Positions 1 to 64,000 of a stretch of DNA of 64,000 bases are shown here, one piece after another; within the stretch, counting starts at the first letter, position 1; the number at the start of each line of letters is the position of its first letter. The stretch lies in the NCBI GenBank assembly GCA_951406725.2, contig OX597843.1, positions 3,348,001 to 3,412,000 of the forward strand. Direction: 5' to 3'. The translations under genes were made by a program, and so were the position numbers. Below the pieces are notes generated by a model. It saw only the letters and a program-made list of their open reading frames with translations, was not told the origin of the DNA and made no database searches. This DNA is from Octopus vulgaris. Taxonomy: Eukaryota.

Positions 1-455
1 GGGGAGAATATTAAATGTGAATCAGTCTGGAAGATGCCAACTAACATGTATAATTCTTTTTGTAATTGGGGTAGGTTATATGCCCTTTTAAGGTGTTTCC
101 TTGGGTTTGTTATTGGTTTGATGTTTGCTGTTCCTTATGGCCATTTCTTCAACCAGGATTCTCATTTTGTGGCCCTGAAAATGTATTGGTAGGGTTTTTT
201 TGGGGTTTTTTTTACGGCATTGTATACGTCCATCTTTCTTGGATCGTGTATGTCGATAACATGGTTTATTACAACTACGTTGCCTTTTTTACAAGCAGGC
301 ATCAACTTTGTCAGACCCCGTGACTCTGTTCACATTTCCCAAAACACACCTTTGGCACCAGACAACCATGCCAAGAATCTGTTCAAATAGTCTACTTCTT
401 GGTGTGACATCCTCTCCTCTCGTGCCAGCCCCATGACCCCCCTTCATTTTTTCAC

Positions 456-712
456 ATGACCCCCACCCCAGATCTGAAGATCGCTGCCCCTCTATTCTGT
501 TTTGAAATTGTCCAACCACTTAGGTGGCCGATGTTCCCTTTATGACCCCCACCCCAGATCTGAAGATCACTGCCACTCTATTCTGTTTTGAAATTGTCCA
601 ACCACTTTGGTGGCAGATGTTCCCTTTATGACCCCCACCCCAGATCTAAAGATCACTGCCACTCTATTCTGTTTTGAAATTGTCCAACCACTTTGGTGGC
701 CGATGTTCCCTT
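456..712. repeat. 86-bp tandem repeat, ~3 copies
   Basis: atgacccccaccccagatct... recurs at 456, 542 and 628 (period 86). Confidence 0.9.
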
Positions 713-1079
713 TGTTATCGTCGCAGGATCACAGGATTGGTCTCTCCTTCCCCTTTTATCATCAGGGAAGCTAACCATTATCAAGACATCGGATATGCGA
801 CACGGCATTCCATCCACCGATATATTTTCCATGTAGTGATCGCAGTCACCCTTCATTTCTCTCCTTGTGTTGTGCACCATGCATTACGGGGTTTCACCCA
901 CCCCTTTGTCTCCGATCTGGACACATGAAAACCCCTTCTACTTCCGACTTCTGTGGTGTCACACTTGGGTGACCCCATTCCTAATGGAATGTGGATCTCA
1001 GTAGGAGCAACACTTCAGTTTGCCCTACCCTGATTGACATGTATCAAAGCACTGTCTCAATGGGGCACGTTTGTCCCCT

Positions 1080-4000
1080 CTTAGCCAAGGCTTTGATTGT
1101 GCAATGTTAATTCTAAACTTACCCAATCACAACATGATGCAATGCTGTGTGACCTTTTTTGTCATCAAATTTATTGAATTCGTGTTACCCTGTTGATAGG
1201 CATTTTTAGATAAATTTCAGTATTTGAATTTATTTGCTGAATTCTTTCTGGACCTTTTTTTTTATATTTTTAATGCAATCTATCCAAGCTTCTAGTCAGA
1301 GTGGAATATTTCCCAAAACACACATTTTGCCCTCTCGGCCAAGGCTCTGATTTTGCAATGTTAATTCTAAACTTACCCAATCACACCATAATGGAAAGCT
1401 GTCTAACCATTTTTCTTTACCACTTTGAGATCATCTCCAAATTTTGTCATCAAATTTGGATGGATCTTGTCTTAATATCTGCTCCCTCTTTTAACATGTT
1501 TAAGACATCTATGTTGCCCTCTCAGCCAAGGCTTTGATTGTGCAATGTTAATTCTAAACTTACCTAATCACACCATAATGGAAAGCTGTCTAACCATTTT
1601 TGTTTACCACGTTGAGATCATCTCCAAATTTTGTCATCAACTTTGGATGGATCTTGTTTTAATATCTGCTCCCACTTTTAACATGTTTAAGACATATATG
1701 TTGCCCCGTTTACAAGCAGCCATGAGTTACGTTTCACCATTTTCATCTGTTTGGTGAATATCCACTGATATCTATTTTTCCAAGTACTGATTGCAGCCAC
1801 CCTTCATTTCTCTCCTCGTGTTGTGCACCATGATTACGGGGTTTCACCCACCTCTTTGTCTCCGATTTGGACACATGAAAACCCGTTCTACTTCTGACTG
1901 CTGTGGTGTCACACTTAGCTGTCTGCATTCATAATGGAATGTGGATCCCAGTAGGAGCAACGCTTCAGTTTGCCCTACCCTGACTGACATGTATCAAAGC
2001 ACTCTCTCAATGGGGCATGTTCATCCCCCTCAGCCAATGCTTTGATTGTGAAATGTTCATTCTAAACTGACCCAATCACAACATAATCTAAAGCTTTGAA
2101 TGCCTTGATAGATCTCGTTTTAATATCTGCTCCCTCCTTTAACATGTTTAAGACATCTATGTTGCCCTCTCGGCCAAGGCTTTGATTGTGCAATGTTAAT
2201 TCTAAACTTACCCAATCACAGCACCATGTAAAGCTGTCTAACCACAGACGTCTTTTGTTTTAATATCTGATCCCTCTTTTAACATGTTTAGGACATCTAT
2301 GTTGCCCTCTCGGCCAAGGCTTTGATTGTCCAATGTTAATTCTAAACTTACCCAATCACAACACAATGTAAAGCTGTCTAACCACAGACGTCTTTTGTTT
2401 TAATATCTGCTCCCTCTTTTAACATGTTTAGGACATTTATGTTGCCCTCTCGGCCAAGGCTTTGATTGTCCAATGTTAATTCTAAACTCACCCAATCACA
2501 ACACAATGTAAAGCTGTCTAACCACAGACGTCTTTTGTTTTAATATCTGCTCCCTCTTTTAACATGTTTAAGACATCTATGTGGATCTCAGTAGGAGCTA
2601 CACTTCAGTTTGCCCTACCCTGATTGACGTGTATCAAAGCACTCTCTGAATGGGGCACATTCATCCCCCCTCAGCCAAGGCTTTGATTGTGCAATGTTAA
2701 TTCTAAGCTTACCCAATCACAACACAATGTAAAGCTATCTAACCATTTTTATTTACCACGTTGAGATCATCTCCAAATTTTGTCATCAAATTTGGATGGA
2801 TCTTGTCTTAATATCTGCTCCCACTTTTAACATGTTTAAGACATCTATGTTGCCCTCTCGGCCAAGGCTTTGATTGTCCAATGTTAATTCTAAACTTACC
2901 CAATCACAGCACCATGTAAAGCTGTCTAACCACAGACGTCTTTTGTTTTAATATCTGATCCCTCTTTTAACATGTTTAAGACATCTATGTTGCCCTCTCG
3001 GCCAAGGCTTTGATTGTCCAATGTTAATTCTAAACTTACCCAATCACAGCACCATGTAAAGCTATCTAACCATTTTTATTTACCACGTTGAGATCATCTC
3101 CAAATTTTGTCATCAAATTTGGATGGATCTTGTCTTAATATCTGCTCCCACTTTTAACATGTTTAAGACATCTATGTTGCCCTCTCGGCCAAGGCTTTGA
3201 TTGTCCAATGTTAATTCTAAACTTACCCAATCACAGCACCATGTAAAGCTGTCTAACCACAGACGTCTTTTGTTTTAATATCTGATCCCTCTTTTAACAT
3301 GTTTAAGACATCTATGTTGCCCTCTCGGCCAAGGCTTTGATTGTCCAATGTTAATTCTAAACTTACCCAATCACAACACAATGTAAAGCTGTCTAACCAC
3401 AGATGTCTTTTGTTTTAATATCTGCTCCCTCTTTTAACATGTTTAAGACATCTATGTGGATCTCAGTAGGAGCTACACTTCAGTTTGCCCTACCCTGATT
3501 GACGTGTATCAAAGCACTCTCTGAATGGGGCACATTCATCCCCCCTCAGCCAAGGCTTTGATTGTGCAATGTTAATTCTAAACTTACCCAATCACAACAC
3601 AATGTAAAGCTATCTAACCATTTTTATTTACCACGTTGAGATCATCTCCAAATTTTGTCATCAAATTTGGATGGATCTTGTCTTAATATCTGCTCCCACT
3701 TTTAACATGTTTAAGACATCTATGTTGCCCCATTTACAAGCCGCCATGAGTTACGTTTCACCATTTTCATCTGTTTGGTGAATATTCACTGATATCTATT
3801 TTTCCAAGTACTGATTGCAGCCACCCTTCATTTCTCCCCTTGTGTTGTGCACCATGATTACGGGGTTTCACCCACCCCTTTGTCTCCAATTTGGACACAT
3901 GAAAACCCCTTCTACTTCCGACTTCTGTGGTGTCACACTTGGCTGTCTCCATTCCTAATGGAATGTGGATCTCAGTAGGAGCAACTTTCCAGTTTGCCCT

Positions 4001-7000
4001 ACCCTGACTGACATGTATCAAAACACTCTCTCAATGGGGCATGTTCATCCCCCTCAGCCAATGCTTTGATTGTGCAATGTTCATTCTAAACTTACCCAAT
4101 CACAGCATGATGTAAAGCTGTCTAACCCTTTTTGTCTCTCGTTTTAATATCTGCTCCCTCTTTTAACATGTTGCAGACATCTATGTTGCCCTCTCGGCCA
4201 AGGCTTTGATTGTGCAATGTTAATTCTAAACTTACCCAATCACAGCATAATGGAAAGCTGTCTAACAATTTTTGTTTACCACTTTGAGATCATCTCCAAA
4301 TTTTGTCATCAAATTTGGATGGATCTTGTCTTAATATCTGCTCCCACTTTTAACATGTTTAAGACATATATGTTGCCCTCTCGGCCAAGGCTTTGATTGT
4401 GCAATGTTAATTCTAAACTTACCCAATCACAGCATAATGGAAAGCTGTCTAACAATTTTTGTTTACCACGTTGAGATCATCTCCAAATTTTGTCATCAAC
4501 TTTGGATGGATCTTGTCTTAATATCTGCTCCCACTTTTAACATGTTTAAGACATCTATGTTGCCCTCTCGGCCAAGGCTTTGATTGTGCAATATTAATTC
4601 TAAACTTACCCAATCACAGCACCATGTAAAGCTGTCTAACCCTTTTTGTCTCTTGTTTTAATATCTGCTCCCTCTTTTAACATGTTGCAGACATCTATGT
4701 TGCCCTCTCGGCCAAGGCTTTGATTGTGCAATATTAATTCTAAACTTACCCAATCACAGCACCATGTAAAGCTGTCTAACCCTTTTTGTCTCTCGTTTTA
4801 ATATCTGCTCCCTCTTTTAACATGTTGCAGACATCTATGTTGCCCTCTCGGCCAAGGCTTTGATTGTGCAATGTTAATTCTAAACTTACCCAATCACAGC
4901 ATAATGGAAAGCTGTCTAACAATTTTTCTTTACCACTTTGAGATCATCTCCAAATTTTGTCATCAAATTTGGATGGATCTTGTCTTAATATCTGCTCCAA
5001 CTTTTAACATGTTTAAGACATCTATGTTGCCCTCTCGGCTAAGGCTTTGATTGTGCAATGTTAATTCTAAACTTACCCAATCACAGCACCATGTAAAGCT
5101 GTCTAACCCTTTTTGTCTCTCGTTTTAATATCTGCTCCCTCTTTTAACATGTTGCAGACATCTATGTTGCCCTCTCGGCCAAGGCTTTGATTGTGCAATG
5201 TTAATTCTAAACTTACCCAATCACAGCATAATGGAAAGCTGTCTAACAATTTTTCTTTACCACTTTGAGATCATCTCCAAATTTTGTCATCAAATTTGGA
5301 TGGATCTTGTCTTAATATCTGCTCCCACTTTTAACATGTTTAAGACATCTATGTTGCCCTCTCGGCCAAGGCTTTGATTGTGCAATGTTAATTCTAAACT
5401 TACCCAATCACAGCACCATGTAAAGCTGTATAACCCTTGTTGGATTTTGTTTTAATATCTGCTCCCTCTTTTAACATGTTTAAGACATCTATGTTGCCCT
5501 CTCGGCCAAGGCTTTGATTGTGCAATGTTAATTCTAAACTTACCCAATCACAGCATATTGGAAAGCTGTCTAACAATTTTTGTTTACCACTTTGAGATCA
5601 TCTCCAAATTTTGTCATCAAATTTGGATGGATCTTGTCTTAATATCTGCTCCCAGTTTTAACATGTTTAAGACATCTATGTTGCCCTCTCGGCCAAGGCT
5701 TTGATTGTGCAATGTTAATTCTAAACTTACCCAATCACAACACAATGTAAAGCTGTCTAACCATTTTTATTTACCACGTTGAGATCATCTCCAAATTTTG
5801 TCATCAAATTTGGATGGATCTTGTCTTAATATCTGCTCCCACTTTTAACATGTTTAAGACATCTATGTTGCCCCATTTACAAGCCGCCATGAGTTACGTT
5901 TCACCATTTTCATCTGTTTGGTGAATATTCACTGATATCTATTTTTCCAAGTACTGATTGCAGCCACCCTTCATTTCTCCCCTTGTGTTGTGCACCATGA
6001 TTACGGGGTTTCACCCACCCCTTTGTCTCCAATTTGGACACATGAAAACCCCTTCTACTTCCGACTTCTGTGGTGTCACACTTGGCTGTCTCCATTCCTA
6101 ATGGAATGTGGATCTCAGTAGGAGCAACTTTCCAGTTTGCCCTACCCTGACTGACATGTATCAAAGCACTCTCTCAATGGGGCATGTTCATCCCCCTCAG
6201 CCAATGCTTTGATTGTGCAATGTTCATTCTAAACTTACCCAATCACAGCATGATGTAAAGCTGTCTAACCCTTTTTGTCTCTCGTTTTAATATCTGCTCC
6301 CTCTTTTAACATGTTGCAGACATCTATGTTGCCCTCTCGGCCAAGGCTTTGATTGTGCAATGTTAATTCTAAACTTACCCAATCACAGCATAATGGAAAG
6401 CTGTCTAACAATTTTTGTTTACCACTTTGAGATCATCTCCAAATTTTGTCATCAAATTTGGATGGATCTTGTCTTAATATCTGCTCCCACTTTTAACATG
6501 TTTAAGACATCTATGTTGCCCTCTCGGCCAAGGCTTTGATTGTGCAATGTTAATTCTAAACTTACCCAATCACAGCATAATGGAAAGCTGTCTAACAATT
6601 TTTGTTTACCACTTTGAGATCATCTCCAAATTTTGTCATCAAATTTGGATGGATCTTGTCTTAATATCTGCTCCCACTTTTAACATGTTTAAGACATATA
6701 TGTTGCCCTCTCGGCCAAGGCTTTGATTGTGCAATGTTAATTCTAAACTTACCCAATCACAGCATAATGGAAAGCTGTCTAACAATTTTTGTTTACCACT
6801 TTGAGATCATCTCCAAATTTTGTCATCAAATTTGGATGGATCTTGTCTTAATATCTGCTCCCACTTTTAACATGTTTAAGACATCTATGTTGCCCTCTCG
6901 GCCAAGGCTTTGATTGTGCAATATTAATTCTAAACTTACCCAATCACAGCACCATGTAAAGCTGTCTAACCCTTTTTGTCTCTTGTTTTAATATCTGCTC

Positions 7001-9890
7001 CCTCTTTTAACATGTTGCAGACATCTATGTTGCCCTCTCGGCCAAGGCTTTGATTGTGCAATATTAATTCTAAACTTACCCAATCACAGCACCATGTAAA
7101 GCTGTCTAACCCTTTTTGTCTCTCGTTTTAATATCTGCTCCCTCTTTTAACATGTTGCAGACATCTATGTTGCCCTCTCGGCCAAGGCTTTGATTGTGCA
7201 ATGTTAATTCTAAACTTACCCAATCACAGCATAATGGAAAGCTGTCTAACAATCTTTCTTTACCACTTTGAGATCATCTCCAAATTTTGTCATCAAATTT
7301 GGATGGATCTTGTCTTAATATCTGCTCCCACTTTTAACATGTTTAAGACATCTATGTTGCCCTCTCGGCTAAGGCTTTGATTGTGCAATGTTAATTCTAA
7401 ACTTACCCAATCACAGCACCATGTAAAGCTGTCTAACCCTTTTTGTCTCTCGTTTTAATATCTGCTCCCTCTTTTAACATGTTGCAGACATCTATGTTGC
7501 CCTCTCGGCCAAGGCTTTGATTGTGCAATGTTAATTCTAAACTTACCCAATCACAGCATAATGGAAAGCTGTCTAATAATTTTTGTTTACCACGTTGAGA
7601 TCATCTCCAAATTTTGTCATCAAATTTGGATGGATCTTGTCTTAATATCTGCTCCCACTTTTAACATGTTTAAGACATCTATGTTGCCCTCTCGGCCAAG
7701 GCTTTGATTGTGCAATGTTAATTCTAAACTTACCCAATCACAGCATAATGGAAAGCTGTCTAACAATTTTTCTTTACCACTTTGAGATCATCTCCAAATT
7801 TTGTCATCAAATTTGGATGGATCTTGTCTTAATATCTGCTCCCACTTTTAACATGTTTAAGACATCTATGTTGCCCTCTCGGCCAAGGCTTTGATTGTGC
7901 AATGTTAATTCTAAACTTACCCAATTACAGCACCATGTAAAGCTGTCTAACCCTTTTTGTCTCTCGTTTTAATATCTGCTCCCTCTTCTAACATGTTGCA
8001 GACATCTATGTTGCCCTCTCGGCCAAGGCTTTGACTGTGCAATGTTAATTCTAAACTTACCCAATCACAGCATAATGGAAAGCTGTCTAACAATTTTTGT
8101 TTACCACTTTGAGATCATCTCCAAATTTTGTCATCAAATTTGGATGGATCTTGTCTTAATATCTGCTCCCAGTTTTAACATGTTTAAGACATCTATGTTG
8201 CCCTCTCGGCCAAGGCTTTGATTGTGCAATGTTAATTCTAAACTTACCCAATCACAGCATAATGGAAAGCTGTCTAACAATTTTTCTTTACCACTTTGAG
8301 ATCATCTCCAAATTTTGTCATCAAATCTGGATGGATCTTGTCTTAATATCTGCTCCCACTTTTAACATGTTTAAGACATCTATGTTGCCCTCTCGGCCAA
8401 GGCTTTGATTGTGCAATGTTAATTCTAAACTTACCCAATCACAGCATAATGGAAAGCTGTCTAACAATTTTTCTTTACCACTTTGAGATCATCTCCAAAT
8501 TTTGTCATCAAATTTGGATGGATCTTGTCTTAATATCTGCTCCCACTTTTAACATGTTTAAGACATCTATGTTGCCCTCTCGGCCAAGGCTTTGATTGTG
8601 CAATGTTAATTCTAAACTTACCCAATCACAGCACCATGTAAAGCTGTCTAACCCTTTTTGTCTCTCGTTTTAATATCTGCTCCCTCTTCTAACATGTTGC
8701 AGACATCTATGTTGCCCTCTCGGCCAAGGCTTTGATTGTGCAATGTTAATTCTAAACTTACCCAATCACAGCATAATGGAAAGCTGTCTAACAATTTTTG
8801 TTTACCACGTTGAGATCATCTCCAAATTTTGTCATCAAATTTGGATGGATCTTGTCTTAATATCTGCTCCCACTTTTAACATGTTTAAGACATCTATGTT
8901 GCCCTCTCGGCCAAGGCTTTGATTGTGCAATGTTAATTCTAAACTTACCCAATCACAGCATAATGGAAAGCTGTCTAACAATTTTTGTTTACCACGTTGA
9001 GATCATCTCCAAATTTTGTCATCAAATTTGGATGGATCTTGTCTTAATATCTGCTCCCACTTTTAACATGTTTAAGACATCTATGTTGCCCTCTCGGCCA
9101 AGGCTTTGATTGTGCAATGTTAATTCTAAACTTACCCAATCACAGCATAATGGAAAGCTGTCTAACAATTTTTGTTTACCACTTTGAGATCATCTCCAAA
9201 TTTTGTCATCAAATTTGGATGGATCTTGTCTTAATATCTGCTCCCACTTTTAACATGTTTAAGACATCTATGTTGCCCTCTCAGCCAAGGCTTTGATTGT
9301 GCAATGTTAATTCTAAACTTACCCAATCACAGCATAATGGAAAGCTGTCTAACAATTTTTGTTTACCACTTTGAGATCATTTCCAAATTTTGTCATCAAA
9401 TTTAGATGGATCTTGTCTTAATATCTGCTCCCACTTTTAACATGTTTAAGACATCTATGTTGCCCTCTCGGCCAAGGCTTTGATTGTGCAATGTTAATTC
9501 TAAACTTACCCAATCACAGCATAATGGAAAGCTGTCTAACAATTTTTGTTTACCACTTTGAGATCATCTCCAAATTTTGTCATCAAATTTGGATGGATCT
9601 TGTCTTAATATCTGCTCCCACTTTTAACATGTTTAAGACATCTATGTTGCCCTCTCGGCCAAGGCTTTGATTGTGCAATGTTAATTCTAAACTTACCCAA
9701 TCACAGCATAATGGAAAGCTGTCTAACAATTTTTCTTTACCACTTTGAGATCATCTCCAAATTTTGTCATCAAATTTGGATGGATCTTGTCTTAATATCT
9801 GCTCCCACTTTTAACATGTTTAAGACATCTATGTTGCCCCATTTACAAGTAGCCATGAGTTACGTTTCACCATTTTCATCTGTTTGGTGA
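1080..9890 (-). repeat. Satellite array 1: 140-bp and 187-bp monomers derived from an ankyrin-repeat exon plus its splice donor
   Basis: Period 140 (gttgccctctcggcc at 2161/2301/2441) and 187 (tgccctc at 6517/6704/6891). The minus strand reads GNIDVLNMLKEGADIKTKDVCG*TALHGAVIG then gtaagtttagaattaac. The long form adds LMTKFGDDLKVVNKNC*TAFHYAVIG. Confidence 0.9.
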
Positions 9891-10199
9891 ATATCCACTG
9901 ATACGTATTTTTCCTGTACTGATTGCAGTCACCCTTCATTTCTCCCCTTGCGGTTTGCACTATGCATTACGGGGCTTCCTCCACCCCTTTGTGTCCGATC
10001 TGGACATATGTAACCCCGTTTACTCGCTCGCCTATTTATATTCTAGTCATTTTTTAAAATTTATTATTAGCATTGGTGATTAATCATGAATTCACTTCTT
10101 TAAGAAATGATGCAAAATAAATTTCCAAATATGGTATGGAATTACTAACCATGTGATACACGGCCCTTTTGGTAAGGGGTGGCTCGGGAATTCAAGGAA

Positions 10200-10640
10200 T
10201 TTAGCATACAGGCAAACGTGGAGGTCCTGTGCGCTATGTCTGTGTAATGCAACCCGAGCCCTCCTGAGGCTGTCTGAAGAGCATGAGGGCTTCAATGCGC
10301 AGAAACGGGCCTGCTTGAGGGCTTCATTGTTGGTGGTGTCCTCCTTCCAAGGAGATGAACTCTGTGATGGAGCAAAGGCATCTGTGGTGGACGTGCTCCT
10401 GCATCTGACTTGCTTCCTGTACAGCAACCAAACGTCTGACCCCGTAAAGAAATGATGACAACCACGTTGTGGACCGTGGTTCTACAGGGCACTTGCAGTG
10501 GATGACTCTACCGTACGCACATCTGGAGAGGTCCAAAGGAGGTGTGGATTTTAGCAATGACGTAACACTGTATCCCCAGGTGTGTCTCTCGTTTACGTCA
10601 ACTCCAACTCCTATCGACAGGTGTGTTACGTCTGTGTTAC
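10200..10640 (-). mobile_element. Degenerate RTE-clade LINE reverse-transcriptase C-terminal fragment
   Basis: Frameshifted minus-strand peptides VHNVVVIISL, LLYRKQVR, HHRCLCSI and WKEDTTNNEALKQA match the RTE pattern VYRAVV..LLYG.ETW.LYRKQ...FHQRCLRSI..W....TN.EVL. Confidence 0.7.
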
Positions 10641-11598
10641 CCTGCTAACCAGTACTCATCAGGTAAGTTTACTCTGTGAATTTCTTTGGATAATTTTCTC
10701 TACACTTGAATTAATTTTTTCCTCATTTTCTTTCTTTTTATGCAATCGACCCAAACTTCTGATCAGAAAGGAATACTTCCCTAGCCACACCTTCTGCACT
10801 GGACAGCCCAGCAAAGAGACTGTTCAAACACACTCCTTCTTGGTGTGACATCATTTCCCCTTCCTTTTGGTCCACTCATTTTATTTAATTTTATTTAATT
10901 CTACTCTTATCCAATCACAACATATGTAAAGCTGTATAATCATTTGAATTTATTTGGTTAAAGAAATCTCCACCGGCACCTAACATCGTCTTTATTAGTT
11001 CTATGTTACCTTGCTAACAAGAGGTCACCATGAGAGTTTGACCATTTGAAGATGTTTCGTTGATTTTATTAGGATGTAATTTGCGTCTGGTTCCCTCAAT
11101 CCACATTACCCGATTCATTTCTTCACGTGACACCACCCCAGGTCTAAAGATCACTGCTCCTCTCCTTGGGTGGCCAATGTTCCCTTTGTTATCTTCGCAG
11201 GATCACAGGGCTGGTCTCTCCCTCAGCTTTTTCATCAGTGGCGCTAACCACCATCCAAACACACGATACGTGAACTGGCATGCATTATGGGGCTTCACCC
11301 ATTCTTGCCCTCTTATCTGAACAGATTTAACCCCTTCTAAATCTGACTGCTGTGGGGCCAAACATGGATGTCTCCATTTATACTGGAATGCTTCAGAGGG
11401 CAGATTCATCCCCACTAAGTCATGGTTTTGGTTGTGCGATGGTGTCATTCCACAATTCTATTTCTACTGGGTCTGTATGCAGCTCTTAAGAAATCTCCAC
11501 CGGAATCTAACATTGTCTTACCAGTCAATTGAAGACAAGTTGATGGCTTGATTATCATGAAGAATGCATACTTCTGTAATAGAATCTGCATCACGTCA

Positions 11599-12395
11599 TC
11601 ACCAATTCTGTTGCTGGATGCTTGTATCCCTGGAGATTACATCAGGGTAGGAGAGTGTGCACCCTCTAGTATCGTGCGTAGATGGCTTCCAGCGGAGAAG
11701 AGTAGAAATTACTTCGTTTTCAGCTCTACAATAATGTCCAGCAAACTGGACTCTCCTACCTTTCACAAGAGATGACACAGGTGGTAGTTTCCCATCTATT
11801 TGTACTTTGGTTGGATGACTCTTCCACGAGAGATTTTGAGCTCTCATAAGGAGGCGAGTGTAGGTTCAATCGAACCGCCTCTCAAGCTTCTTTGATAACG
11901 TCCAGGTTTCTGAGCCATATAGTAGAATTGGTTCGACTGTGGCTTTGAAGATTTTAAGTTTGAAATCTCAACAACCCTGCAACCTATGGCTCTGAGATGA
12001 TACTGGTGGTAGTTTTCCATATATTTGTACTTTGGTTGGATGACTCTTCCACGAGAGATTTTGAGCTCTCATAAGGAGGCGAGTGTAGGTTCCATCCAAC
12101 CACCTCTCAAGCTTCTTTGATAACGTCCAGGTTTCTGAGCCATATAGTAGAATTGGTTCGACTGTGGCTTTGAAGATTTTAAGTTTGAAATCTCAACAAC
12201 CCTGCAACCTATGGCTCTGAGATGATACTGGTGGTAGTTTTCCATATATTTGTACTTTGGTTGGATGACGCTTCCACGAGAGATTTTGAGCTCTCATAAG
12301 GAGGCGAGTGTAGGTTCCATCCAACCGCCTCTCAAGCTTCTTTGATAACGTCCAGGTTTCTGAGCCATATAGTAGAATTGGTTCGACTGTGGCTT
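11599..12395 (-). mobile_element. LINE (RTE/RTE-X-like) RT C-terminal fragment, partly triplicated as a 225-bp tandem unit
   Basis: Minus strand KIFKATVEPILLYGSETWTLSKKLERR...RLLMRAQNLSWKSHPTK...RRVQFAGHYCRAENEVISTLLRWKP. The unit start ggtggtagttt occurs at 11780, 12005 and 12230. Confidence 0.85.
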
Positions 12396-12647
12396 GGTGT
12401 TAAGAGGCTATTTCTTTTTCCAATTTTTGGAGCGTATACTGGTTAGAAGGATGTCGTGAGCTGGTGTTGATCACATTCAGATATTTATCTGCCATCGATA
12501 CGGGAGCTAGTAAGGGGACCCCGACATTCATCATGTTCGGGTGGGGCTTTTTCCATGCCATATCTTTGAATATTTCACCAGGCAAGAATTGGATGGAATT
12601 CAGAAACAAACTCAGATCTGGAGATTTTAGTCAATTCTAAACTTAAC

Positions 12648-12797
12648 CCAATCACAGAATAATGTAATGCTGTCTCATTGTCTTTGTCACCGATTCCTAT
12701 CTTCTCCAAATTCTATCCTCAAACTTATTATTCTTGTGTTACCCACTTCACAGGCTTCGTTAGGTAAGTGCCATTGTCTAAATTTGATTAAGTTTAT
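12648..12797 (-). pseudogene. Decayed ankyrin-repeat exon (paralogue of the 48172-48323 exon); duplicate at ~18877-19026, partial copy at ~13153-13300
   Basis: cag|INLIKFRQWHLPNEACEVGNTRIISLRIEFGEDRN, frameshift, DKDNETALHYSVIG, then gttaagtttagaattgactaaaatc; about 150 nt. Confidence 0.75.
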
Positions 12798-13549
12798 CTG
12801 GACTTTACCTAAACTTCTTGTCAAAATGTAAAATTTCCCAAACCACACCTTTTGCAAAGGACAACCCAAAAGAGACTGAAATCTTTAGATACTCTGCTTC
12901 GCAATGTGAAAATCCTTTCTTCTTGGTTCTGGTCCTCGTTCTCATTGCCCCTTTAATTTCTTCACATGAATCCACGCAGATCTAAAGATCACTGCTAATC
13001 TATTCAGGTGTCTACCAGGGCGCCCTGGCATCAGTCACCTCCGGGTGGTGCTTTTTGCATGCCTCACTTTTGGATGTTACACTACTCTAGAATTGGGAGG
13101 AATTTTGAAACCAAACTCAGATCTGGAGATTTTAGTTAATTCTAAACTTAACCCAATCACAGAATAATGTAATGCTGTTTCATTGTCTTTGTCACAGATT
13201 CCTCTCATCTCCAAATTCTATCCTCAAACTTATTATTCTTGTGTTACCCACTTCACAGACATCGTTAGGTGAGTGTTATCATCTAAATTTCATTAAGTTT
13301 ATTAGCCGTAAGTGGGGAGTTTTTTTCCCCTTTTTTGTAAGGACAAACTCATCTCATTCTCATTGCCCCTTTCATTTCTTCACATGACCCCACCCTAGCT
13401 CCAAAGATCGCTGCTACTCTATTCAGGAGGCCCTGGCATCGAACACTTTCGGGTTGTGCTTCTTATGTGCCGCATTTTGCATATTTCACAAGTCGAGAAT
13501 TGCAAGAAATTTTAAAGCAAATCTGAGGATTTTAGTTAATTCTGACCCT

Positions 13550-13680
13550 ACCCAATCATGGCATCATTGAAAGCTGTAGGAGCAATTTTGTCACTCATGT
13601 TGAAATCAACTCCAACCCCTTTCTACAAGTTTGTTAAAACTGTGTCGCCCTGTTTACAAGCCTTTCTAACATTAAAGGAG
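13550..13680 (-). pseudogene. 3' half of the ankyrin exon from which the 51/49-bp satellite expanded
   Basis: Minus strand ACKQGDTVLTNL*KGVGVDFNMSDKIAPTAFNDAMIG|gtagggtcagaattaactaaaatc. Confidence 0.75.
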
Positions 13681-16600
13681 TTTGTCCCATGAACTGTGTC
13701 GCCTGTTTAAAGCCAACATTAAAGGAGTTTGTCCACATAAAACTCTGTCCTTTCTACAGGCCATCATTAGATGAGTTTGTCCCCATGAAACTGTGTCGCT
13801 CTGTTTACAAGCCAACATTAAAGGAGTTTGTTCACATAAAACTCTTGTCCTTTCTACAGGCCATCATTAGATGAGTTTGTCCCCATGAAACTGTGTCGCT
13901 CTGTTTAGAAGCCAACATTAAAGGAGTTTGTCCACATAAAACTCTTGTCCTTTCTACAGGCCATCATTAGATGAGTTTGTCCCCATGAAACTGTGTCGCC
14001 CTGTTTAGAAGCCAACATTAAAGGAGTTTGTCCACATAAAACTCTTGTCCTTTCTACAGGCCATCATTAGATGAGTTTGTCCCCATGAAACTGTGTCGCC
14101 CTGTTTAGAAGCCAACATTAAAGGAGTTTGTCCACATAAAACTCTTGTCCTTTCTACAGGCCATCATTAGATGAGTTTGTCCCCATGAAACTGTGTCGCC
14201 CTGTTTAGAAGCCAACATTAAAGGAGTTTGTCCACATAAAACTCTTGTCCTTTCTACAGGCCATCATTAGATGAGTTTGTCCCCATGAAACTGTGTCGCC
14301 CTGTTTAGAAGCCAACATTAAAGGAGTTTGTCCACATAAAACTCTTGTCCTTTCTACAGGCCATCATTAGATGAGTTTGTCCCCATGAAACTGTTCGCCC
14401 TGTTTAGAAGCCAACATTAAAGGAGTTTGTCCACATAAAACTCTTGTCCTTTCTACAGGCCATCATTAGATGAGTTTGTCCCCATGAAACTGTGTCGCCC
14501 TGTTTAGAAGCCAACATTAAAGGAGTTTGTCCACATAAAACTCTTGTCCTTTCTACAGGCCATCATTAGATGAGTTTGTCCCCATGAAACTGTGTCGCTC
14601 TGTTTACAAGCCAACATTAAAGGAGTTTGTCCACATAAAACTCTTGTCCTTTCTACAGGCCATCATTAGATGAGTTTGTCCCCATGAAACTGTGTCGCCC
14701 TGTTTACAAGCCAACATTAAAGGAGTTTGTCCACATAAAACTCTTGTCCTTTCTACAGGCCATCATTAGATGAGTTTGTCCCCATGAAACTGTGTCGCCC
14801 TGTTTAGAAGCCAACATTAAAGGAGTTTGTCCACATAAAACTCTTGTCCTTTCTACAGGCCATCATTAGATGAGTTTGTCCCCATGAAACTGTGTCGCTC
14901 CATTTACAAGCCAACATTAAAGGAGTTTGTCCACATAAAACTCTTGTCCTTTCTACAGGCCATCATTAGATGAGTTTGTCCCCATGAAACTGTGTCGCTC
15001 TGTTTACAAGCCAACATTAAAGGAGTTTGTCCACATAAAACTCTTGTCCTTTCTACAGGCCATCATTAGATGAGTTTGTCCCCATGAAACTGTGTCGCTC
15101 TGTTTACAAGCCAACATTAAAGGAGTTTGTCCACATAAAACTCTTGTCCTTTCTACAGGCCATCATTAGATGAGTTTGTCCCCATGAAACTGTGTCGCCC
15201 TGTTTACAAGCCAACATTAAAGGAGTTTGTCCACATAAAACTCTTGTCCTTTCTACAGGCCATCATTAGATGAGTTTGTCCCCATGAAACTGTGTCGCCC
15301 TGTTTACAAGCCAACATTAAAGTAGTTTGTCCACATAAAACTCTCGTCCTTTCTACAGGCCATCATTAGATGAGTTTGTCCCCATGAAACTGTGTCGCCC
15401 TGTTTACAAGCCAACATTAAAGGAGTTTGTCCACATAAAACTCTTGTCCTTTCTACAGGCCATCATTAGATGAGTTTGTCCCCATGAAACTGTGTCGCCC
15501 TGTTTAGAAGCCAACATTAAAGGAGTTTGTCCACATAAAACTCTTGTCCTTTCTACAGGCCATCATTAGATGAGTTTGTCCCCATGAAACTGTGTCGCTC
15601 TGTTTACAAGCCAACATTAAAGGAGTTTGTCCACATAAAACTCTCGTCCTTTCTACAGGCCATCATTAGATGAGTTTGTCCCCATGAAACTGTGTCGCCC
15701 TGTTTAGAAGCCAACATTAAAGGAGTTCGTCCCCATAAAACTGTTGTCTTTTCTACAGGCCATCATCAGATGAGTTCGTTCCCATAAAACTGTGTCGCCC
15801 TGTTTAGAAGCCAACATTAAAGGAGTTTGTCCACATAAAACTGTCGTCTTTTCTACAGGCCATCATCAGATGAGTTTTACAAGTCGTCCCCATAAAACTG
15901 TGTCGCCCTGTTTACAAGCAAACATTAAAGGAGTTCGTCCCCATAAAACTGTCGTCTTTCTACAGCCATCATCAGATGATTCGTTCCCATAAACTGTTCG
16001 CCCTGTTTAAAGCAAACATTAAAGGAGTTCGTCCCCATAAAACTGTGTCGCCCTGTTTACAAGCAAACATTAAAGGAGTTCGTCCCCATAAAACTGTCGT
16101 CTTTTCTACAGGCCATCATCAGATGAGTTCGTTCCCATAAAACTGTGCGCCCTGTTTACAAGCAAACATTAAAGGAGTTCGTCCCCATAAAACTGTCGTC
16201 TTTTCTACAGGCCATCATCAGATGAGTTCGTTCCCATAAAACTGTGTCGCCCTGTTTACAAGCAAACATTAAAGGAGTTTGTCCACATAAAACTCTTGTC
16301 CTTTCTACAGGCCATCATTAGATGAGTTTGTCCCCATGAAACTGTGTCGCCCTGTTTAGAAGCCAACATTAAAGGAGTTTGTCCACATAACACTCTTGTC
16401 CTTTCTACAGGCCATCATTAGATGAGTTTGTCCCCATGAAACTGTGTCGCTCTGTTTACAAGCCAACATTAAAGGAGTTTGTCCACATAAAACTCTTGTC
16501 CTTTCTACAGGCCATCATTAGATGAGTTTGTCCCCATGAAACTGTGTCGCCCTGTTTAGAAGCCAACATTAAAGGAGTTTGTCCACATAAAACTCTCGTC

Positions 16601-18027
16601 CTTTCTACAGGCCATCATTAGATGAGTTTGTCCCCATGAAACTGTGTCGCCCTGTTTAGAAGCCAACATTAAAGGAGTTTGTCCCCATAAAACTGTCGTC
16701 TTTTCTACAGGCCATCATCAGATGAGTTCATTCCCATAAAACTGTGTCGCCCTGTTTAGAAGCCAACATTAAAGGAGTTTGTCCACATAAAACTGTCGTC
16801 TTTTCTACAGGCCATCATCAGATGAGTTTGTCCCCATAAAACTGTATCGCCCTGTTTACAAGCCAACATTAAAGGAGTTCGTCCCCATAAAACTGTGTCG
16901 CCCTGTTTACAAGCAAACATTAAAGGAGTTCGTCCCCATAAAACTGTGTCGCCCTGTTTACAAGCAAACATTAAAGGAGTTCGTCCCCATAAAACTGTCG
17001 TCTTTTCTACAGGCCATCATCAGATGAGTTCGTTCCCATAAAACTGTGTCGCCCTTTTTACAAGCAAACATTAAAGGAGTTCGTCCCCATAAAACTGTCG
17101 TCTTTTCTACAGGCCATCATCAGATGAGTTCGTTCCCATAAAACTGTGTCGCCCTGTTTACAAGCAAACATTAAAGGAGTTCGTCCCCATAAAACTGTCG
17201 TCTTTTCTACAGGCCATCATCAGATGAATTCGTTCCCATAAAACTGTATCGCCCTGTTTACAAGCCAACATTAAAGGAGTTCGTCCCCATAAAACTGTGT
17301 CGCCCTGTTTACAAGCAAACATTAAAGGAGTTCGTCCCCATAAAACTGTCGTCTTTTCTACAGGCCATCATCAGATGAGTTCGTTCCCATAAAACTGTGC
17401 CGCCCTGTTTACAAGCAAACATTAAAGGAGTTCGTCCCCATAAAACTGTCGTCTTTTCTACAGGCCATCATCAGATGAGTTTGTCCCCATAAAACTGTAT
17501 CGCCCTGTTTACAAGCCAACATTAAAGGAGTTCGTCCCCATAAAACTGTGTCGCCCTGTTTACAAGCAAACATTAAAGGAGTTCGTCCCCATAAAACTGT
17601 GTCGCCCTGTTTACAAGCAAACATTAAAGGAGTTCGTCCCCATAAAACTGTGTCGCCTGTTTACAAGCCAACATTAAAGGAGTTTGTCCCCATAAAACTG
17701 TGTCGCCCTGTTTACAAGCCAACATTAAAGGAGTTCGTCCCCATAAAACTGTCGTCCTTTCTACAGGCCATCATTAGATTAGTTTGTCCCCATGAAACTG
17801 TGTCGCCCTGTTTACAAGCAAACATTAAAGGAGTTCGTCCCCATAAAACTGTGTCGCCCTGTTTACAAGCCAACATTAAAGGAGTTTGTCCCCATAAAAC
17901 TGTGTCGCCCTGTTTACAAGCAAACATTAAAGGAGTTCGTCCCCATAAAACTGTCGTCCTTTCTACAGGCCATCATTAGATTAGTTTGTCCCCATGAAAC
18001 TGTGTCGTCCTGTTTACAAGCAAACAT
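13636..18027 (-). repeat. Satellite array 2: 51-bp and 49-bp monomers, mostly as a 100-bp dimer, encoding half-ankyrin motifs
   Basis: The 51-bp unit reads LWGRTPLMFACKQGDTV (17 codons) and the 49-bp unit reads GQTHLMMACRKDDSF. See ORFs 16756-16971, 17409-17624 and 17712-17927. Confidence 0.92.
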
Positions 18028-18075
18028 TTCATTAATTAAAGTAAACATCTGGAGATTTTAGTTAATTCATCATCT

Positions 18076-18530
18076 GTGGCACTTGCTCGGGTGTTTTCAA
18101 GGTCCCCTGCGGTAGTGTGGATACAGTTTCTCACCTCACCACTCTATGCTGCAACTCCTTCCTACCTTGTTTTGTGGGTGGGGAAAATCTCTGCCAGGGT
18201 AAGCTGGTATTTTAGCTGTTCTCTGGTACTCTTCTGGTGGGAGTGTCCTTTTGATTTAGCTGGGCTTGCTGTCGAATACATCCCTTGGCAATCTAGGTTT
18301 GTGCATGCTTCTCACATGGCCTTCCCTCCTGAGGCTGTCTGAAGAGCAGGAAGTCTTCAATGCTCAGATGTTGGCCTGCTTGAGCGCTTCAATGTTGGTG
18401 ATGGATTCCTTCCATTAGATATCTACGACAGAGCAAAGCCATCTGTGGTGGACGTCCTCCAATCGGATCCAGCAATGTTCCTGAAGCTGAATGCCCTTCC
18501 ACATGCCAACCACTCTGGACTGTAGCGTGT
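18076..18530 (-). mobile_element. Degenerate RTE LINE 3' fragment
   Basis: RLEDVHHRWLCSVVDI*WKESITNIEALKQA...LRREGHVRSMHKPRLPRDVF resembles RTE LE.FHQRCLRSIL.I.W...ITN.E.L..A...LRWAGHV.RM...RLPK.V. Confidence 0.75.
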
Positions 18531-18604
18531 GCTTTTTATGTGCCATCAGCGAAGGAGCCAGCCTGAGGGAGCTGGTGTTGATCACATTCGGATATTTATC
18601 TGCC

Positions 18605-18724
18605 AAACACTGCCAGATCTGACTGGCCTGGTGCAGCCTTCGGGCTCCCCAGACCCCAGTTGAACCGTCCAACCCATGCTAGCATGGAAAGCGGACGTTA
18701 AATGATAATGATGATGATGATGAT
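18605..18724 (+). mobile_element. 5'-truncated SINE with (GAT)n tail
   Basis: ...ccgtccaacccatgctagcatggaaagcggacgttaaatgataatgatgatgat. The same family occurs in reverse at 33700, 36775, 46450 and 51755. Confidence 0.8.
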
Positions 18725-19369
18725 CGATACAGGAGATAGTAAGGGGACCCCGGCATTCGTCATGTTCGGGTGGGGCTTTTTCCATGCCATATCTTTGAAT
18801 ATTTCACCAGGCAAGAATTAGATGGAATTCAGAAACAAACTCAGATCTGGAGATTTTAGTTAATTCTAAACTTAACCCAATCACAGAATAATGTAATGCT
18901 GTCTCATTGTCTTTGTCACCGATTCCTCTCATCTCCAACTTCTATCCTCAAACTTATTATTCTTGTGTTACCCACTTCACAGGCTTCGTTAGGTAAGTGC
19001 CATTGTCTAAATTTGATTAAGTTTATCTGGACTTTACCTAAACTTCTTGTCAAAATGTGAAATTTCCCAAACCACACCTTTTGCAAAGGACAACCCAAAA
19101 GAGACTGAAATCTTTAGATACTCTGCTTCGCAATGTGAAAATCCTTTCTTCTTGGTTCTGGTCCTCATTCTCATTGCCCCTTTAATTTCTTCACATGAAT
19201 CCACGCAGCTCTAAAGATCACTGCTAATCTATTCAGGTGTCTACCAGGGCGCCCTGGCATCAGTCACCTCCGGGTGGTGCTTTTTGCATGCCTCACTTTT
19301 GGATGTTACACTACTCAAGAATTGGGACGAATTTTGAAACCAAACAGATCCGAAGGTTTTAGTTAATTC

Positions 19370-22300
19370 TAAACTTACCCAATCACAGCATGATGTAAAG
19401 CTGTCTAACCCTTTTTGTCTCTTGTTTTAATATCTGCCCCCTCTTTTAACATGTTTAAGACATCTATGTTGCCCTCTCAGCCAAGGCTTTGATTGTGCAA
19501 TGTTCATTCTAAACTTACCCAATCACAACACAATGTAAAGCTGTCTAACCATTTTTATTTACCACGTCGAGATCATCTCCAAATTTTGTCATCAAATTTG
19601 GATGGATCTTGTCTTAATATCTGCTCCCTCTTTTAACATGTTTAAGACATCTATGTTGCCCTCTCGGCCAAGGCTTTGATTGTGCAAATGTTAATTCTAA
19701 ACTTACCCAATCACAACACAATGTAAAGCTGTCTAACCATTTTTATTTACCACGTCGAGATCATCTCCAAATTTTGTCATCAAATTTGGATGGATCTTGT
19801 CTTAATATCTGGTCCCACTTTTAACATGTTTAAGACATATATGTTGCACCGTTTACAAGCAGCCATGAGTTACGTTTCACCATTTTCATCTGATATCTAT
19901 TTTTCCAAGTACTGATTGCAGCCACCCTTCATTTCTCCCCTTGTGTTGTGCACCATGATTACGGGGTTTCACCCACCCCTTTGTCTCCAATTTGGACACA
20001 TGAAAACCCCTTCTACTTCTGACTGCTGTGGTGTCACACTTGGGTGACCCCATTCCTAATGGAATGTGGATCTCAGTAGGAGCAACACTTCAGTTTGCCC
20101 TACCCTGACTGACATGTATCAAAGCACTCTCTCAATGGGGCACGCTCATCTCCTCTCAGCCAAGGCTATGATTGTGCAATGTTAATTCTAAACTTACCCA
20201 ATCACAACATGATGCAATGCTGTGTGACCTTTTTTGTCATGAAATCTATTGAATTCGTGTTACCCTGTTAACAGGCATTTTTAGATAAATTTCAGTATTT
20301 GAATTTATTTATTGAATCCTTTGAGGACCCTTTTTTTTTTCTTTTTTTCCTATTATGCAATCTGTCTAAGCTCCTGGTCAGAAAGGAATACATCCCTAGC
20401 CACACCTTCTGCACTGGACAGCCCAGCAAAGAGACTGTTTAAACACACTGCTTCTTGGTGTGACATCATTTCCCCTTGCGTCTGGTTCCCTCAATCCACA
20501 TTACCCGCTTCATTTCTTCTCGTGACCCCATCCCAGATATGAAGATCACTGTTCCTCTATTCTGTTTTGAAATCGTCCAAGCCAGTGGGTGGCCAATTTT
20601 TCCCTTTTTGATATTTGAAGGGTCACAGGGCTGGTGTCTACCTCTCCTTCGTCACCAGCGGTGCTAACCACCCTCAGAACCCCCGATATGTGACATGGCA
20701 TTCCTCCCACCAATTTCTATTTTCCGCAGACTGATCGCAGACACCCTTCATTTCTCTCTATGTGTTGTGCGACATGAATTAGGGGGCTTCACCCACCCCT
20801 TTGTCTCCGATCTGGAGAGATGCAACCCCTTCTACAACTGACCGATGTCGTGTCACACTTGTCTGCATTCATTCTGGGATGTGGATCTCAGTCGGAGCAA
20901 CTTTCCAGTTTGCCCTACCCTGACTGACATGTATCAATAGACTGTCTCAATGGGGCACATTCATCCCCTTTCAGCCAAGGCTTTGATTGTGCAATGTTAA
21001 TTCTAAACTTATCCAATCACAACATGATGCAAAGCTGTCTAACCATAGACGTCTTTTGTTTTAATATCTGCTCCCTCTTTTAACAGGTTTAAGACATCTA
21101 TGTTGCCCCCTCAGCCAAGGCTTTGATTGTGCAATGTTCATCCTAAACTTACCCAATCACACCATAATGGAAAGCTGTCTAACCCTTGTTAGATTGTGTT
21201 TTAATATATGCCCCCTCTTTTAACATGTTTAAGACATCTATGTTGCCCCCTCAGCCAAGGCTTTGATTGTCCAATGTTCATTCTAAACTTACCCAATCAC
21301 AGCATAATGGAAAGCTGTCTAACCCTTGTTAGATTGTGTTTTAATATATGCCCCCTCTTTTAACAGGTTTAAGACATCTATGTTGCCCCCTCAGCCAAGG
21401 CTTTGATTGTCCAATGTTCATTCTAAACTTACCCAATCACAGCATAATGGAAAGCTGTCTAACCCTTGTTAGATTGTGTTTTAATATATGCCCCCTCTTT
21501 TAACATGTTTAAGACATCTATGTTGCCCCCTCAGCCAAGGCTTTGATTGTCCAATGTTCATTCTAAACTTACCCAATCACAGCATAATGGAAAGCTGTCT
21601 AACCCTTGTTAGATTGTGTTTTAATATATGCCCCCTCTTTTAACAGGTTTAAGACATCTATGTTGCCCCCTCAGCCAAGGCTTTGATTGTCCAATGTTCA
21701 TTCTAAACTTACCCAATCACAGCATAATGGAAAGCTGTCTAACCCTTGTTAGATTGTGTTTTAATATATGCCCCCTCTTTTAACATGTTTAAGACATCTA
21801 TGTTGCCCCCTCAGCCAAGGCTTTGATTGTCCAATGTTCATTCTAAACTTACCCAATCACACCATAATGGAAAGCTGTCTAACCCTTGTTAGATTGTGTT
21901 TTAATATATGCCCCCTCTTTTAACATGTTTAAGACATCTATGTTGCCCTCTCAGCCAAGGCTTTGATTGTGCAATGTTCATCCTAAACTTACCCAATCAC
22001 AGCATAATGGAAAGCTGTCTAACCCTTGTTAGATTGTGTTTTAATATATGCCCCCTCTTTTAACATGTTTAAGACATCTATGTTGCCCCCTCAGCCAAGG
22101 CTTTGATTGTGCAATGTTCATCCTAAACTTACCCAATCACACCATAATGGAAAGCTGTCTAACCCTTGTTAGATTGTGTTTTAATATATGCCCCCTCTTT
22201 TAACATGTTTAAGACATCTATGTTGCCCCCTCAGCCAAGGCTTTGATTGTGCAATGTTCATTCTAAACTTACCCAATCACACCATAATGGAAAGCTGTCT

Positions 22301-25300
22301 AACCCTTGTTAGATTGTGTTTTAATATCTGCTCCCTCTTTTAACATGTTTAAGACATCTATGTTGCCCTCTCAGCCAAGGCTTTGATTGTGCAATGTTAA
22401 GTCTAAACTTACCCAATCACAGCACAATGTAAAGCTGTATAACCCTTTGTGTCTCTTGTTTTAATATCTGCTCCCACTTTTAACATGTTTAAGACATCTA
22501 TGTGGATCTCAGTAGGAGCAACACTTCAGTTTGCCCTACCCTGATTGACATGTATCAAAGCACTCTCTGAATGGGGCATGTTCATCCCCTTCAGCCAAGG
22601 CTTTGATTGTGCAATGTTCATTCTAAACTTACCCAATCACACCATAATGGAAAGCTGTTTAACCCTCATTAGTTCGTGTCTTAATATCTGCTCCCTCTTT
22701 TAACATGTTTAAGACATCTATGTTGCCCTCTCAGCCAAGGCTTTGATTGTGCAATGTTCATTCTAAACTTACCCAATCGCAACATGATGTAAAGCTGTCC
22801 GACCCTTGTTGGATTTTGTTCTCATATCTGCTCCCTCTTTTAACATGTTTATAACATCTATGTTGCCCCCTCAGCCAAGGCTTTGATTGTGCAATGTTAA
22901 TTCTAAACTTACCCAATCACAACATGATGCATTGCTGTGTGACCTTTTTTGTCATGAAATTTATTGAATTCGTGTTACCCTGTCAACAGGCATCGTTAGA
23001 TATATTCCAGTATTTGAATTTATTTATTGAATCCTTTGAGGACCCTACTTTTTTTCTTTTGCATGCAATCTGTCCAAGCTCCTGGTCAGAAAGGAATACA
23101 TCCCTAGCCACACCTTCTGCACTGGACAGCCCAGCAAAGAGACTGTTTAAACACACTGCTTCTTGGTGTGACATCATTTCCCCTTGCGTCTGGTTCCCTC
23201 AATCATCACATTACCCGCTGAATTTCTTCTCGTGACCCCACCCCAGATATGAAGATCAGTGCTCCTCTATTCTGTTTTGAAATTGTCCAAGCCAGTGGGT
23301 GGCCAATTTTCCCTTTTGATCTTTGTAGGGTCACAGGACTGGTGTCTACCTCTCCTTCGTCACCAGCGGTGCTAACCACCCTCAGAACCCCCGATATGTG
23401 ACATGGCATTCCTCCCACCAATTTCTATTTTCCGCAGACTGATCGCAGACACCCTTCATTTCTCTCTATGTGTTGTGCGACATGTATTAGGGGCTTCACC
23501 CACCCCTTTGTCTCCGATCTGGAGAGATGCAACCCCTTCTACAACTGACCGATGTCGTGTCACACTTGTCTGCATTCATTCTGGGATGTGGATCTCAGTC
23601 GGAGCAACTTTCCAGTTTGCCCTACCCTGACTGACATGTATCAATAGACTGTCTCAGTGGGGCACATTCATCCCCTTTCAGCCAAGGCTTTGATTGTGCA
23701 ATGTTAATTCTAAACTTACCCAATCACAACATGATGCAAAGCTGTCTAACCATAGACGTCTTTTGTTTTAATATCTGCTCCCTCTTTTAACAGGTTTAAG
23801 ACATCTATGTTGCCCTGTTTACAAGATGCCATGAGTAATGTTTCACCATTTTCATCTGTTTGGTGAATATCCACTGATATCTATTTTTCCTATACTGATT
23901 GCAGTCACCCTTCATTTCTCCCCTTGTGTTGTTGCACCAAGCGTTACGGGGTTTCACCCACCCTTTTGTCTCCAATCTAGACAGACCAAAACCCTTTCTA
24001 ATTCTGACTGCTGTGGTGTCTCACTTGGGTGACCCCATTCATAAAGGAATGTGGATCTCAGTAGGAGCAACACTTCAGTTTGCTCTTCCCTGATTGAAGT
24101 GTATCAAAGCACTCTCTCAATGGGGCACATTCATCCCCTCTCAGCCAAGGCTTTGATTGTGCAATGTTAATTCTAAACTTACCCAATCACAACATGATGC
24201 AAAGCTGTATGACCCTTACTGTCATGAAATTTATTGAATTCGTGTTACCCTGTTAACAAGCATCATTAGATAAGTTTCAGTATTTGAATTTATTTGCTGA
24301 ATTCCTTCAGGACCCTTCCTAACGCCAACCACTCCGTGAGTGTAGTGGGTGCTTTTACGTGATATTTACATGCATTAGGGGGCTTCACCCACCCCTTTGT
24401 CTCCGATCTGGAGAGATGCAACCCCTTCTACATCTGACTGATGTCATGTCACACTTGTCTGCATTCATTCTGGGATGTGGATCTCAGTCGGAGCAACTTT
24501 CCAGTTTGCCCTACCCTGACTGACATGTATCAATAGACTGTCTCAATGGGGCACATTCATCCCCTTTCAGCCAAGGCTTTGATTGTGCAATGTTAATTCT
24601 AAACTTACCCAATCACAACATGATGCAAAGCTGTCTAACCATAGACGTCTTTTGTTTTAATATCTGCTCCCTCTTTTAACAGGTTTAAGACATATATGTT
24701 GCCCTCTCGGCCAAGGCTTTGATTGTGCAATGTTCATTCTAAACTTACCCAATCACAGCACAATGTAAAGCTGTATAACCCTTTGTGTCTCTTGTTTTAA
24801 TATCTGCTCCCTCTTTTAACATGTTTAAGACCTCTATGTGGATCTCAGTCGGAGCAACACTTCAGTTTGCCCTACCCTGACTGACATGTATCAAAGCACT
24901 CTCTCAATGGGGCATGTTCATCCCCCTCAGCCAAGGCTTTGATTGTGCAATGTTCATTCTAAACTCACCCGATCACAGCATGATATAAAGCTGTATAACC
25001 CTTGTTGGATTTTGTTTTAATATCTGCTCCCTCTTTTAACATGTTTAAGACATCTATGTTGCCCTCTCAGCCAAGGCTTTGATTGAGCAATGTTAATTCT
25101 AAACTTACCCAATCACAGCACAATGTAAAGCTGTATAACCCTTTGTGTCTCTTGTTTTAATATCTGCTCCCTCTTTTAACATGTTTAAGACATCTATGTT
25201 GCCCCCTCAGCCAAGGCTTTGATTGTGCAATGTTCATTCTAAACTTACCCAATCACACCAAAATGGAAAGCTGTCTAACCCTTGTTAGATTGTTTTAATA

Positions 25301-28300
25301 TCTGCTCCCTCTTTTAACATGTTTAAGACATCTATGTTGCCCTCTCAGCCAAGGCTTTGATTGAGCAATGTTAATTCTAAACTTACCCAATCACAGCATA
25401 ATGGAAAGCTGTCTAACCCTTGTTAGATTGTGTTTTAATACATGCTCCCTCTTTTAACATGTTTAAGACATCTATGTTGCCCTCTCAGCCAAGGCTTTGA
25501 TTGTCCAATGTTCATTCTAAACTTACCCAATCACACCATAATGGAAAGCTGTCTAACCCTTGTTAGATTGTGTTTTAATATATGCCCCCTCTTTTAACAT
25601 GTTTAAGACACCTATGTTGCCCTTTCAGCCAAGGCTTTGATTGAGCAATGTTCATTCTAAACTTACCCAATCACACCATAATGGAAAGCTGTCTAACCCT
25701 TGTTAGTTTGTGTTTTAATACATGCTCCCTCTTTTAACATGTTTAAGACATCTATGTTGCCCTCTCAGCCAAGGCTTTGATTGTGCAATGTTCATCCTAA
25801 ACTTACCCAATCACACCATAATGGAAAGCTGTCTAACCCTTGTTAGATTGTGTTTTAATATATGCCCCCTCTTTTAACATGTTTAAGACATCTATGTTGC
25901 CCTCTCAGCCAAGGCTTTGATTGTGCAATGTTAATTCTAAACTTACCCAATCACAACATGATGCAAAGCTGTCTAACCATAGACGTCTTTTGTTTTAATA
26001 TCTGCTCCCTCTTTTAACAGGTTTAAGACATATATGTTGCCCTCTCAGCCAAGGCTTTGATTGTGCAATGTTAATTCTAAACTTACCCAATCACAACATG
26101 ATGCAAAGCTGTCTAACCATAGACGTCTTTTGTTTTAATATCTGCTCCCTCTTTTAACATGTTTAAGACATCTATGTTGCCCTCTCAGCCAAGGCTTTGA
26201 TTGTGCAATGTTAATTCTAAACTTACCCAATCACAACATGATGCAAAGCTGTCTTACCATAGACGTCTTTTGTTTTAATATCTGCTCCCTCTTTTAACAG
26301 GTTTAAGACATATATGTTGCCCTCTCAGCCAAGGCTTTGATTGTGCAATGTTAATTCTAAACTTACCCAATCACAACATGATGCAAAGCTGTCTAACCAT
26401 AGACGTCTTTTGTTTTAATATCTGCTCCCTCTTTTAACAGGTTTAAGACATATATGTTGCCCTCTCAGCCAAGGCTTTGATTGTGCAATGTTAATTCTAA
26501 ACTTACCCAATCACAACATGATGCAAAGCTGTCTAACCATAGACGTCTTTTGTTTTAATATCTGCTCCCTCTTTTAACAGGTTTAAGACATATATGTTGC
26601 CCTCTCAGCCAAGGCTTTGATTGTGCAATGTTAATTCTAAACTTACCCAATCACAACATGATGCAAAGCTGTCTAACCATAGACGTCTTTTGTTTTAATA
26701 TCTGCTCCCTCTTTTAACAGGTTTAAGACATATATGTTGCCCTCTCAGCCAAGGCTTTGATTGTGCAATGTTAATTCTAAACTTACCCAATCACAACATG
26801 ATGCAAAGCTGTCTAACCATAGACGTCTTTTGTTTTAATATCTGCTCCCTCTTTTAACAGGTTTAAGACATCTATGTTGCCCTCTCAGCCAAGGCTTTGA
26901 TTGTGCAATGTTAATTCTAAACTTACCCAATCACAACATGATGCAAAGCTGTCTAACCATAGACGTCTTTTGTTTTAATATCTGCTCCCTCTTTTAACAG
27001 GTTTAAGACATATATGTTGCCCTCTCAGCCAAGGCTTTGATTGTGCAATGTTAATTCTAAACTTACCCAATCACAACATGATGCAAAGCTGTCTAACCAT
27101 AGACGTCTTTTGTTTTAATATCTGCTCCCTCTTTTAACAGGTTTAAGACATATATGTTGCCCTCTCAGCCAAGGCTTTGATTGTGCAATGTTAATTCTAA
27201 ACTTACCCAATCACAACATGATGCAAAGCTGTCTAACCATAGACGTCTTTTGTTTTAATATCTGCTCCCTCTTTTAACAGGTTTAAGACATATATGTTGC
27301 CCTCTCAGCCAAGGCTTTGATTGTGCAATGTTAATTCTAAACTTACCCAATCACAACATGATGCAAAGCTGTCTAACCATAGACGTCTTTTGTTTTAATA
27401 TCTGCTCCCTCTTTTAACAGGTTTAAGACATATATGTTGCCCTCTCAGCCAAGGCTTTGATTGTGCAATGTTCATTCTAAACTTACCCAATCGCAACATG
27501 ATGTAAAGCTGTCCGACCCTTGTTGGATTTTGTTCTCATATCTGCTCCCTCTTTTAACATGTTTATAACATCTATGTTGCCCCCTCAGCCAAGGCTTTGA
27601 TTGTGCAATGTTAATTCTAAACTTACCCAATCACAACATGATGCATTGCTGTGTGACCTTTTTTGTCATGAAATTTATTGAATTCGTGTTACCCTGTCAA
27701 CAGGCATCGTTAGATAGATTCCAGTATTTGAATTTATTTATTGAATCCTTTGAGGACCCTTTTTTTTTTCTTTTGCATGCAATCTGTCCAAGCTCCTGGT
27801 CAGAAAGGAATACATCCCTAGCCACACCTTCTGCACTGGACAGCCCAGCAAAGAGACTGTTTAAACACACTGCTTCTTGGTGTGACATCATTTCCCCTTG
27901 CATCTGGTTCCCTCAATCCACATTACCCGCTTCATTTCTTCTCGTGACCCCACCCCAGATATGAAGATCAGTGCTCCTCTATTCTGTTTTGAAATTGTCC
28001 AAGCCAGTGGGTGGCCAATTTTCCCTTTTTGATCTTTGTAGGGTCACAGGACTGGTGTCTACCTCTCCTTCGTCACCAGCGGTGCTAACCACCCTCAGAA
28101 CCCCCGATATGTGACATGGCATTCCTCCCACCAATTTCTATTTTCCGCAGACTGATCGCAGACACCCTTCATTTCTCTCTATGTGTTGTGCGACATGCAT
28201 TAGGGGGCTTCACCCACCCCTTTGTCTCCGATCTGGAGAGATGCAACCCCTTCTACAACTGACCGATGTCGTGTCACACTTGTCTGCATTCATTCTGGGA

Positions 28301-31300
28301 TGTGGATCTCAGTCGGAGCAACTTTCCAGTTTGCCCTACCCTGACTGACATGTATCAATAGACTGTCTCAGTGGGGCACATTCATCCCCTTTCAGCCAAG
28401 GCTTTGATTGTGCAATGTTAATTCTAAACTTACCCAATCACAACATGATGCAAAGCTGTCTAACCATAGACGTCTTTTGTTTTAATATCTGCTCCCTCTT
28501 TTAACAGGTTTAAGACATCTATGTTGCCCTGTTTACAAGATGCCATGAGTAATGTTTCACCATTTTCATCTGTTTGGTGAATATCCACTGATATCTATTT
28601 TTCCTATACTGATTGCAGTCACCCTTCATTTCTCCCCTTGTGTTGTTGCACCAAGCGTTACGGGGTTTCACCCACCCTTTTGTCTCCAATCTAGACAGAC
28701 CAAAACCCTTTCTAATTCTGACTGCTGTGGTGTCTCACTTGGGTGACCCCATTCATAAAGGAATGTGGATCTCAGTAGGAGCAACACTTCAGTTTGCTCT
28801 TCCCTAATTGAAGTGTATCAAAGCACTCTCTCAATGGGGCACATTCATCCCCTCTCAGCCAAGGCTTTGATTGTGCAATGTTAATTCTAAACTTACCCAA
28901 TCACAACATGATGCAAAGCTGTATGACCCTTTCTGTCATGAAATTTATTGAATTTGTGTTACCCTGTTAACAAGCATCATTAGATAAGTTTCAGTATTTG
29001 AATTTATTTGCTGAATTCCTTCAGGACCCTTCCTAACGCCAACCACTCCGTGAGTGTAGTGGGTGCTTTTACGTGATATTTACGTGCATTAGGGGGCTTC
29101 ACCCACCCCTTTGTCTCCGATCTGGAGAGATGCAACCCCTTCTACATCTGACTGATGTCATGTCACACTTGTCTGCATTCATTCTGGGATGTGGATCTCA
29201 GTCGGAGCAACTTTCCAGTTTGCCCTACCCTGACTGACATGTATCAATAGACTGTCTCAATGGGGCACATTCATCCCCTTTCAGCCAAGGCTTTGATTGT
29301 GCAATGTTAATTCTAAACTTACCCAATCACAACATGATGCAAAGCTGTCTAACCATAGACGTCTTTTGTTTTAATATCTGCTCCCTCTTTTAACAGGTTT
29401 AAGACATATATGTTGCCCTCTCGGCCAAGGCTTTGATTGTGCAATGTTCATTCTAAACTTACCCAATCACAGCACAATGTAAAGCTGTATAACCCTTTGT
29501 GTCTCTTGTTTTAATATCTGCTCCCTCTTTTAACATGTTTAAGACCTCTATGTGGATCTCAGTCGGAGCAACACTTCAGTTTGCCCTACCCTGACTGACA
29601 TGTATCAAAGCACTCTCTCAATGGGGCATGTTCATCCCCCTCAGCCAAGGCTTTGATTGTGCAATGTTCATTCTAAACTCACCCGATCACAGCATGATAT
29701 AAAGCTGTATAACCCTTGTTGGATTTTGTTTTAATATCTGCTCCCTCTTTTAACATGTTTAAGACATCTATGTTGCCCCCTCAGCCAAGGCTTTGATTGT
29801 GCAATGTTCATTCTAAACTTACCCAATCACACCAAAATGGAAAGCTGTCTAACCCTTGTTAGATTGTGTTTTAATATCTGCTCCCTCTTTTAACATGTTT
29901 AAGACATCTATGTTGCCCTCTCAGCCAAGGCTTTGATTGAGCAATGTTAATTCTAAACTTACCCAATCACAGCATAATGGAAAGCTGTCTAACCCTTGTT
30001 AGATTGTGTTTTAATACATGCTCCCTCTTTTAACATGTTTAAGACATCTATGTTGCCCTCTCAGCCAAGGCTTTGATTGTCCAATGTTCATTCTAAACTT
30101 ACCCAATCACACCATAATGGAAAGCTGTCTAATCCTTGTTAGATTGTGTTTTAATATATGCCCCCTCTTTTAACATGTTTAAGACACCTATGTTGCCCTT
30201 TCAGCCAAGGCTTTGATTGAGCAATGTTCATTCTAAACTTACCCAATCACAGCATAATGGAAAGCTGTCTAACCCTTGTTAGATTGTGTTTTAATACATG
30301 CTCCCTCTTTTAACATGTTTAAGACATCTATGTTGCCCTCTCAGCCAAGGCTTTGATTGTCCAATGTTCATTCTAAACTTACCCAATCACACCATAATGG
30401 AAAGCTGTCTAACCCTTGTTAGATTGTGTTTTAATATATGCCCCCTCTTTTAACATGTTTAAGACACCTATGTTGCCCTTTCAGCCAAGGCTTTGATTGA
30501 GCAATGTTCATTCTAAACTTACCCAATCACAGCATAATGGAAAGCTGTCTAACCCTTGTTAGATTGTGTTTTAATACATGCTCCCTCTTTTAACATGTTT
30601 AAGACATCTATGTTGCCCTCTCAGCCAAGGCTTTGATTGTCCAATGTTCATTCTAAACTTACCCAATCACACCATAATGGAAAGCTGTCTAACCCTTGTT
30701 AGATTGTGTTTTAATATATGCCCCCTCTTTTAACATGTTTAAGACATCTATGTTGCCCCCTCAGCCAAGGCTTTGATTGTGCAATGTTCATTCTAAACTT
30801 ACCCAATCACACCATAATGGAAAGCTGTCTAACCCTTGTTGGTTCATGTTTTAATATATGCCCCTTCTTTTAACCAGTTTAAGACATCTATGTTGCCCTC
30901 TCAGCCAAGGCTTTGATTGTCCAATGTTCATTCTAAACTTACCCAATCACACCATAATGGAAAGCTGTCTAACCCTTGTTAGATTGTGTTTTAATACATG
31001 CTCCCTCTTTTAACATGTTTAAGACATCTATGTTGCCCTCTCAGCCAAGGCTTTGATTGAGCAATGTTAATTCTAAACTTACCCAATCACAGCATAATGG
31101 AAAGCTGTCTAACCCTTGTTAGATTGTGTTTTAATACATGCTCCCTCTTTTAACATGTTTAAGACATCTATGTTGCCCCCTCAGCCAAGGCTTTGATTGA
31201 GCAATGTTAATTCTAAACTTACCCAATCACAGCATAATGGAAAGCTGTCTAACCCTTGTTAGATTGTGTTTTAATACATGCTCCCTCTTTTAACATGTTT

Positions 31301-32560
31301 AAGACACCTATGTTGCCCTTTCAGCCAAGGCTTTGATTGAGCAATGTTCATTCTAAACTTACCCAATCACAGCATAATGGAAAGCTGTCTAACCCTTGTT
31401 AGATTGTGTTTTAATACATGCTCCCTCTTTTAACATGTTTAAGACATCTATGTTGCCCTCTCAGCCAAGGCTTTGATTGTCCAATGTTCATTCTAAACTT
31501 ACCCAATCACACCATAATGGAAAGCTGTCTAACCCTTGTTAGATTGTGTTTTAATATATGCCCCCTCTTTTAACATGTTTAAGACATCTATGTTGCCCCC
31601 TCAGCCAAGGCTTTGATTGTGCAATGTTCATTCTAAACTTACCCAATCACACCATAATGGAAAGCTGTCTAACCCTTGTTGGTTCATGTTTTAATATATG
31701 CCCCTTCTTTTAACCTGTTTAAGACATCTATGTTGCCCTCTCAGCCAAGGCTTTGATTGTCCAATGTTCATTCTAAACTTACCCAATCACACCATAATGG
31801 AAAGCTGTCTAACCCTTGTTAGATTGTGTTTTAATACATGCTCCCTCTTTTAACATGTTTAAGACATCTATGTTGCCCTCTCAGCCAAGGCTTTGATTGT
31901 GCAATGTTAATTCTAAACTTACCCAATCACAGCATAATGGAAAGCTGTCTAACCCTTGTTAGATTGTGTTTTAATACATGCTCCCTCTTTTAACATGTTT
32001 AAGACATCTATGTTGCCCTCTCAGCCAAGGCTTTGATTGAGCAATGTTAATTCTAAACTTACCCAATCACAGCATAATGGAAAGCTGTCTAACCCTTGTT
32101 AGATTGTCTTTTAATACATGCTCCCTCTTTTAACATGTTTAAGACATCTATGTTGCCCCCTCAGCCAAGGCTTTGATTGAGCAATGTTAATTCTAAACTT
32201 ACCCAATCACAGCATAATGGAAAGCTGTCTAACCCTTGTTAGATTGTGTTTTAATACATGCTCCCTCTTTTAACATGTTTAAGACATCTATGTTGCCCTC
32301 TCAGCCAAGGCATTGATTGAGCAATGTTCATTCTAAACTTACCCAATCACACCATAATGGAAAGCTGTCTAACCCTTGTTAGATTGTGTTTTAATATCTG
32401 CCCCCTTAGCCAAGGCTTTGATTGAGCAATGTTCATTCTAAACTTACCCAATCACAACATGATGTAATGCTGTATAACCATTTTTGTTGACCGTGTCGAC
32501 ATCATCTCCAAATTTTGTCATCAAATATATTGAATTTGTGTCACCCTGTTAACAGGCATA
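19370..32560 (-). repeat. Satellite array 3: 140-bp ankyrin-exon monomers in homogeneous sub-blocks with a ~4.7-kb higher-order duplication
   Basis: 140-bp period over 21.0-22.4, 25.9-27.4 and 29.8-32.4 kb. ORF pairs 22894/27608 and 23838/28552 are both offset by 4714 bp. Confidence 0.92.
20360..20960 (-). mobile_element. Interspersed segment co-amplified with the satellite, possibly a decayed Tx1/L1-type ORF1; related copies near 340-1080, 1750-2030, 3770-4060, 5910-6200, 10750-11400, 23060-23670, 27780-28380
   Basis: Recurrent diverged copies. The minus-strand fragments ETKGWVKPP, KQNRGTVIFISG and EEMKRVMWIEG look like eroded coding sequence. The family assignment is weak. Confidence 0.3.
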
Positions 32561-32649
32561 TTTAGATAAATTTCAGTATTTGAATTTATTTGCTGAATTC
32601 TTTCTGGACCCTTTAAAAAAGTTTTTTTTAATGCAGTCGTCCCAAGCTT

Positions 32650-33505
32650 CTGAAATCTTGTTGAGGTCTGGAAGGAATTTGGCAAAAACTACAACATGAG
32701 GTATAGGAAAGGACTTCACAACAGGTACATACTTCACAACAGGTACATAATTCACAACAGGTACATGCTTCATAGAGCAGAGAAGGCCATTTTTAATACT
32801 TTCAAGGGCTTCATAGTTTATGTGATCTTCTTGAGATCGTGTATAATCAAAGGTAACGATCTTGTGGCCATCATACATATATTTCAGATCAGTGGACCTA
32901 CCATTTTCTAGACGGAGGCCATGCAAGGTTTGTATATAACAAAGGCGCAGGAGTGGCTGTGTGGTAAGTAGCTTGCTTACCAACCACATGGTTCTGGGTT
33001 CTGTCCAACTGCGTGGCACCTTGGGCAAGTGTCTTCTACCATAGCCCCGGGCCGACCAAAGCCTTGTGAGTGGATTTGGCAGACGGAAACTGAAAGAAGC
33101 CCGTCGTATATATGTATATGTGTGTCTGTGTTTGTCCCCCTAGCATTGCTTGACAACCGATGCTGGTGTGTTTACGTCCCCCGTTACTTAGCGGTTCGGC
33201 TAAAAGAGACCGATAAAATAAGTACTGGGCTTACAAAAAGAATAAGTCCCGGGGTCGATTTGCTCGATTAAAGGCGGTGCTCCAGCATGGCCGCAGTCAC
33301 ATGACTGAAACAAGTAAAAGAGTAATGTGATAAATAGGTCTTACCCGAGTTGCCTATCGGATCATAGTACCAGATGATAGATCCGGAATTCGGTTTCATT
33401 CGGATGTCCTGAATAAGCTTAAATTGCCATTTACGACAGGTAACGCCAGGTAACTCCAATAGAATGTTATCAAGACCCTTACGTTTCTTAGACTCGACAC
33501 AAAGC
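32650..33505 (-). pseudogene. rep: Endogenous CRESS-DNA virus Rep (SF3 helicase domain, nanovirus/alphasatellite-like), split by a SINE; the HUH domain is missing
   Basis: 33323-33505: WQFKLIQDIRMKPNSGSIIWYYDPIGNSGKTYLSHY (Walker A). 32650-32943: ENGRSTDLKYMYDGHKIVTFDYTRSQEDHINYEALESIKNGLLCSMK...PHVVVFAKFLPDLNKISE (Walker B, motif C region). Confidence 0.85.
32944..33322 (+). mobile_element. Full-length tRNA-derived SINE inserted into the Rep remnant
   Basis: Head ggcgcaggagtggctgtgtggtaag (A/B-box-like), internal (TA/TG)n, tail atgactgaaacaagtaaaagag. Many copies in the window. Confidence 0.9.
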
Positions 33506-33574
33506 AACGTTCAGTCGATGGGAATGCTAGATTTTCTTGAAAAGCTTCATAGTGCAGTTGTTATTTGTCCTTTA

Positions 33575-33970
33575 GTTGGCCTGAGGCTATAGTAGAAGAT
33601 GCTTGCCCAAGGTGCCACACTGTGGGACTGAACCCGGAACCATGTGGTTGGTAAGCAAGCTACTTACCACACAGCCACTCCTGCGCCTAGAAATTTTTCT
33701 TCATCATCATCATCATCATTTAGCGTCCGCTTTCCATGCTAGCATGGGTTGGACGGGTCAACTGGGGTCTGTGAAGCTGGAAGGCTTCGTCAGGCCCAGT
33801 CAGATCTGGCAGTGTTTCTACGGCTGGATGCCCTTCCTAACGCCAACCACTCCGTGAGTGTAGTGGGTGTTTTTTACGTGCCACCTGCACAGGTGCCAGA
33901 TAGAGCTGGCAAACGGCCACGAACGGATGGTGCTTTTACGTGTCACCGGCACGGGGGCCAGGCGAGGCTC
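33575..33970 (-). mobile_element. Two adjacent SINE fragments (tRNA-head family and (CAT)n-tail family)
   Basis: Reverse complement of the SINE head at 33575-33689, then catcatcat-tttagcgtccgctttccatgct... from 33700. Confidence 0.8.
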
Positions 33971-33974
33971 AAGA

Positions 33975-34420
33975 AAAAGGAAAGCACGTTCAGTCGTAGG
34001 GAATGCTAGATTTTCTTGAAAAGCTTCATAGTGCAGTCCTTTTTTGGTCCTTGATGGCTAGGGATAAAAACTGACCGTTTCTCATCTTGATTGAGGAATA
34101 CCGAATGTCTGTATGCGCTACCTGCTGATAAGAAAGTCAGACGCTCCTATGTCCCTGGCAGCGTTAGAAGAATCATTGTCGATCATGACCTGGATCTCAC
34201 CAACAAATTCAAGGGTTCTTTTCTCACCAGAGCGAGTTCTCCGAGCTGTCATACCTTCATAATCACCATTAGACTCGTCCGGCTTTTTCCGAATCTTCTA
34301 CGCTGTCCTCGGATTGACATCCAAACAATCTGAAATGTTTGTATTGGAGGATTCAGCATGAATGCTAGGCAATACAGCATGTCGTTTCCAAATTTCTGGC
34401 AGTGAATTGCCTCATGATGC
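33975..34420 (-). mobile_element. Tc1/mariner-like transposase N-terminal fragment; a short duplicate lies at ~33505-33570
   Basis: LPEIWKRHAVLPSIHAESSNTNISDCLDVNPRTA*KIRKK...RTLEFVGEIQVMIDND...VAHTDIRYSSIKMRNGQFLSLAIKD, an HTH region followed by the H.DIRY.S.KMR.GQFLS segment of Tc1-like transposases. Confidence 0.7.
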
Positions 34421-35099
34421 TGTTTTTTTCTCACTGACAGTACTCTACTGGCCCTACTATACTGTGTTGTAAAAAAAAAATCAAAAAACTAACAATGCAT
34501 GTACACAAAAGAAAAAAATTTCAATGGCAACAATTTACCAATTGCACTCTGTACACATATCTATATTTATACATATATACAATTATATATAATATATATT
34601 TATACATATATACACTTATATATAATTGTGTAAATCCGGTTTCTCACACTAGATTCATTCAAATGGTGACTCACTATTTCTTTTCTTTGACAATTCTAAA
34701 GACGTTTTAAAATATCTCGGTTCATTCTCGTTAAATTTTCTGCATCAATAGCCACATTACTCTAAAGAAACTTGTCTCTCTTGAAATCTCGGGTCACCTT
34801 TTTCTTGTCCTATTCGGTAAAATAGGACAAACGCAAGTACCTACGGCAGCATTCGCTTCCACCGCCTTTCGGAGCCTTGTGGAGCTTTAGGTGTTTTCGC
34901 TCAATAAAAACTCAATATGCCTGGTCTGGGAATCAAAATCGCAATATGACTGCAAGTCCACTGGCCCATTGCACCTCCATAAGAGTGATATATATATATA
35001 TAAAGAGGGAAAGTATTAAATTATCCGTACTTTCGTCATAACATACCTTTAGTATCACACTACCTTCTGCACATGCGTGCTCATAGTTGGTAATATTGT

Positions 35100-35139
35100 T
35101 GTTATATATATATATATATATATATACATACATTCATTC

Positions 35140-35175
<36 letters not shown>

Positions 35176-35219
35176 TCATTCATTTATATATATATATATA
35201 TATATATATACATTCATTC

Positions 35220-35268
<49 letters not shown>

Positions 35269-35420
35269 CATGCATTCATTCATTCATATATATATATATA
35301 TATACATTCATACATTCATTCATTCCTATATATATATATGTTATATTTTGTGAAATTTGATTTAGTATTTCTAAATTGAATTTTTCCCTTTAAGTTAGGA
35401 ATAATATTCCCTCAAATAAT

Positions 35421-35467
<47 letters not shown>

Positions 35468-35720
35468 TACATCTGTTTGTTGTCTGCACCACCTGTCTTC
35501 ATCTTTTTTTTTTTTTTGTGAATTCTCCATATATATATGCTTACATACACAAACACATATATATACATATATGTGAGCAAAAATAACTTTAATTATTATA
35601 ATTTCTTCTGACATATTTGTATTGTCTTTTGAAGTGTTCATATGTATTAAATCCAATTTTGATTTTGACATATTTTCTCCATTTTTATACTTGTTTATTT
35701 ATACCTATAATGAATATTTT

Positions 35721-35764
<44 letters not shown>

Positions 35765-35765
35765 C
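35100..35765. repeat. (TA)n / (CATT)n / (CA)n microsatellite cluster
   Basis: Seen directly; it explains the YIYI ORFs. Confidence 0.95.
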
Positions 35766-36120
35766 CATAAATAAGCAGCAAGAATGGATCCGGTAATTTA
35801 GTACAATTGTTTCATACTATAACAATTTATTAAAGCTGCAAATATTACAGTAGATATAATATGTCAAGTAATCTTCAGGTAATTTCATATAGGTTTTCCA
35901 ACAATGTAAAGTTCTCAAATCAATTAGTAACATCCTAGAGAAGGTAAATATACCGATAAAGCTGTGGATATGAATTTCAGGAACATGAAGAAGGATACCA
36001 AGCAGACCAAGATTAAGTTCACAGCTCATATATATACATATATATATATAACAGCTTCATTCATAGGTTGTGGACATGCTGGAGTACTACCATTAGTGTG
36101 ATCATATTTTTTGATACATA

Positions 36121-36511
36121 GGCGCAGGAGTGGCTGTGTGGTAAGTAGCTTGCTTACCAACCACATGGTTCCGGGTTTAGTCCCACTGCGTGGCATCTTG
36201 GGCAAGTGTCTTCTGCTATAGCCCCCGGCCGACCAATGCCTTGTGAGTGGATTTGGTAGACGGAAACTGAAAGAAGCCCGTCGTATATATGTATGTATAT
36301 GTTTGTGTGTCTGTGTTTGTCCCCCTAGCATTGCTTGACAACCGATGCTGGTGTGTTTATGTACCCGTAACTTAGCGGTTCGGCAAAAGAGACCGATAGA
36401 ATAAGTACTGGGCTTACAAAGAATAACTCGCGGGGTCGAGTTGCTCGATCAAAGGCGGTGCTCCAGCATGGCCGCAGTCAAATGACTGAAACAAGTATAA
36501 GAGTAAGAGTA
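36121..36511 (+). mobile_element. tRNA-derived SINE
   Basis: Near-identical to 32944-33322. Confidence 0.9.
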
Positions 36512-36774
36512 AACAATTCAGTTCCCTTGTATAAGTTTCATCAGAGCCAATGGTTTGAAGATAGATGAAATTCTGTGTGAAGGGACAGCTTATTTAAAGG
36601 GATTAAATTGTTTATATATCAAAAAATATATATAAGTCAAAACAAATTGTTTGCTTTTTTGGGTTTTTTTAATATTTATGTTATTATATTCATAGAATAT
36701 TAGGTTATATTATTATGTGAATAAATTGTTGGATTATCAATTGTATCTTTGTTGAATTTATTGTTTTTAAACCT

Positions 36775-37380
36775 ATCATCATCAGCAGCAGCATCATTTA
36801 ACGTCCGTTCTCCATGCTGGCATGGGTTGGACGGTTCGACCGGGATCTGGGAAGCCAGGAGTCTGCACCAGGCTCCAGTCTGATCTGGCAGTGTTTCTAC
36901 AGCTGGATGCCCTTCCTAACGCCAACCACTCCGTCAGTGTAGTGGGTGCTTTTTACGTGCCACCGGCACGGATGTCAGTCGGGGCGGCGCTGGCTACGGC
37001 CACGTTCAGATGGTTCTTTTACGTGCCAGGGGAGGCTGGTAACTGTCATGATTGGTTGATGCTTTTTACGTCCCACCGGCACGGAGGTCAGTCGGAGCGG
37101 CGCTGGCAATAGCCACGTTCAGATGGTTCTTTTACGTGCCAGGGGAGGCTGGTAATGGTCATGATCGGTTGTTGCTTTTTACGTGCCACCGGCACGGAGG
37201 TCAGTCGGGGAGGCGCTGGCAACGGCCACGTTCAGATGGTTCTTTTACGTATCAGGGGCGGCTGGTAATGGCCATGTTTGGATGGTTCTCTTACGTGCCA
37301 CCGGCACTGGTATCACAACTACAATTTCCATTGACTTTTGAGCGATTTCAATTCCGATTTCACTTGCCTCAACAGGTCCT
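36775..37380 (-). mobile_element. (CAT)n-tailed SINE with internal tandem subrepeats
   Basis: catttaacgtccgttctccatgctggcatgggttggacgg, repeated ttttacgtgccaccggcacgg units. Confidence 0.8.
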
Positions 37381-37635
37381 CGCAAGGATATTGTAAACAA
37401 TTTAATATCTTTGCAACTACCAGACCATCTAATATATTTTATTATACTTTCGATGTCTCTCAGCCGATACATTACCTATGGTCAACTCTTATTTGCAATG
37501 GTTCCATGTCCTTTCATTGACATTCAAGTTTAGGTTCTTGGTCACAAGAACAGCTAACCCTATTGAAGAGACTCTCTGGTATTTATGGTTGGCTGGAAAA
37601 TACCGAGAAACTCCATTCAAAAATTCTTTGCCTAC

Positions 37636-38430
37636 AGGTGCAGGAGTGGCTGTGTGGTAAGTAGCTTGCTAACCAACCACATGGCTCCGTGTTCAGTCCC
37701 ACTGCGTGGCATCTTGGGCAAGTGTCTTCTGCTATAGCCCCAGGCCGACCAAAGCCTTGTGAGTGGATTTGGTAGACGGAAACTGAAAGAAGCCTGTCGT
37801 ATATATGTGTATATATATATATAGGCGCAGGAGTGGCTGTGTGGTAAGTAGATTGCTAACCAACCACATGGTTCCGGGTTCAGTCCCACTGCGTGACATC
37901 TTGGGCAAGTGTCTTCTGCTATAGCCTCGGGCCGACCACTGCCTTGTGAGTGGATTTGGTAGACGGAAACTGAAAGAAGCCTGTCGTATATATGTATATA
38001 TATATATATGTGTGTATATATATATATAGGCGCAGGAGTGGCTGTGTGGTAAGTAGCTTGCTAACCAACCACATGGTTCCGGGTTCAGTCCCACTGCGTG
38101 ACATCTTGGGCAAGTGTCTTCTGCTATAGCCTCGGGCCGACCAAAGCCTTGTGAGTGGATTTGGTAGACGGAAACTGAAAGAAGCCCGTCGTATATATGT
38201 ATATATATATATATATTTATGTGTGTGTATATGTTTGTGTGTCTGTGTTTGTCCCTCTAGCATTGCTTGACAACCGATGCTGGTGTGTTTATGTCCCCGT
38301 CACCTAGCGGTTCGGCTAGATAGAATAAGTACTGGGCTTACAAAGAATAAGTCCCGGGGTCGATTTGTTCGACTAAAGGCGGTGCTCCGGCATGGCCGCA
38401 GTCAAATGACTGAAACAAGTATAAGAGTAT
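37636..38430 (+). mobile_element. SINE with three tandem heads and one tail
   Basis: Heads at ~37636, ~37823 and ~38028, separated by (TA)n. Confidence 0.88.
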
Positions 38431-39850
38431 TAGTTTCAACAGTGGCGCTCAAGGTTGGATTGATCCACAAAACCTTTCTAGTCCTACAGGCTTTTATTCC
38501 CTTCATTATTGATGTTGGATCTCCTCTGAGAATTCGGTGCTATGCAGAGCGTCATTATATTACGGGCCGAGGTACCTGGATAATTACCAGAAATCCCTGG
38601 CCTGGCAGTGTTTCCGTGCGGCTTTACCTGTTAGCGACAAGCTATCAAGGCACGGAGGTGTCGTCTCGCCGACATGTCCGCGATGCGAGCGGGATAGGGA
38701 AACCGTCTTGCACGCATTCGTGGAGTGCCCGGAGTTATCGGGACTGATTGCTTTTGCCGAACTACTGTTGTCAGTGAATGGAAGAGTACAGCTATCGGCT
38801 GAATCTATTATCAAGTTTGTACCACCTCCCTTCCTCAGCAGGGAAAGGAAGGCTTGTTTTTCCTGCGTAGTAGCCATACTGAAAGAAACAGTATGGAAGA
38901 CGCGTACGAAAGGTATAGTGACAGGTACCTTTGTATCCGGCCAGGAATTCATACTCTCTTTTACTTGTTTCAGTCATTTGACTGCAGCCATGCTGGAGCA
39001 CCGCCTTTAGTCGAGCAAATCGACCCCGGGACTTATTCTTTGTAAGCCCAGTACTTATTCTATCCGTCTCTTTTGCCAAACCGCTAAGTGACGGGGACGT
39101 AAACACACCAGCATCGGTTGTCAAGCAATGCTAGAAGGGACAAACACAGACACACAAACACACATATATATATATACATATATACGACAGGCTTCTTTCA
39201 GTTTCCGTCTACCAAATCCACTCACAAGGCATTGGTCGGCCCCGGGGCTGTAACAGAAGACACTTGCCCAAGATGTCACGCAGTGGGGCTGAACCCGGAA
39301 CCATGTGGTTGGTAAACAAGCTACTTACCACACAGCCACTCCTGTGCCTATTTATATATATATACGACAGGCTTCTTTCAGTTTCCGTCTACCAAATCCA
39401 CTCACAAGGCTTTGGTCGGCCCCGAGGGCTATAGCAGAAGACACTTGCCCAAGATGCCACGCAGTGAGACTGAACCCGGAACCATGTGGCTGGTTAGCAA
39501 GCTACTTACCACACAGCCACTTTTTTAGTTACCACCTTGGTTGTAAGATCAGGCTGGAGAAGAGGTGTCTGTCACGAGATATGTTTGTGAAAAGACGGAA
39601 ATCTGTGGCTTGCAAGCTGGGTATATTTGGCACCAGGTAAGTGTGGCCGGATCAAGAATTAAAGGTTCTACCCAGATGACTGGGTTCCATGCCCTACTAT
39701 GTAAAAATCATATTGTAACCTTTATATTGTAAATATTGTACACATTATATTGTAAGTACTAAAACGTTTTAAGCTACTACACCCTATATGTTTGTCTGTA
39801 TTTGTATGTCCCCTCTATGTAATGCCTTGATGGCGAATTTTCATGAAATA
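38430..39850 (+). mobile_element. Tx1/L1-clade LINE ORF2 C-terminus (zf-RVT) and 3' UTR, interrupted by a minus-strand double-headed SINE (~38950-39520)
   Basis: LDNYQKSLAWQCFRAALPVSDKLSRHG...CPRCERDRETVLHAFVECP...KETVWKTR. It resumes after the SINE as FFSYHLGCKIRLEKRCLSRDMFVKRRK. A related fragment is at 63150-63300. Confidence 0.85.
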
Positions 39851-40540
39851 AAGTAGCTTGTCTACCAACCACACGGTGCCGGGTTCAGTCCCACTGCGTG
39901 GCACCTTGGGCAATTGTCTTCTACTATAGCCTCAGGCTGACCAAAGCCTTGTGAGTGGATTTTGTAGACGGAAACTGAAAGAAGCCTGTCGTATATATGT
40001 ATATATATAGGCGTAGGAGCGGCTGTGTGGTAAGTAGCTTGCTAACCAACCACGTGGTTCCAGGTTCAGTCCCACTGCGTGGCATCTTGGGCAAGTGTCT
40101 TCTGCTATAGCCTCGGGCCGACCAAAGCCTTGTGAGTGGATTTGGTAGACGGAAACTGAAAGAAGCCTGTCGTATATATGTATATATATATAGGCGTAGG
40201 AGTGGCTGTGTGGTAAGTAGCTTGCTTATGAACCACATGGTTCCGAGTTCAGTCCCACTGCATGGCATCTTCGGCAAGTGTCTTCTGCTATAGACCCGGG
40301 CCGACCAAAGCCTTGTGAGTGGATTTGGTGGACGGAAACTGAAAGAAGCCCATCGTATATATATATATAGGCGTATGAGTGGCTGTGTGGTAAGTAGCTT
40401 GCTTATGAACCACATGGTTCCGAGTTCAGTTCCACTGCGTGGCACTTTGGACAAGTGTCTTCTGCTATAGCCTCGGGCCGACCAAAGCCTTGTGAGTGGA
40501 TTTGGTGGACGGAAACTGAAAGAAGCCTGTCGTATATATG

Positions 40541-40585
<45 letters not shown>

Positions 40586-40866
40586 AATTTAATAAATAAA
40601 ATATATGCATACATACATATATGTACGTACCTACATCTACATGTATATATACATGCATATATAAATATATATACGTGAGTACAGGACACCACAAATAGAC
40701 GTTGAACTCAACGAGAAACGAAAACGTATATATATATATATGTGTGTGTTTGTGTTTCCCCCCCCCCCCCAACATCGTTTGACAACTGATGCTGGTGTGT
40801 TTAAATCCAACTAACATAACGGTTCAGCAAAAGAGACCAATAAAATAAGTACTAGGCTTACAAAGA
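39851..40866 (+). mobile_element. SINE with four tandem heads
   Basis: Heads at ~39851 (truncated), 40009, 40193 and 40369; the tail follows (TA)n. It explains the spurious ORF 39924-40817. Confidence 0.88.
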
Positions 40867-41119
40867 AACAAAATAAATAATTTTATTACACAAAGTAAGG
40901 ATCGACTAGTCATGACTAACTAGCGCGAGTGCGCGCACCGGGACCGCTGTTCTCAAGTAGTACCGGTTAAATCAGTGTTTCTCAAAGGGGGAGGCCTATG
41001 GGACGGTCGGACAAGTTGTTTTGAGAAAATTTGGTTTAAATGTTTGACGACTCAGCACCGTCCATTGGACAGGGTGGGGCATTTTGGTCGTAAATACATA
41101 AAAGCAGGACTCCATACTG

Positions 41120-42196
41120 TCACGGAGGTCACGAAGATATCCGAAGTGAATTGTCGAGTTGACACGGAAACAACCGAAGTCTTGTTATATAGTTTTGCCG
41201 AGTTAAAACGAAGGGAAGCCAAAACTTGAATTAAATAAAAGAAATTGCAATAAGGTAGGATTTTTGGGAGAGAATAATAATAATAAAAGATACAATAAAT
41301 AAATAAACTAAAACGAGTAGCTTCGTTGGCTCACGGAGGTCACGAAGATATCCGAAGTGAACTGTGGACTCGACACGGAAATAACCGAGGTCTTGTTATG
41401 TAGTTTTGCAGAATTAAAACGAAGGAAAGCCCAAACTTGAATAAATAAAAGAAATTGCAAAAAGGTAAGATTTTTGAAGATATCCGAAGTGAACTGTTGA
41501 GTTGACACGGAAGTAACCGAGGTCTTGTTATATAGTTTTGCCGAATTAAAACGAAGGAAGACCTAGACTTGGAATAAATGAAAGAAATTGCAATAAGGTA
41601 AGATTTTTGGGAGAGAATAATAATAATAATAATAATAAAAGATACAATAAATTAAATTAAATTAATAAATAAATAAGCTAAAACGAGTCGCTTCGTTGGC
41701 TCAGGGAGGTCACGAAGATATCCGAAGTAAACTGTGGAGTTGACACGGAAACAACCGAGGTCTTGTTAAAAGTTTTGCCGAGTTAAAACGAAGGAAGGCC
41801 CAAACTTCTAAATATATAAAAGAAATTGCAATAAGGCACGATTTTTGAGAGAGAATAATAATAATAATAATAATAAAAGATACAATAAATAAATAAAATT
41901 AAATTGATAAATTCACGAAGATATCCGAAGTGAACTGTGGAGTCGACACGGAAATAACCGAGGTCTTGTTATATAGTTTGGATCTTTTCCTTTTGATGGA
42001 CGGAATTTTCTAGTTAATTTGAAATAAACTGAAACGAGTAGTTTCATAGGGTCACGAAGATATCCGAAGTGAACTGTGGTGTTGACACGGAAACAACCGA
42101 GGTCTTGTTATATAGTTTTGCCGAATTAAAACGAAAGAAGGCCCAAACTTCTAAATATATAAAAGAAATTGCAATAAGGCACGATTTTTGAGAGAG

Positions 42197-42227
<31 letters not shown>

Positions 42228-43232
42228 GATACAATAAATAAATAAAATTAAATTTATAAATTCACGAAGATATCCGAAGTAAACTGTGGAAACGGAAATA
42301 ACCGAGGTCTTGTTATATAGTTTGGATCTTTTCCTTTTGATGGACGTTTTCTAGTTAATTTGAAATAAACTGAAACGGTAGTTTCATAGGGTCACGAAGA
42401 TATCCGAAGTGAACTGTGGAGTTGACACGGAAACAACCGAGGTCTTGTTATATAGTTTTGCCGAATTAAAACGAAAGAAGGCCCAAACTTCTAAATATAT
42501 AAAAGAAATTGCAATAAGGCACGATTTTTGGGAGAGAATAATTATAATAATAAAAGATACAATAAATAAATTATTTATAATGAATAAATTGAATAAATAA
42601 ACTAAAACGAGTAGCTTCGTTGGCTCACGGAGGTCACGAAGATATCCGAAGTGAACTGTGGAGTTGACACGGAAACAATCAATGTCTTGTTATATAGTTT
42701 TTGCCGAATTAAAACAAAACTTCTAAATATATAAAAGAAATTGCAATAAGGCACGATTTTTGGGAAAGAATAATAATAATAATAATAATAAAAGATACAA
42801 TAAATAAATAAAATAAAATTAATAAATAAACTAAAACGAGTAGCTTCGTTGGCTCACGAAGATATCCGAAGTGAACTGTGGAGTCGATACGGAAATAACC
42901 GAGGTCTTGTTATGTAGTTTTGTCAAGTTAAAACGAAGGAAAGCCCAAACTTGAATAAATAAAAGAAATTGCAATAAGGTAAGATTTTTGGGAGAGAATA
43001 ATAATAATAAAAGATACAATAAATAAATTAAATTAAATAAATAAACTAAAACGAGTAGCTTCGTTGAAAACTTCTTCCTTCTTTGGTGACGAAGATATCC
43101 GAAGTGAACTGTGGAGTCGACACGGAAACAACCGAGGTCTTGTTATATAGTTTTGCCGAGTTAAAACGAAGGAAGGCCCAAACTTCTAAATATATAAAAG
43201 AAATTGCAATAAGGCACGATTTTTGGGGGGAG

Positions 43233-43263
<31 letters not shown>

Positions 43264-43340
43264 GATACAATAAATAAATAAAAATAGATTAATAAATTAA
43301 ATAAATAAATAAATAATCTAAAACGAGTAATTTCATTGGC
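41120..43340. repeat. Irregular ~200-bp tandem repeat with variable (AAT)n spacer
   Basis: Core gtcacgaagatatccgaagtgaactgtggagttgacacggaaacaaccgaggtcttgttatatagttttgcc recurs about a dozen times. Confidence 0.9.
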
Positions 43341-43514
43341 TGAAAGTAAATTGACCACGCCTTCTTCTTGAGCCGGATATAAATAGTTGAGATAATTTAT
43401 TCATTATTGCAGATTTGAAGTTCAGACATGTTTGAAAAGTTCTTCCTTGAGGTAATGCAAAGAATTCTTTCCTTTGAAATCTTATAATTTCGTTGTGGAA
43501 CTGGAAACAGAATG

Positions 43515-43683
43515 TATATATCTATCTATGTATGTATATATGAATGTATGTGTGTATATATATATATATTGTTATTTTTATAATGGGGCAGTTTTGGGCA
43601 CCCCAGCATAATGCAGGCACACGAATACATTCGTTAATATATATCAATATACAGTTGTGTGCATATATATATATACACTGTAT

Positions 43684-43715
<32 letters not shown>

Positions 43716-43725
43716 CACACTGTAT

Positions 43726-43759
<34 letters not shown>

Positions 43760-43806
43760 CACACTGTATATAGTGTGTGTGTATATATATATATACACTG
43801 TATATA

Positions 43807-43837
<31 letters not shown>

Positions 43838-44172
43838 CACACTGTATATACAGTGTGTGTATATATATATATATTATATATACACACACTGTATATAGTG
43901 TATGTGTGTATATATATATATATATATACACACACTGTATATAGTGTATGTGTGTATATATATATATACACACTGTATATAGTGTATGTGTGTGTATATA
44001 TATATATACACACTGTATATAGTGTGTGTGTGTATATATATATATATACACTGTATATAGTGTGTGTGTATATATATATATACACACTATATAGTGTGTA
44101 TATATATATATAGTGTATGTATATACACTACGTATATAGTGTATATATACACTGTATATATATATATATACT
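43515..44172. repeat. Quasi-palindromic compound microsatellite (TA)n-CACAC-TGTATATA-GTGTG-(TA)n
   Basis: Seen directly. Confidence 0.95.
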
Positions 44173-44579
44173 ATTTATTTATTATTTCGTACTTTATTTA
44201 GTTGTAGGTAAACGTTTCATCGTATCTTTGATTGCTTTTCTTATCTGTATGGTATGATTCAATTATTCATTGTTGGACTGCCACGTGGCGGTTCCTCCCC
44301 AATTTATTAAACACCTGTTCAAGGTGACCCTTTCCCAGAATTATGTCGATCCTATAACAAAAGTTTCGTACAAATTCGGTTGAAAGTAATTAGAAGAAGG
44401 TAGATCTATGTTTTAATAGTATGATTAGGGGTGGGTACCAAAAGCAGGTAGGGGGGTTATTTTTTATTTAATTAGCTTTAAAAAGTAATTAATTACTTTG
44501 TTTAATTAAATAGGTGGGCGTGGTAGGATCCACTAGTCACGACTAGCTAGCTAGCTAGCGTGGAAATTTTTTTTTTTTG

Positions 44580-44930
44580 CACAGGAGTGGCTGTGTGGTA
44601 AGTAGCTTGCTAACCAACCACATGGTTCCGGGTTCAGTCCCACTGCGTGGCATCTTGGGGCAAGTGTCTTCTGCTATAGCCCCGGGCCGATCAATGCCTT
44701 GTGAGTGGATTTGGTAGACGGAAACTGAAAGAAGCCCGTCGTATATATGTATACATATATATATGCGTGTGTGTGTCTGGTGTGTTTGTCCCCGTCACTT
44801 AGCGGTTCGGCAAAAGGATCGATAGAATAAGTACTGAGCTACAAAAGAATAAGTCCCGGGGTCGAGTTGCTCGATTAAAGGCGGTGCTCCAGCATGGCCG
44901 CAGTCAAATGACTGAAACAAGTAAACGAGA
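44580..44930 (+). mobile_element. tRNA-derived SINE
   Basis: Same family as 32944-33322. Confidence 0.88.
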
Positions 44931-45008
44931 AAGTAAATATTTTTTTTAAAACGAAGTAAATAAAACACAACGTAATTTTTTCTAAAAAATAAAGTAAATA
45001 AATTTTTT

Positions 45009-46261
45009 GGTACTACTTCAGAAGAGTGGTCCCGGTGCGCGCACTCGCGTATTGGCGCTAGCTAGTCGTGACTAGTCGATCTTACAACGACTACCTAGCG
45101 AAGTAAATAAAACACAAAATAAATAATTTTTTTTAAAAACAAAGTAAATAAAACACAAAAACACAAAGTAAGGATCGACTAGTCACGACTAGCTTGCATG
45201 ATAGTTTTTTTACACAAAGTAATTGCTAGCTAGTCGTAAGTAGTCGATCTTACGACGACTACCTAGCAAGGTAACTAAAAGATAAAATAAGTAATTTTTG
45301 TTAAATTTCGGTTTGAACGGCAGTTTTTTAAAATAATTTCCACGTAACTAAACACTTTTAAACTTTGTATTCTGGTAGAATGTGTTTATAAAACATCTTT
45401 TTCTCTTGGCTTTATTGAGAAAATTCTATAGTTTGTAAGATATTTGTTGTTTTTTTCTTCAATTTCTGCAATTTCAACCAATCAATGACGTCTATTGAGG
45501 TAAAAAAAAATCATTCTGTGTCGTATGAATATATCCCTCGTTTAAGAAACAGGTTGGGTTTATTTACATTTGTGAAGAAAAAAAGATATCCTTCCCCCAC
45601 CCCTAACCCTAAAAGAGATTGAAATGCAATAGATCGATACTAGGGTCATAATTATGGGTGACAATTTCATATGACACCGCTAGAAAAAACTGCCATTTTT
45701 TCTAGCAGTGTCATGAAATTGTCACCCATAATTATGACCCTAGTATCGATCTATTGCATTTCAATCTGTTTTAGGGTTAGGGGATCTTTTCAGTTTGAAC
45801 AGCAGTTTTTTTTAGCGGTGTCATATGAAATTGTTACCCATAATTATGACCCTAGTATCGATCTATTGCATTTCAATCTGTTTTAGGGTTAGAGGTGGGA
45901 GGGAAGGGTATTTTTTTTTCTTCACAAATGTAAATAAACCCAATCTGTTTCTTAAACGAGGGACATATTCATACGGCACCGAATGTTTTTTTACATCAAT
46001 AGACGTCATTGATTGGTTGAAATTGCCGAAATGCAAGAAATTAAACAACAAATATCTTACAAACCATAGAATTTTCTCAATAAAGCCAAGAGAAAAAAGA
46101 TGTTTTATAAACACATTCTACCAGTATACGAAGTTTAAGATTTTTTAAACTAAGTAAATAAATTATTTTTATAAACAAAGGTTAGGGTTAAAAAGACGTT
46201 GTAGGATCGACTACTTACGACTGGCTAGCTCGCACCGGGACCACTGTTCGCTTGTAGTACC
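45009..46261. mobile_element. Non-autonomous TIR element (GGTACTAC...GTAGTACC) containing nested inverted MITE copies
   Basis: Left end ggtactacttcagaagagtggtcccggtgcg; right end cgcaccgggaccactgttcgcttgtagtacc. Another right end lies at ~40895-40964. Internal inverted arms at ~45355-45690 and ~45800-46140. Confidence 0.7.
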
Positions 46262-46449
46262 CTGTATATTGTTGTTTGCTTCTCTTTATAAATTTCTTCA
46301 GAGCTATTTTTACATTCTTTCTTCATATCTTTTATTCAAAAAGCATGGATTTTGACAATGGTGACATCGAAGGTGCCGAAAACATTATCAAGAAAAATAA
46401 AGATGAGGTAAGTTGTTCTTTGAATTGCCTTGACTATTTATTATTTTAT

Positions 46450-46920
46450 ATCATCATCGTCATCATCATCGTTTAACGTCTGTTTTCCATGCTGGCATGG
46501 GTCGGAGGGTTTGACTGAGGTGTGGTGAACCAGATGGCTGCACCAGGCTTCAATCTTGATCTGGCAATGGTTCTACACCTGGATGCCTTTCCTAATGCCA
46601 ACCACTCTGAGAGTGTAGTGGGTGCTTTTTACATGCCACCAGCATGGTGCCAGGGGAGGCTGGCAACGGCCACGATCAGTTGGTGTTATTTACGTGCCAC
46701 CGGCACAGGAGCCAGTCGGGGCGAGCTGGTAGAATCGTTACCACGTCGGGTGAAACGCTTTGTGACATTTCGTCCGCCGCTGCGTTCTAAGTTCAAATTC
46801 CACCGAGGTCGACTTTACCTTTCATCCTTTTGGGGTCGATAAATTAAGTACCAGTTACGCACTGGGGTCGATGTAATCGATTTAATCCCTTTGTCTGTTT
46901 ATTGTGGGCAATAAAGAAAT
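46450..46920. mobile_element. (CAT)n-tailed SINE (minus) joined to a Deu/Nin-domain-like SINE (plus)
   Basis: catcatcgtttaacgtc... followed by ggcgagctggtagaatcgtta...ctttcatccttttggggtcgataaattaagtaccag. Confidence 0.75.
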
Positions 46921-47046
46921 ATATATACATATACAGATAGAGAGAGAGCTTTCTTAGGGGGAGATCAATCAGTGTCTCTTTCATATCCCATTTTTTTTCA
47001 CTCATGCATCTTCCTTACTCTGTCTGTCTGTCGCTCTTTCCTTTAA

Positions 47047-48133
47047 CCCTTTCGATACCAAACTGCCCGAAGCCGCCCGAAAAAAATTTTGGTCAATGTG
47101 ACAAAACCCGCCCGAATTTACCTATTCATATTTAAATAAGAATATCAGAGCAAATCTCTTTAGTATATTCGTGAAAACACGTATTATACTTCGTAAACAG
47201 TTCAACTACAGTTTTGTACAAAGATCGACGTGTAATTTTAATTCCCTGAATTTTGGGAGATTTTTTCTCGGCATCGATTTTTCTTCAACTTTGAAAATAG
47301 ATAGGAGTTTCGTGTTATCAAGCATTGATTCCGAATTGGAAAATTTGTGAAACAAATACTGGGTACTGTTGTGGATTTAGTTTTTGTACAGGGAAACTAA
47401 TGTTAGTCAGCATGGCTTAGGGTATGATGTGGTCTGGAAGTTATTGTTTGAAGCGATCAATGCAGAAACAAACTTACGCAGAAAGTAAACAAACACAAAA
47501 TGGGGGTTCAAATTTCGGAAAAATTGTGAAGCAAATACTGGGTACTGCGTGGATTTAGTTTTTATACAGGGAAAATAATGTTAGCCAGCATAGCCTAGGG
47601 AACGATGTGGTCTGGAATTTATCACTTCCATACCATAACCAGGGCCGTATATTATTTTTTGACCGATTTCTTTAGTTCGGTCAAACTTACGGTGGATTCC
47701 AATATTTCAGTTTATTCCACCTTTATGGTACACCTGTTGTGCATTAAATTCAACTGATGATCTAGTGATGTGCACAATTCTTCTTTATCAAAATTTTGTT
47801 GCATACCCATTTGAATATTAGCTGATGATTCATTTTCTATAGTGATGTTTAAACAAAATTTTAATATTTTTACCTTTTGCTCATTTTAAAATTTTAATAT
47901 TTTTTACCTTTTGCTCAATTTACCTGTAATTAAAGTCACTTTGAGACAAAAGTTATGCAATAGAATTGATTAAGAACCCTTTCTTTAATTATGTTCCAAA
48001 TATCACATTAATATGTTGATAAGTAAAAGTGTTACAGTTATTTAATGAAACAAGCCTAGATTCATGATTATTTTAGAATTTAATTGAAACTCATGAGGGG
48101 TGTATTTTGGTCAGAAATATAGTAACGAAAGGG
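47047..48133. mobile_element. piggyBac-like non-autonomous element in an intron of the MIB2-like pseudogene
   Basis: TTAA|ccctttcgatac ... gtaacgaaaggg|TTAA: TIRs with a TTAA target duplication. Confidence 0.8.
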
Positions 48134-48414
48134 TTAATACATTCTAAATACCTTCACTTTCTTCACTTCAGATTAACCAAACAGGTTCTTTTGGTGAAAT
48201 GTACCTCATTGCTGCTTGTAAACCGGGCAATACAGTTGTAATAAATTGGTTAATTGATGCCGGAACCGATTTGGACACAAGAGACATCTTTGGTCACACA
48301 GCTTTACATTACTATGTGATTGGGTAAGTCCAGAACTAATTAAAATCTTGGATCTTTTCCGTTTGAGCGGCAGATTTTTAACATAATTTCTAGGTAGCTA
48401 AACACTTTTAAAAG

Positions 48415-48728
48415 ACTTATTCTTTGTAAGCCTAGTACTTATTCTATCGGTCTATTTTGCTGAACCGCTAAGTGACGGGGACATAAACACACCAGCATCG
48501 GTTGTCAAGCAATGCTAGGAGGACAGACACAGACACACATGCATACATATATATACATATACATATATACAACGGGCTTCTTTCAGTTTCCGTCTACCAG
48601 ATCCACTCAAGGCTTTGGTCGGCCCGAGGCTATAGTAGAAGATACTTGCCCAAGGTGCCACGCAGTGGGACTGAACCTGGAACCATGTGGTTGGTAAACA
48701 AGCTACTTATCACACACCCACTCCAGCA

Positions 48729-48763
<35 letters not shown>

Positions 48764-48915
48764 GACGGGCTTCTTTCAGTTTCCATCTACCAAATCCACT
48801 CACAAGGTTTTGGTTAGTCCGAGGCTATAGTAGAAGATACTTGCCCAAGGTGCCATGCAGTGGGACTGAACCCAGAACCATGTGGTTGGTAAGCAAGCTA
48901 CTTACCACACAGCCA
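48415..48915 (-). mobile_element. Double-headed tRNA-derived SINE
   Basis: Reverse complement of the main SINE family. Confidence 0.85.
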
Positions 48916-49439
48916 TGCAAATGTGTATAAATGCACTATAAACCTCACTTAATTACCCCCCATTACAAATATTCCACCTGTTTAATTAATCCGATTCTTT
49001 CTTTCCTCAGCCTTTTCTTTTAATTCTTCTCCCAGCCCCTAGAACCATTTCTGATGTTTTTATTGTATTCTTTAGACGAATCCACAAAATTCCGATGGTC
49101 ACGCACTTCTGCCCATGTCCAATTCCTTTGGACACACAGACGCTGTTCACATCTTCTCGAATCACCTCGGCATTGATGTGAATACAGTGGGCAATTCTGG
49201 TAACACACCTCTACATTTTGCAGTTCTAAAGTAAGTCCCTATTTACCTGGAAATCCCAAATCTGTTCCTTCTATGTTTTCAATAATGTTTGTTTTTTATT
49301 GAGTCATTTCTCAGCTTTTTACTCTTGCGTAGCTCTGAAAATAAATGTGTCAAGGAACCCCTGCACAAAAAACATTATATACTATAACTTTCTCAAACTT
49401 TTTCATAGTAGTTCATGTGGTAAATCTCATATATATATA

Positions 49440-50584
49440 TGGGATGAGTGCACTATGGCACACAAAGGCGCACTTGAGGCACTGGACAGGTCCCTGCAAG
49501 ACATCAGAGACTTTACGGCCCTCATGGGAGGATTGACTTTACTTCTTTTAGGAGACTACAGGCAGGCTCTACCTGTTTTTCCAAAAGGAACCCATGCCGA
49601 TGCCGTGCGCGCCTTAAGTTGTCAGCTCTTTGGGCACATGTGCGGCCCTTGCACCTCCAAACTAACGTGCGCGCGCAGTTGATTGGTGACAGCAGATCTG
49701 CTGCATTCTCCAGGGACCTTTTATCGCTCGGTAAAAATATGATGCCGGCTGATGCGGACGGCTGTGTTCAATTGAACTCACTTTGCACCACTGCTAGCCT
49801 CCGGGACGCTGTCTTCCACGACCTACAAAACAATTTACGCGACCTAAAATGGCTGGCAGGCAGAGCTATTCTCGGACCCAAAAATACAACCGTCAACTCC
49901 ATCAATATCCAGCTACTTGAAGCTATTCCTGGTGATGTCCACGTCTACAAATCTATTGATAGGACAGCAGACCCCACCGAGCTTGCCGATTATCCTGTTG
50001 AATTCCTGAATTCACTTGAACCACCAGGCCTGCCGCCACACATCCTGAAGTTAAAAGTCGGTGCGCCCATTATGCTCATCAGGAATTCGGTTCCACCTAA
50101 ACAGTGCAACGGCACACGTCTGGTTGTGAAACATTTGCCACCACATTTAATAACGGCCACAATACCTACCGGTTGTGGGAAGGGAGAGAACTTCTTCATT
50201 CCATGCATGCACCTTCAACCGTCGGGCGCTGACCTACCAATCCACTTCAGGCGTTCTCAGTTTCCTGTTAAACTCTGCTTCGCAATGTCCATCAATAAAT
50301 CTCAAGGCCAAACGCTACAAGTCGCTGGGTTACATTTGGGCGAACAGTGCTTCGCCCATGGTCAACTCTACGTGGGCTGTTCACGCGTTGGGAGGCGCAA
50401 TGATGTTTTCATGTTTTCGCCCAAAGGGACAGCTAGGAACATCGTATACACAGAAGTATTCGAGTGAAGAGAAGACATTGCAACCTACACATGCGCCTTC
50501 GTTCCCTAGAGGGAAAGGACCAGATTGGGATTGGTTGTTGCCTACTAGGGGCTCTTACATACCCGGGCCGGGCTATGCTGCTAG
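49440..50584 (+). mobile_element. 5'-truncated Helitron: PIF1-like helicase C-terminal part and 3' CTAG end
   Basis: WDECTMAHKGALEALDRSLQDIR, GDYRQALPV, PPHILKLKVGAPIMLIRN, CNGTRL, FAMSINKSQGQTL, HGQLYVGCSRV. One frameshift near 49620. A GC-rich stem precedes CTAG at 50581-50584. Confidence 0.93.
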
Positions 50585-50944
50585 TATATATATAAATGGC
50601 AAAATGTCTGTGTGTGTCCTTTATACAAATCCACAATTTCTCAGTTAGAGGGCTCGCACTTTCTTTGGTCATTCAAAACCGTCCAAGGGTGGTCATGCAC
50701 ATCTTTACATTTCCCCAGTCACCCCGCAAAGCCATTAAAAAATCAATAGAAGTGACTTTTTTTGTGAATTATCTATCCAAAACCCAATCAAAATGCCTGA
50801 AACTTGATACGCTAATTGAATGCCAGCTAGTTGTATGTGATTGGTCGGAGATTTGGACAGTACTCGCGTGTATGTGCGCACACACGCAACTGTATATGCA
50901 TGCTCTAGCACTATGACCCGGCGTTGTCGGGTCATAGTGCTAGT
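50585..50944 (+). mobile_element. Non-autonomous Helitron; a second copy lies on the minus strand at ~57875-58212
   Basis: TATATA start; terminal hairpin ctagcactatgacccggc-gtt-gtcgggtcatagtgctag. Confidence 0.75.
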
Positions 50945-51464
50945 TTCCGAATAAATTGTCTGATTCCTAGTTTTTCTGCTTAAATCCACAGCCATAAACC
51001 TGTGTATTTATCATTTCAGATCGGTCCCAAGTGGAAGACCAATCCACAAGTACAATACGTATGGATCGTCGATGGAACGTACCTTCGAATGCGGCCATAC
51101 GGCTTGTAAAGAACGTGGATGGGAACTCAATCGGTGCCGTTTGTGTAAGAATCCAACTGTGAAGAAAAAGATTGTTGTTGGACGTTAACCCAGCCCTTCT
51201 TTGTCTGCTTTTCAGTTTGCCCCATCTTACCATGACCACCCCTAATCGCACACATATACCAACATATACTTATAGACATCCGACCTACCAGAATTTGAAC
51301 CCTCACCCACCATATTCTTGGTTGGTTTTTATCAACAAACTGGACAAATGTGAAAATGCACAAACAACAACATCAGCCACAATAAAACATTGAAACACAA
51401 TTTTTATTCATTTTTTTTTTACTCACACAGACATATGTATATATATATGTATCTATATTTTTTG

Positions 51465-52545
51465 TTGTTTCAGTCATTTGATTGCAGCTATGCTGGAGCA
51501 GCGCCTTGAATTCTTAGTCGAATGAATCGGCCTCAGTACCTAAGTCTGGTACGTCCGTCGCTCATATATATATATAATGGGCTTCTACCAGTTTCCATCT
51601 ACCAAATCCACTTACAAGCTTTTGGTCAGCTATGAGGCTATAGTAGAAGACACTTGCCCAAGGTGCCATGCAGTGGGACTGAACCCAGAACCATGCGGTT
51701 ATGTGATTGGAACCGAGTTTCTTACCACACAGCCATGCCTATGCCTGTATATATCATCATCATCATCATCATCATTTAACGTCCGCTTTCCATGCTGGCA
51801 TGGGTTGGACGGTTCAACTGGGGTCTGGGAAGCCAGAAGGCTACACCAGGCCCAGTCTGATCTGGCAGTGTTTTCTACAGCTAGAAGCCCTTCGTAACGC
51901 CAACCACTCCATGAGTGTAGTGGGTGCTTTTTACGTGGCATCGACACAGGTGTCAGACGAGGCTAGCAAACGGATGGTGCTTTTTACGTGTCACTGGCAC
52001 GGGGGCCAGACAAGGCTGGCAACAGCCACAATTGGATGGTTCCCTCATGTGCCGCCGGCACTGGTATCACAGCTACAATTTCCATTAATGGTCGTCGATT
52101 TCAATTTTGATTTTCACTTGCCTCAACAGGTCTTCACAAGTAGGGTTTGTGTCACCAGAGTATATATATATATATAATGTCATTATTGCTCATAGGGGAC
52201 AAACGAGGACAGACAAAGGGATTACTTGGACCCCAGTGCGTAACTGGTACTTATTTAATCGACCCCCAAAAGGATGAAAGGCAAAGTCAACCTCAGCGCA
52301 ATTTAAATTCAGAACGTAACAGCAGACGAAATGCCGCTAAGCATTTTGCCCAGCATGCTAATGTTTCTGCCAGCTCGCCTTATATATATCATCATTTAAC
52401 GTCCATTGTACATGCTGACATTGGACGGACAGTTTAACTGGGCTGGCACGCTGTCCCAGGATCTAGTCTGATTTGGTTTTTCTATGGCTGGATGACCTTC
52501 CTAATACCAACCACCCCGAGTGTGTAATGGATGCTTTTACGTGAC
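51465..52545 (-). mobile_element. Cluster of SINE fragments of three families
   Basis: Reverse complements of the SINE head/tail, (CAT)n-tail and Deu-like motifs. Confidence 0.75.
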
Positions 52546-52599
52546 ACTGGTATCTGCCATGACTGTCATTTTGCTCGGCTTGGTCATTGCCCTCTGTAA

Positions 52600-53100
52600 G
52601 GTCCAACACTTGGAGGGAGCTCAGCCACTTTGCTTCCATGAGGCCCAATACTCAAACACCTCCGTGAGACTCATTGGAAAGGAACTCAGCAACCTTGCCT
52701 CCGTGAGGCCCAGCACTCGAAAGGAACTCAGTCACCTTGCCTTCGTGAGGCCCGTTGGAAAGGAACTGTCACCTCACCTCCGTGAGACCCATTGCAAAGG
52801 AACTCAACCACCTCGCCTCCATGAGACCCGTTGGAAAGGAACTCGGCCACCTCGCCTCCATGAGACCCATTGGAAAGGAACTCAACCACCTCGCCTCTGT
52901 GAGACCCGTTCGATAGGAACTCAGTCACCTTGCCTCTGTGAGACCCATTGGAAAGGAACTCAGTCACCTCGCCTCCGTGAGGCCCAGCACTTGAAAGGAC
53001 CTCAGCCACTTTGCCTCCGTGGGACCCAGCACTCGAAAGGATCTTTGCCTCCGTGAGGCCCTGCACTTAAAAGGACCTCAGCCACTTTGCCTCTATGAAG
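52600..53100. repeat. ~39-bp minisatellite
   Basis: cctccgtgagacccattggaaaggaactcagtcacctcg variants, giving a 13-aa periodicity in ORF 52520-53056. Confidence 0.85.
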
Positions 53101-53364
53101 CTCGGGAGCTTGGCCACATGTACCTTCACATTGACATTTTTGTATTATGGTTGATGTATAACTGAAAACTCCAAAACTGGACAAGAAACTTAATGAATCG
53201 TTAAAACTTTTACTTTTGCCTTATATACATGTCAGGCTGTAGTGTTGTCAGTGTAAGGAACCAAAAGCACAAGTATCATTAAAATACATCCTTAGTGTGG
53301 GTCCTCTTGTCTTTTGGCGGTTGTGGGCTGTCCTGTTTTTGTCAGAATTTCATGGAGAAATCCA

Positions 53365-53680
53365 TTAAAGAGTGATACTGGAATGGACATGGCCAATCTG
53401 AAAGAAGCGGCCCAGGATAGAACTGACTGGAGGACACTGATCCAACGAGTGACCGAGAGGCGACTTCGACTGAGTGAATATATATATATATATATATACA
53501 TACAGAATGGTCAGTGGCAAGAGAGGAAGAGGCCGACCAAGAACCTGCTGGCTTGACACCATCAAGAGTGATACTGGAATGGACATGGCCAATCTGAAAG
53601 AAGCAGCCCAGGATAGAACTGACTGGAGGACACTGATCCAACGAGTAACTGAGAGTCGACTTCGACTGAGCGGTTAGAGA
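53365..53680 (+). mobile_element. Duplicated RTE-type LINE 3' end
   Basis: MVSGKRGRGRPRTCWLDTIKSDTGMDMANLKEAAQDRTDWRTLIQRVTESRLRLSG*; its second half is duplicated upstream. Confidence 0.85.
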
Positions 53681-53785
53681 GAGAATGGAGAAAACCTTTG
53701 ACAAACTCTAACGAGAGAATATCTTTGTATTTTGGTGAAAAGGCACAAAACATGTATCCACTGTTTAAATCTGGAAATGGTGAGT

Positions 53786-54364
53786 TTAACCCCTTTTGAT
53801 ACCAACCCGGCTCTGGCTCTGTAATACAAATGTCTTGTTTTCTTAAGTTTTGAATTAAGATCTTCCACCAAACCTTAGTCACAATTTATGTTCCTAACAC
53901 TAGCTTAATGATAACGAAGTTATTTTACTAAATTCTTTGTTATATTTAAAATTAATTCAAAGAAACACAGAGCATCTCAGCAGAAATATGGTAACAAAAG
54001 GGTTAAGATATATAATAGAGAAACAATTCTTAACCCTTTTGATACCAACCTGGTTGAAACCACTTCTGGCTCTGTAGTACAAATGTCTTGTTTACATAAG
54101 TTTTGAATTAAAATCTTCCACCAAACCTTAGTCACAATTTATGTTCCTAACACTAGCTGAATGATAACGAAGTTATTTTACTAAATTCTTTGTTATATTT
54201 AAAATTAATTCAAAGAAACACAGAGCATCTCAGCAGAAATATGGTGACAAAAGGGTTAAGATATATAATAGAGAAACAATTCTTAACCCTTTTTATACCA
54301 ACCTGGTTGAAACCACTTCTGGCTCTGTAGTACAAATGTCTTGTTTTCATAAGTTCTGAATTAA
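53786..54364. mobile_element. Tandem piggyBac-like MITEs (~220 bp, 2.3 copies)
   Basis: TTAA-ccctttt...aaaggg-TTAA at 53786-54006 and 54030-54259; the third copy is truncated. Confidence 0.85.
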
Positions 54365-56395
54365 ACACCGGAAGAATTATCCTAGTCCCAAGTGCGGCAT
54401 GTGCTTCCTAAAGCTGCCACTCTTTGTCGACAGAACTATTGTAGCAATACAATATGCAGTCCGCAAAGAAGGACTCGATATAGAGATAGTGCTCATCGGC
54501 CCTTCCCTGATTAAAGCTCTGTCCAAGAACACCTCTCACTACTCCGATGAGTGCACATTGTCAAACTGCCCCATTAATGACGCTGAATTGTGCCAGAGGA
54601 CCTATGGTCCTTTCTATAAGATTTCTTGGCTCCTCTCTAAACCACTCAAGCCCTTGCTACACGCATTCCCAGAACACATCAGCAGCTCCCACGATATCTT
54701 TGAGGATATTGGCCCCTCCACACTTAAAACTAACAAATACCCTTTTAGCTTAGATATCGTTTCCCTCTACACCCACTCTCCCAGCCGTTGGTATCCTCAT
54801 AGATAAGGCGGCGAGCTGGCAGAAACGTTAGCACACCGGGCGAAACGCTTAGCGGTGTTTTGTCTATCTTTACGTTCTGAGTTCAAATTCCGCCAAGGTC
54901 GACTTTGCCTTTCATTGTTTCGGAGTCGATTAAATAAGTACCTATTTCTTTATTACCCACAAAGGGCTAAACATAGAGGGGACAAAACAAGGACAGACAT
55001 AGGTATTATGTCAATTACATCGACCCCCAGATCTTGACTGGTGCTTACTTGATTTATCGACCCCGAAAGGATGAAAGGCAAAGTCGACCTTGGCGGAATT
55101 TGAACTCACAACGTAACGGCAGACGAAGTACCGCAAAGCATTTCGCCCGGTGTGCTAACGCTTCTGCTAGCTCGCCGCCTTATAAGTACCAGTTACGCAC
55201 TGGGGTCGATATAATCGACTTAATCTGTTTGTTTGTCCTCTGCAGGTAGTAAAGAAATAGGTATCCTCATAGACTACATCATGTCCTTATCTCCCCCACA
55301 TCTCCTTGTCCCCACCTCCCTTCCTTCAACCTCCTCTCCCCATCCACCAACCTCTAGCTCTTCGGTCTCACACCCTCGGACATACAAGAGTTACTGCCCA
55401 TTATAGTTGGTAACACCTACTTCCAATATAACTGTGATTTACAAACACTCCCGACCAGCCTACCTCTAGGATCCAGCCTTTCAGGCCTGCTGGCCATCAC
55501 GTACATGGATAAGCTAGAACGCACAGTACTCAATACCTGCCACTCATGCATCTTCTCCAGGTACGTTTGTATCATCCGTTCCTCCAGGGATTGGGCCATT
55601 AACATACACTGGACCTTTAATAACACTGACATAAACATCAAATTCGAGATTGAACATCCAGACGAATCCGAAACCCTGTCTCTACTCAACTTCCAAATCA
55701 AGATCGCAGTGGAAGGCTCCATATTTACCAAATTCTACAGAAAAGCCGCTGCCAATAGAAAACTTATCGTCCACTACCAATCAGCCTTACTCACCCCAGA
55801 ACCAAAGCCACATACCTGAGAAACGAGATTGCACATAAACTACAATTGCAGGACATGACCGACAAAGCTGTCAACCCCAAACAGTTCCTCAGAGACCTAA
55901 TCCTGAATGGATAACCACCATCTATAGCTAAACAACGTCTAGGTCAATAAACGCCGGAAGAATTATCCTAGTGCCAAGTCTGGCATGTGCTTCCTAAAGC
56001 TACCACACTTTGAGGACAGAACCATTGTAGTGATACAACACGCAGGCCGCAGAGAAGGACTCGACATAGAGATAGTGCTCATTGGCCCTTCCCTGATTAA
56101 AGCTCTGTCCAAGAACACCTCTCACTACGCCGATGAGTACACATTGTCAAACTGCCCCATCAATGACCCTGAATTGTGCCAGAGGACCCATGTTGTATAT
56201 GAGATCATCTGTGGCAAAAGTGACACACCCTAGATTGGAAGCACGACAAGGAAACTGCATATACGCATTAAGGAACACAAGCAGGCAGACACTTCTATGA
56301 AGAAACATCTACAGCAATGCCAGACCCGGGAGTTCACATCAAGGCAACACAGCAGAACAGAGGCAACCTTAGAATGTCTGAAGCATTGAATACAA
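54363..56395 (+). mobile_element. Decayed Penelope-like element (RT + GIY-YIG), interrupted by nested SINEs at ~54806-55260
   Basis: FSLDIVSLYT, LGSSLSGLLAITYMDKLE, NIKFEIEHP...LSLLNFQI...TKFYRK (PLE RT); VVYEIICGKSDTP*IGSTTRKLHIRIKEH (GIY-YIG). gtatcctcataga is duplicated at 54791 and 55261 around the SINE insertion. Confidence 0.88.
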
Positions 56396-56559
56396 GGTAA
56401 GTCGATATTAACCCGCATATTTGTTTCCTTGTGATTTACTTTGCATTGTTTTGGCCTTACCCACGATCCTTTATACAATATCTTCTACACAATACTTCAT
56501 AGTAATTATTCCATACACATATATATAGATTTATTCTTAAAGCTGGCTGTGGTAATTAT

Positions 56560-57420
56560 CTCTATATATATATATAAAGCTGAAGTTGTCTGTGTGTGGT
56601 AGCCTTCAACTAACACTATCTCCTCCGAGACCCTATGGCGCAAGTTGACCAAAATTGAGAGTATGATAGAAGAAGGCTTGCTCTTCCATCCGTAGAAGAA
56701 AAAATTCAAATCGGACCATGTTAACACCAGAAATTATTTACATCAGAAAGGTGCTTATTTTTTTTCTATGAAAATCCCTATTTTTACGATTTCTAAAGCT
56801 GAAGTTGTCTGTGTATGGTAGGTTTGGTAGCCTTCAACTAACACTATCTCCTCCGAGACCCTGCGGTGCAAGTTAACCAAAATTGAGAGAGTATGATAGA
56901 AGAAGGCTTGCTCTTCCATCCGTAGAAGAAAAAATTCAAATCGGACCATGTTAACACCAGAAATTATTTACATCAGAAAGGTGCTTATTTTTTTTTCTAT
57001 GAAAATCCCTATTTTTTACGATTTCTAAAGCTGAAGTTGTCTGTGTATGGTAGGTTTGGTAGCCTTCAACTAACACTATCTCCTCCGAGACCCTGCGGCG
57101 CAAGTTGACCAAAATTGAGAGTATGATAGAAGAAGGCTTGCTCTTCCATCCGTAGAAGAAAAAATTCAAATCGGACCATGTTAACACCAGAAAGGTGCTT
57201 ATTTTTTTTTCTATGAAAATCCCTATTTTTTACGATTTCTAAAGCTGAAGTTGTCTGTGTATGGTAGCCTTCAACTAACACTATCTCCTCCGAGACCCTG
57301 CGGTGCAAGTTGACCAAAATTGAGAGTATGATAGAAGAAGGCTTGCTCTTCCATCCGTAGAAAAAAAAAATTCAAATTGGACCATATTAACACCAAAAAT
57401 TATTTACATCAAAAAGGTGC
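56560..57420 (+). repeat. Four tandem copies (~215-235 bp) of a probable non-autonomous Helitron 5' end
   Basis: Begins tctatatatatatataaagctgaagttgtctgtg; aaagctgaagttgtctgtg recurs at ~56576, 56795, 57027 and 57241. Confidence 0.7.
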
Positions 57421-58574
57421 TTCTGGAAGATGGTTGAGCTAAATGTTAATTTGCAGGTGTCAGTTTAACTTTTACTTCAAATCAATTCAGATTAGTTAAT
57501 TTAATTTGTGAATCATCATTATTATCCTGATCATGTGTAAAAGATTCGAGCGAGGTCACGGTGGCCCGTGTCGGTGGTACGTAAAAGCACCCACTACACT
57601 CTCGGACTGGTTGGCGTTAGGAAGGGCATCCAGCCGTTGACCCTCTGCTAGATCAAGATTGAAGCCTGGTGCAGCCATCTGGTTCGCCAGCCCTCAGTCA
57701 TACGTCCAACCCATGCTAGCATGGAAAGCGGACATTAAACGATGATGATCAATGCCTTAATGTCCATTCTTCATTCTGCTGTTATAGGTTTTTGACATAT
57801 CTTATGTCATATATTTTCTCTTCTCAACTGCAAATTCCAGAAACTTTTGTTCTGGTCTCACCACTTATCGTGAACTAGCAGTGCCGGGTCATAGTGCTAG
57901 TGCATGCATATACAGCTGCGTGCGTGTGCACATACATGCGAGTACTGTCCAAATCTCTGACCAATCACTTACAGCTAGCTGGCATTCAATTGGGGTATAA
58001 AGTTTCAGGCATTTTGATATAGAAAATTCCACTTCTATTGATTTTTTAATGGCTTTGCGGGGAGACTGGGGAAATGTAAAGATGTGCATGACCATCCTTG
58101 GGCAGTTTTCAATGACCATAGAAAGTGCGAGCCCTCTAACTGAAAAATTGTGGATTTGTATAAAGGATATACACACACACAGACAAGACATTTTGCTGCT
58201 TATATATAGAGAGATATTCTTAACCATCCATCTTCTCTGCTCACTCTTCACGAGAGGGTTATAGGCTTAGAGTTCTCAGGTGCCTCCTTCATATCAGAAG
58301 CAACCGTCATTAGATTTTTCCAAGCGGATTCCAGAGCATCACCAATAGAGATTATAGATAGTATCCAGCTATCTCATTCTTAATGTACCTCTAAGTCTAC
58401 TGCCGCTTGGCTTGGCTTGAAGAATCCATCTTGTGACATTCTAATCACGTCTGTGGTACCAGAGCTGTGACCTCTCAATGTGGATAGACGGTGGTTTGCC
58501 TAAACTCCACACCCTACAGAGTGGCGTTACTCCAGAGGAGGGAACGCCATTTAAGCTGCTTGTGTTTTTCAGCC

Positions 58575-60295
58575 ATTACTCTTTTACTTGTTTCAGTCAT
58601 GCTGGAGCACCGCCTTCAGTCGAGCAACTCGACTCCCAGTAATTTATTTTTTTAAAGCCTAGTACTTATCCTATCGGTCTCTTTTGCCAAACCACTAAGT
58701 TACAGGGACGCAAACACACCAGTATCGGTTGTCAAGCGATGTTGGGTTGGGGGACAAACATATACACACACATATATGACAGGCTTCTTTCAGTTTCCGC
58801 CTACCAAATCCACTCACAATGCTTTGGTCGGCCTGAGGCTATAGTAGACACTTGCCTAAGGTGTCAAACAGAACCCGGAACCATGTGGTTGGTAAACAAG
58901 CTACTTACCACACAGCCACTCCTGCGCCTACTTTAGGGCAGTGTTTCTCAACCTTTTTACTCTTGCGCAACCCTTAAAATATATTACATGTCTCAAGGAA
59001 CCCCCAGCACAAAAGAAATTATATACTATATCTTTCTCATCGTAGTTCATGTGGTAAATATATAAAGGTAACTACATGTGGATCGTTGGCCAATTTTTTT
59101 TCTCCCTCTGCCTTCCTTTTTCTCTTAGACTTGCCTCTGACTTCTCTTTCTGAAGAAAAGCTTTGCTCAAAATGTAAAACTACCTTTCTTTCCTTCCCTG
59201 AGCATCTGTTAATACTTGAAATGTACCATGTCCTTGCATTGTTATTTGATTTACTATACATGCTTGTATCACAGGCAAGGGTGCCCTTTTGTGTGCCTTT
59301 TACATCACCAGCACAGGTGTCCCCCCTACATGGCACTGGCCATAACTTAAGCATCAGACAAAATGCTTAGCAACATCTTGAGTTCAAATCCCAACACAGT
59401 GAACTTTACTTTTCATACATCCTTTCAGGGTCAATAAAACAAAATACCAGTCATACTGTGGGGTCGATGTAACTGATCTGCCCACTCCCTGCAAAACTGC
59501 TGACCTTGAACTCTGCAATAAGATCAGTGTCCTGTTTAGGGCAGTTGTTGGTGGGGTCTCAGTCACTTACCTGTCATGGAAACTGAGGAACTGGCTTTAG
59601 GGGTCAGACAGCTGGGTGAGGAGCACCAAATCTTTTCTTTTACAAGTTTCTGTCATTACACTGTGGCCATGCTGGAGCACTGCCTTAAATAGACCCCAGT
59701 ATTTTATTTTTTTAAAGCCTAGTACTTAGTCTATTGGTCTCTTTTGCTGAACTAAGTTACGAGGGCGTAAACAAACCAATACTGGTTGTCAAGCAGTGGT
59801 GGGACAGACAGACACACACACATACATACATTCAACGGAGGTAGAATCAACAAAAAATATGCCCCATCTAGTGAGAGATAAATATCATACAGGTAGGGCT
59901 TGGAGAGGATAAAAAAAAGGTAAACAAGGCGCAGCTGTGTGGTAAGTAGCTTGCTAACCAACCACATGGTTCCGGGTTCAGTCCCACTGCGTGGCATCTT
60001 GGGCAAGTGTCTTCTGCTATAGCCCTGGGCCGACCAATGCCTTGTGAGTGGATTTGGTAGACGGAAACTGAAAGAATCCTATCACATATATATGTGTTTG
60101 TCCCCCTAGCATTGCTTGACAACCGATGCTGGTGTGTGTTTATGTCCCCGTCACTTAGTGGTTCGGCAAAAGAGACCGATAGAATAAGTATTGGGCTTAC
60201 AAAGAATAAGTCCTGGGGTCGATTTGCTCGACTAAAAAAAAGGCGGTGCTCCAGCATGGCCACAGTCAAATGACCGAAACAAGTAAAAGAGAGTA
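58575..60295. mobile_element. SINE copies (58575-58930 minus, 59640-59830 minus, 59927-60295 plus)
   Basis: Match to the main SINE family. Confidence 0.8.
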
Positions 60296-60732
60296 AAACA
60301 TAAAAAAGAAAAAAAAAAATACAGGGAAACAGGTAATATTTTAAAATTGAGTTTTTATACTTTTTAAAAATGGTATGACAATTAGAATCAGTTATTTGAC
60401 AATTCCATTCGTTAAAGGAATTATTAATTGGGGGCGTGTTAATTCCAATACGTTGTTACTCTTAGTCAGAAATTCCTCAGAGAGAGAGAGAGAGAGATGT
60501 ATGTATACAAGAAAATAGAAAAAAACAATCCAGTTTTGATAGCACTTACGACACATTATTTCATCTTAAAACATGAAATAAAAATGGTAAAAAGGTAATT
60601 AATGACTAAAATAAATAAAAATTAATCAAATAAATAAATTTTTTGCTTTGTTTGTTTATGTTATTTTGTTTTTGATATTTATGTATTTTTTCTTTTCTTT
60701 CTTTTTTTTTTTTTTGTAATTTATCAGATCAG

Positions 60733-62286
60733 TCAAGATGTAAACGATGATTTCATGATGTCATAGACGGGCGTCGTGCCGGAGATGTCGTCCTCGTCTT
60801 CCTCCTCCTCCACCTCTTCGATGTCCTCTTCTTCCTCTTCGTCGTCCTCTTCCTCTTCGCAGATTTCATTCTCTCCCTCATCACCACCATTGTTGCTGCT
60901 GCTGTTGTTGTTGTTGTTCCCGCTTTGGTGCTGCTGCAGCAATTGTTGTTGCATCTGCTGCTGCTCATCGTTGCTAAGGGATTTCGTGGTCGTCAACGAC
61001 GCCGAGGACTTGTTGTGGGTCTTGAGGTGGACGCTGAGGTTTCCGGACACGGAGAAGGTCTTCTGGCAGAAGTCGCACTTGAACGGCCGCTCCCCCGTGT
61101 GCGTGCGCAGGTGCACGTTGAGGTTGCCGTACGTGGTGAACGCCTTGCGGCACACGTCGCACTGGTAGGGTTTCTCGTCGGTGTGCGACCGCAAATGCAC
61201 AGTAAGGTTACCGGATGTCGTGAACGCCTTTGGACACAGTGAACAGCGGAAGGGCCGCTCCCCGCTGTGTGTGCGCTTATGCGCCACCAGGCTGCTCGAA
61301 GTTGTGAACGTGTCTCCGCACTGGTCACACTGATAGGGCCTCGCCCCGGTATGAATCCGCTGGTGCACGTTCAGTGCGCCAGACGTGCGGAACTGCTTCT
61401 GACAGCGCGTGCATTTGTAGGGCCGGTCCCCCGTGTGTGTTCGCTGGTGCCGTTGCAGTTTCCCGGCCTCGGCGAACGCCCGGTTGCAGAAGGTGCACTT
61501 CAACAGCCGACCCTGGGGCTGCGACTGTGAGTGCGTCTTCACGTGTTGGTCGAGCTTCACGCTGTCTGTAAACGAAGCCCCGCAGTACTCACACTTGAAA
61601 AGCCTCTCGCCCGAGTACATACACTCGTGTGACTGCAGTTCAGAGAGGTTCTTGAAGCTCTTCTCACAATTTTGGCACTGCTTGATGCCAACGCGGGGCC
61701 TGTCTCTCAACCCGGCTCTGTTTGACGTAATGTCATTGCTCGGCGGCTCAGGCGTGCTGGCCGTAGTACTACCCCCACCACCGCCAATGCTGCTGCTGTT
61801 TCCGAAGTTGTTCTCCACGTAATACTTGGGGTAGGTCATGTTGCTGTCGAGGGGCGACGGCACCCCGGAGCCACCGAGGACGTGCACAACCATGTGCTCG
61901 TTGAGTTCTTCGAAGCTGTCAAAGTTGCGATAACACATCTGGCACTTGGACGACGAAGTCGAGGTCTGTCCTGGAAGCGACCCCATTCGCTGCTGCTGTT
62001 GTTGTTGTTGATGCTGCTGAAGTTTCCCCACGTTCATACTCACGCTGTCGTTCATGCCCAGGTAAGCAGTGCTTTGGAAATTCGGAATATAATTCTTCTC
62101 CCCCCTCGTGTCCGTGCTGTGGATCAGCTGGTGGGTGGAGAACTGCTCAAAATCGGAAAATATCTGTGGACAACAACTGCAAGGATACAATGGACCGTCA
62201 CTGGAATGGCTCTTCAGGTGCTGAAGTAACAAATAATTGTATTTGAACGTTTTCTCACAGCTGGTGCACTTCAAACTTTTTCCCAT
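60733..62286 (-). CDS. C2H2 zinc-finger transcription factor, 517 aa: 10 canonical and 1 degenerate finger, polyQ and acidic tail
   Basis: Uninterrupted ORF with CxxC-x12-HxxxH repeats and TGDRPY/TGARPY/SGERPF/TDEKPY/TGERPF linkers; GC-rich codons against an AT-rich background. Confidence 0.95.
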   Translation of the reverse strand: MGKSLKCTSCEKTFKYNYLLLQHLKSHSSDGPLYPCSCCPQIFSDFEQFSTHQLIHSTDTRGEKNYIPNFQSTAYLGMNDSVSMNVGKLQQHQQQQQQQRMGSLPGQTSTSSSKCQMCYRNFDSFEELNEHMVVHVLGGSGVPSPLDSNMTYPKYYVENNFGNSSSIGGGGGSTTASTPEPPSNDITSNRAGLRDRPRVGIKQCQNCEKSFKNLSELQSHECMYSGERLFKCEYCGASFTDSVKLDQHVKTHSQSQPQGRLLKCTFCNRAFAEAGKLQRHQRTHTGDRPYKCTRCQKQFRTSGALNVHQRIHTGARPYQCDQCGDTFTTSSSLVAHKRTHSGERPFRCSLCPKAFTTSGNLTVHLRSHTDEKPYQCDVCRKAFTTYGNLNVHLRTHTGERPFKCDFCQKTFSVSGNLSVHLKTHNKSSASLTTTKSLSNDEQQQMQQQLLQQHQSGNNNNNSSSNNGGDEGENEICEEEEDDEEEEEDIEEVEEEEDEDDISGTTPVYDIMKSSFTS

Positions 62287-62440
62287 AGCTCACTTTTATT
62301 ATTATTATTATTGTTGCTGTTGTTGTTCTTCTTCTTCTGTCCTTTTCTTTCTTTGTTTCAGATTTCTTCAAACATTACACGGCTGTTTCTTTTTTTCACA
62401 GACTCCATACCAAGGAAGAGAGAAAGAAGTTGGTAAAAAC

Positions 62441-62465
62441 CTGCAAAGAGATGAAAACAAAATCA
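62441..62465 (-). promoter_or_regulatory. Probable splice acceptor upstream of the ZNF coding exon
   Basis: Minus strand gattttgttttcatctctttgcag| lies 154 nt before the ATG. Confidence 0.6.
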
Positions 62466-62574
62466 AATCTCGGTTGACAAGGTGGAAATTAAAAGAAAAG
62501 GTTAGTAATATATATTCCTTTACTACCCACAAGGGGCTAAACACAGAGGGAACAAACAAGGACAGACAAACGAA

Positions 62575-62996
62575 TTAACCCTTTCGTTACCATATTTCTG
62601 TTGAGATGCTCTGTGTTTCCTTCAATTAATTTTAAATATACCAAAGAACTTAGTTATCATTCAGCTAGTGTTAGGAACATAAATTGTGACTAAGGTTTGG
62701 TGGAAGATTTTAAATTCAGAACTTATGAAAACAAGACATTTGTACTACAGAGCCAGAGGTGATTTCAACCAGGTTGGTATCAAAAGGGTTAAGAATTGTT
62801 TCTCTATCATATATATCTTAACCCTTTCGTTACCATATTTCTGTTGAGATGTTCTGTGTTTCTTTCAATTAATTTTAAATATAACAAACAATTTAGTAAA
62901 ATAACTTAGTTATCATTAAGCTACTGTTAGGAACATAAATTGTGACAAGACATTTGTACTACAGAGTCAGAGCCGGGTTGGTAATGAAAGGGTTAA
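62575..62996. mobile_element. Tandem piggyBac-like MITE dimer, inverted relative to 53786-54259 and inserted in a SINE
   Basis: TTAA-ccctttcgttacc...aaaggg-TTAA at 62575-62792 and 62818-62996. Confidence 0.85.
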
Positions 62997-63149
62997 GTCG
63001 ATTATATCGACACCAGTACTTAATTTATTGACCCCTGAAAGGCAAAGTTGACTTCGGCGGAATTTGAACTTAGAATGGCAGACAAAATACTGCTACGCAT
63101 TTCGCCCAGCATGCCAACGTCTCTGCCAGGCACAGAAGTGGCTGTGTAG

Positions 63150-63870
63150 ACACGTATGAGGGGTACCTTTGTATCCGGCCAGGGGTTGGTTAACTTGTTT
63201 TAGTTACTACCTCAGTAATAAGATCAGGCTGGAGAAAAAGTACCTGTCACGAGACAGATTCATGAGAAGATGGAAGCTGGGAGTGTTTGGTACCAGGTTA
63301 GTGGAAGCCAAAAACAGGAAAGAAAAAGCAAGGGGTCTACCCTGGTGGTCGGATGCCTATCCTTCAGAGAAGCCATTACAAATTTCAGCGTACAAGGGTC
63401 AGTCGGAATTTAGGGACGGTCAGAATTTAAGCAGAGGGGGGAGAAGCGAGTAATTTCATTTGTAATGAGCAACGCTTAAGTCAAAAGCTATAAACATATT
63501 TATTAAATTATTGTAAATATTTAATCACTACTTCACCCCTTTTATGTTTGTCCCCTCTTTATAATGCCTTCATAGCAAATATTTATGGTATTTATGTAAT
63601 AAAGTAGCTTGCTTACAAACAATATGGTTCAGTCCCCAATCCGTAGCACCTTAAGCAAGTGTCTTCTACTATAGCCTCGGGCCGACCAAAGCCTTGTCAG
63701 ACGGAAACTTATAATGTATATATATGTGTGTGTTTGTCCCCCAACATCGCTTGACAAACGATAGAATAAGTACTAGGCTTACAAAGAATAAGTCCTGGGG
63801 TCGATTTGTTCGACTAAAGGCGGTGCTCCAGCATGACCACAGTGAAATGACTGAAACAAGTAAAAGAGTA
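63150..63870 (+). mobile_element. Tx1/L1 3' fragment followed by a SINE
   Basis: SYYLSNKIRLEKKYLSRDRFMRRWKLGVFGTR matches 39520-39640; a SINE follows from ~63602. Confidence 0.75.
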
Positions 63871-64000
63871 ATTAAGTACTTAGGTTCTCATTCACTTATT
63901 TTGCTACTAGTAGGAAGGCACAAGCATTGACAGCCTTTCACAAACTAAAGAAGGTCTGGAACTCCAAATTGCTTGGGCAAATCAAAATCCAGCTGTTCAT

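Follow-up and report, generated by a model that had tools for sequence, protein, structure and literature searches.

A small tandem array in Octopus vulgaris whose monomer joins an ankyrin exon, a splice donor and a piece of retrotransposon integrase

The stretch of Octopus vulgaris DNA analysed here (64,000 nucleotides of contig OX597843.1, positions 3,348,001 to 3,412,000; "the window") contains a patchwork of exon and retrotransposon pieces (Table 1), within which a chimeric unit—part of an ankyrin exon, the splice donor and first bases of the following intron, and a fragment of an integrase—has been multiplied into a small, locus-specific tandem repeat. We consider it fairly probable that partly spliced transcripts of the source gene family were captured by a retrotransposon and then amplified locally, with no coding role.

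Organization of the locus

Exon sequence makes up 55.9% of positions 1080-32560, retrotransposon 26.9%, intron 7.8% and other sequence 9.3%, and the roughly 91% that is exon, intron or retrotransposon lies on one strand throughout. Matches of these pieces fell on the minus strand in 1140 of 1141 alignments, a count for which most reference pieces were drawn from the patchwork itself; the independent dispersed retrotransposon copy L024 also matches on the minus strand only. An earlier sequence-only reading had described a satellite of about 30 kb, but it is not continuous: of the 31.5 kb, the 140/187-bp monomers take up no more than 14 kb (13,960 bp in 92 monomers of 138-188 bp), with a longest unbroken run of about 20, and other units fill 9.9-19.3 kb. 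Head-to-tail monomers, local homogenisation and higher-order repeats are satellite traits present at the locus; very long or multi-locus arrays, with hundreds to thousands of copies, are a satellite trait that this array lacks.

Table 1. Features of the patchwork and of the neighbouring family gene (window coordinates)
Feature	Position	Strand	Remarks
Exon/retrotransposon patchwork	1..32670	-	Starts ~1.5 kb left of window; G000:C30 about 3346500-3380670
86-bp tandem, 3 copies	456..713	-	Retrotransposon piece immediately beyond integrase end
Long integrase-derived linker	632..1108	-	Match to L024; tblastn of pol relative P0005, E down to 9e-10
Similar integrase linkers	1760-2057, 3784-4081, 5927-6224, 19892-20183, 20428-20998		Same basis as 632..1108
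Further integrase linkers	23136-23705, 23869-24168, 27850-28419, 28583-28882		Same basis as 632..1108
Mixed 140/187-bp array, higher-order duplications	1327..9839	-	Offsets 2143 and 2330 bp, 97-99% identical
Exon variants G and C, LTR-like flank	10560..11064	-	C: upstream exon end fused to exon start
Exon variants D, E, H	12560..13690	-	Each with 40-100 bp intron and retrotransposon linkers
Second array: 100-bp dimer of 49- and 51-bp units, 43.5 dimers	13670..18028	-	5' half, same ankyrin exon
Least amplified module	18790..19480	-	Variant A 3' part, ~90 bp intron, retrotransposon piece, variant D
140-bp array	20971..22929	-	Tandem-repeat units
Full-length exon variant A plus 17 bp intron; 140-mer template	23704..23868	-	Integrase on both sides; duplicate 28418-28582
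140-bp array	24562..27652	-	Tandem-repeat units
Recent duplicate of 22897-25100	27611..29814	-	Offset 4714 bp, 99.4% identical
140-bp array	29276..32455	-	Tandem-repeat units
Full exon variant B, upstream exon end fused on	32449..32610	-	Patchwork's 5'-most unit
Upstream coding exon, neighbouring family gene	46303..46407 (start approximate)	+	A reference in the spliced-junction test
Ankyrin exon, neighbouring family gene	48172..48323	+	71% paralog of array exon
Next ankyrin exon, neighbouring gene	49076..49230	+	Out of phase with previous exon

A donor-spanning anchor recurs 114 times between 1107 and 32455, always on the minus strand and mostly at a spacing of 140 (n = 68) or 187 (n = 22). 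Translation bore out the original description of minus-strand ankyrin sequence, and the 114 donor-bearing units, 105 of which have GTAAGT at the donor, agree both with its splice donor in each monomer and with its estimate of on the order of a hundred copies. In the 140-mer, 93 bp come from the putatively MIB2-derived ankyrin exon and 17 bp from the intron; the remaining 30 bp, of Ty3/Gypsy-type integrase, were overlooked when the monomer was taken to be purely gene-derived. The 187-mer is longer by 47 bp, which belong to exon variant B. A host exon thus stands as the origin, as had been proposed, but the seed itself is an exon/intron/integrase fusion lying amid at least six decayed, divergent exon variants and Gypsy-type pieces. 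The same TAG interrupts the exon frame in 93 of the 114 units, and the array therefore encodes no protein; no function is indicated. Nor do the monomers show a third-position excess, and selection on the donor is unsupported, as 21% of nine-column monomer windows vary equally little. The Pfam ankyrin check succeeded for the full-exon copy at 23707-23889 on the minus strand (Ank_2, E 2.8e-8, above cut-off), a single monomer matching weakly (E 0.03-0.04).

The picture of one exon-derived array also missed the second one, which itself matches Pfam Ank (E 1.1e-11). A copy near 19350, described as non-amplified, does continue into the intron (about 19340-19425), but is itself part of the patchwork. 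No copy that extends to the exon end lacks the start of the downstream intron. Whole variants are 64-73% identical to their best paralog. The 3' half of variant C2 reaches 88% to a subfamily on contigs C4, C6 and C31 but does not exceed 74% to any other; this subfamily is also the best fit for the 50-bp units. Between variants there is no third-position excess (ratio 1.05, versus 1.60 for intact paralogs), a result that speaks against many separate captures from diverged genes.

Copies were mapped within one 2.8-Gb assembly, as the earlier reading had suggested doing genome-wide, and all 79 exact matches to the intron/integrase junction lie at the array locus. Copies of the fused units are present at three C30 sites and at one site on C3, where a lone element-plus-exon unit is found. 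One of these, at C30:5.354 Mb, lies 2 Mb away, is 94% identical to the least amplified module and is itself unamplified, holding, besides intron and variant D, a single full variant A with the same TAG and just seven 51-bp units; as a sister patchwork with that TAG, it was rejected as the parent gene. Separately, the word share with records labelled as two other organisms was 0.38-0.40 (shared words only).

Near-identical tandem repeats and 4.7-kb duplications are hard to assemble, so copy number is given as assembled. That an assembly artefact lies behind the patchwork is nonetheless exceedingly improbable: the monomers are diverse (46 of 68 distinct, mean identity 90.6%), sister loci are present, and 321 bases of a run X1 contig, spanning the integrase/exon junction at 23868, show no difference. 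Among sequencing runs containing the array sequence, none is registered as RNA; contigs of four runs (three guessed to be RNA, one DNA) cover 22900-24600, with no joint that has splice-site ends, and speak neither for nor against transcription.

Retrotransposon component

The linkers are 67-70% identical to L024, and 94 matches in the window start at one position of that copy (77 short, 17 long). Their match to the dispersed element ruled them out as additional ankyrin or RING exons, six-frame Pfam searches returning ankyrin only in variant B. A natural element copy matches pol proteins at 46-56% identity, pol protein relatives match the window linkers directly, and Pfam found RVT_3 (E 1.7e-4), DUF7047 (E 4.9e-14) and rve (E 0.004, below its cut-off) in genomic element copies. 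Judging by the domain order of the closest protein relatives (protease-RT-RNase H-integrase), the linker source is a Ty3/Gypsy-type LTR retrotransposon. Discontinuous sequence of this kind flanks the gene piece on both sides, on the same strand, and is limited to the 3' end of integrase plus a piece termed LTR-like, a label that follows our reading of natural element copies. No gag, RT or paired LTRs turned up in the stretch running from 20 kb to the left of the window as far as 45 kb, or around the C3 copy; they may have been lost through age. At the monomer junction AGGG is common to the exon and integrase sequences, and short shared or similar bases were seen by eye at the putative original capture junctions, in copies about 30% diverged.

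A LINE reverse transcriptase might instead have copied a partly spliced transcript, switching among RNAs or inserting into a Gypsy remnant, and same-strand pieces at 10250-10480, 11770-12400 and 18300-18460 do resemble LINE reverse-transcriptase C-termini when their translations are read (no Pfam match). Against this, the gene pieces have no poly(A) tail and pass straight into integrase at fixed points, and the element pieces on either side are not two halves of one interrupted copy; we consider this route very unlikely. Helitron capture was rejected, as the Pif1-type helicase fragment present at 49.7-50.5 kb showed no connection to the array.

Source gene family

By homology, the exon source is a MIB2-derived gene family, which we take to descend from MIB2 rather than MIB1. 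Comparison with MIB2-like genes had been suggested at the outset, and such a source is supported by a homologous exon with the same boundaries in a gene carrying Mib SH3 repeats: this exon (L058, on C26) shares length and phase with the array exon, and four PF18346 matches are found 2-10 kb upstream of it. Among 40 candidates scored, all 18 PF18346 matches were on C26 and C13; given that none was on C29 or C30, the source family looks N-terminally truncated. Searching a protein database for a family name returned generic ankyrin proteins only. One family gene, L063, contains a DNA-level tandem exon duplication with a 328-bp unit, the acceptor being kept.

The full copy aligns to 48172-48339 in the neighbouring gene (71% over 168 bp, E 2.4e-19), as expected if the array and the exon-intron stretch at 48172-48353 are related. 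The implication that this exon was the seed did not survive: its 71-72% identity to the array does not exceed that of paralogs on other contigs (72-73%), so it cannot be named as the parent; a tree was unable to assign any. The neighbouring gene is likely broken, because its successive exons are out of phase and the exon lying between those at 48172 and 49076 in paralogs was not found in it.

Evidence bearing on an RNA intermediate

Several exon variants have the upstream exon end fused directly on, despite the family genes keeping that intron, which points to an RNA intermediate in the origin of the array. We compared the 12 bases before the exon start with upstream-exon ends and with intron ends: variant D matched the former at 11/12, C at 10/12, B at 9/12, and C2 and E at 8/12 (background P 0.0001, 0.0005, 0.003 and 0.024, respectively), against 4-6/12 for intron ends. 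No such signal was seen for variant A, the 140-mer seed, or for G (both 5/12). Over its full length, the 120-bp stretch preceding C2 can be aligned with an upstream exon (shuffle P 0.016); this alignment was not significant at the protein level (P 0.85), and those of 50-70 bp for variants B, C and G also lacked significance (P 0.15-0.74). For most variants the junction evidence spans 12 bases, and it may have a single source in one ancestral event.

The alternative that bears most directly on this result is a DNA-only origin, in which a local paralog already lacking the upstream intron was joined by Gypsy insertions and scrambled by short-homology deletions and duplications. Among 51 exon copies examined none was intron-less: 42 of the first 45 have the acceptor by rule, the other three being explained by a 3-base cut offset (one) or by belonging to different ankyrin repeats (two), and six of six further paralogs have it. 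Two candidate intron-less paralogs fell away, as C30:3316468 (a 297-aa open frame) has a normal acceptor and L060 on C20 proved to be a repeat within a different ankyrin exon. A DNA-only origin would fit the position of the array between two divergently oriented family genes, the retained start of the downstream intron, variant divergence that looks neutral, as if from a single ancestor, the failure to find paired LTRs in the searched interval, and the precedent of L063. That precedent retains its acceptor, however, whereas no acceptor-like site was found in the one monomer tested; moreover, the pieces resemble a subfamily located on other contigs, gene and element pieces share one strand, and the unit on C3 stands alone. 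We therefore regard this origin as rather unlikely, though the least implausible of the rivals to transcript capture.

Proposed origin and known parallels

Under capture of partly spliced transcripts, the element's reverse transcriptase would have switched onto family transcripts from which the intron upstream of the exon was gone and in which the start of the next was retained; because the donor reads as an in-frame stop, the captured RNAs may simply end in that intron. Units of the form retrotransposon 3' end-upstream exon end-exon-intron start-integrase, to which at least two gene subfamilies appear to have contributed, would then have been duplicated, diverged over a long time and swapped parts, products of which are seen in the patchwork. 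The array products, likewise visible, could have arisen by a duplication between the exon AGGG and the integrase-piece AGGG (the 140-mer), a further join adding 47 bp (the 187-mer), an independent 51-bp duplication in the exon 5' half (the second array) and unequal exchange (the sub-arrays and 2-5 kb higher-order repeats), with multiplication in place likely by recombination between short shared sequences. On the number of parents the indications diverge: the C2 3' half supports more than one parent gene, and the codon-position test favours few. Further observations count against capture, namely that the gene piece follows an LTR-like part and precedes integrase rather than replacing an internal ORF as in the published model, that a retained downstream intron start is atypical for a retrocopy, and that the array sits between two family genes, as a DNA-level origin predicts.

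LTR-mediated retrocopies, as presented in the accessible part of Tan et al. 2016 (PMC5131818), are likewise partial, intron-lacking gene pieces between discontinuous LTR-element pieces, with more than one parent gene and dispersed copies sharing common junctions, and include a Gypsy element with a recurrent switch site near an exon junction. The array differs from the retrocopies described there in keeping one intron start with its donor, in being old and dead, and in having turned the junction itself into a short tandem monomer; because its gene piece is not between paired LTRs, we place it as working like an LTR-mediated retrocopy, not as a member of the class. Maize CRM1TR/CRM4TR, in the portion of PMC3648361 available, also have few loci, variants with internal add-ons, local homogenisation and an origin by illegitimate recombination in a Ty3/Gypsy element, but their monomers are wholly element-derived (LTR/UTR), whereas here host exon and intron account for about 110 of 140 bp and the element contributes integrase coding sequence; other retrotransposon-derived tandem repeats appear in PMC6947457 (in part).

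Su(Ste) of Drosophila consists of tandem gene-derived repeats containing a transposon piece, as the array does; its units are kilobases long, Y-linked and have a proven piRNA role, none of which is shown for the array. According to the accessible text of PMC9674220 and PMC12487030, Pxyfem of Plutella xylostella and EkMascW/EkMom of Ephestia are tandem multicopy partial host-gene cDNA pieces; they are W-linked, closely resemble or match their target, and give rise to silencing RNAs. Each Pxyfem piece (11 copies, inverse orientation) is tied to LTR-retrotransposon ORF fragments, with template switching as the explanation (PMC9674220, in the same part). The array, known from sequence alone, has over 100 short units that are sense to the element and only about 72% identical to any family exon, and we found no Pxyfem-type antisense piece highly similar to its target. 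This precedent of LTR-captured tandem gene pieces yielding silencing RNAs (PMC9674220), together with the many intact donors, is what favours maintenance of the array by selection as a regulatory RNA locus, acting through small RNAs against the family or through dense 5' splice sites. The low identity to family exons, the ordinary conservation of the donor and the shared strand make such a role improbable; any transcript driven by the element would be sense, in contrast to the inverse copies of Pxyfem.

Our literature search, which covered mainly open-access papers, found no report of a short monomer spanning host exon, donor and integrase piece, and the available part of a satellite review (PMC5615363) has nothing on exon-derived monomers. 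As a long shot, a non-autonomous Gypsy derivative may have sampled one exon repeatedly, from various members of a growing gene family, via recombination of co-packaged RNAs, and its amplified remains may still be transcribed, as an acceptorless RNA with about 100 donors or as a small-RNA source, regulating the putatively MIB2-derived family of about 50 members.

Significance

The weight of the finding is limited, as the array is small, confined to a single locus and without a shown function. What it records is a stepwise conversion of a gene fragment into satellite DNA. The birth of a satellite monomer is seldom traceable because the seed is usually gone, whereas here a ladder is visible—from an intact gene family, through single chimeric units on two contigs and a seven-unit seed 2 Mb away, to sub-arrays and higher-order repeats. 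Each half of one exon gave rise, independently, to a monomer of its own. The locus would connect LTR-mediated gene capture with satellite birth, and both can be tested at the orthologous locus in related species.

Structure and composition of the array

The window (contig C30:3348001-3412000) contains 114 copies of a 24-base anchor that spans exon end and donor, all on the minus strand between positions 1107 and 32455; the 113 spacings are 140 bp (68 cases), 187 bp (22), 188 bp (one) and 138 bp (one), the remainder being linkers. The 92 monomers of 138-188 bp sum to only 13,960 bp with linkers between them, so that the ~30-kb satellite of the sequence-only reading gives way to an interrupted, non-homogeneous patchwork. 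Mean pairwise identity is 90.6% among the 140-mers (46 of 68 distinct) and 97.9% among the 187-mers; the donor GTAAGT is intact in 105 of the 114 units and an in-frame TAG is present in 93. Across 1080-32560, exon makes up 55.9%, retrotransposon 26.9%, intron 7.8% and other sequence 9.3%, and 1140 of 1141 matches of such pieces lie on the minus strand, both counts using reference pieces mostly taken from the patchwork itself; a dispersed retrotransposon copy independent of it (L024) also matches the window on the minus strand only. Recent higher-order duplications, at offsets of 2143, 2330 and 4714 bp, show 97-99% identity.

The proposed ankyrin-exon origin holds far beyond chance: a full exon copy matches Pfam Ank_2 (E 2.8e-8) and aligns at 71% to an exon of the neighbouring family gene (48172-48339; E 2.4e-19), while a single monomer gives a weak Ank match (E 0.03-0.04). 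The monomer had been read as gene exon with its donor, which is true of 93 bp of exon and 17 bp of intron, but the other 30 of 140 bp are integrase, as 94 window matches begin at one fixed L024 position; 77 of these are 32 bases long, inside monomers, at 84-88% identity, and 17 extend into long linkers. Exon and element have AGGG in common at the 140-mer duplication point, and 187-mers carry an inserted 47 bp of a second exon variant. In run X1, one contig spans the integrase/exon junction with no difference, so the present assembly did not create it. Both the chimeric anatomy and a ladder of intermediates are shown, and the monomers go back to a fusion of a host exon with retrotransposon sequence.

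Features of the window (window coordinates)
Feature	Position	Strand	Description
Unamplified template	23704-23868; 28418-28582		full exon between integrase pieces
Full exon copy	23707-23889		
Second array	13670-18028		43.5 dimers of 49- and 51-bp units; 5' half of same ankyrin exon; Pfam Ank E 1.1e-11
LINE RT C-terminus-like pieces (by eye)	11769-12395; 10250-10480; 18300-18460	-	225-bp triplication; two diverged copies
Irregular tandem	41100-43300		units of 132-340 bp that contain AAT tracts; lies immediately before family gene's first exon
Family gene	43400-51190	+	exons near 46.3, 48.2, 49.1 and 51.0 kb
Pif1-type helicase fragment	49700-50470	+	Pif1_2B_dom E 5.9e-15; last intron of family gene; probably Helitron
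39-bp, 253-bp, 205/230-bp tandems and decayed RT/endonuclease-like stretch	52659-53075; 53812-54365; 55300-56400; 56597-57422		stretch Penelope-type by eye, no Pfam match
C2H2 zinc-finger gene	60745-62289	-	open 515-residue frame, acidic tail

Retrotransposon linkers

A linker query returned 64-73% matches on many contigs, and eight matching loci have up to ~2 kb in common. Single genomic copies, read through with X, matched DUF7047 (E 4.9e-14) and RVT_3 (E 1.7e-4), with rve under the cut-off (E 0.004); the linker is retrotransposon sequence. One copy has an open stretch of 188 residues, which matches 11 pol proteins at 46-56% identity; the two of these compared with the window both match its linkers directly, and solely in the integrase region. 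The domain order of the pol proteins is protease, RT, RNase H, integrase, the established Ty3/Gypsy arrangement. Past the integrase end, natural copies carry a purine-rich tract followed by a segment that starts with TG, presumably the 3' LTR. A Pfam scan of the three LINE-like pieces gave no support.

A probable RNA step and the number of parents

A pyrimidine tract and AG precede the exon in 42 of 45 family copies examined and in all six found later; of the exceptions, L062 reflects a 3-base offset of the cut, and L060 and L063 unrelated repeats. Patchwork copies differ: their last 12 bases ahead of the exon match upstream-exon ends at 11 positions in variant D, 10 in C, 9 in B and 8 in C2 and E (background P 0.0001, 0.0005, 0.003 and 0.024, ten copies tested), against 4-6 for intron ends; A and G match at 5. 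For C2, an end-to-end alignment with an upstream exon covers 120 bp (P 0.016, 500 shuffles) but is not significant at the protein level, and shuffle tests over 50-70 bp were not significant for B, C and G. Every copy reaching the exon end retains 17-100 bp of the next intron. We regard RNA capture as the moderately probable origin of the patchwork.

In structure, the patchwork resembles the outcome of LTR-mediated, template-switching retroposition (PMC5131818) with a later origin of tandem repeats from a Gypsy element (PMC3648361). One defining feature of the former is missing, as no paired LTRs were found to enclose it. The closest single parallel is Pxyfem (PMC9674220), whose antisense, high-identity arrangement the patchwork lacks.

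Identity among the variants (A, B, C/C2, D/E, F, G and H) is 43-68%, against 61-73% to the best paralog, and a tree leaving out L063 and the six later paralogs did not single out parents. When six variants are compared, their differences are not enriched at third codon positions (ratio 1.05, against 1.60 in intact paralogs; disjoint-pair tests, p 0.42-0.90), which favours a single old capture, or a few, with neutral decay afterwards. A single parent is nevertheless hard to reconcile with the 3' half of C2, which shares 88% identity with a subfamily on contigs C4, C6 and C31 but no more than 74% with other members; the 50-bp units also match that subfamily best. Between B, C and G, LTR-like flanks agree at 94-98% but exons at 61-65%, which suggests later swapping of parts or recapture at one site.

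The patchwork has no ankyrin reading frame of appreciable length: on the minus strand, the longest open stretches (87-129 codons) lie in linkers or overlap at most one variant. Monomer variation is even across codon positions, donor conservation is unremarkable (21% of comparable monomer windows vary as little), and the monomer tested has no acceptor-like site. The tandem arrays are probably non-functional.

Distribution and order of events

In a genome-wide copy map, as the earlier reading proposed and here run on this assembly, all 79 exact matches of the intron/integrase junction fall in C30:3346577-3380445 (reversed control, 0); the set of tandem arrays is real and locus-specific. The 51-bp motif occurs 26 times at the window locus and six times at C30:5.354 Mb. 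There, a single full variant A bearing the same TAG is accompanied by ~100 bp of intron, by variant D and by seven 51-bp units; this locus is 94% identical to window 18.8-19.5 kb and represents the pre-amplification state. This sister patchwork contains an inversion (L002:781-4340, ~5.355-5.358 Mb), with A, D and the 51-bp units on one strand and C and C2 on the other. Further relatives lie at C30:5.09 Mb and, as a lone D unit at 88%, on C3; variants B and G were found at the window locus only, DNA searches giving lower bounds.

The source gene family

The window's family gene is no closer to variant A than are loci L011 or L013, and is likely broken, since the exon that comes next in paralogs is missing and exon phases are mismatched. 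Its last exon is cysteine-rich and RING-like by eye (Pfam not significant). On C9 (L063:4863-7050, ~53.803 Mb), a 328-bp tandem of 4.4 copies plus two diverged units offers a contrast: in this DNA-level exon array of the same family, the repeated unit comes from another ankyrin exon, in a related gene, and the amplified copies keep the acceptor but have lost the donor.

Searched at the protein level with a single intact exon, the 2.8-Gb, 227-contig assembly yielded 51 matches, the majority of them on C29 and C30. Mind bomb-derived ankyrin genes, of a type we take to be MIB2, form a large expansion of ~50 exon copies at C29 12.8-30.2 Mb and on other contigs; our literature search found no paper on such a truncated expansion. 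A cluster of fuller paralogs lies on C26, where one exon (L058) has the length and phase of the source exon and sits 2-10 kb downstream of Mib SH3-repeat matches. Such matches are confined to C26 and C13; the expanded ankyrin genes thus seem to lack these repeats and to form a family derived from Mind bomb by truncation.

Follow-up and report, generated by a model that had tools for sequence, protein, structure and literature searches.

A neutral minisatellite derived from a piece of an ankyrin-repeat exon in Octopus vulgaris

About 88 head-to-tail copies of a 51-base piece of a broken ankyrin exon are found on the minus strand of the Octopus vulgaris window (the whole 64,000-nt stretch of DNA that was analysed). 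The array is a neutral, gene-derived minisatellite with a dimeric higher-order repeat, a known kind of system. We consider probable a four-step account, set out below, in which the minisatellite evolved neutrally and was amplified locally in a decaying cluster of duplicated ankyrin exons. The array and its parts are the following (pi, diversity; A and B, the two unit types):

13635..18027, minus strand: minisatellite array with 49 whole A units, 38 whole B units, and a partial A unit (monomer cutting, TRF)
13635..13685, minus strand: terminal A unit, continuous with the exon remainder; at site 45 it has the right-block allele, and an insertion of 5 bp in it copies a flank/B motif
13733..15679, minus strand: left block of strict AB dimers with derived alleles and low diversity (pi 0.027 for A, 0.006 for B)
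15680..16282, minus strand: first block of the right type; it includes an AA pair and an 8-bp insertion, and one-base deletions are clustered at 15939-16032
16283..16831, minus strand: second copy of 15331-15879 at offset 952 (549 bp, 12 mismatches), which re-embeds left-type dimers in the right part
16683..18027, minus strand: right block with ancestral-type alleles, A runs of up to 5, and higher diversity (pi 0.040 for A, 0.049 for B)
17990-18027, minus strand: partial A unit at the right end of the array

Cutting the array into monomers yielded 87 whole units and one partial unit, the A units being 51 bp long and the B units 49 bp. TRF reported a period-100 array at 13670-18028 (43.5 copies, 93% matches), and an exact 394-bp run is present at offset 100. 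The alternation of a 51-bp, 17-codon unit with a 49-bp unit, which the initial annotation had described, is thus real. Both unit peptides quoted there occur on the right, but the commonest forms on the left differ from them at a few residues. B units are single in 38 of 38 cases, and BB never occurs. The lengths of A runs are 2 (left end), then 2, 3, 2, 5, and 3; all of them except the left-terminal AA pair are located right of 15985, and AB alternation is strict up to 15984. With head-to-tail units of 49-51 bp at one locus, the array is a minisatellite, or local tandem repeat. It measures 4.4 kb and has no other copy within the window (blastn); satellite DNA in the strict sense forms very long, highly abundant, usually heterochromatic arrays. 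As in a dimeric higher-order repeat, identity between dimers exceeds that of adjacent monomers: A and B differ by 7 substitutions and a 2-bp gap, while pi in the left block is 0.006-0.027.

Two sets of alleles occur along the array and are clustered (p=1e-4). An earlier description, of dimers on the left that shift to mixtures with runs of 51-mers on the right, holds for the position of the runs but not as a gradient: a smooth left-to-right change was ruled out, as two blocks are interleaved by a 952-bp duplication. At site 45 the terminal unit has the same allele as the right block, and the distance from A is greater by three changes for left-type B; the left allele set is therefore derived. 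It is also more uniform, and the left dimers are the young, derived ones. A monomer phylogeny, which the initial annotation had proposed as a check, separated A from B (100/99) and contained clades of left-type B (93/93) and left-type A (90/90); it is rough, being built from 29 distinct monomers and only 51 columns, with ten units that have indels or altered ends left out.

We also compared AB with BA junctions. The longest perfect match between them was at most 10 bp in all 506 pairs on the left, and mostly 13 and up to 22 bp in the 195 pairs on the right. We infer from this one array that the left part became fixed in the 100-bp register as its junctions diverged, and that slips by one unit stayed possible on the right. 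The third step of our account is based on this pattern. AB would have been amplified by slippage and unequal crossing-over; as long as AB and BA junctions were still alike, the register could slip by one unit and produce A runs. Three junction changes would then have cut the shared match to 10 bp, such that only 100-bp steps were fixed and the young, pure dimer block spread. The absence of BB would need no selection, because AA, once present, can expand through its 51 bp of identity. In the fourth step, an out-of-register exchange of ~950 bp would have interleaved the blocks, and a deletion would have removed the 5′ end of the exon.

The layout could in part be an artefact of long-read consensus or assembly, which would affect the number of units, the 952-bp duplication, and the edge units, over an array that is real but possibly different. 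We judge this somewhat unlikely. One-base deletions number 14 in the array, compared to ~9 private substitutions and no one-base insertions, and 11 of the 14 fall in two 95-bp patches, 13686-13780 and 15939-16032 (p=0.002), one of which sits at a block boundary. Units with indels are more frequent than in the neighbouring 140/187-bp arrays (9/87 vs 2/92, p=0.03). Clustered one-base deletions are a signature of long-read consensus error. The clusters therefore suggest local assembly error, and neither unit order nor copy number is secure, nor are the edge units, among them the terminal unit with its 5-bp insertion. However, entire blocks show A and B with shared alleles in phase, the duplicated segment has 12 differences from its copy, and edge units of real tandem arrays are also known to decay.

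The origin of the units is seen from the flanks of the array and from related exons in the window:

13552..13634, minus strand: what is left of the 3′ part of the parent ankyrin exon; it is colinear with the paralogues and has an in-frame TAG at 13625-13623 (alignment, shuffles, profile)
13550..13551, minus strand: GT splice donor, at a position common to paralogous exons
18047..18068, minus strand: post-donor intron sequence, present as a 22-bp copy on the upstream side of the array; the 5′ end of the parent exon is missing here
18723..19404, minus strand: segment with 96.6% identity to 12494-13178; the array lies between these two copies
1123..32600, minus strand: host cluster of 117 copies of the same exon end, spaced mostly by 140 bp (68) or 187 bp (22), with a stop in the last 10 codons in 95 of 117
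48172..48323, plus strand: outgroup, a paralogous exon that is not expanded and has both AG and GT (100% identity to part of a predicted protein of Octopus vulgaris, 92% to one of O. sinensis)
46345-51188, plus strand: gene remnant that begins with a short exon, continues with the 48172 exon and a second ankyrin exon, and ends with a Cys-rich exon

On the left, the array runs straight into the rest of its parent exon, as had been claimed. The last unit passes in codon register into the 3′ part of the exon, where the flank translates as KQGDTVLTNL*KGVGVDFNMSDKIAPTAFNDAMIG and is followed by the GT donor at 13551-13550. The initial annotation would have given up an exonic origin if the flank at 13550-13635 failed to align with homologues of the ankyrin exon. 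The flank does align. Its exon-only part (13552-13634) is colinear with the paralogues codon for codon, and in DNA comparisons with six paralogous exons (2000 shuffles), p was 0.0005 in five cases and 0.002 in the sixth. A profile made from paralogues only matched the flank with E=4e-9, single A units with ~1e-5, and single B units with ~0.01. In-frame A runs matched positions 2-14 of the 33 positions of Pfam Ank (E ~1e-11 summed over three stretches); the 38-aa flank alone had no Pfam match. The agreement of both flank and units with the paralogous exons identifies the array as a derivative of an ankyrin-repeat exon that has kept codon register with them.

The right end of the array adjoins the copy of post-donor intron at 18047-18068, which is identical at 22 of 22 positions. 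The only trace of the exon start at this edge is a weak 10-bp match (p=0.018, one of 10 comparisons). We rejected the edge as the 5′ end of the exon: an acceptor-like reading had p=0.14 against the 48172 exon, and the 10-bp match was not robust. Expansion inside an exon, as originally proposed, is thus borne out by continuity on one side, but the other side lacks the exon 5′ end.

The array sits midway in a decayed cluster of exons, all 117 copies of which consist of the 3′ end and donor of the 48172 exon family and lie on the minus strand in the first 32.6 kb. The parent exon is 60-70% identical to each other copy tested (14 rows). In a tree, it was located outside a clade of seven 140-type units (96/97), though its own branch is long and its placement is not fixed. 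These comparisons indicate that the parent exon is an old paralogue of the exon behind the neighbouring 140/187-bp arrays. The breakpoints differ as well, since the 51-bp unit corresponds to the first third of the exon and the 140-bp unit to the remainder plus intron. Because both paralogue and breakpoints differ, the array arose separately from the 140/187-bp arrays. The proposal that one exon family seeded satellites twice is therefore upheld as to separate origin, but "twice" is too few: tandem periods of 86, 140, 187, and 225 bp are also present in the same 33 kb. Tandem repeats with a period of at least 30 bp cover 71% of the first 32.6 kb, compared to 22% of the rest of the window, and unrelated repeats right of 32.6 kb gave 13 period calls of 113-360 bp. 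The exon is not shown to be more prone to amplification than its surroundings, though tandem cover is higher in the cluster.

The paralogues also bear on the relation between A and B. Among 14 paralogous copies, the B state is mostly found at sites 9, 11, and 17 and the A state at sites 27, 29, and 33, while site 22 is mixed; at site 17, the B state is present in 8 of the 14 copies and the A state in none. Such a split of ancestral states (three, three, and one mixed) is expected for sisters. Most simply, B would be the sister of A from one old duplication, with three to four changes on each branch. The second step of our account would be this divergence of two copies into A and B, with the loss of 2 bp from B.

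All A-derived changes are located in the first half of the unit and all B-derived ones in the second, which hints at chimerism. The dimer could be a chimera in which B, or halves of A and B, came from another exon paralogue or from flank-templated patches made during error-prone repair. We regard such an origin as unlikely. The sorting by half-unit, though perfect, has by our own count a probability of 2/35 for three versus four changes, which is not significant. The first 22 bp of B match the beta and gamma paralogues better than A does (13-17 vs 9-15 of 21), but retained ancestral states explain this match, and a base present in B is missing from all beta and gamma copies. Ten consecutive bases of B are identical to flank sequence immediately beyond the last unit, and the 8-bp core of this stretch is found again as an insertion in the terminal unit; that insertion, however, adjoins an error-like patch. 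A stretch matching a second paralogue is also present in the neighbouring 187-bp unit.

If A and B are sisters, they go back to one first duplication. Given the homology of the unit to the exon, the first step of our account is that a 17-codon piece of one old exon paralogue was copied in tandem, the cause probably being a few bases of microhomology located 51 bp apart in the exon family. The initial annotation had inferred microhomology-mediated slippage from the motif cagtttta, seen at the unit junction and in the parent exon. The motif does occur in the exon remnant, but only once, at 13642, where it closes the last unit; neither 13552-13634 nor the minus strand of 1-34000 outside the array contains it. 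As the motif lies within the repeated unit and the 5′ end of the exon is missing, the argument is circular. Slippage needs two copies 51 bp apart before the duplication, and the upstream copy would have been in the lost 5′ part, so the motif cannot show microhomology, and we rejected it as proof.

The upstream half of the first junction is deleted, and short matches at the spacing of the duplication are seen only in paralogues. In the register of the junction, 4 bp match at offset 51 in the 48172 exon (4 of 52 offsets are as good), one paralogue lineage has a 5-bp match (3 of 55 offsets are as good), and a lineage with a 1-bp deletion has a match of 7-8 bp at offset 50. Matches of 4-8 bp at unit spacing were thus found in three of seven paralogue lineages and not in the other four; in one copy of a positive lineage the match is 3 bp only. 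A rough binomial p of ~0.014 assumes independence of lineages that are in fact related and uses a threshold chosen afterwards. Judging by these paralogous sequences, the first duplication likely occurred via microhomology. The neighbouring 140-bp and 360-bp joins, for which both parents are visible, overlap by 4 bp each, and for a third join, located within the 187-bp unit, the parents tried gave no overlap. These four-base overlaps are short and come from two joins.

We consider it very improbable that a transposon carrying a captured ankyrin fragment inserted beside an exon remnant and brought the unit along as one of its subrepeats. Remains of mobile elements are plentiful in the window, including a Pif1-type helicase inside the plus-strand gene; a Rep-like piece in the window matched nothing from PHROGs or PDB. 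Insertion beside a remnant is, however, at odds with the continuation of the last unit in codon register into the exon remainder and donor. Within the window, blastn revealed no match of 13620-13780 outside the array and matched 17990-18080 only to the array's own flanks, and there was no match in Rfam.

The array is neutral and encodes nothing. Stops number 75-81 per frame, and no open stretch exceeds 86 aa. Among distinct A variants, 1 of 12 changes is synonymous, compared to 32 of 153 possible changes. The translation of the array matched no protein among 8000 candidates of 93-298 aa. Unlike a coding tandem repeat, the array has no open frame running through it and no sign of purifying selection. 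Coding use was therefore rejected, given the stops in every frame, the lack of a synonymous excess, and the lack of a protein match; a structured RNA was rejected because 12000-20000 had no match in Rfam. It is scarcely credible that runs of 51-bp units persist because they encode a protein of 17-residue half-ankyrin repeats: the unit equals 17 codons, open frames of up to 86 aa match Pfam Ank, and A-derived changes move toward T-P-L, the usual ankyrin motif, but every B shifts the frame, the flank contains a stop, there is no acceptor, neither a synonymous excess nor a matching protein (93-298 aa) was found, and one random duplication in three keeps the frame.

The neutral minisatellite can be compared to several known systems. 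In PMC13167724, which cites Haber and Louis 1998 for minisatellite birth, tandem duplication via microhomology is portrayed as a common and mostly neutral process. The octopus array resembles the cases described there in having a non-repetitive source and neutral evolution and, judging by paralogues, probably short matches at unit spacing; it differs in that one end, and with it the diagnostic pair of matching array ends, is deleted. Dimeric higher-order repeats that form by duplication and divergence are presented as standard in PMC5615363. As in those satellites, two diverged monomers were co-amplified here and variant blocks would have spread by unequal exchange, but the octopus array is 4.4 kb long, is known from one locus, and has monomer runs beside dimers. 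The CapA satellite, with a unit of ~1500 bp in up to 100,000 copies, is reported to come from a single-copy intron of NOS1AP (bioRxiv 10.1101/213868). In both cases the tandem repeat can be traced to sequence inside a gene; in contrast to the intronic CapA, the octopus array is exonic, has units of 51/49 bp, and comprises 88 copies in view. Around Drosophila Y-linked genes, duplicated exons are described, together with deletions attributed to microhomology-mediated repair (PMC8794474). Many partial exon copies near a gene are common to both systems, but the Drosophila copies are given as whole exons, while the octopus repeat unit is a piece of an exon. A review points out that coleoid cephalopods have so far had no breakpoint analysis (PMC12988792). 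Our search by title and start of abstract, which covered little of the subscription literature, found no paper on an exon-derived octopus repeat or on this locus.

The origins of tandem repeats can rarely be traced. Here, the parent exon, unexpanded paralogues, and two allele blocks lie within one window, as does the junction change that may fix the dimer register, which makes the locus a clean teaching and test case for repeat birth. The array points to no new function, and its weight would grow if the same exon family had made 51-bp arrays independently at other loci. A broader reading, which we find doubtful, is that the exon family is a recurrent satellite nursery in octopus: short matching words 17 codons apart would cause dead copies to give 51-bp duplications repeatedly, and the array would record the passage from monomer slippage to a locked dimer via three junction changes. 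If true, this would provide a natural test of higher-order repeat formation with the parent sequence known.

As for the source gene, the exon query matched only P0001 and P0002, two of three candidates, and no octopus name, and hence no intact octopus parent protein, appeared among the best 120 of 176 matches of 187-2000 aa in a profile search. Tentatively, the source family may be that of Mind bomb (MIB)-type ankyrin-RING ubiquitin ligases, and we use "MIB-like" as a lead rather than a statement of membership. The octopus sequences otherwise have generic long ankyrin proteins as their best database matches (30-48% identity), N-terminal MIB domains were not found among the domains of the predicted proteins P0001 and P0002, and the RING-like exon had no Pfam RING match. 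In PDB, the RING-like piece gave weak matches to IAP RING (E 0.86 and 5.2). What points to the MIB type is colinearity: the last three exons of the plus-strand remnant, two exons and the Cys-rich last one, align in order to the coral protein P0202, with domains that, from their Pfam accessions, we take to be of MIB type. The scores were 76, 72, and 57 compared to shuffle maxima of 48, 47, and 54, the RING-like piece being marginal.

Tandem duplication at a local scale is general in this region, as many further arrays with periods of 34–360 bp, several of them made up of SINE-like units, accompany the repeats inside the minus-strand ankyrin cluster (decayed copies of the 3′ end of one ankyrin exon family). 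Larger duplications within the cluster, and arrays in the window, are as follows:

22913-24609 versus 27627-29323: larger tandem duplication, with four exon ends repeated 4714 bp away
3588 versus 5731: larger tandem duplication, one exon end recurring at an offset of 2143 bp
11769-12395: 225-bp array of non-ankyrin DNA, 2.8 copies, 97.8% identical
37636-40552, 41344-43283, 52659-53075, 53812-54365, 56597-57422: further tandem arrays

The 225-bp array, for which a Pfam match was not found, resembles a LINE 3′ region. Other genes and element remains in the window comprise the following:

46345-51188, plus strand: degenerate gene with ankyrin and RING-like parts
49478-50467, plus strand: fragment of a Pif1-type helicase (Pfam Pif1_2B_dom, E=8.5e-15)
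38513-39007 and 55358-55816, plus strand: remnants of retroelements (zf-RVT at E=1.3e-8; RVT_1 matched weakly, at E=0.035)
32648-32932 and 33316-33462, minus strand: fragments similar to the helicase region of a CRESS DNA virus Rep (ESM Atlas)
60733-62289, minus strand: intact C2H2 zinc-finger frame of 518 codons, ~10 fingers

The degenerate plus-strand gene is possibly MIB-like (Mind bomb-type ankyrin-RING ubiquitin ligase). In its exon 49076-49230 (plus strand), the ankyrin-like frame differs from that used in both predicted octopus proteins (from O. vulgaris and O. sinensis), which suggests an exon loss common to the two species. The last intron of the gene contains the Pif1-type helicase fragment, which we take to be Helitron-like.

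The Rep-like fragments, which are broken up by SINE-like repeats, matched an ESM Atlas cluster consisting mostly of Cressdnaviricota (0.92) and had no match in Pfam, PHROGs, or PDB; they are probably an endogenous viral fragment. A short stretch is shared between the Rep-like fragment end and the start of the ankyrin cluster, and the fragment terminates inside this stretch.

As judged by eye, three paralogues of the ankyrin exon on the minus strand (the beta and gamma lineages and one further paralogue; 32600-32560, 19060-19030, and 11075-11050) have coding-like sequence without an acceptor upstream of the exon start, at the point where an intron interrupts the plus-strand gene. This coding-like sequence may reflect either the loss of an intron or partial processing.

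What the first reader, a model, noticed from the sequence alone, without database searches (positions are those of the whole stretch)
32650..33505. Endogenous nanovirus/alphasatellite-like CRESS Rep in a probable cephalopod genome
Seen: removing the SINE at 32944-33322 joins IIWYYDPIGNSGKTYLSHY to ENGRSTDLKYMYDGHKIVTFDYTRSQEDHINYEALESIKNG...PHVVVFAKFLPD. Neither piece has an internal stop, and there is an in-frame 18-bp triplication (VPVVxY). Known: IIW.Y.P.G..GKT / IV.FD..R..ED..NY..LE..KNG...S.KY / V.V.ANF.P is the SF3 helicase signature of nanovirid, alphasatellite and related CRESS Reps. The host SINE inside it argues for germline integration rather than contamination. It could link an unassigned CRESS lineage to a mollusc host.
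Basis: partly seen in the sequence, partly recalled or inferred. Interest (0 to 1): 0.8.

Follow-up and report, generated by a model that had tools for sequence, protein, structure and literature searches.

The report
Dead circular-virus helicase fossil in octopus
A broken piece of the replication gene of a small circular DNA virus sits in what is very probably an octopus chromosome, split by a host jumping element; such viral fossils are a known kind, but this one belongs to an octopus-specific group that points to octopuses as hosts of a virus lineage with no known host.

Summary
On the minus strand, 33504-33322 and 32938-32651 encode the back half of a CRESS-DNA virus Rep (end of the oligomerisation domain, Walker A, Walker B, B', motif C), split by a young SINE. 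It is germline DNA: the virus-host junctions are bridged by contigs from two organisms. It is dead: there is no nuclease half, capsid or origin, the motif C Asn is replaced, and the arginine finger is cut off.

The label needs correcting. It is neither nanovirid nor, on weak evidence, an alphasatellite. It is sister to an Octopus vulgaris protein (CAI9733846.1) in an octopus-only clade (98/92). Its nearest named virus is Dragonfly larvae associated circular virus-10 (Anicreviridae, Mulpavirales; 56% against 35-42% for nanovirid-type Reps). Related Reps are annotated in the tubeworm Lamellibrachia.

CRESS fossils are known from bivalves and snails; I found no report for cephalopods. The scan noted similar fossils in other genomes, none look-alike. 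The open question is whether the uninterrupted O. vulgaris / O. bimaculoides copies (88% identical) are kept by the host.

The parts
33322..33504 (-). Rep piece 1: end of the oligomerisation domain, WQ motif and Walker A (GNSGKT); open frame
   Evidence: tblastn P0173 54% over 61 aa, E 6e-18; octopus-clade profile iE 3e-19
32943..33325 (+). Host SINE inserted into the Rep just after Walker A; very high copy; 3.3% from the local majority of copies
   Evidence: Self-blastn; ends aligned with other copies; 12 of 369 differences; summed contig depth about 1e7-5e7 against 45-85 on the Rep in DNA runs. tRNA-type A/B boxes seen by eye only; ARAGORN and Rfam found nothing
32651..32938 (-). Rep piece 2: Walker B, B' and hairpin, motif C (Asn replaced); ends before the arginine finger
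   Evidence: 71% of ungapped columns identical to P0173; phmmer E 9e-27 to P0004; conserved-site check
32713..32772 (-). 18-bp tandem repeat (3.3 copies) in the KY hairpin between B' and motif C; one unit in homologues, one more unit in organism B
   Evidence: TRF; 12-residue gap against all homologues; insertion row in X19 and X20
32400..32651 (-). Host flank: last unit of a ~31-kb ankyrin-like exon/intron array; its homology to another unit (1076-1293) runs up to 32651 and fixes the downstream virus-host junction
   Evidence: blastn and alignment; 32447-32545 hits Pfam Ank_4 at E 0.005, below the curated cut-off
33501..34052 (.). Upstream flank: 72-bp direct duplication (33501-33572 / 33981-34052, 90%) around an inverted SINE fragment (33570-33689) and a second repeat (33698-33968); this block is skipped in other individuals
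   Evidence: X16 record 6 joins 33519 to 33999, and one X19 contig of depth 49.8 covers both 33391 and 34039

Best explanation
A pseudogenised endogenous viral element. A monopartite CRESS-DNA virus of order Mulpavirales, close to Anicreviridae and belonging to a lineage that infected octopuses, left about 475 bp of its rep gene (helicase half only) in the germline, next to a degenerate ankyrin-repeat array (shown: sequence, junctions, tree). Integration was most likely illegitimate repair or recombination of nuclear viral DNA, since these viruses have no integrase (inferred; not shown here). Most of its divergence from the O. vulgaris relative arose under purifying selection, in the virus or in an earlier working copy (inferred). 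Later a SINE inserted, before organisms A and B split. After that the 18-bp unit changed number, a stop arose in one individual, and a second insertion appeared in the window's haplotype. Today it cannot nick DNA (no HUH domain) and cannot act as an ATPase or helicase (interrupted, sensor-1 Asn replaced, Arg finger missing). It is inert DNA, at most a passenger in a host transcript.
For: Homology and tree: sister to P0173 100/80, octopus clade 98/92; same clade with piece 2 alone, 98/93; an 86-row clade (96) holds it with DflaCV-10 and the Lamellibrachia Reps and excludes the nanovirid-type Reps; DflaCV-10 is Anicreviridae. Related viral contigs L001-L004 are 2.2-2.3 kb with Rep and a capsid-like ORF on opposite strands. 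Germline: the downstream virus-host junction is bridged with more than 31 letters on each side in 4 of 4 laid runs, the upstream one in 3 of 4, and Rep contigs have the depth of neighbouring host contigs (58.6 and 65.1 against 60 in X16; 45-54 against 42.5 in X19). The stretch is held in 20 of 24 listed runs, 9 studies, 2 organisms. Dead: no endonuclease hit in six frames of 64 kb; 20 of 24 near-invariant sites kept, with motif C Asn and the Arg finger among the 4 missing; roles of these residues from PMC8780604 section 3.2.3; end branch 0.53 against 0.10; in-frame stop in X16.
Against: No exogenous virus inside the octopus clade was found: the best identities to octopus queries were 47% in viral contigs and 49% in metagenomes, and none. 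Direct viral integration cannot therefore be told from duplication of an older endogenous copy. Deep branches of a 159-column tree are weak, so family placement is loose, and only one named anicrevirus was in the tree. SINE junction contigs reach only 21-27 letters into the SINE (9 in X20, left side), below the tool's 31-letter bar, and 720 joints were not shown, so a SINE-free allele is not excluded. The host is inferred; no host genome was available. B versus A shows 4 synonymous and 4 non-synonymous changes among the 8 listed, which does not look strictly neutral but is too few to test.
Confidence: 0.82

Rival explanations
1. A dead paralogue of a domesticated octopus gene family. One old integration gave a helicase-only Rep gene that octopuses kept (for example as a dominant-negative antiviral protein or a DNA-handling ATPase) and duplicated. 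The window copy is a duplicate killed by the SINE.
For: O. vulgaris P0004 and O. bimaculoides P0171 are 88% identical (95% similar) over 258 aa, variable tail included, and both keep 24 of 24 near-invariant sites. None of the three named octopus proteins scanned (P0004, P0173, P0259) has a Viral_Rep endonuclease hit. The clade has no free-virus member. The window copy lost only 2 of 21 conserved sites where about 6 were expected (P 0.025).
Against: The same pattern follows from separate recent insertions of closely related octopus viruses. The N-termini of the annotated copies differ and look truncated. P0173 lacks the Walker A Thr; P0196 and P0172 have lost conserved sites. Synteny and expression could not be tested.
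Confidence: 0.2
2. An EVE of a nanovirid or alphasatellite, acquired from a plant- or alga-associated replicon.
For: Shared motif style (KNG..S.KY, ANF, Glu in helix 3). The AU test is only marginal (p 0.046). Banana bunchy top virus Rep and its alphasatellites are among the BFVD matches (ranks 34, 48, 49). No alphasatellite was in the tree.
Against: 35-42% identity to eight nanovirid-type Reps against 56% to DflaCV-10 and 68-71% to octopus copies. Separate clades in three trees. The nearest viral contigs are 2.2-2.3 kb Rep plus capsid-like genomes, not 1-kb single-gene circles (PMC8515864).
Confidence: 0.04
3. Assembly chimera or contamination: an environmental or parasite CRESS virus stitched into the host assembly.
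For: The window differs structurally from other runs just upstream (a block of about 480 bp is skipped in X16 and X19), and SINE junctions are below the formal bridging bar.
Against: Junction-spanning contigs in 4 of 4 laid runs from 4 studies and 2 organisms, depth equal to host flanks, shared SINE, and species-level differences. Relatives lie on 78-100 Mb O. vulgaris sequences.
Confidence: 0.02
4. The Rep reached the octopus germline through an intermediate (a large DNA virus or a transposon that had captured it) rather than from a free CRESS virus, so it says little about CRESS host range.
For: Rep capture by poxviruses is published (PMC10193959, abstract start in listing). Relatives sit on 34 kb to 1.9 Mb unnamed ENA contigs of unknown nature. 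The upstream flank runs into a roughly thousand-copy unidentified repeat at 34067-34480.
Against: No large-virus or transposase gene is evident next to the element. The nearest mobile remains, a Pif1-type helicase at 49478-50464 and RT fragments, are 5-22 kb away.
Confidence: 0.06

Closest known systems
CRESS-DNA Rep endogenous elements of invertebrates, including molluscs (Dennis et al. 2018, PMC6069186: Modiolus, Mytilus, Biomphalaria, Conus)
   Same: Rep-only fragment in an invertebrate germline, several divergent copies per host, no capsid (passages; PMC6186406 passages)
   Different: Cephalopod host: O. bimaculoides was in that screen's species list, but the main text names no octopus element. 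Helicase half only; split by a SINE shared by two species.
Anicreviridae (Mulpavirales), e.g. Dragonfly larvae associated circular virus-10, Manawavirus kapowais
   Same: Nearest named virus: 56% over piece 2; same 86-row clade in the FastTree; ENG.S.D.K / RSQ.H.NYE motif set
   Different: Not sister to it; the link is not resolved in the IQ-TREE run. No capsid or origin to compare. One named member tested.
Octopus vulgaris CAI9733846.1 and CAI9729859.1; O. bimaculoides XP_014788809.1 (LOC106882589)
   Same: One clade (98/92); 68-71% over piece 2; no endonuclease domain found in the three scanned; UniRef already labels two of them Rep or SF3 helicase
   Different: Those are uninterrupted 266-310 aa predicted proteins with a C-terminal tail; the window copy is truncated, interrupted and degenerate.
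Lamellibrachia satsuma 'Para-Rep C1' (KAI0212790.1, KAI0238252.1) and unnamed large ENA contigs
   Same: Rep of the same wider group annotated in a lophotrochozoan genome; 48-55% over piece 2
   Different: Separate clade (99/90); its closeness to the octopus clade is weakly supported (86/78 for a 22-row group). Some members keep the endonuclease (P0175). Their integration was not checked.
Nanoviridae M-Rep and Alphasatellitidae Rep
   Same: Same order-level motif style
   Different: 35-42% identity; separate long-branch clade; plant hosts and 1-kb components

Membership tests
CRESS-DNA (Cressdnaviricota) Rep-derived sequence | SF3 helicase with Walker A, Walker B, B' and motif C, best hits among cressdnavirus Reps | tested here: met
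   Walker A and B kept, motif C recognisable but its Asn replaced
CRESS-DNA (Cressdnaviricota) Rep-derived sequence | N-terminal HUH endonuclease (motifs I-III) | tested here: not met
   No hit in six frames of the window by tblastn or profile: a fragment, not a whole Rep
Functional SF3 ATPase/helicase | Sensor-1 Asn and Arg finger present in one uninterrupted frame | tested here: not met
   roles from PMC8780604 section 3.2.3
Endogenous viral element | Virus-host junctions in independent genomic data, at host-like depth | tested here: met
   Downstream junction bridged in 4 of 4 runs, upstream in 3 of 4; depth like host flanks
Endogenous viral element | Orthologous copy in a second species | tested here: met
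   Organism B runs X19 and X20 carry both pieces, the same flank and both SINE ends, with their own substitutions; species labels are coded
Endogenous viral element | Empty pre-integration site or target-site duplication | tested here: inconclusive
   A paralogous array unit lacks the Rep beyond 32651; no empty orthologous site was seen
Anicreviridae | Rep phylogeny: monophyly with the family's members | tested here: inconclusive
   With DflaCV-10 in a 96-support clade by FastTree, unresolved by IQ-TREE; 1 of 9 genera represented by name
Anicreviridae | Monopartite circular genome with Rep, capsid and stem-loop origin | not testable with these tools
   Only the helicase half is present. No capsid hit with one capsid query; no nonamer within the element. 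Related contigs show this layout.
Nanoviridae | M-Rep clade; multipartite 0.9-1.1 kb components; plant host | tested here: not met
   (p-AU 0.046); definition from PMC8515864. Reference rows are unnamed IMG/VR records that I labelled nanovirid from size, origin motif and recall.
Alphasatellitidae | Rep clade of 1.0-1.4 kb Rep-only satellites | tested here: inconclusive
   No named alphasatellite sequence could be put in the tree; BFVD rows give 31-33% to the P0173 model
Domesticated (co-opted) viral gene | Syntenic orthologues, purifying selection, expression | not testable with these tools
   No host genome or flanks of the other copies were available; only protein-level conservation

The most novel reading that the evidence does not exclude
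Octopuses carry a family of nuclease-less, virus-derived SF3 helicase genes from an unrecognised Mulpavirales lineage of lophotrochozoans. At least one member (O. vulgaris CAI9729859.1 / O. bimaculoides LOC106882589) is a co-opted, conserved host gene, for example a dominant-negative restriction factor that poisons viral Rep hexamers. The window locus is a recently killed paralogue that dates the family's turnover.
Probability: 0.2. Interest if true: 0.75.

Novelty: new member of a known kind. Interest (0 to 1): 0.45.

Why it matters
Most cressdnavirus lineages have no known host, and germline fossils are direct evidence of host range (PMC9615429, passages). This locus and its annotated relatives tie a Mulpavirales lineage near Anicreviridae to octopuses, with a neighbouring clade annotated in an annelid. 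The review table I saw gives plants as hosts for the order's other three families. The SINE shared by two species gives a minimum relative age. The locus itself is a dead fragment. The testable question it opens is whether the intact octopus copies are maintained by selection.

Tried and rejected
- Own-genome search: no genome held, so copy number and synteny are untested.
- Pfam and PDB sequence searches on the window pieces alone: 0 of 5 Pfam hits; no significant PDB hit. A near-length homologue search found nothing.
- Upstream stretches that looked like HUH motifs by eye (34040-34400): no support by tblastn or two profiles; rejected.
- Weak match of the P0173 tail at 53131-53220 (E 0.008): not recovered by the profile; treated as chance.
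- Expression: no RNA holder listed on record. Fifteen of the 20 holders are only guessed to be RNA. Relative to SINE depth the Rep stretch is about 25-60 times richer in the two guessed-RNA runs than in the DNA runs (hand ratio), but the runs were chosen for holding it and no silent control was laid. X8 has no cover at 33377-33514. None of this is used as evidence.
- Search for a free virus in the octopus clade: 0 of 11 candidate stretches; best 49% of 14 loci, 47% of 5 loci; with the annelid-type query at most 52% on partial segments, 39 loci.
- PDB fold search of the P0173 model gave only AAA+/SF3-level matches such as ClpB and papillomavirus E1.
- Naming more references: 3 of 10 sequences were not in the collection and 6 of the other 7 clusters had no name, so the host species was not fixed.
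- P0003 ranked first only because it holds two helicase repeats; it falls outside the octopus clade.
- Literature: 10 searches found no report of a cephalopod CRESS element. Zhao, Lavington and Duffy 2021 (a eukaryote-wide CRESS screen, recalled) is not held, and supplement file 4 of PMC6069186 was not searchable; either could already list these copies.

Full report
Observation. An octopus-clade profile sets their limits at 33504-33322 and 32938-32651, within a base or two of the reported 32650-33505. Between them lies a repeat from 32943 to about 33321-33325, with more than ten further matches in the window. The 18-bp repeat has 3.3 copies at 32713-32772 and adds 12 residues against every homologue. 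The match is not chance. Independent proteins hit the pieces at E 4e-36 and 6e-18 (P0173), and piece 2 has 870 hits at E<=1e-3 among 1.84 billion representatives. The profiles agree; the profile included the window pieces (2 of 78 rows) and is not independent.

What it is. It is the back half of a CRESS-DNA Rep. The first hits carry Pfam Viral_Rep. The Atlas places piece 2 and its nearest relative among Cressdnaviricota (one top-three row is a mostly eukaryotic cluster at 0.90). The model of the uninterrupted relative P0173 (pLDDT 79) matches viral Reps in BFVD and only AAA+/SF3 folds in the PDB. No endonuclease half was found in six frames of the 64 kb. No capsid match was found with one capsid query, and no origin nonamer within the element. 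Homology to another unit of the host array runs up to 32651, so the element is cut just before the arginine finger. Of 24 near-invariant positions it keeps 20, one of them in host-derived sequence. It lacks the Arg before Walker A, the motif C Asn, and the Asp-Arg of the finger. The Asn positions the catalytic water and the Arg finger acts in trans (PMC8780604, section 3.2.3 read). The extra 18-bp units lengthen the hairpin that carries the conserved Lys-Tyr; that this Lys is the DNA-binding pre-sensor-1 Lys of that paper is my inference.

Relatives. The best single-domain hit is an Octopus vulgaris protein on a 100-Mb sequence (CAI9729859.1). Searching with it found a second O. vulgaris protein on a 78-Mb sequence (CAI9733846.1), an O. 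bimaculoides protein (XP_014788809.1 cluster), several unnamed Logan proteins at 82-87%, and Lamellibrachia satsuma 'Para-Rep C1' proteins. In an IQ-TREE of 75 rows and 159 columns (73 chosen from 242 helicase-covering rows, plus the window row and the fragment P0015), the window copy is sister to CAI9733846.1 (100/80) inside a six-row clade (98/92) whose three named rows are all Octopus. With piece 2 alone a six-row clade holding it and the three named octopus rows is recovered again (98/93). A FastTree of all 244 rows puts that clade in an 86-row group (96) with DflaCV-10 and the Lamellibrachia Reps, away from nine nanovirid-type Reps. DflaCV-10 is Manawavirus kapowais, Anicreviridae, Mulpavirales. 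Over piece 2 the identities are 68-71% to octopus copies, 56% to DflaCV-10, 48-55% to the annelid-type clade and 35-42% to eight nanovirid-type Reps. Holding the octopus clade and the nanovirids together costs 59 log units, p-AU 0.046, which is marginal. The nanovirid rows are unnamed IMG/VR records of about 1 kb that I labelled from size, origin motif and recall. No alphasatellite was in the tree. Related viral contigs are 2.2-2.3 kb with Rep and a capsid-like ORF on opposite strands, unlike nanovirid components (PMC8515864, whole text). No free virus inside the octopus clade was found.

Germline status. The stretch 32560-32940 is held in 20 of 24 listed runs: 18 of organism A in 7 studies and 2 of organism B in 2 studies; one may be the assembly's source. 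I laid 4 of these. The downstream virus-host junction at about 32651 is bridged with more than 31 letters on each side in all four. The upstream end is bridged in X16 and X20 and, from shared contig depth, in X19. Rep contigs have the depth of neighbouring host contigs in both DNA runs, although the tool warns that depth is no copy number. Contigs run from the Rep into the SINE on both sides in A and in B, but only by 21-27 letters (9 in X20 on the left), which is under the tool's bar. This is what graph contigs do at a very high-copy repeat, but it is not formal bridging. No SINE-skipping joint is among those shown (720 not shown). B has a fourth 18-bp unit and 8 listed substitutions in the coding pieces, 4 synonymous and 4 not; X16 has one difference, which makes an in-frame stop. 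The block 33520-33998 is skipped in X16 and apparently X19. It was not shown directly, as no genome is held.

How it came about. Shown order: the virus fragment came first, then the SINE (shared by A and B, 3.3% from the local majority of copies), then lineage- or individual-specific changes. Inferred: integration by repair or illegitimate recombination. The copy differs from CAI9733846.1 at 52 of 144 positions, most of them on its own branch (0.53 against 0.10). Under pure neutral decay about 3 stops and about 6 lost conserved sites would be expected, against 0 and 2 seen (P 0.054 and 0.025; a rough calculation, and the locus was picked for being open). With so young a SINE, most of the divergence therefore arose under constraint, either in a distinct virus or in a once-working endogenous copy. 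I put 0.82 on a dead EVE, whichever its immediate source, and 0.2 on the octopus clade including a co-opted gene; these two overlap. The second reading rests on the O. vulgaris / O. bimaculoides pair: 88% identical over 258 aa with 24 of 24 conserved sites and no endonuclease hit. Recent separate insertions of related viruses would look the same, and synteny could not be tested. Expression is not shown.

Comparison with what is known. Rep-only CRESS elements are reported from bivalves and gastropods (PMC6069186; passages). That screen listed O. bimaculoides among its genomes (supplement search; file 4 not searched), but its main text has no mention of octopus or cephalopods. Multiple divergent copies per invertebrate host are known (PMC6186406, passages). 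PMC9615429 lists a mollusc-biased lineage, CRESSV14, with unknown host (passages and supplement rows); I could not tell whether it is this one. The supplements of PMC10193959 have no octopus or mollusc entry (otherwise seen as a search listing only). PMC11945456 tabulates Anicreviridae under invertebrates and vertebrates (passage). PMC11532311 (passage), PMC6668415 (passage), PMC13689118 (passage), PMC6011040 (passages) and PMC11097642 (passages) added nothing on octopus CRESS elements. Ten library searches found no such report; a recalled eukaryote-wide screen (Zhao, Lavington and Duffy 2021) is not held. UniRef already labels two octopus proteins as Rep or SF3 helicase, so the clade is in databases but apparently undescribed. 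This scan's earlier notes hold 8 endogenous CRESS findings in at least 2 other genomes, none with look-alike sequence or with octopus in the text.

Verdict. This is a real, germline, pseudogenised fragment of a CRESS Rep: a new member of a known kind. Interest is 0.45: modest for the locus, higher for the host link and for the testable question of the intact octopus copies.

Noticed in passing
window 1120-32450, minus strand: The 140/187-bp 'satellite' reads as an ankyrin-repeat exon/intron array: 105 units end in a GTAAG donor-like site, and the 99 bp before it translate as ankyrin-like repeats. 90 of 105 carry a stop in the last 14 residues, nearly always at one position (G*TA[LF]H), while 15 are open. 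The unit next to the Rep hits Pfam Ank_4 at E 0.005, below cut-off. It is probably a decayed gene amplified as a satellite. The recurrent stop reads TAG in the units inspected, which A-to-I editing would turn into Trp; that is speculation and untested.
   Followed up: partly
window 33520-33998: A block of about 480 bp (inverted SINE fragment plus another repeat, between 72-bp near-duplicates) is skipped in DNA run X16 and apparently in X19: a polymorphic insertion or an assembly artefact.
   Followed up: partly
window 34067-34480: An unidentified repeat with summed depth about 1e4-2e5 against about 60 for unique DNA and no other copy in the window. X16 differs from the window here by several small deletions.
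   Followed up: no
window 49478-50464 (+): Pif1-type helicase ORF (Pfam Pif1_2B_dom E 8.5e-15), probably Helitron remains (label recalled).
   Followed up: partly
window 60733-62289 (-): Long single-frame C2H2 zinc-finger ORF, 518 aa, about 10 fingers, acidic tail.
   Followed up: partly
window 38513-39010 (+) and 55358-55819 (+): LINE-type fragments: zf-RVT E 1.3e-8; weak RVT_1 E 0.035.
   Followed up: partly
P0174, P0177, P0019, P0175, P0176, P0179, P0027, P0037, P0181: A supported Rep clade (99/90 for the 8 of these in the tree) made of Lamellibrachia satsuma proteins and proteins on unnamed ENA contigs of 34 kb to 1.9 Mb: possibly an annelid or invertebrate EVE family, with some members full length.
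   Followed up: partly
P0195, P0196, P0260, P0261 (Logan contigs of about 1.65 kb): Octopus-type Rep copies that keep more of the oligomerisation domain but all leave the Rep frame at the same point after Walker B: another shared interrupted copy, or an intron.
   Followed up: no
P0003 (named Methylococcales MAG protein, 3.9-kb contig): Tandem double helicase domain of this Rep group under a bacterial label; probably a mis-binned viral or eukaryotic contig.
   Followed up: no
window 13670-18028: A separate 100-bp tandem array, 43.5 copies, inside the ankyrin-like array region.
   Followed up: no
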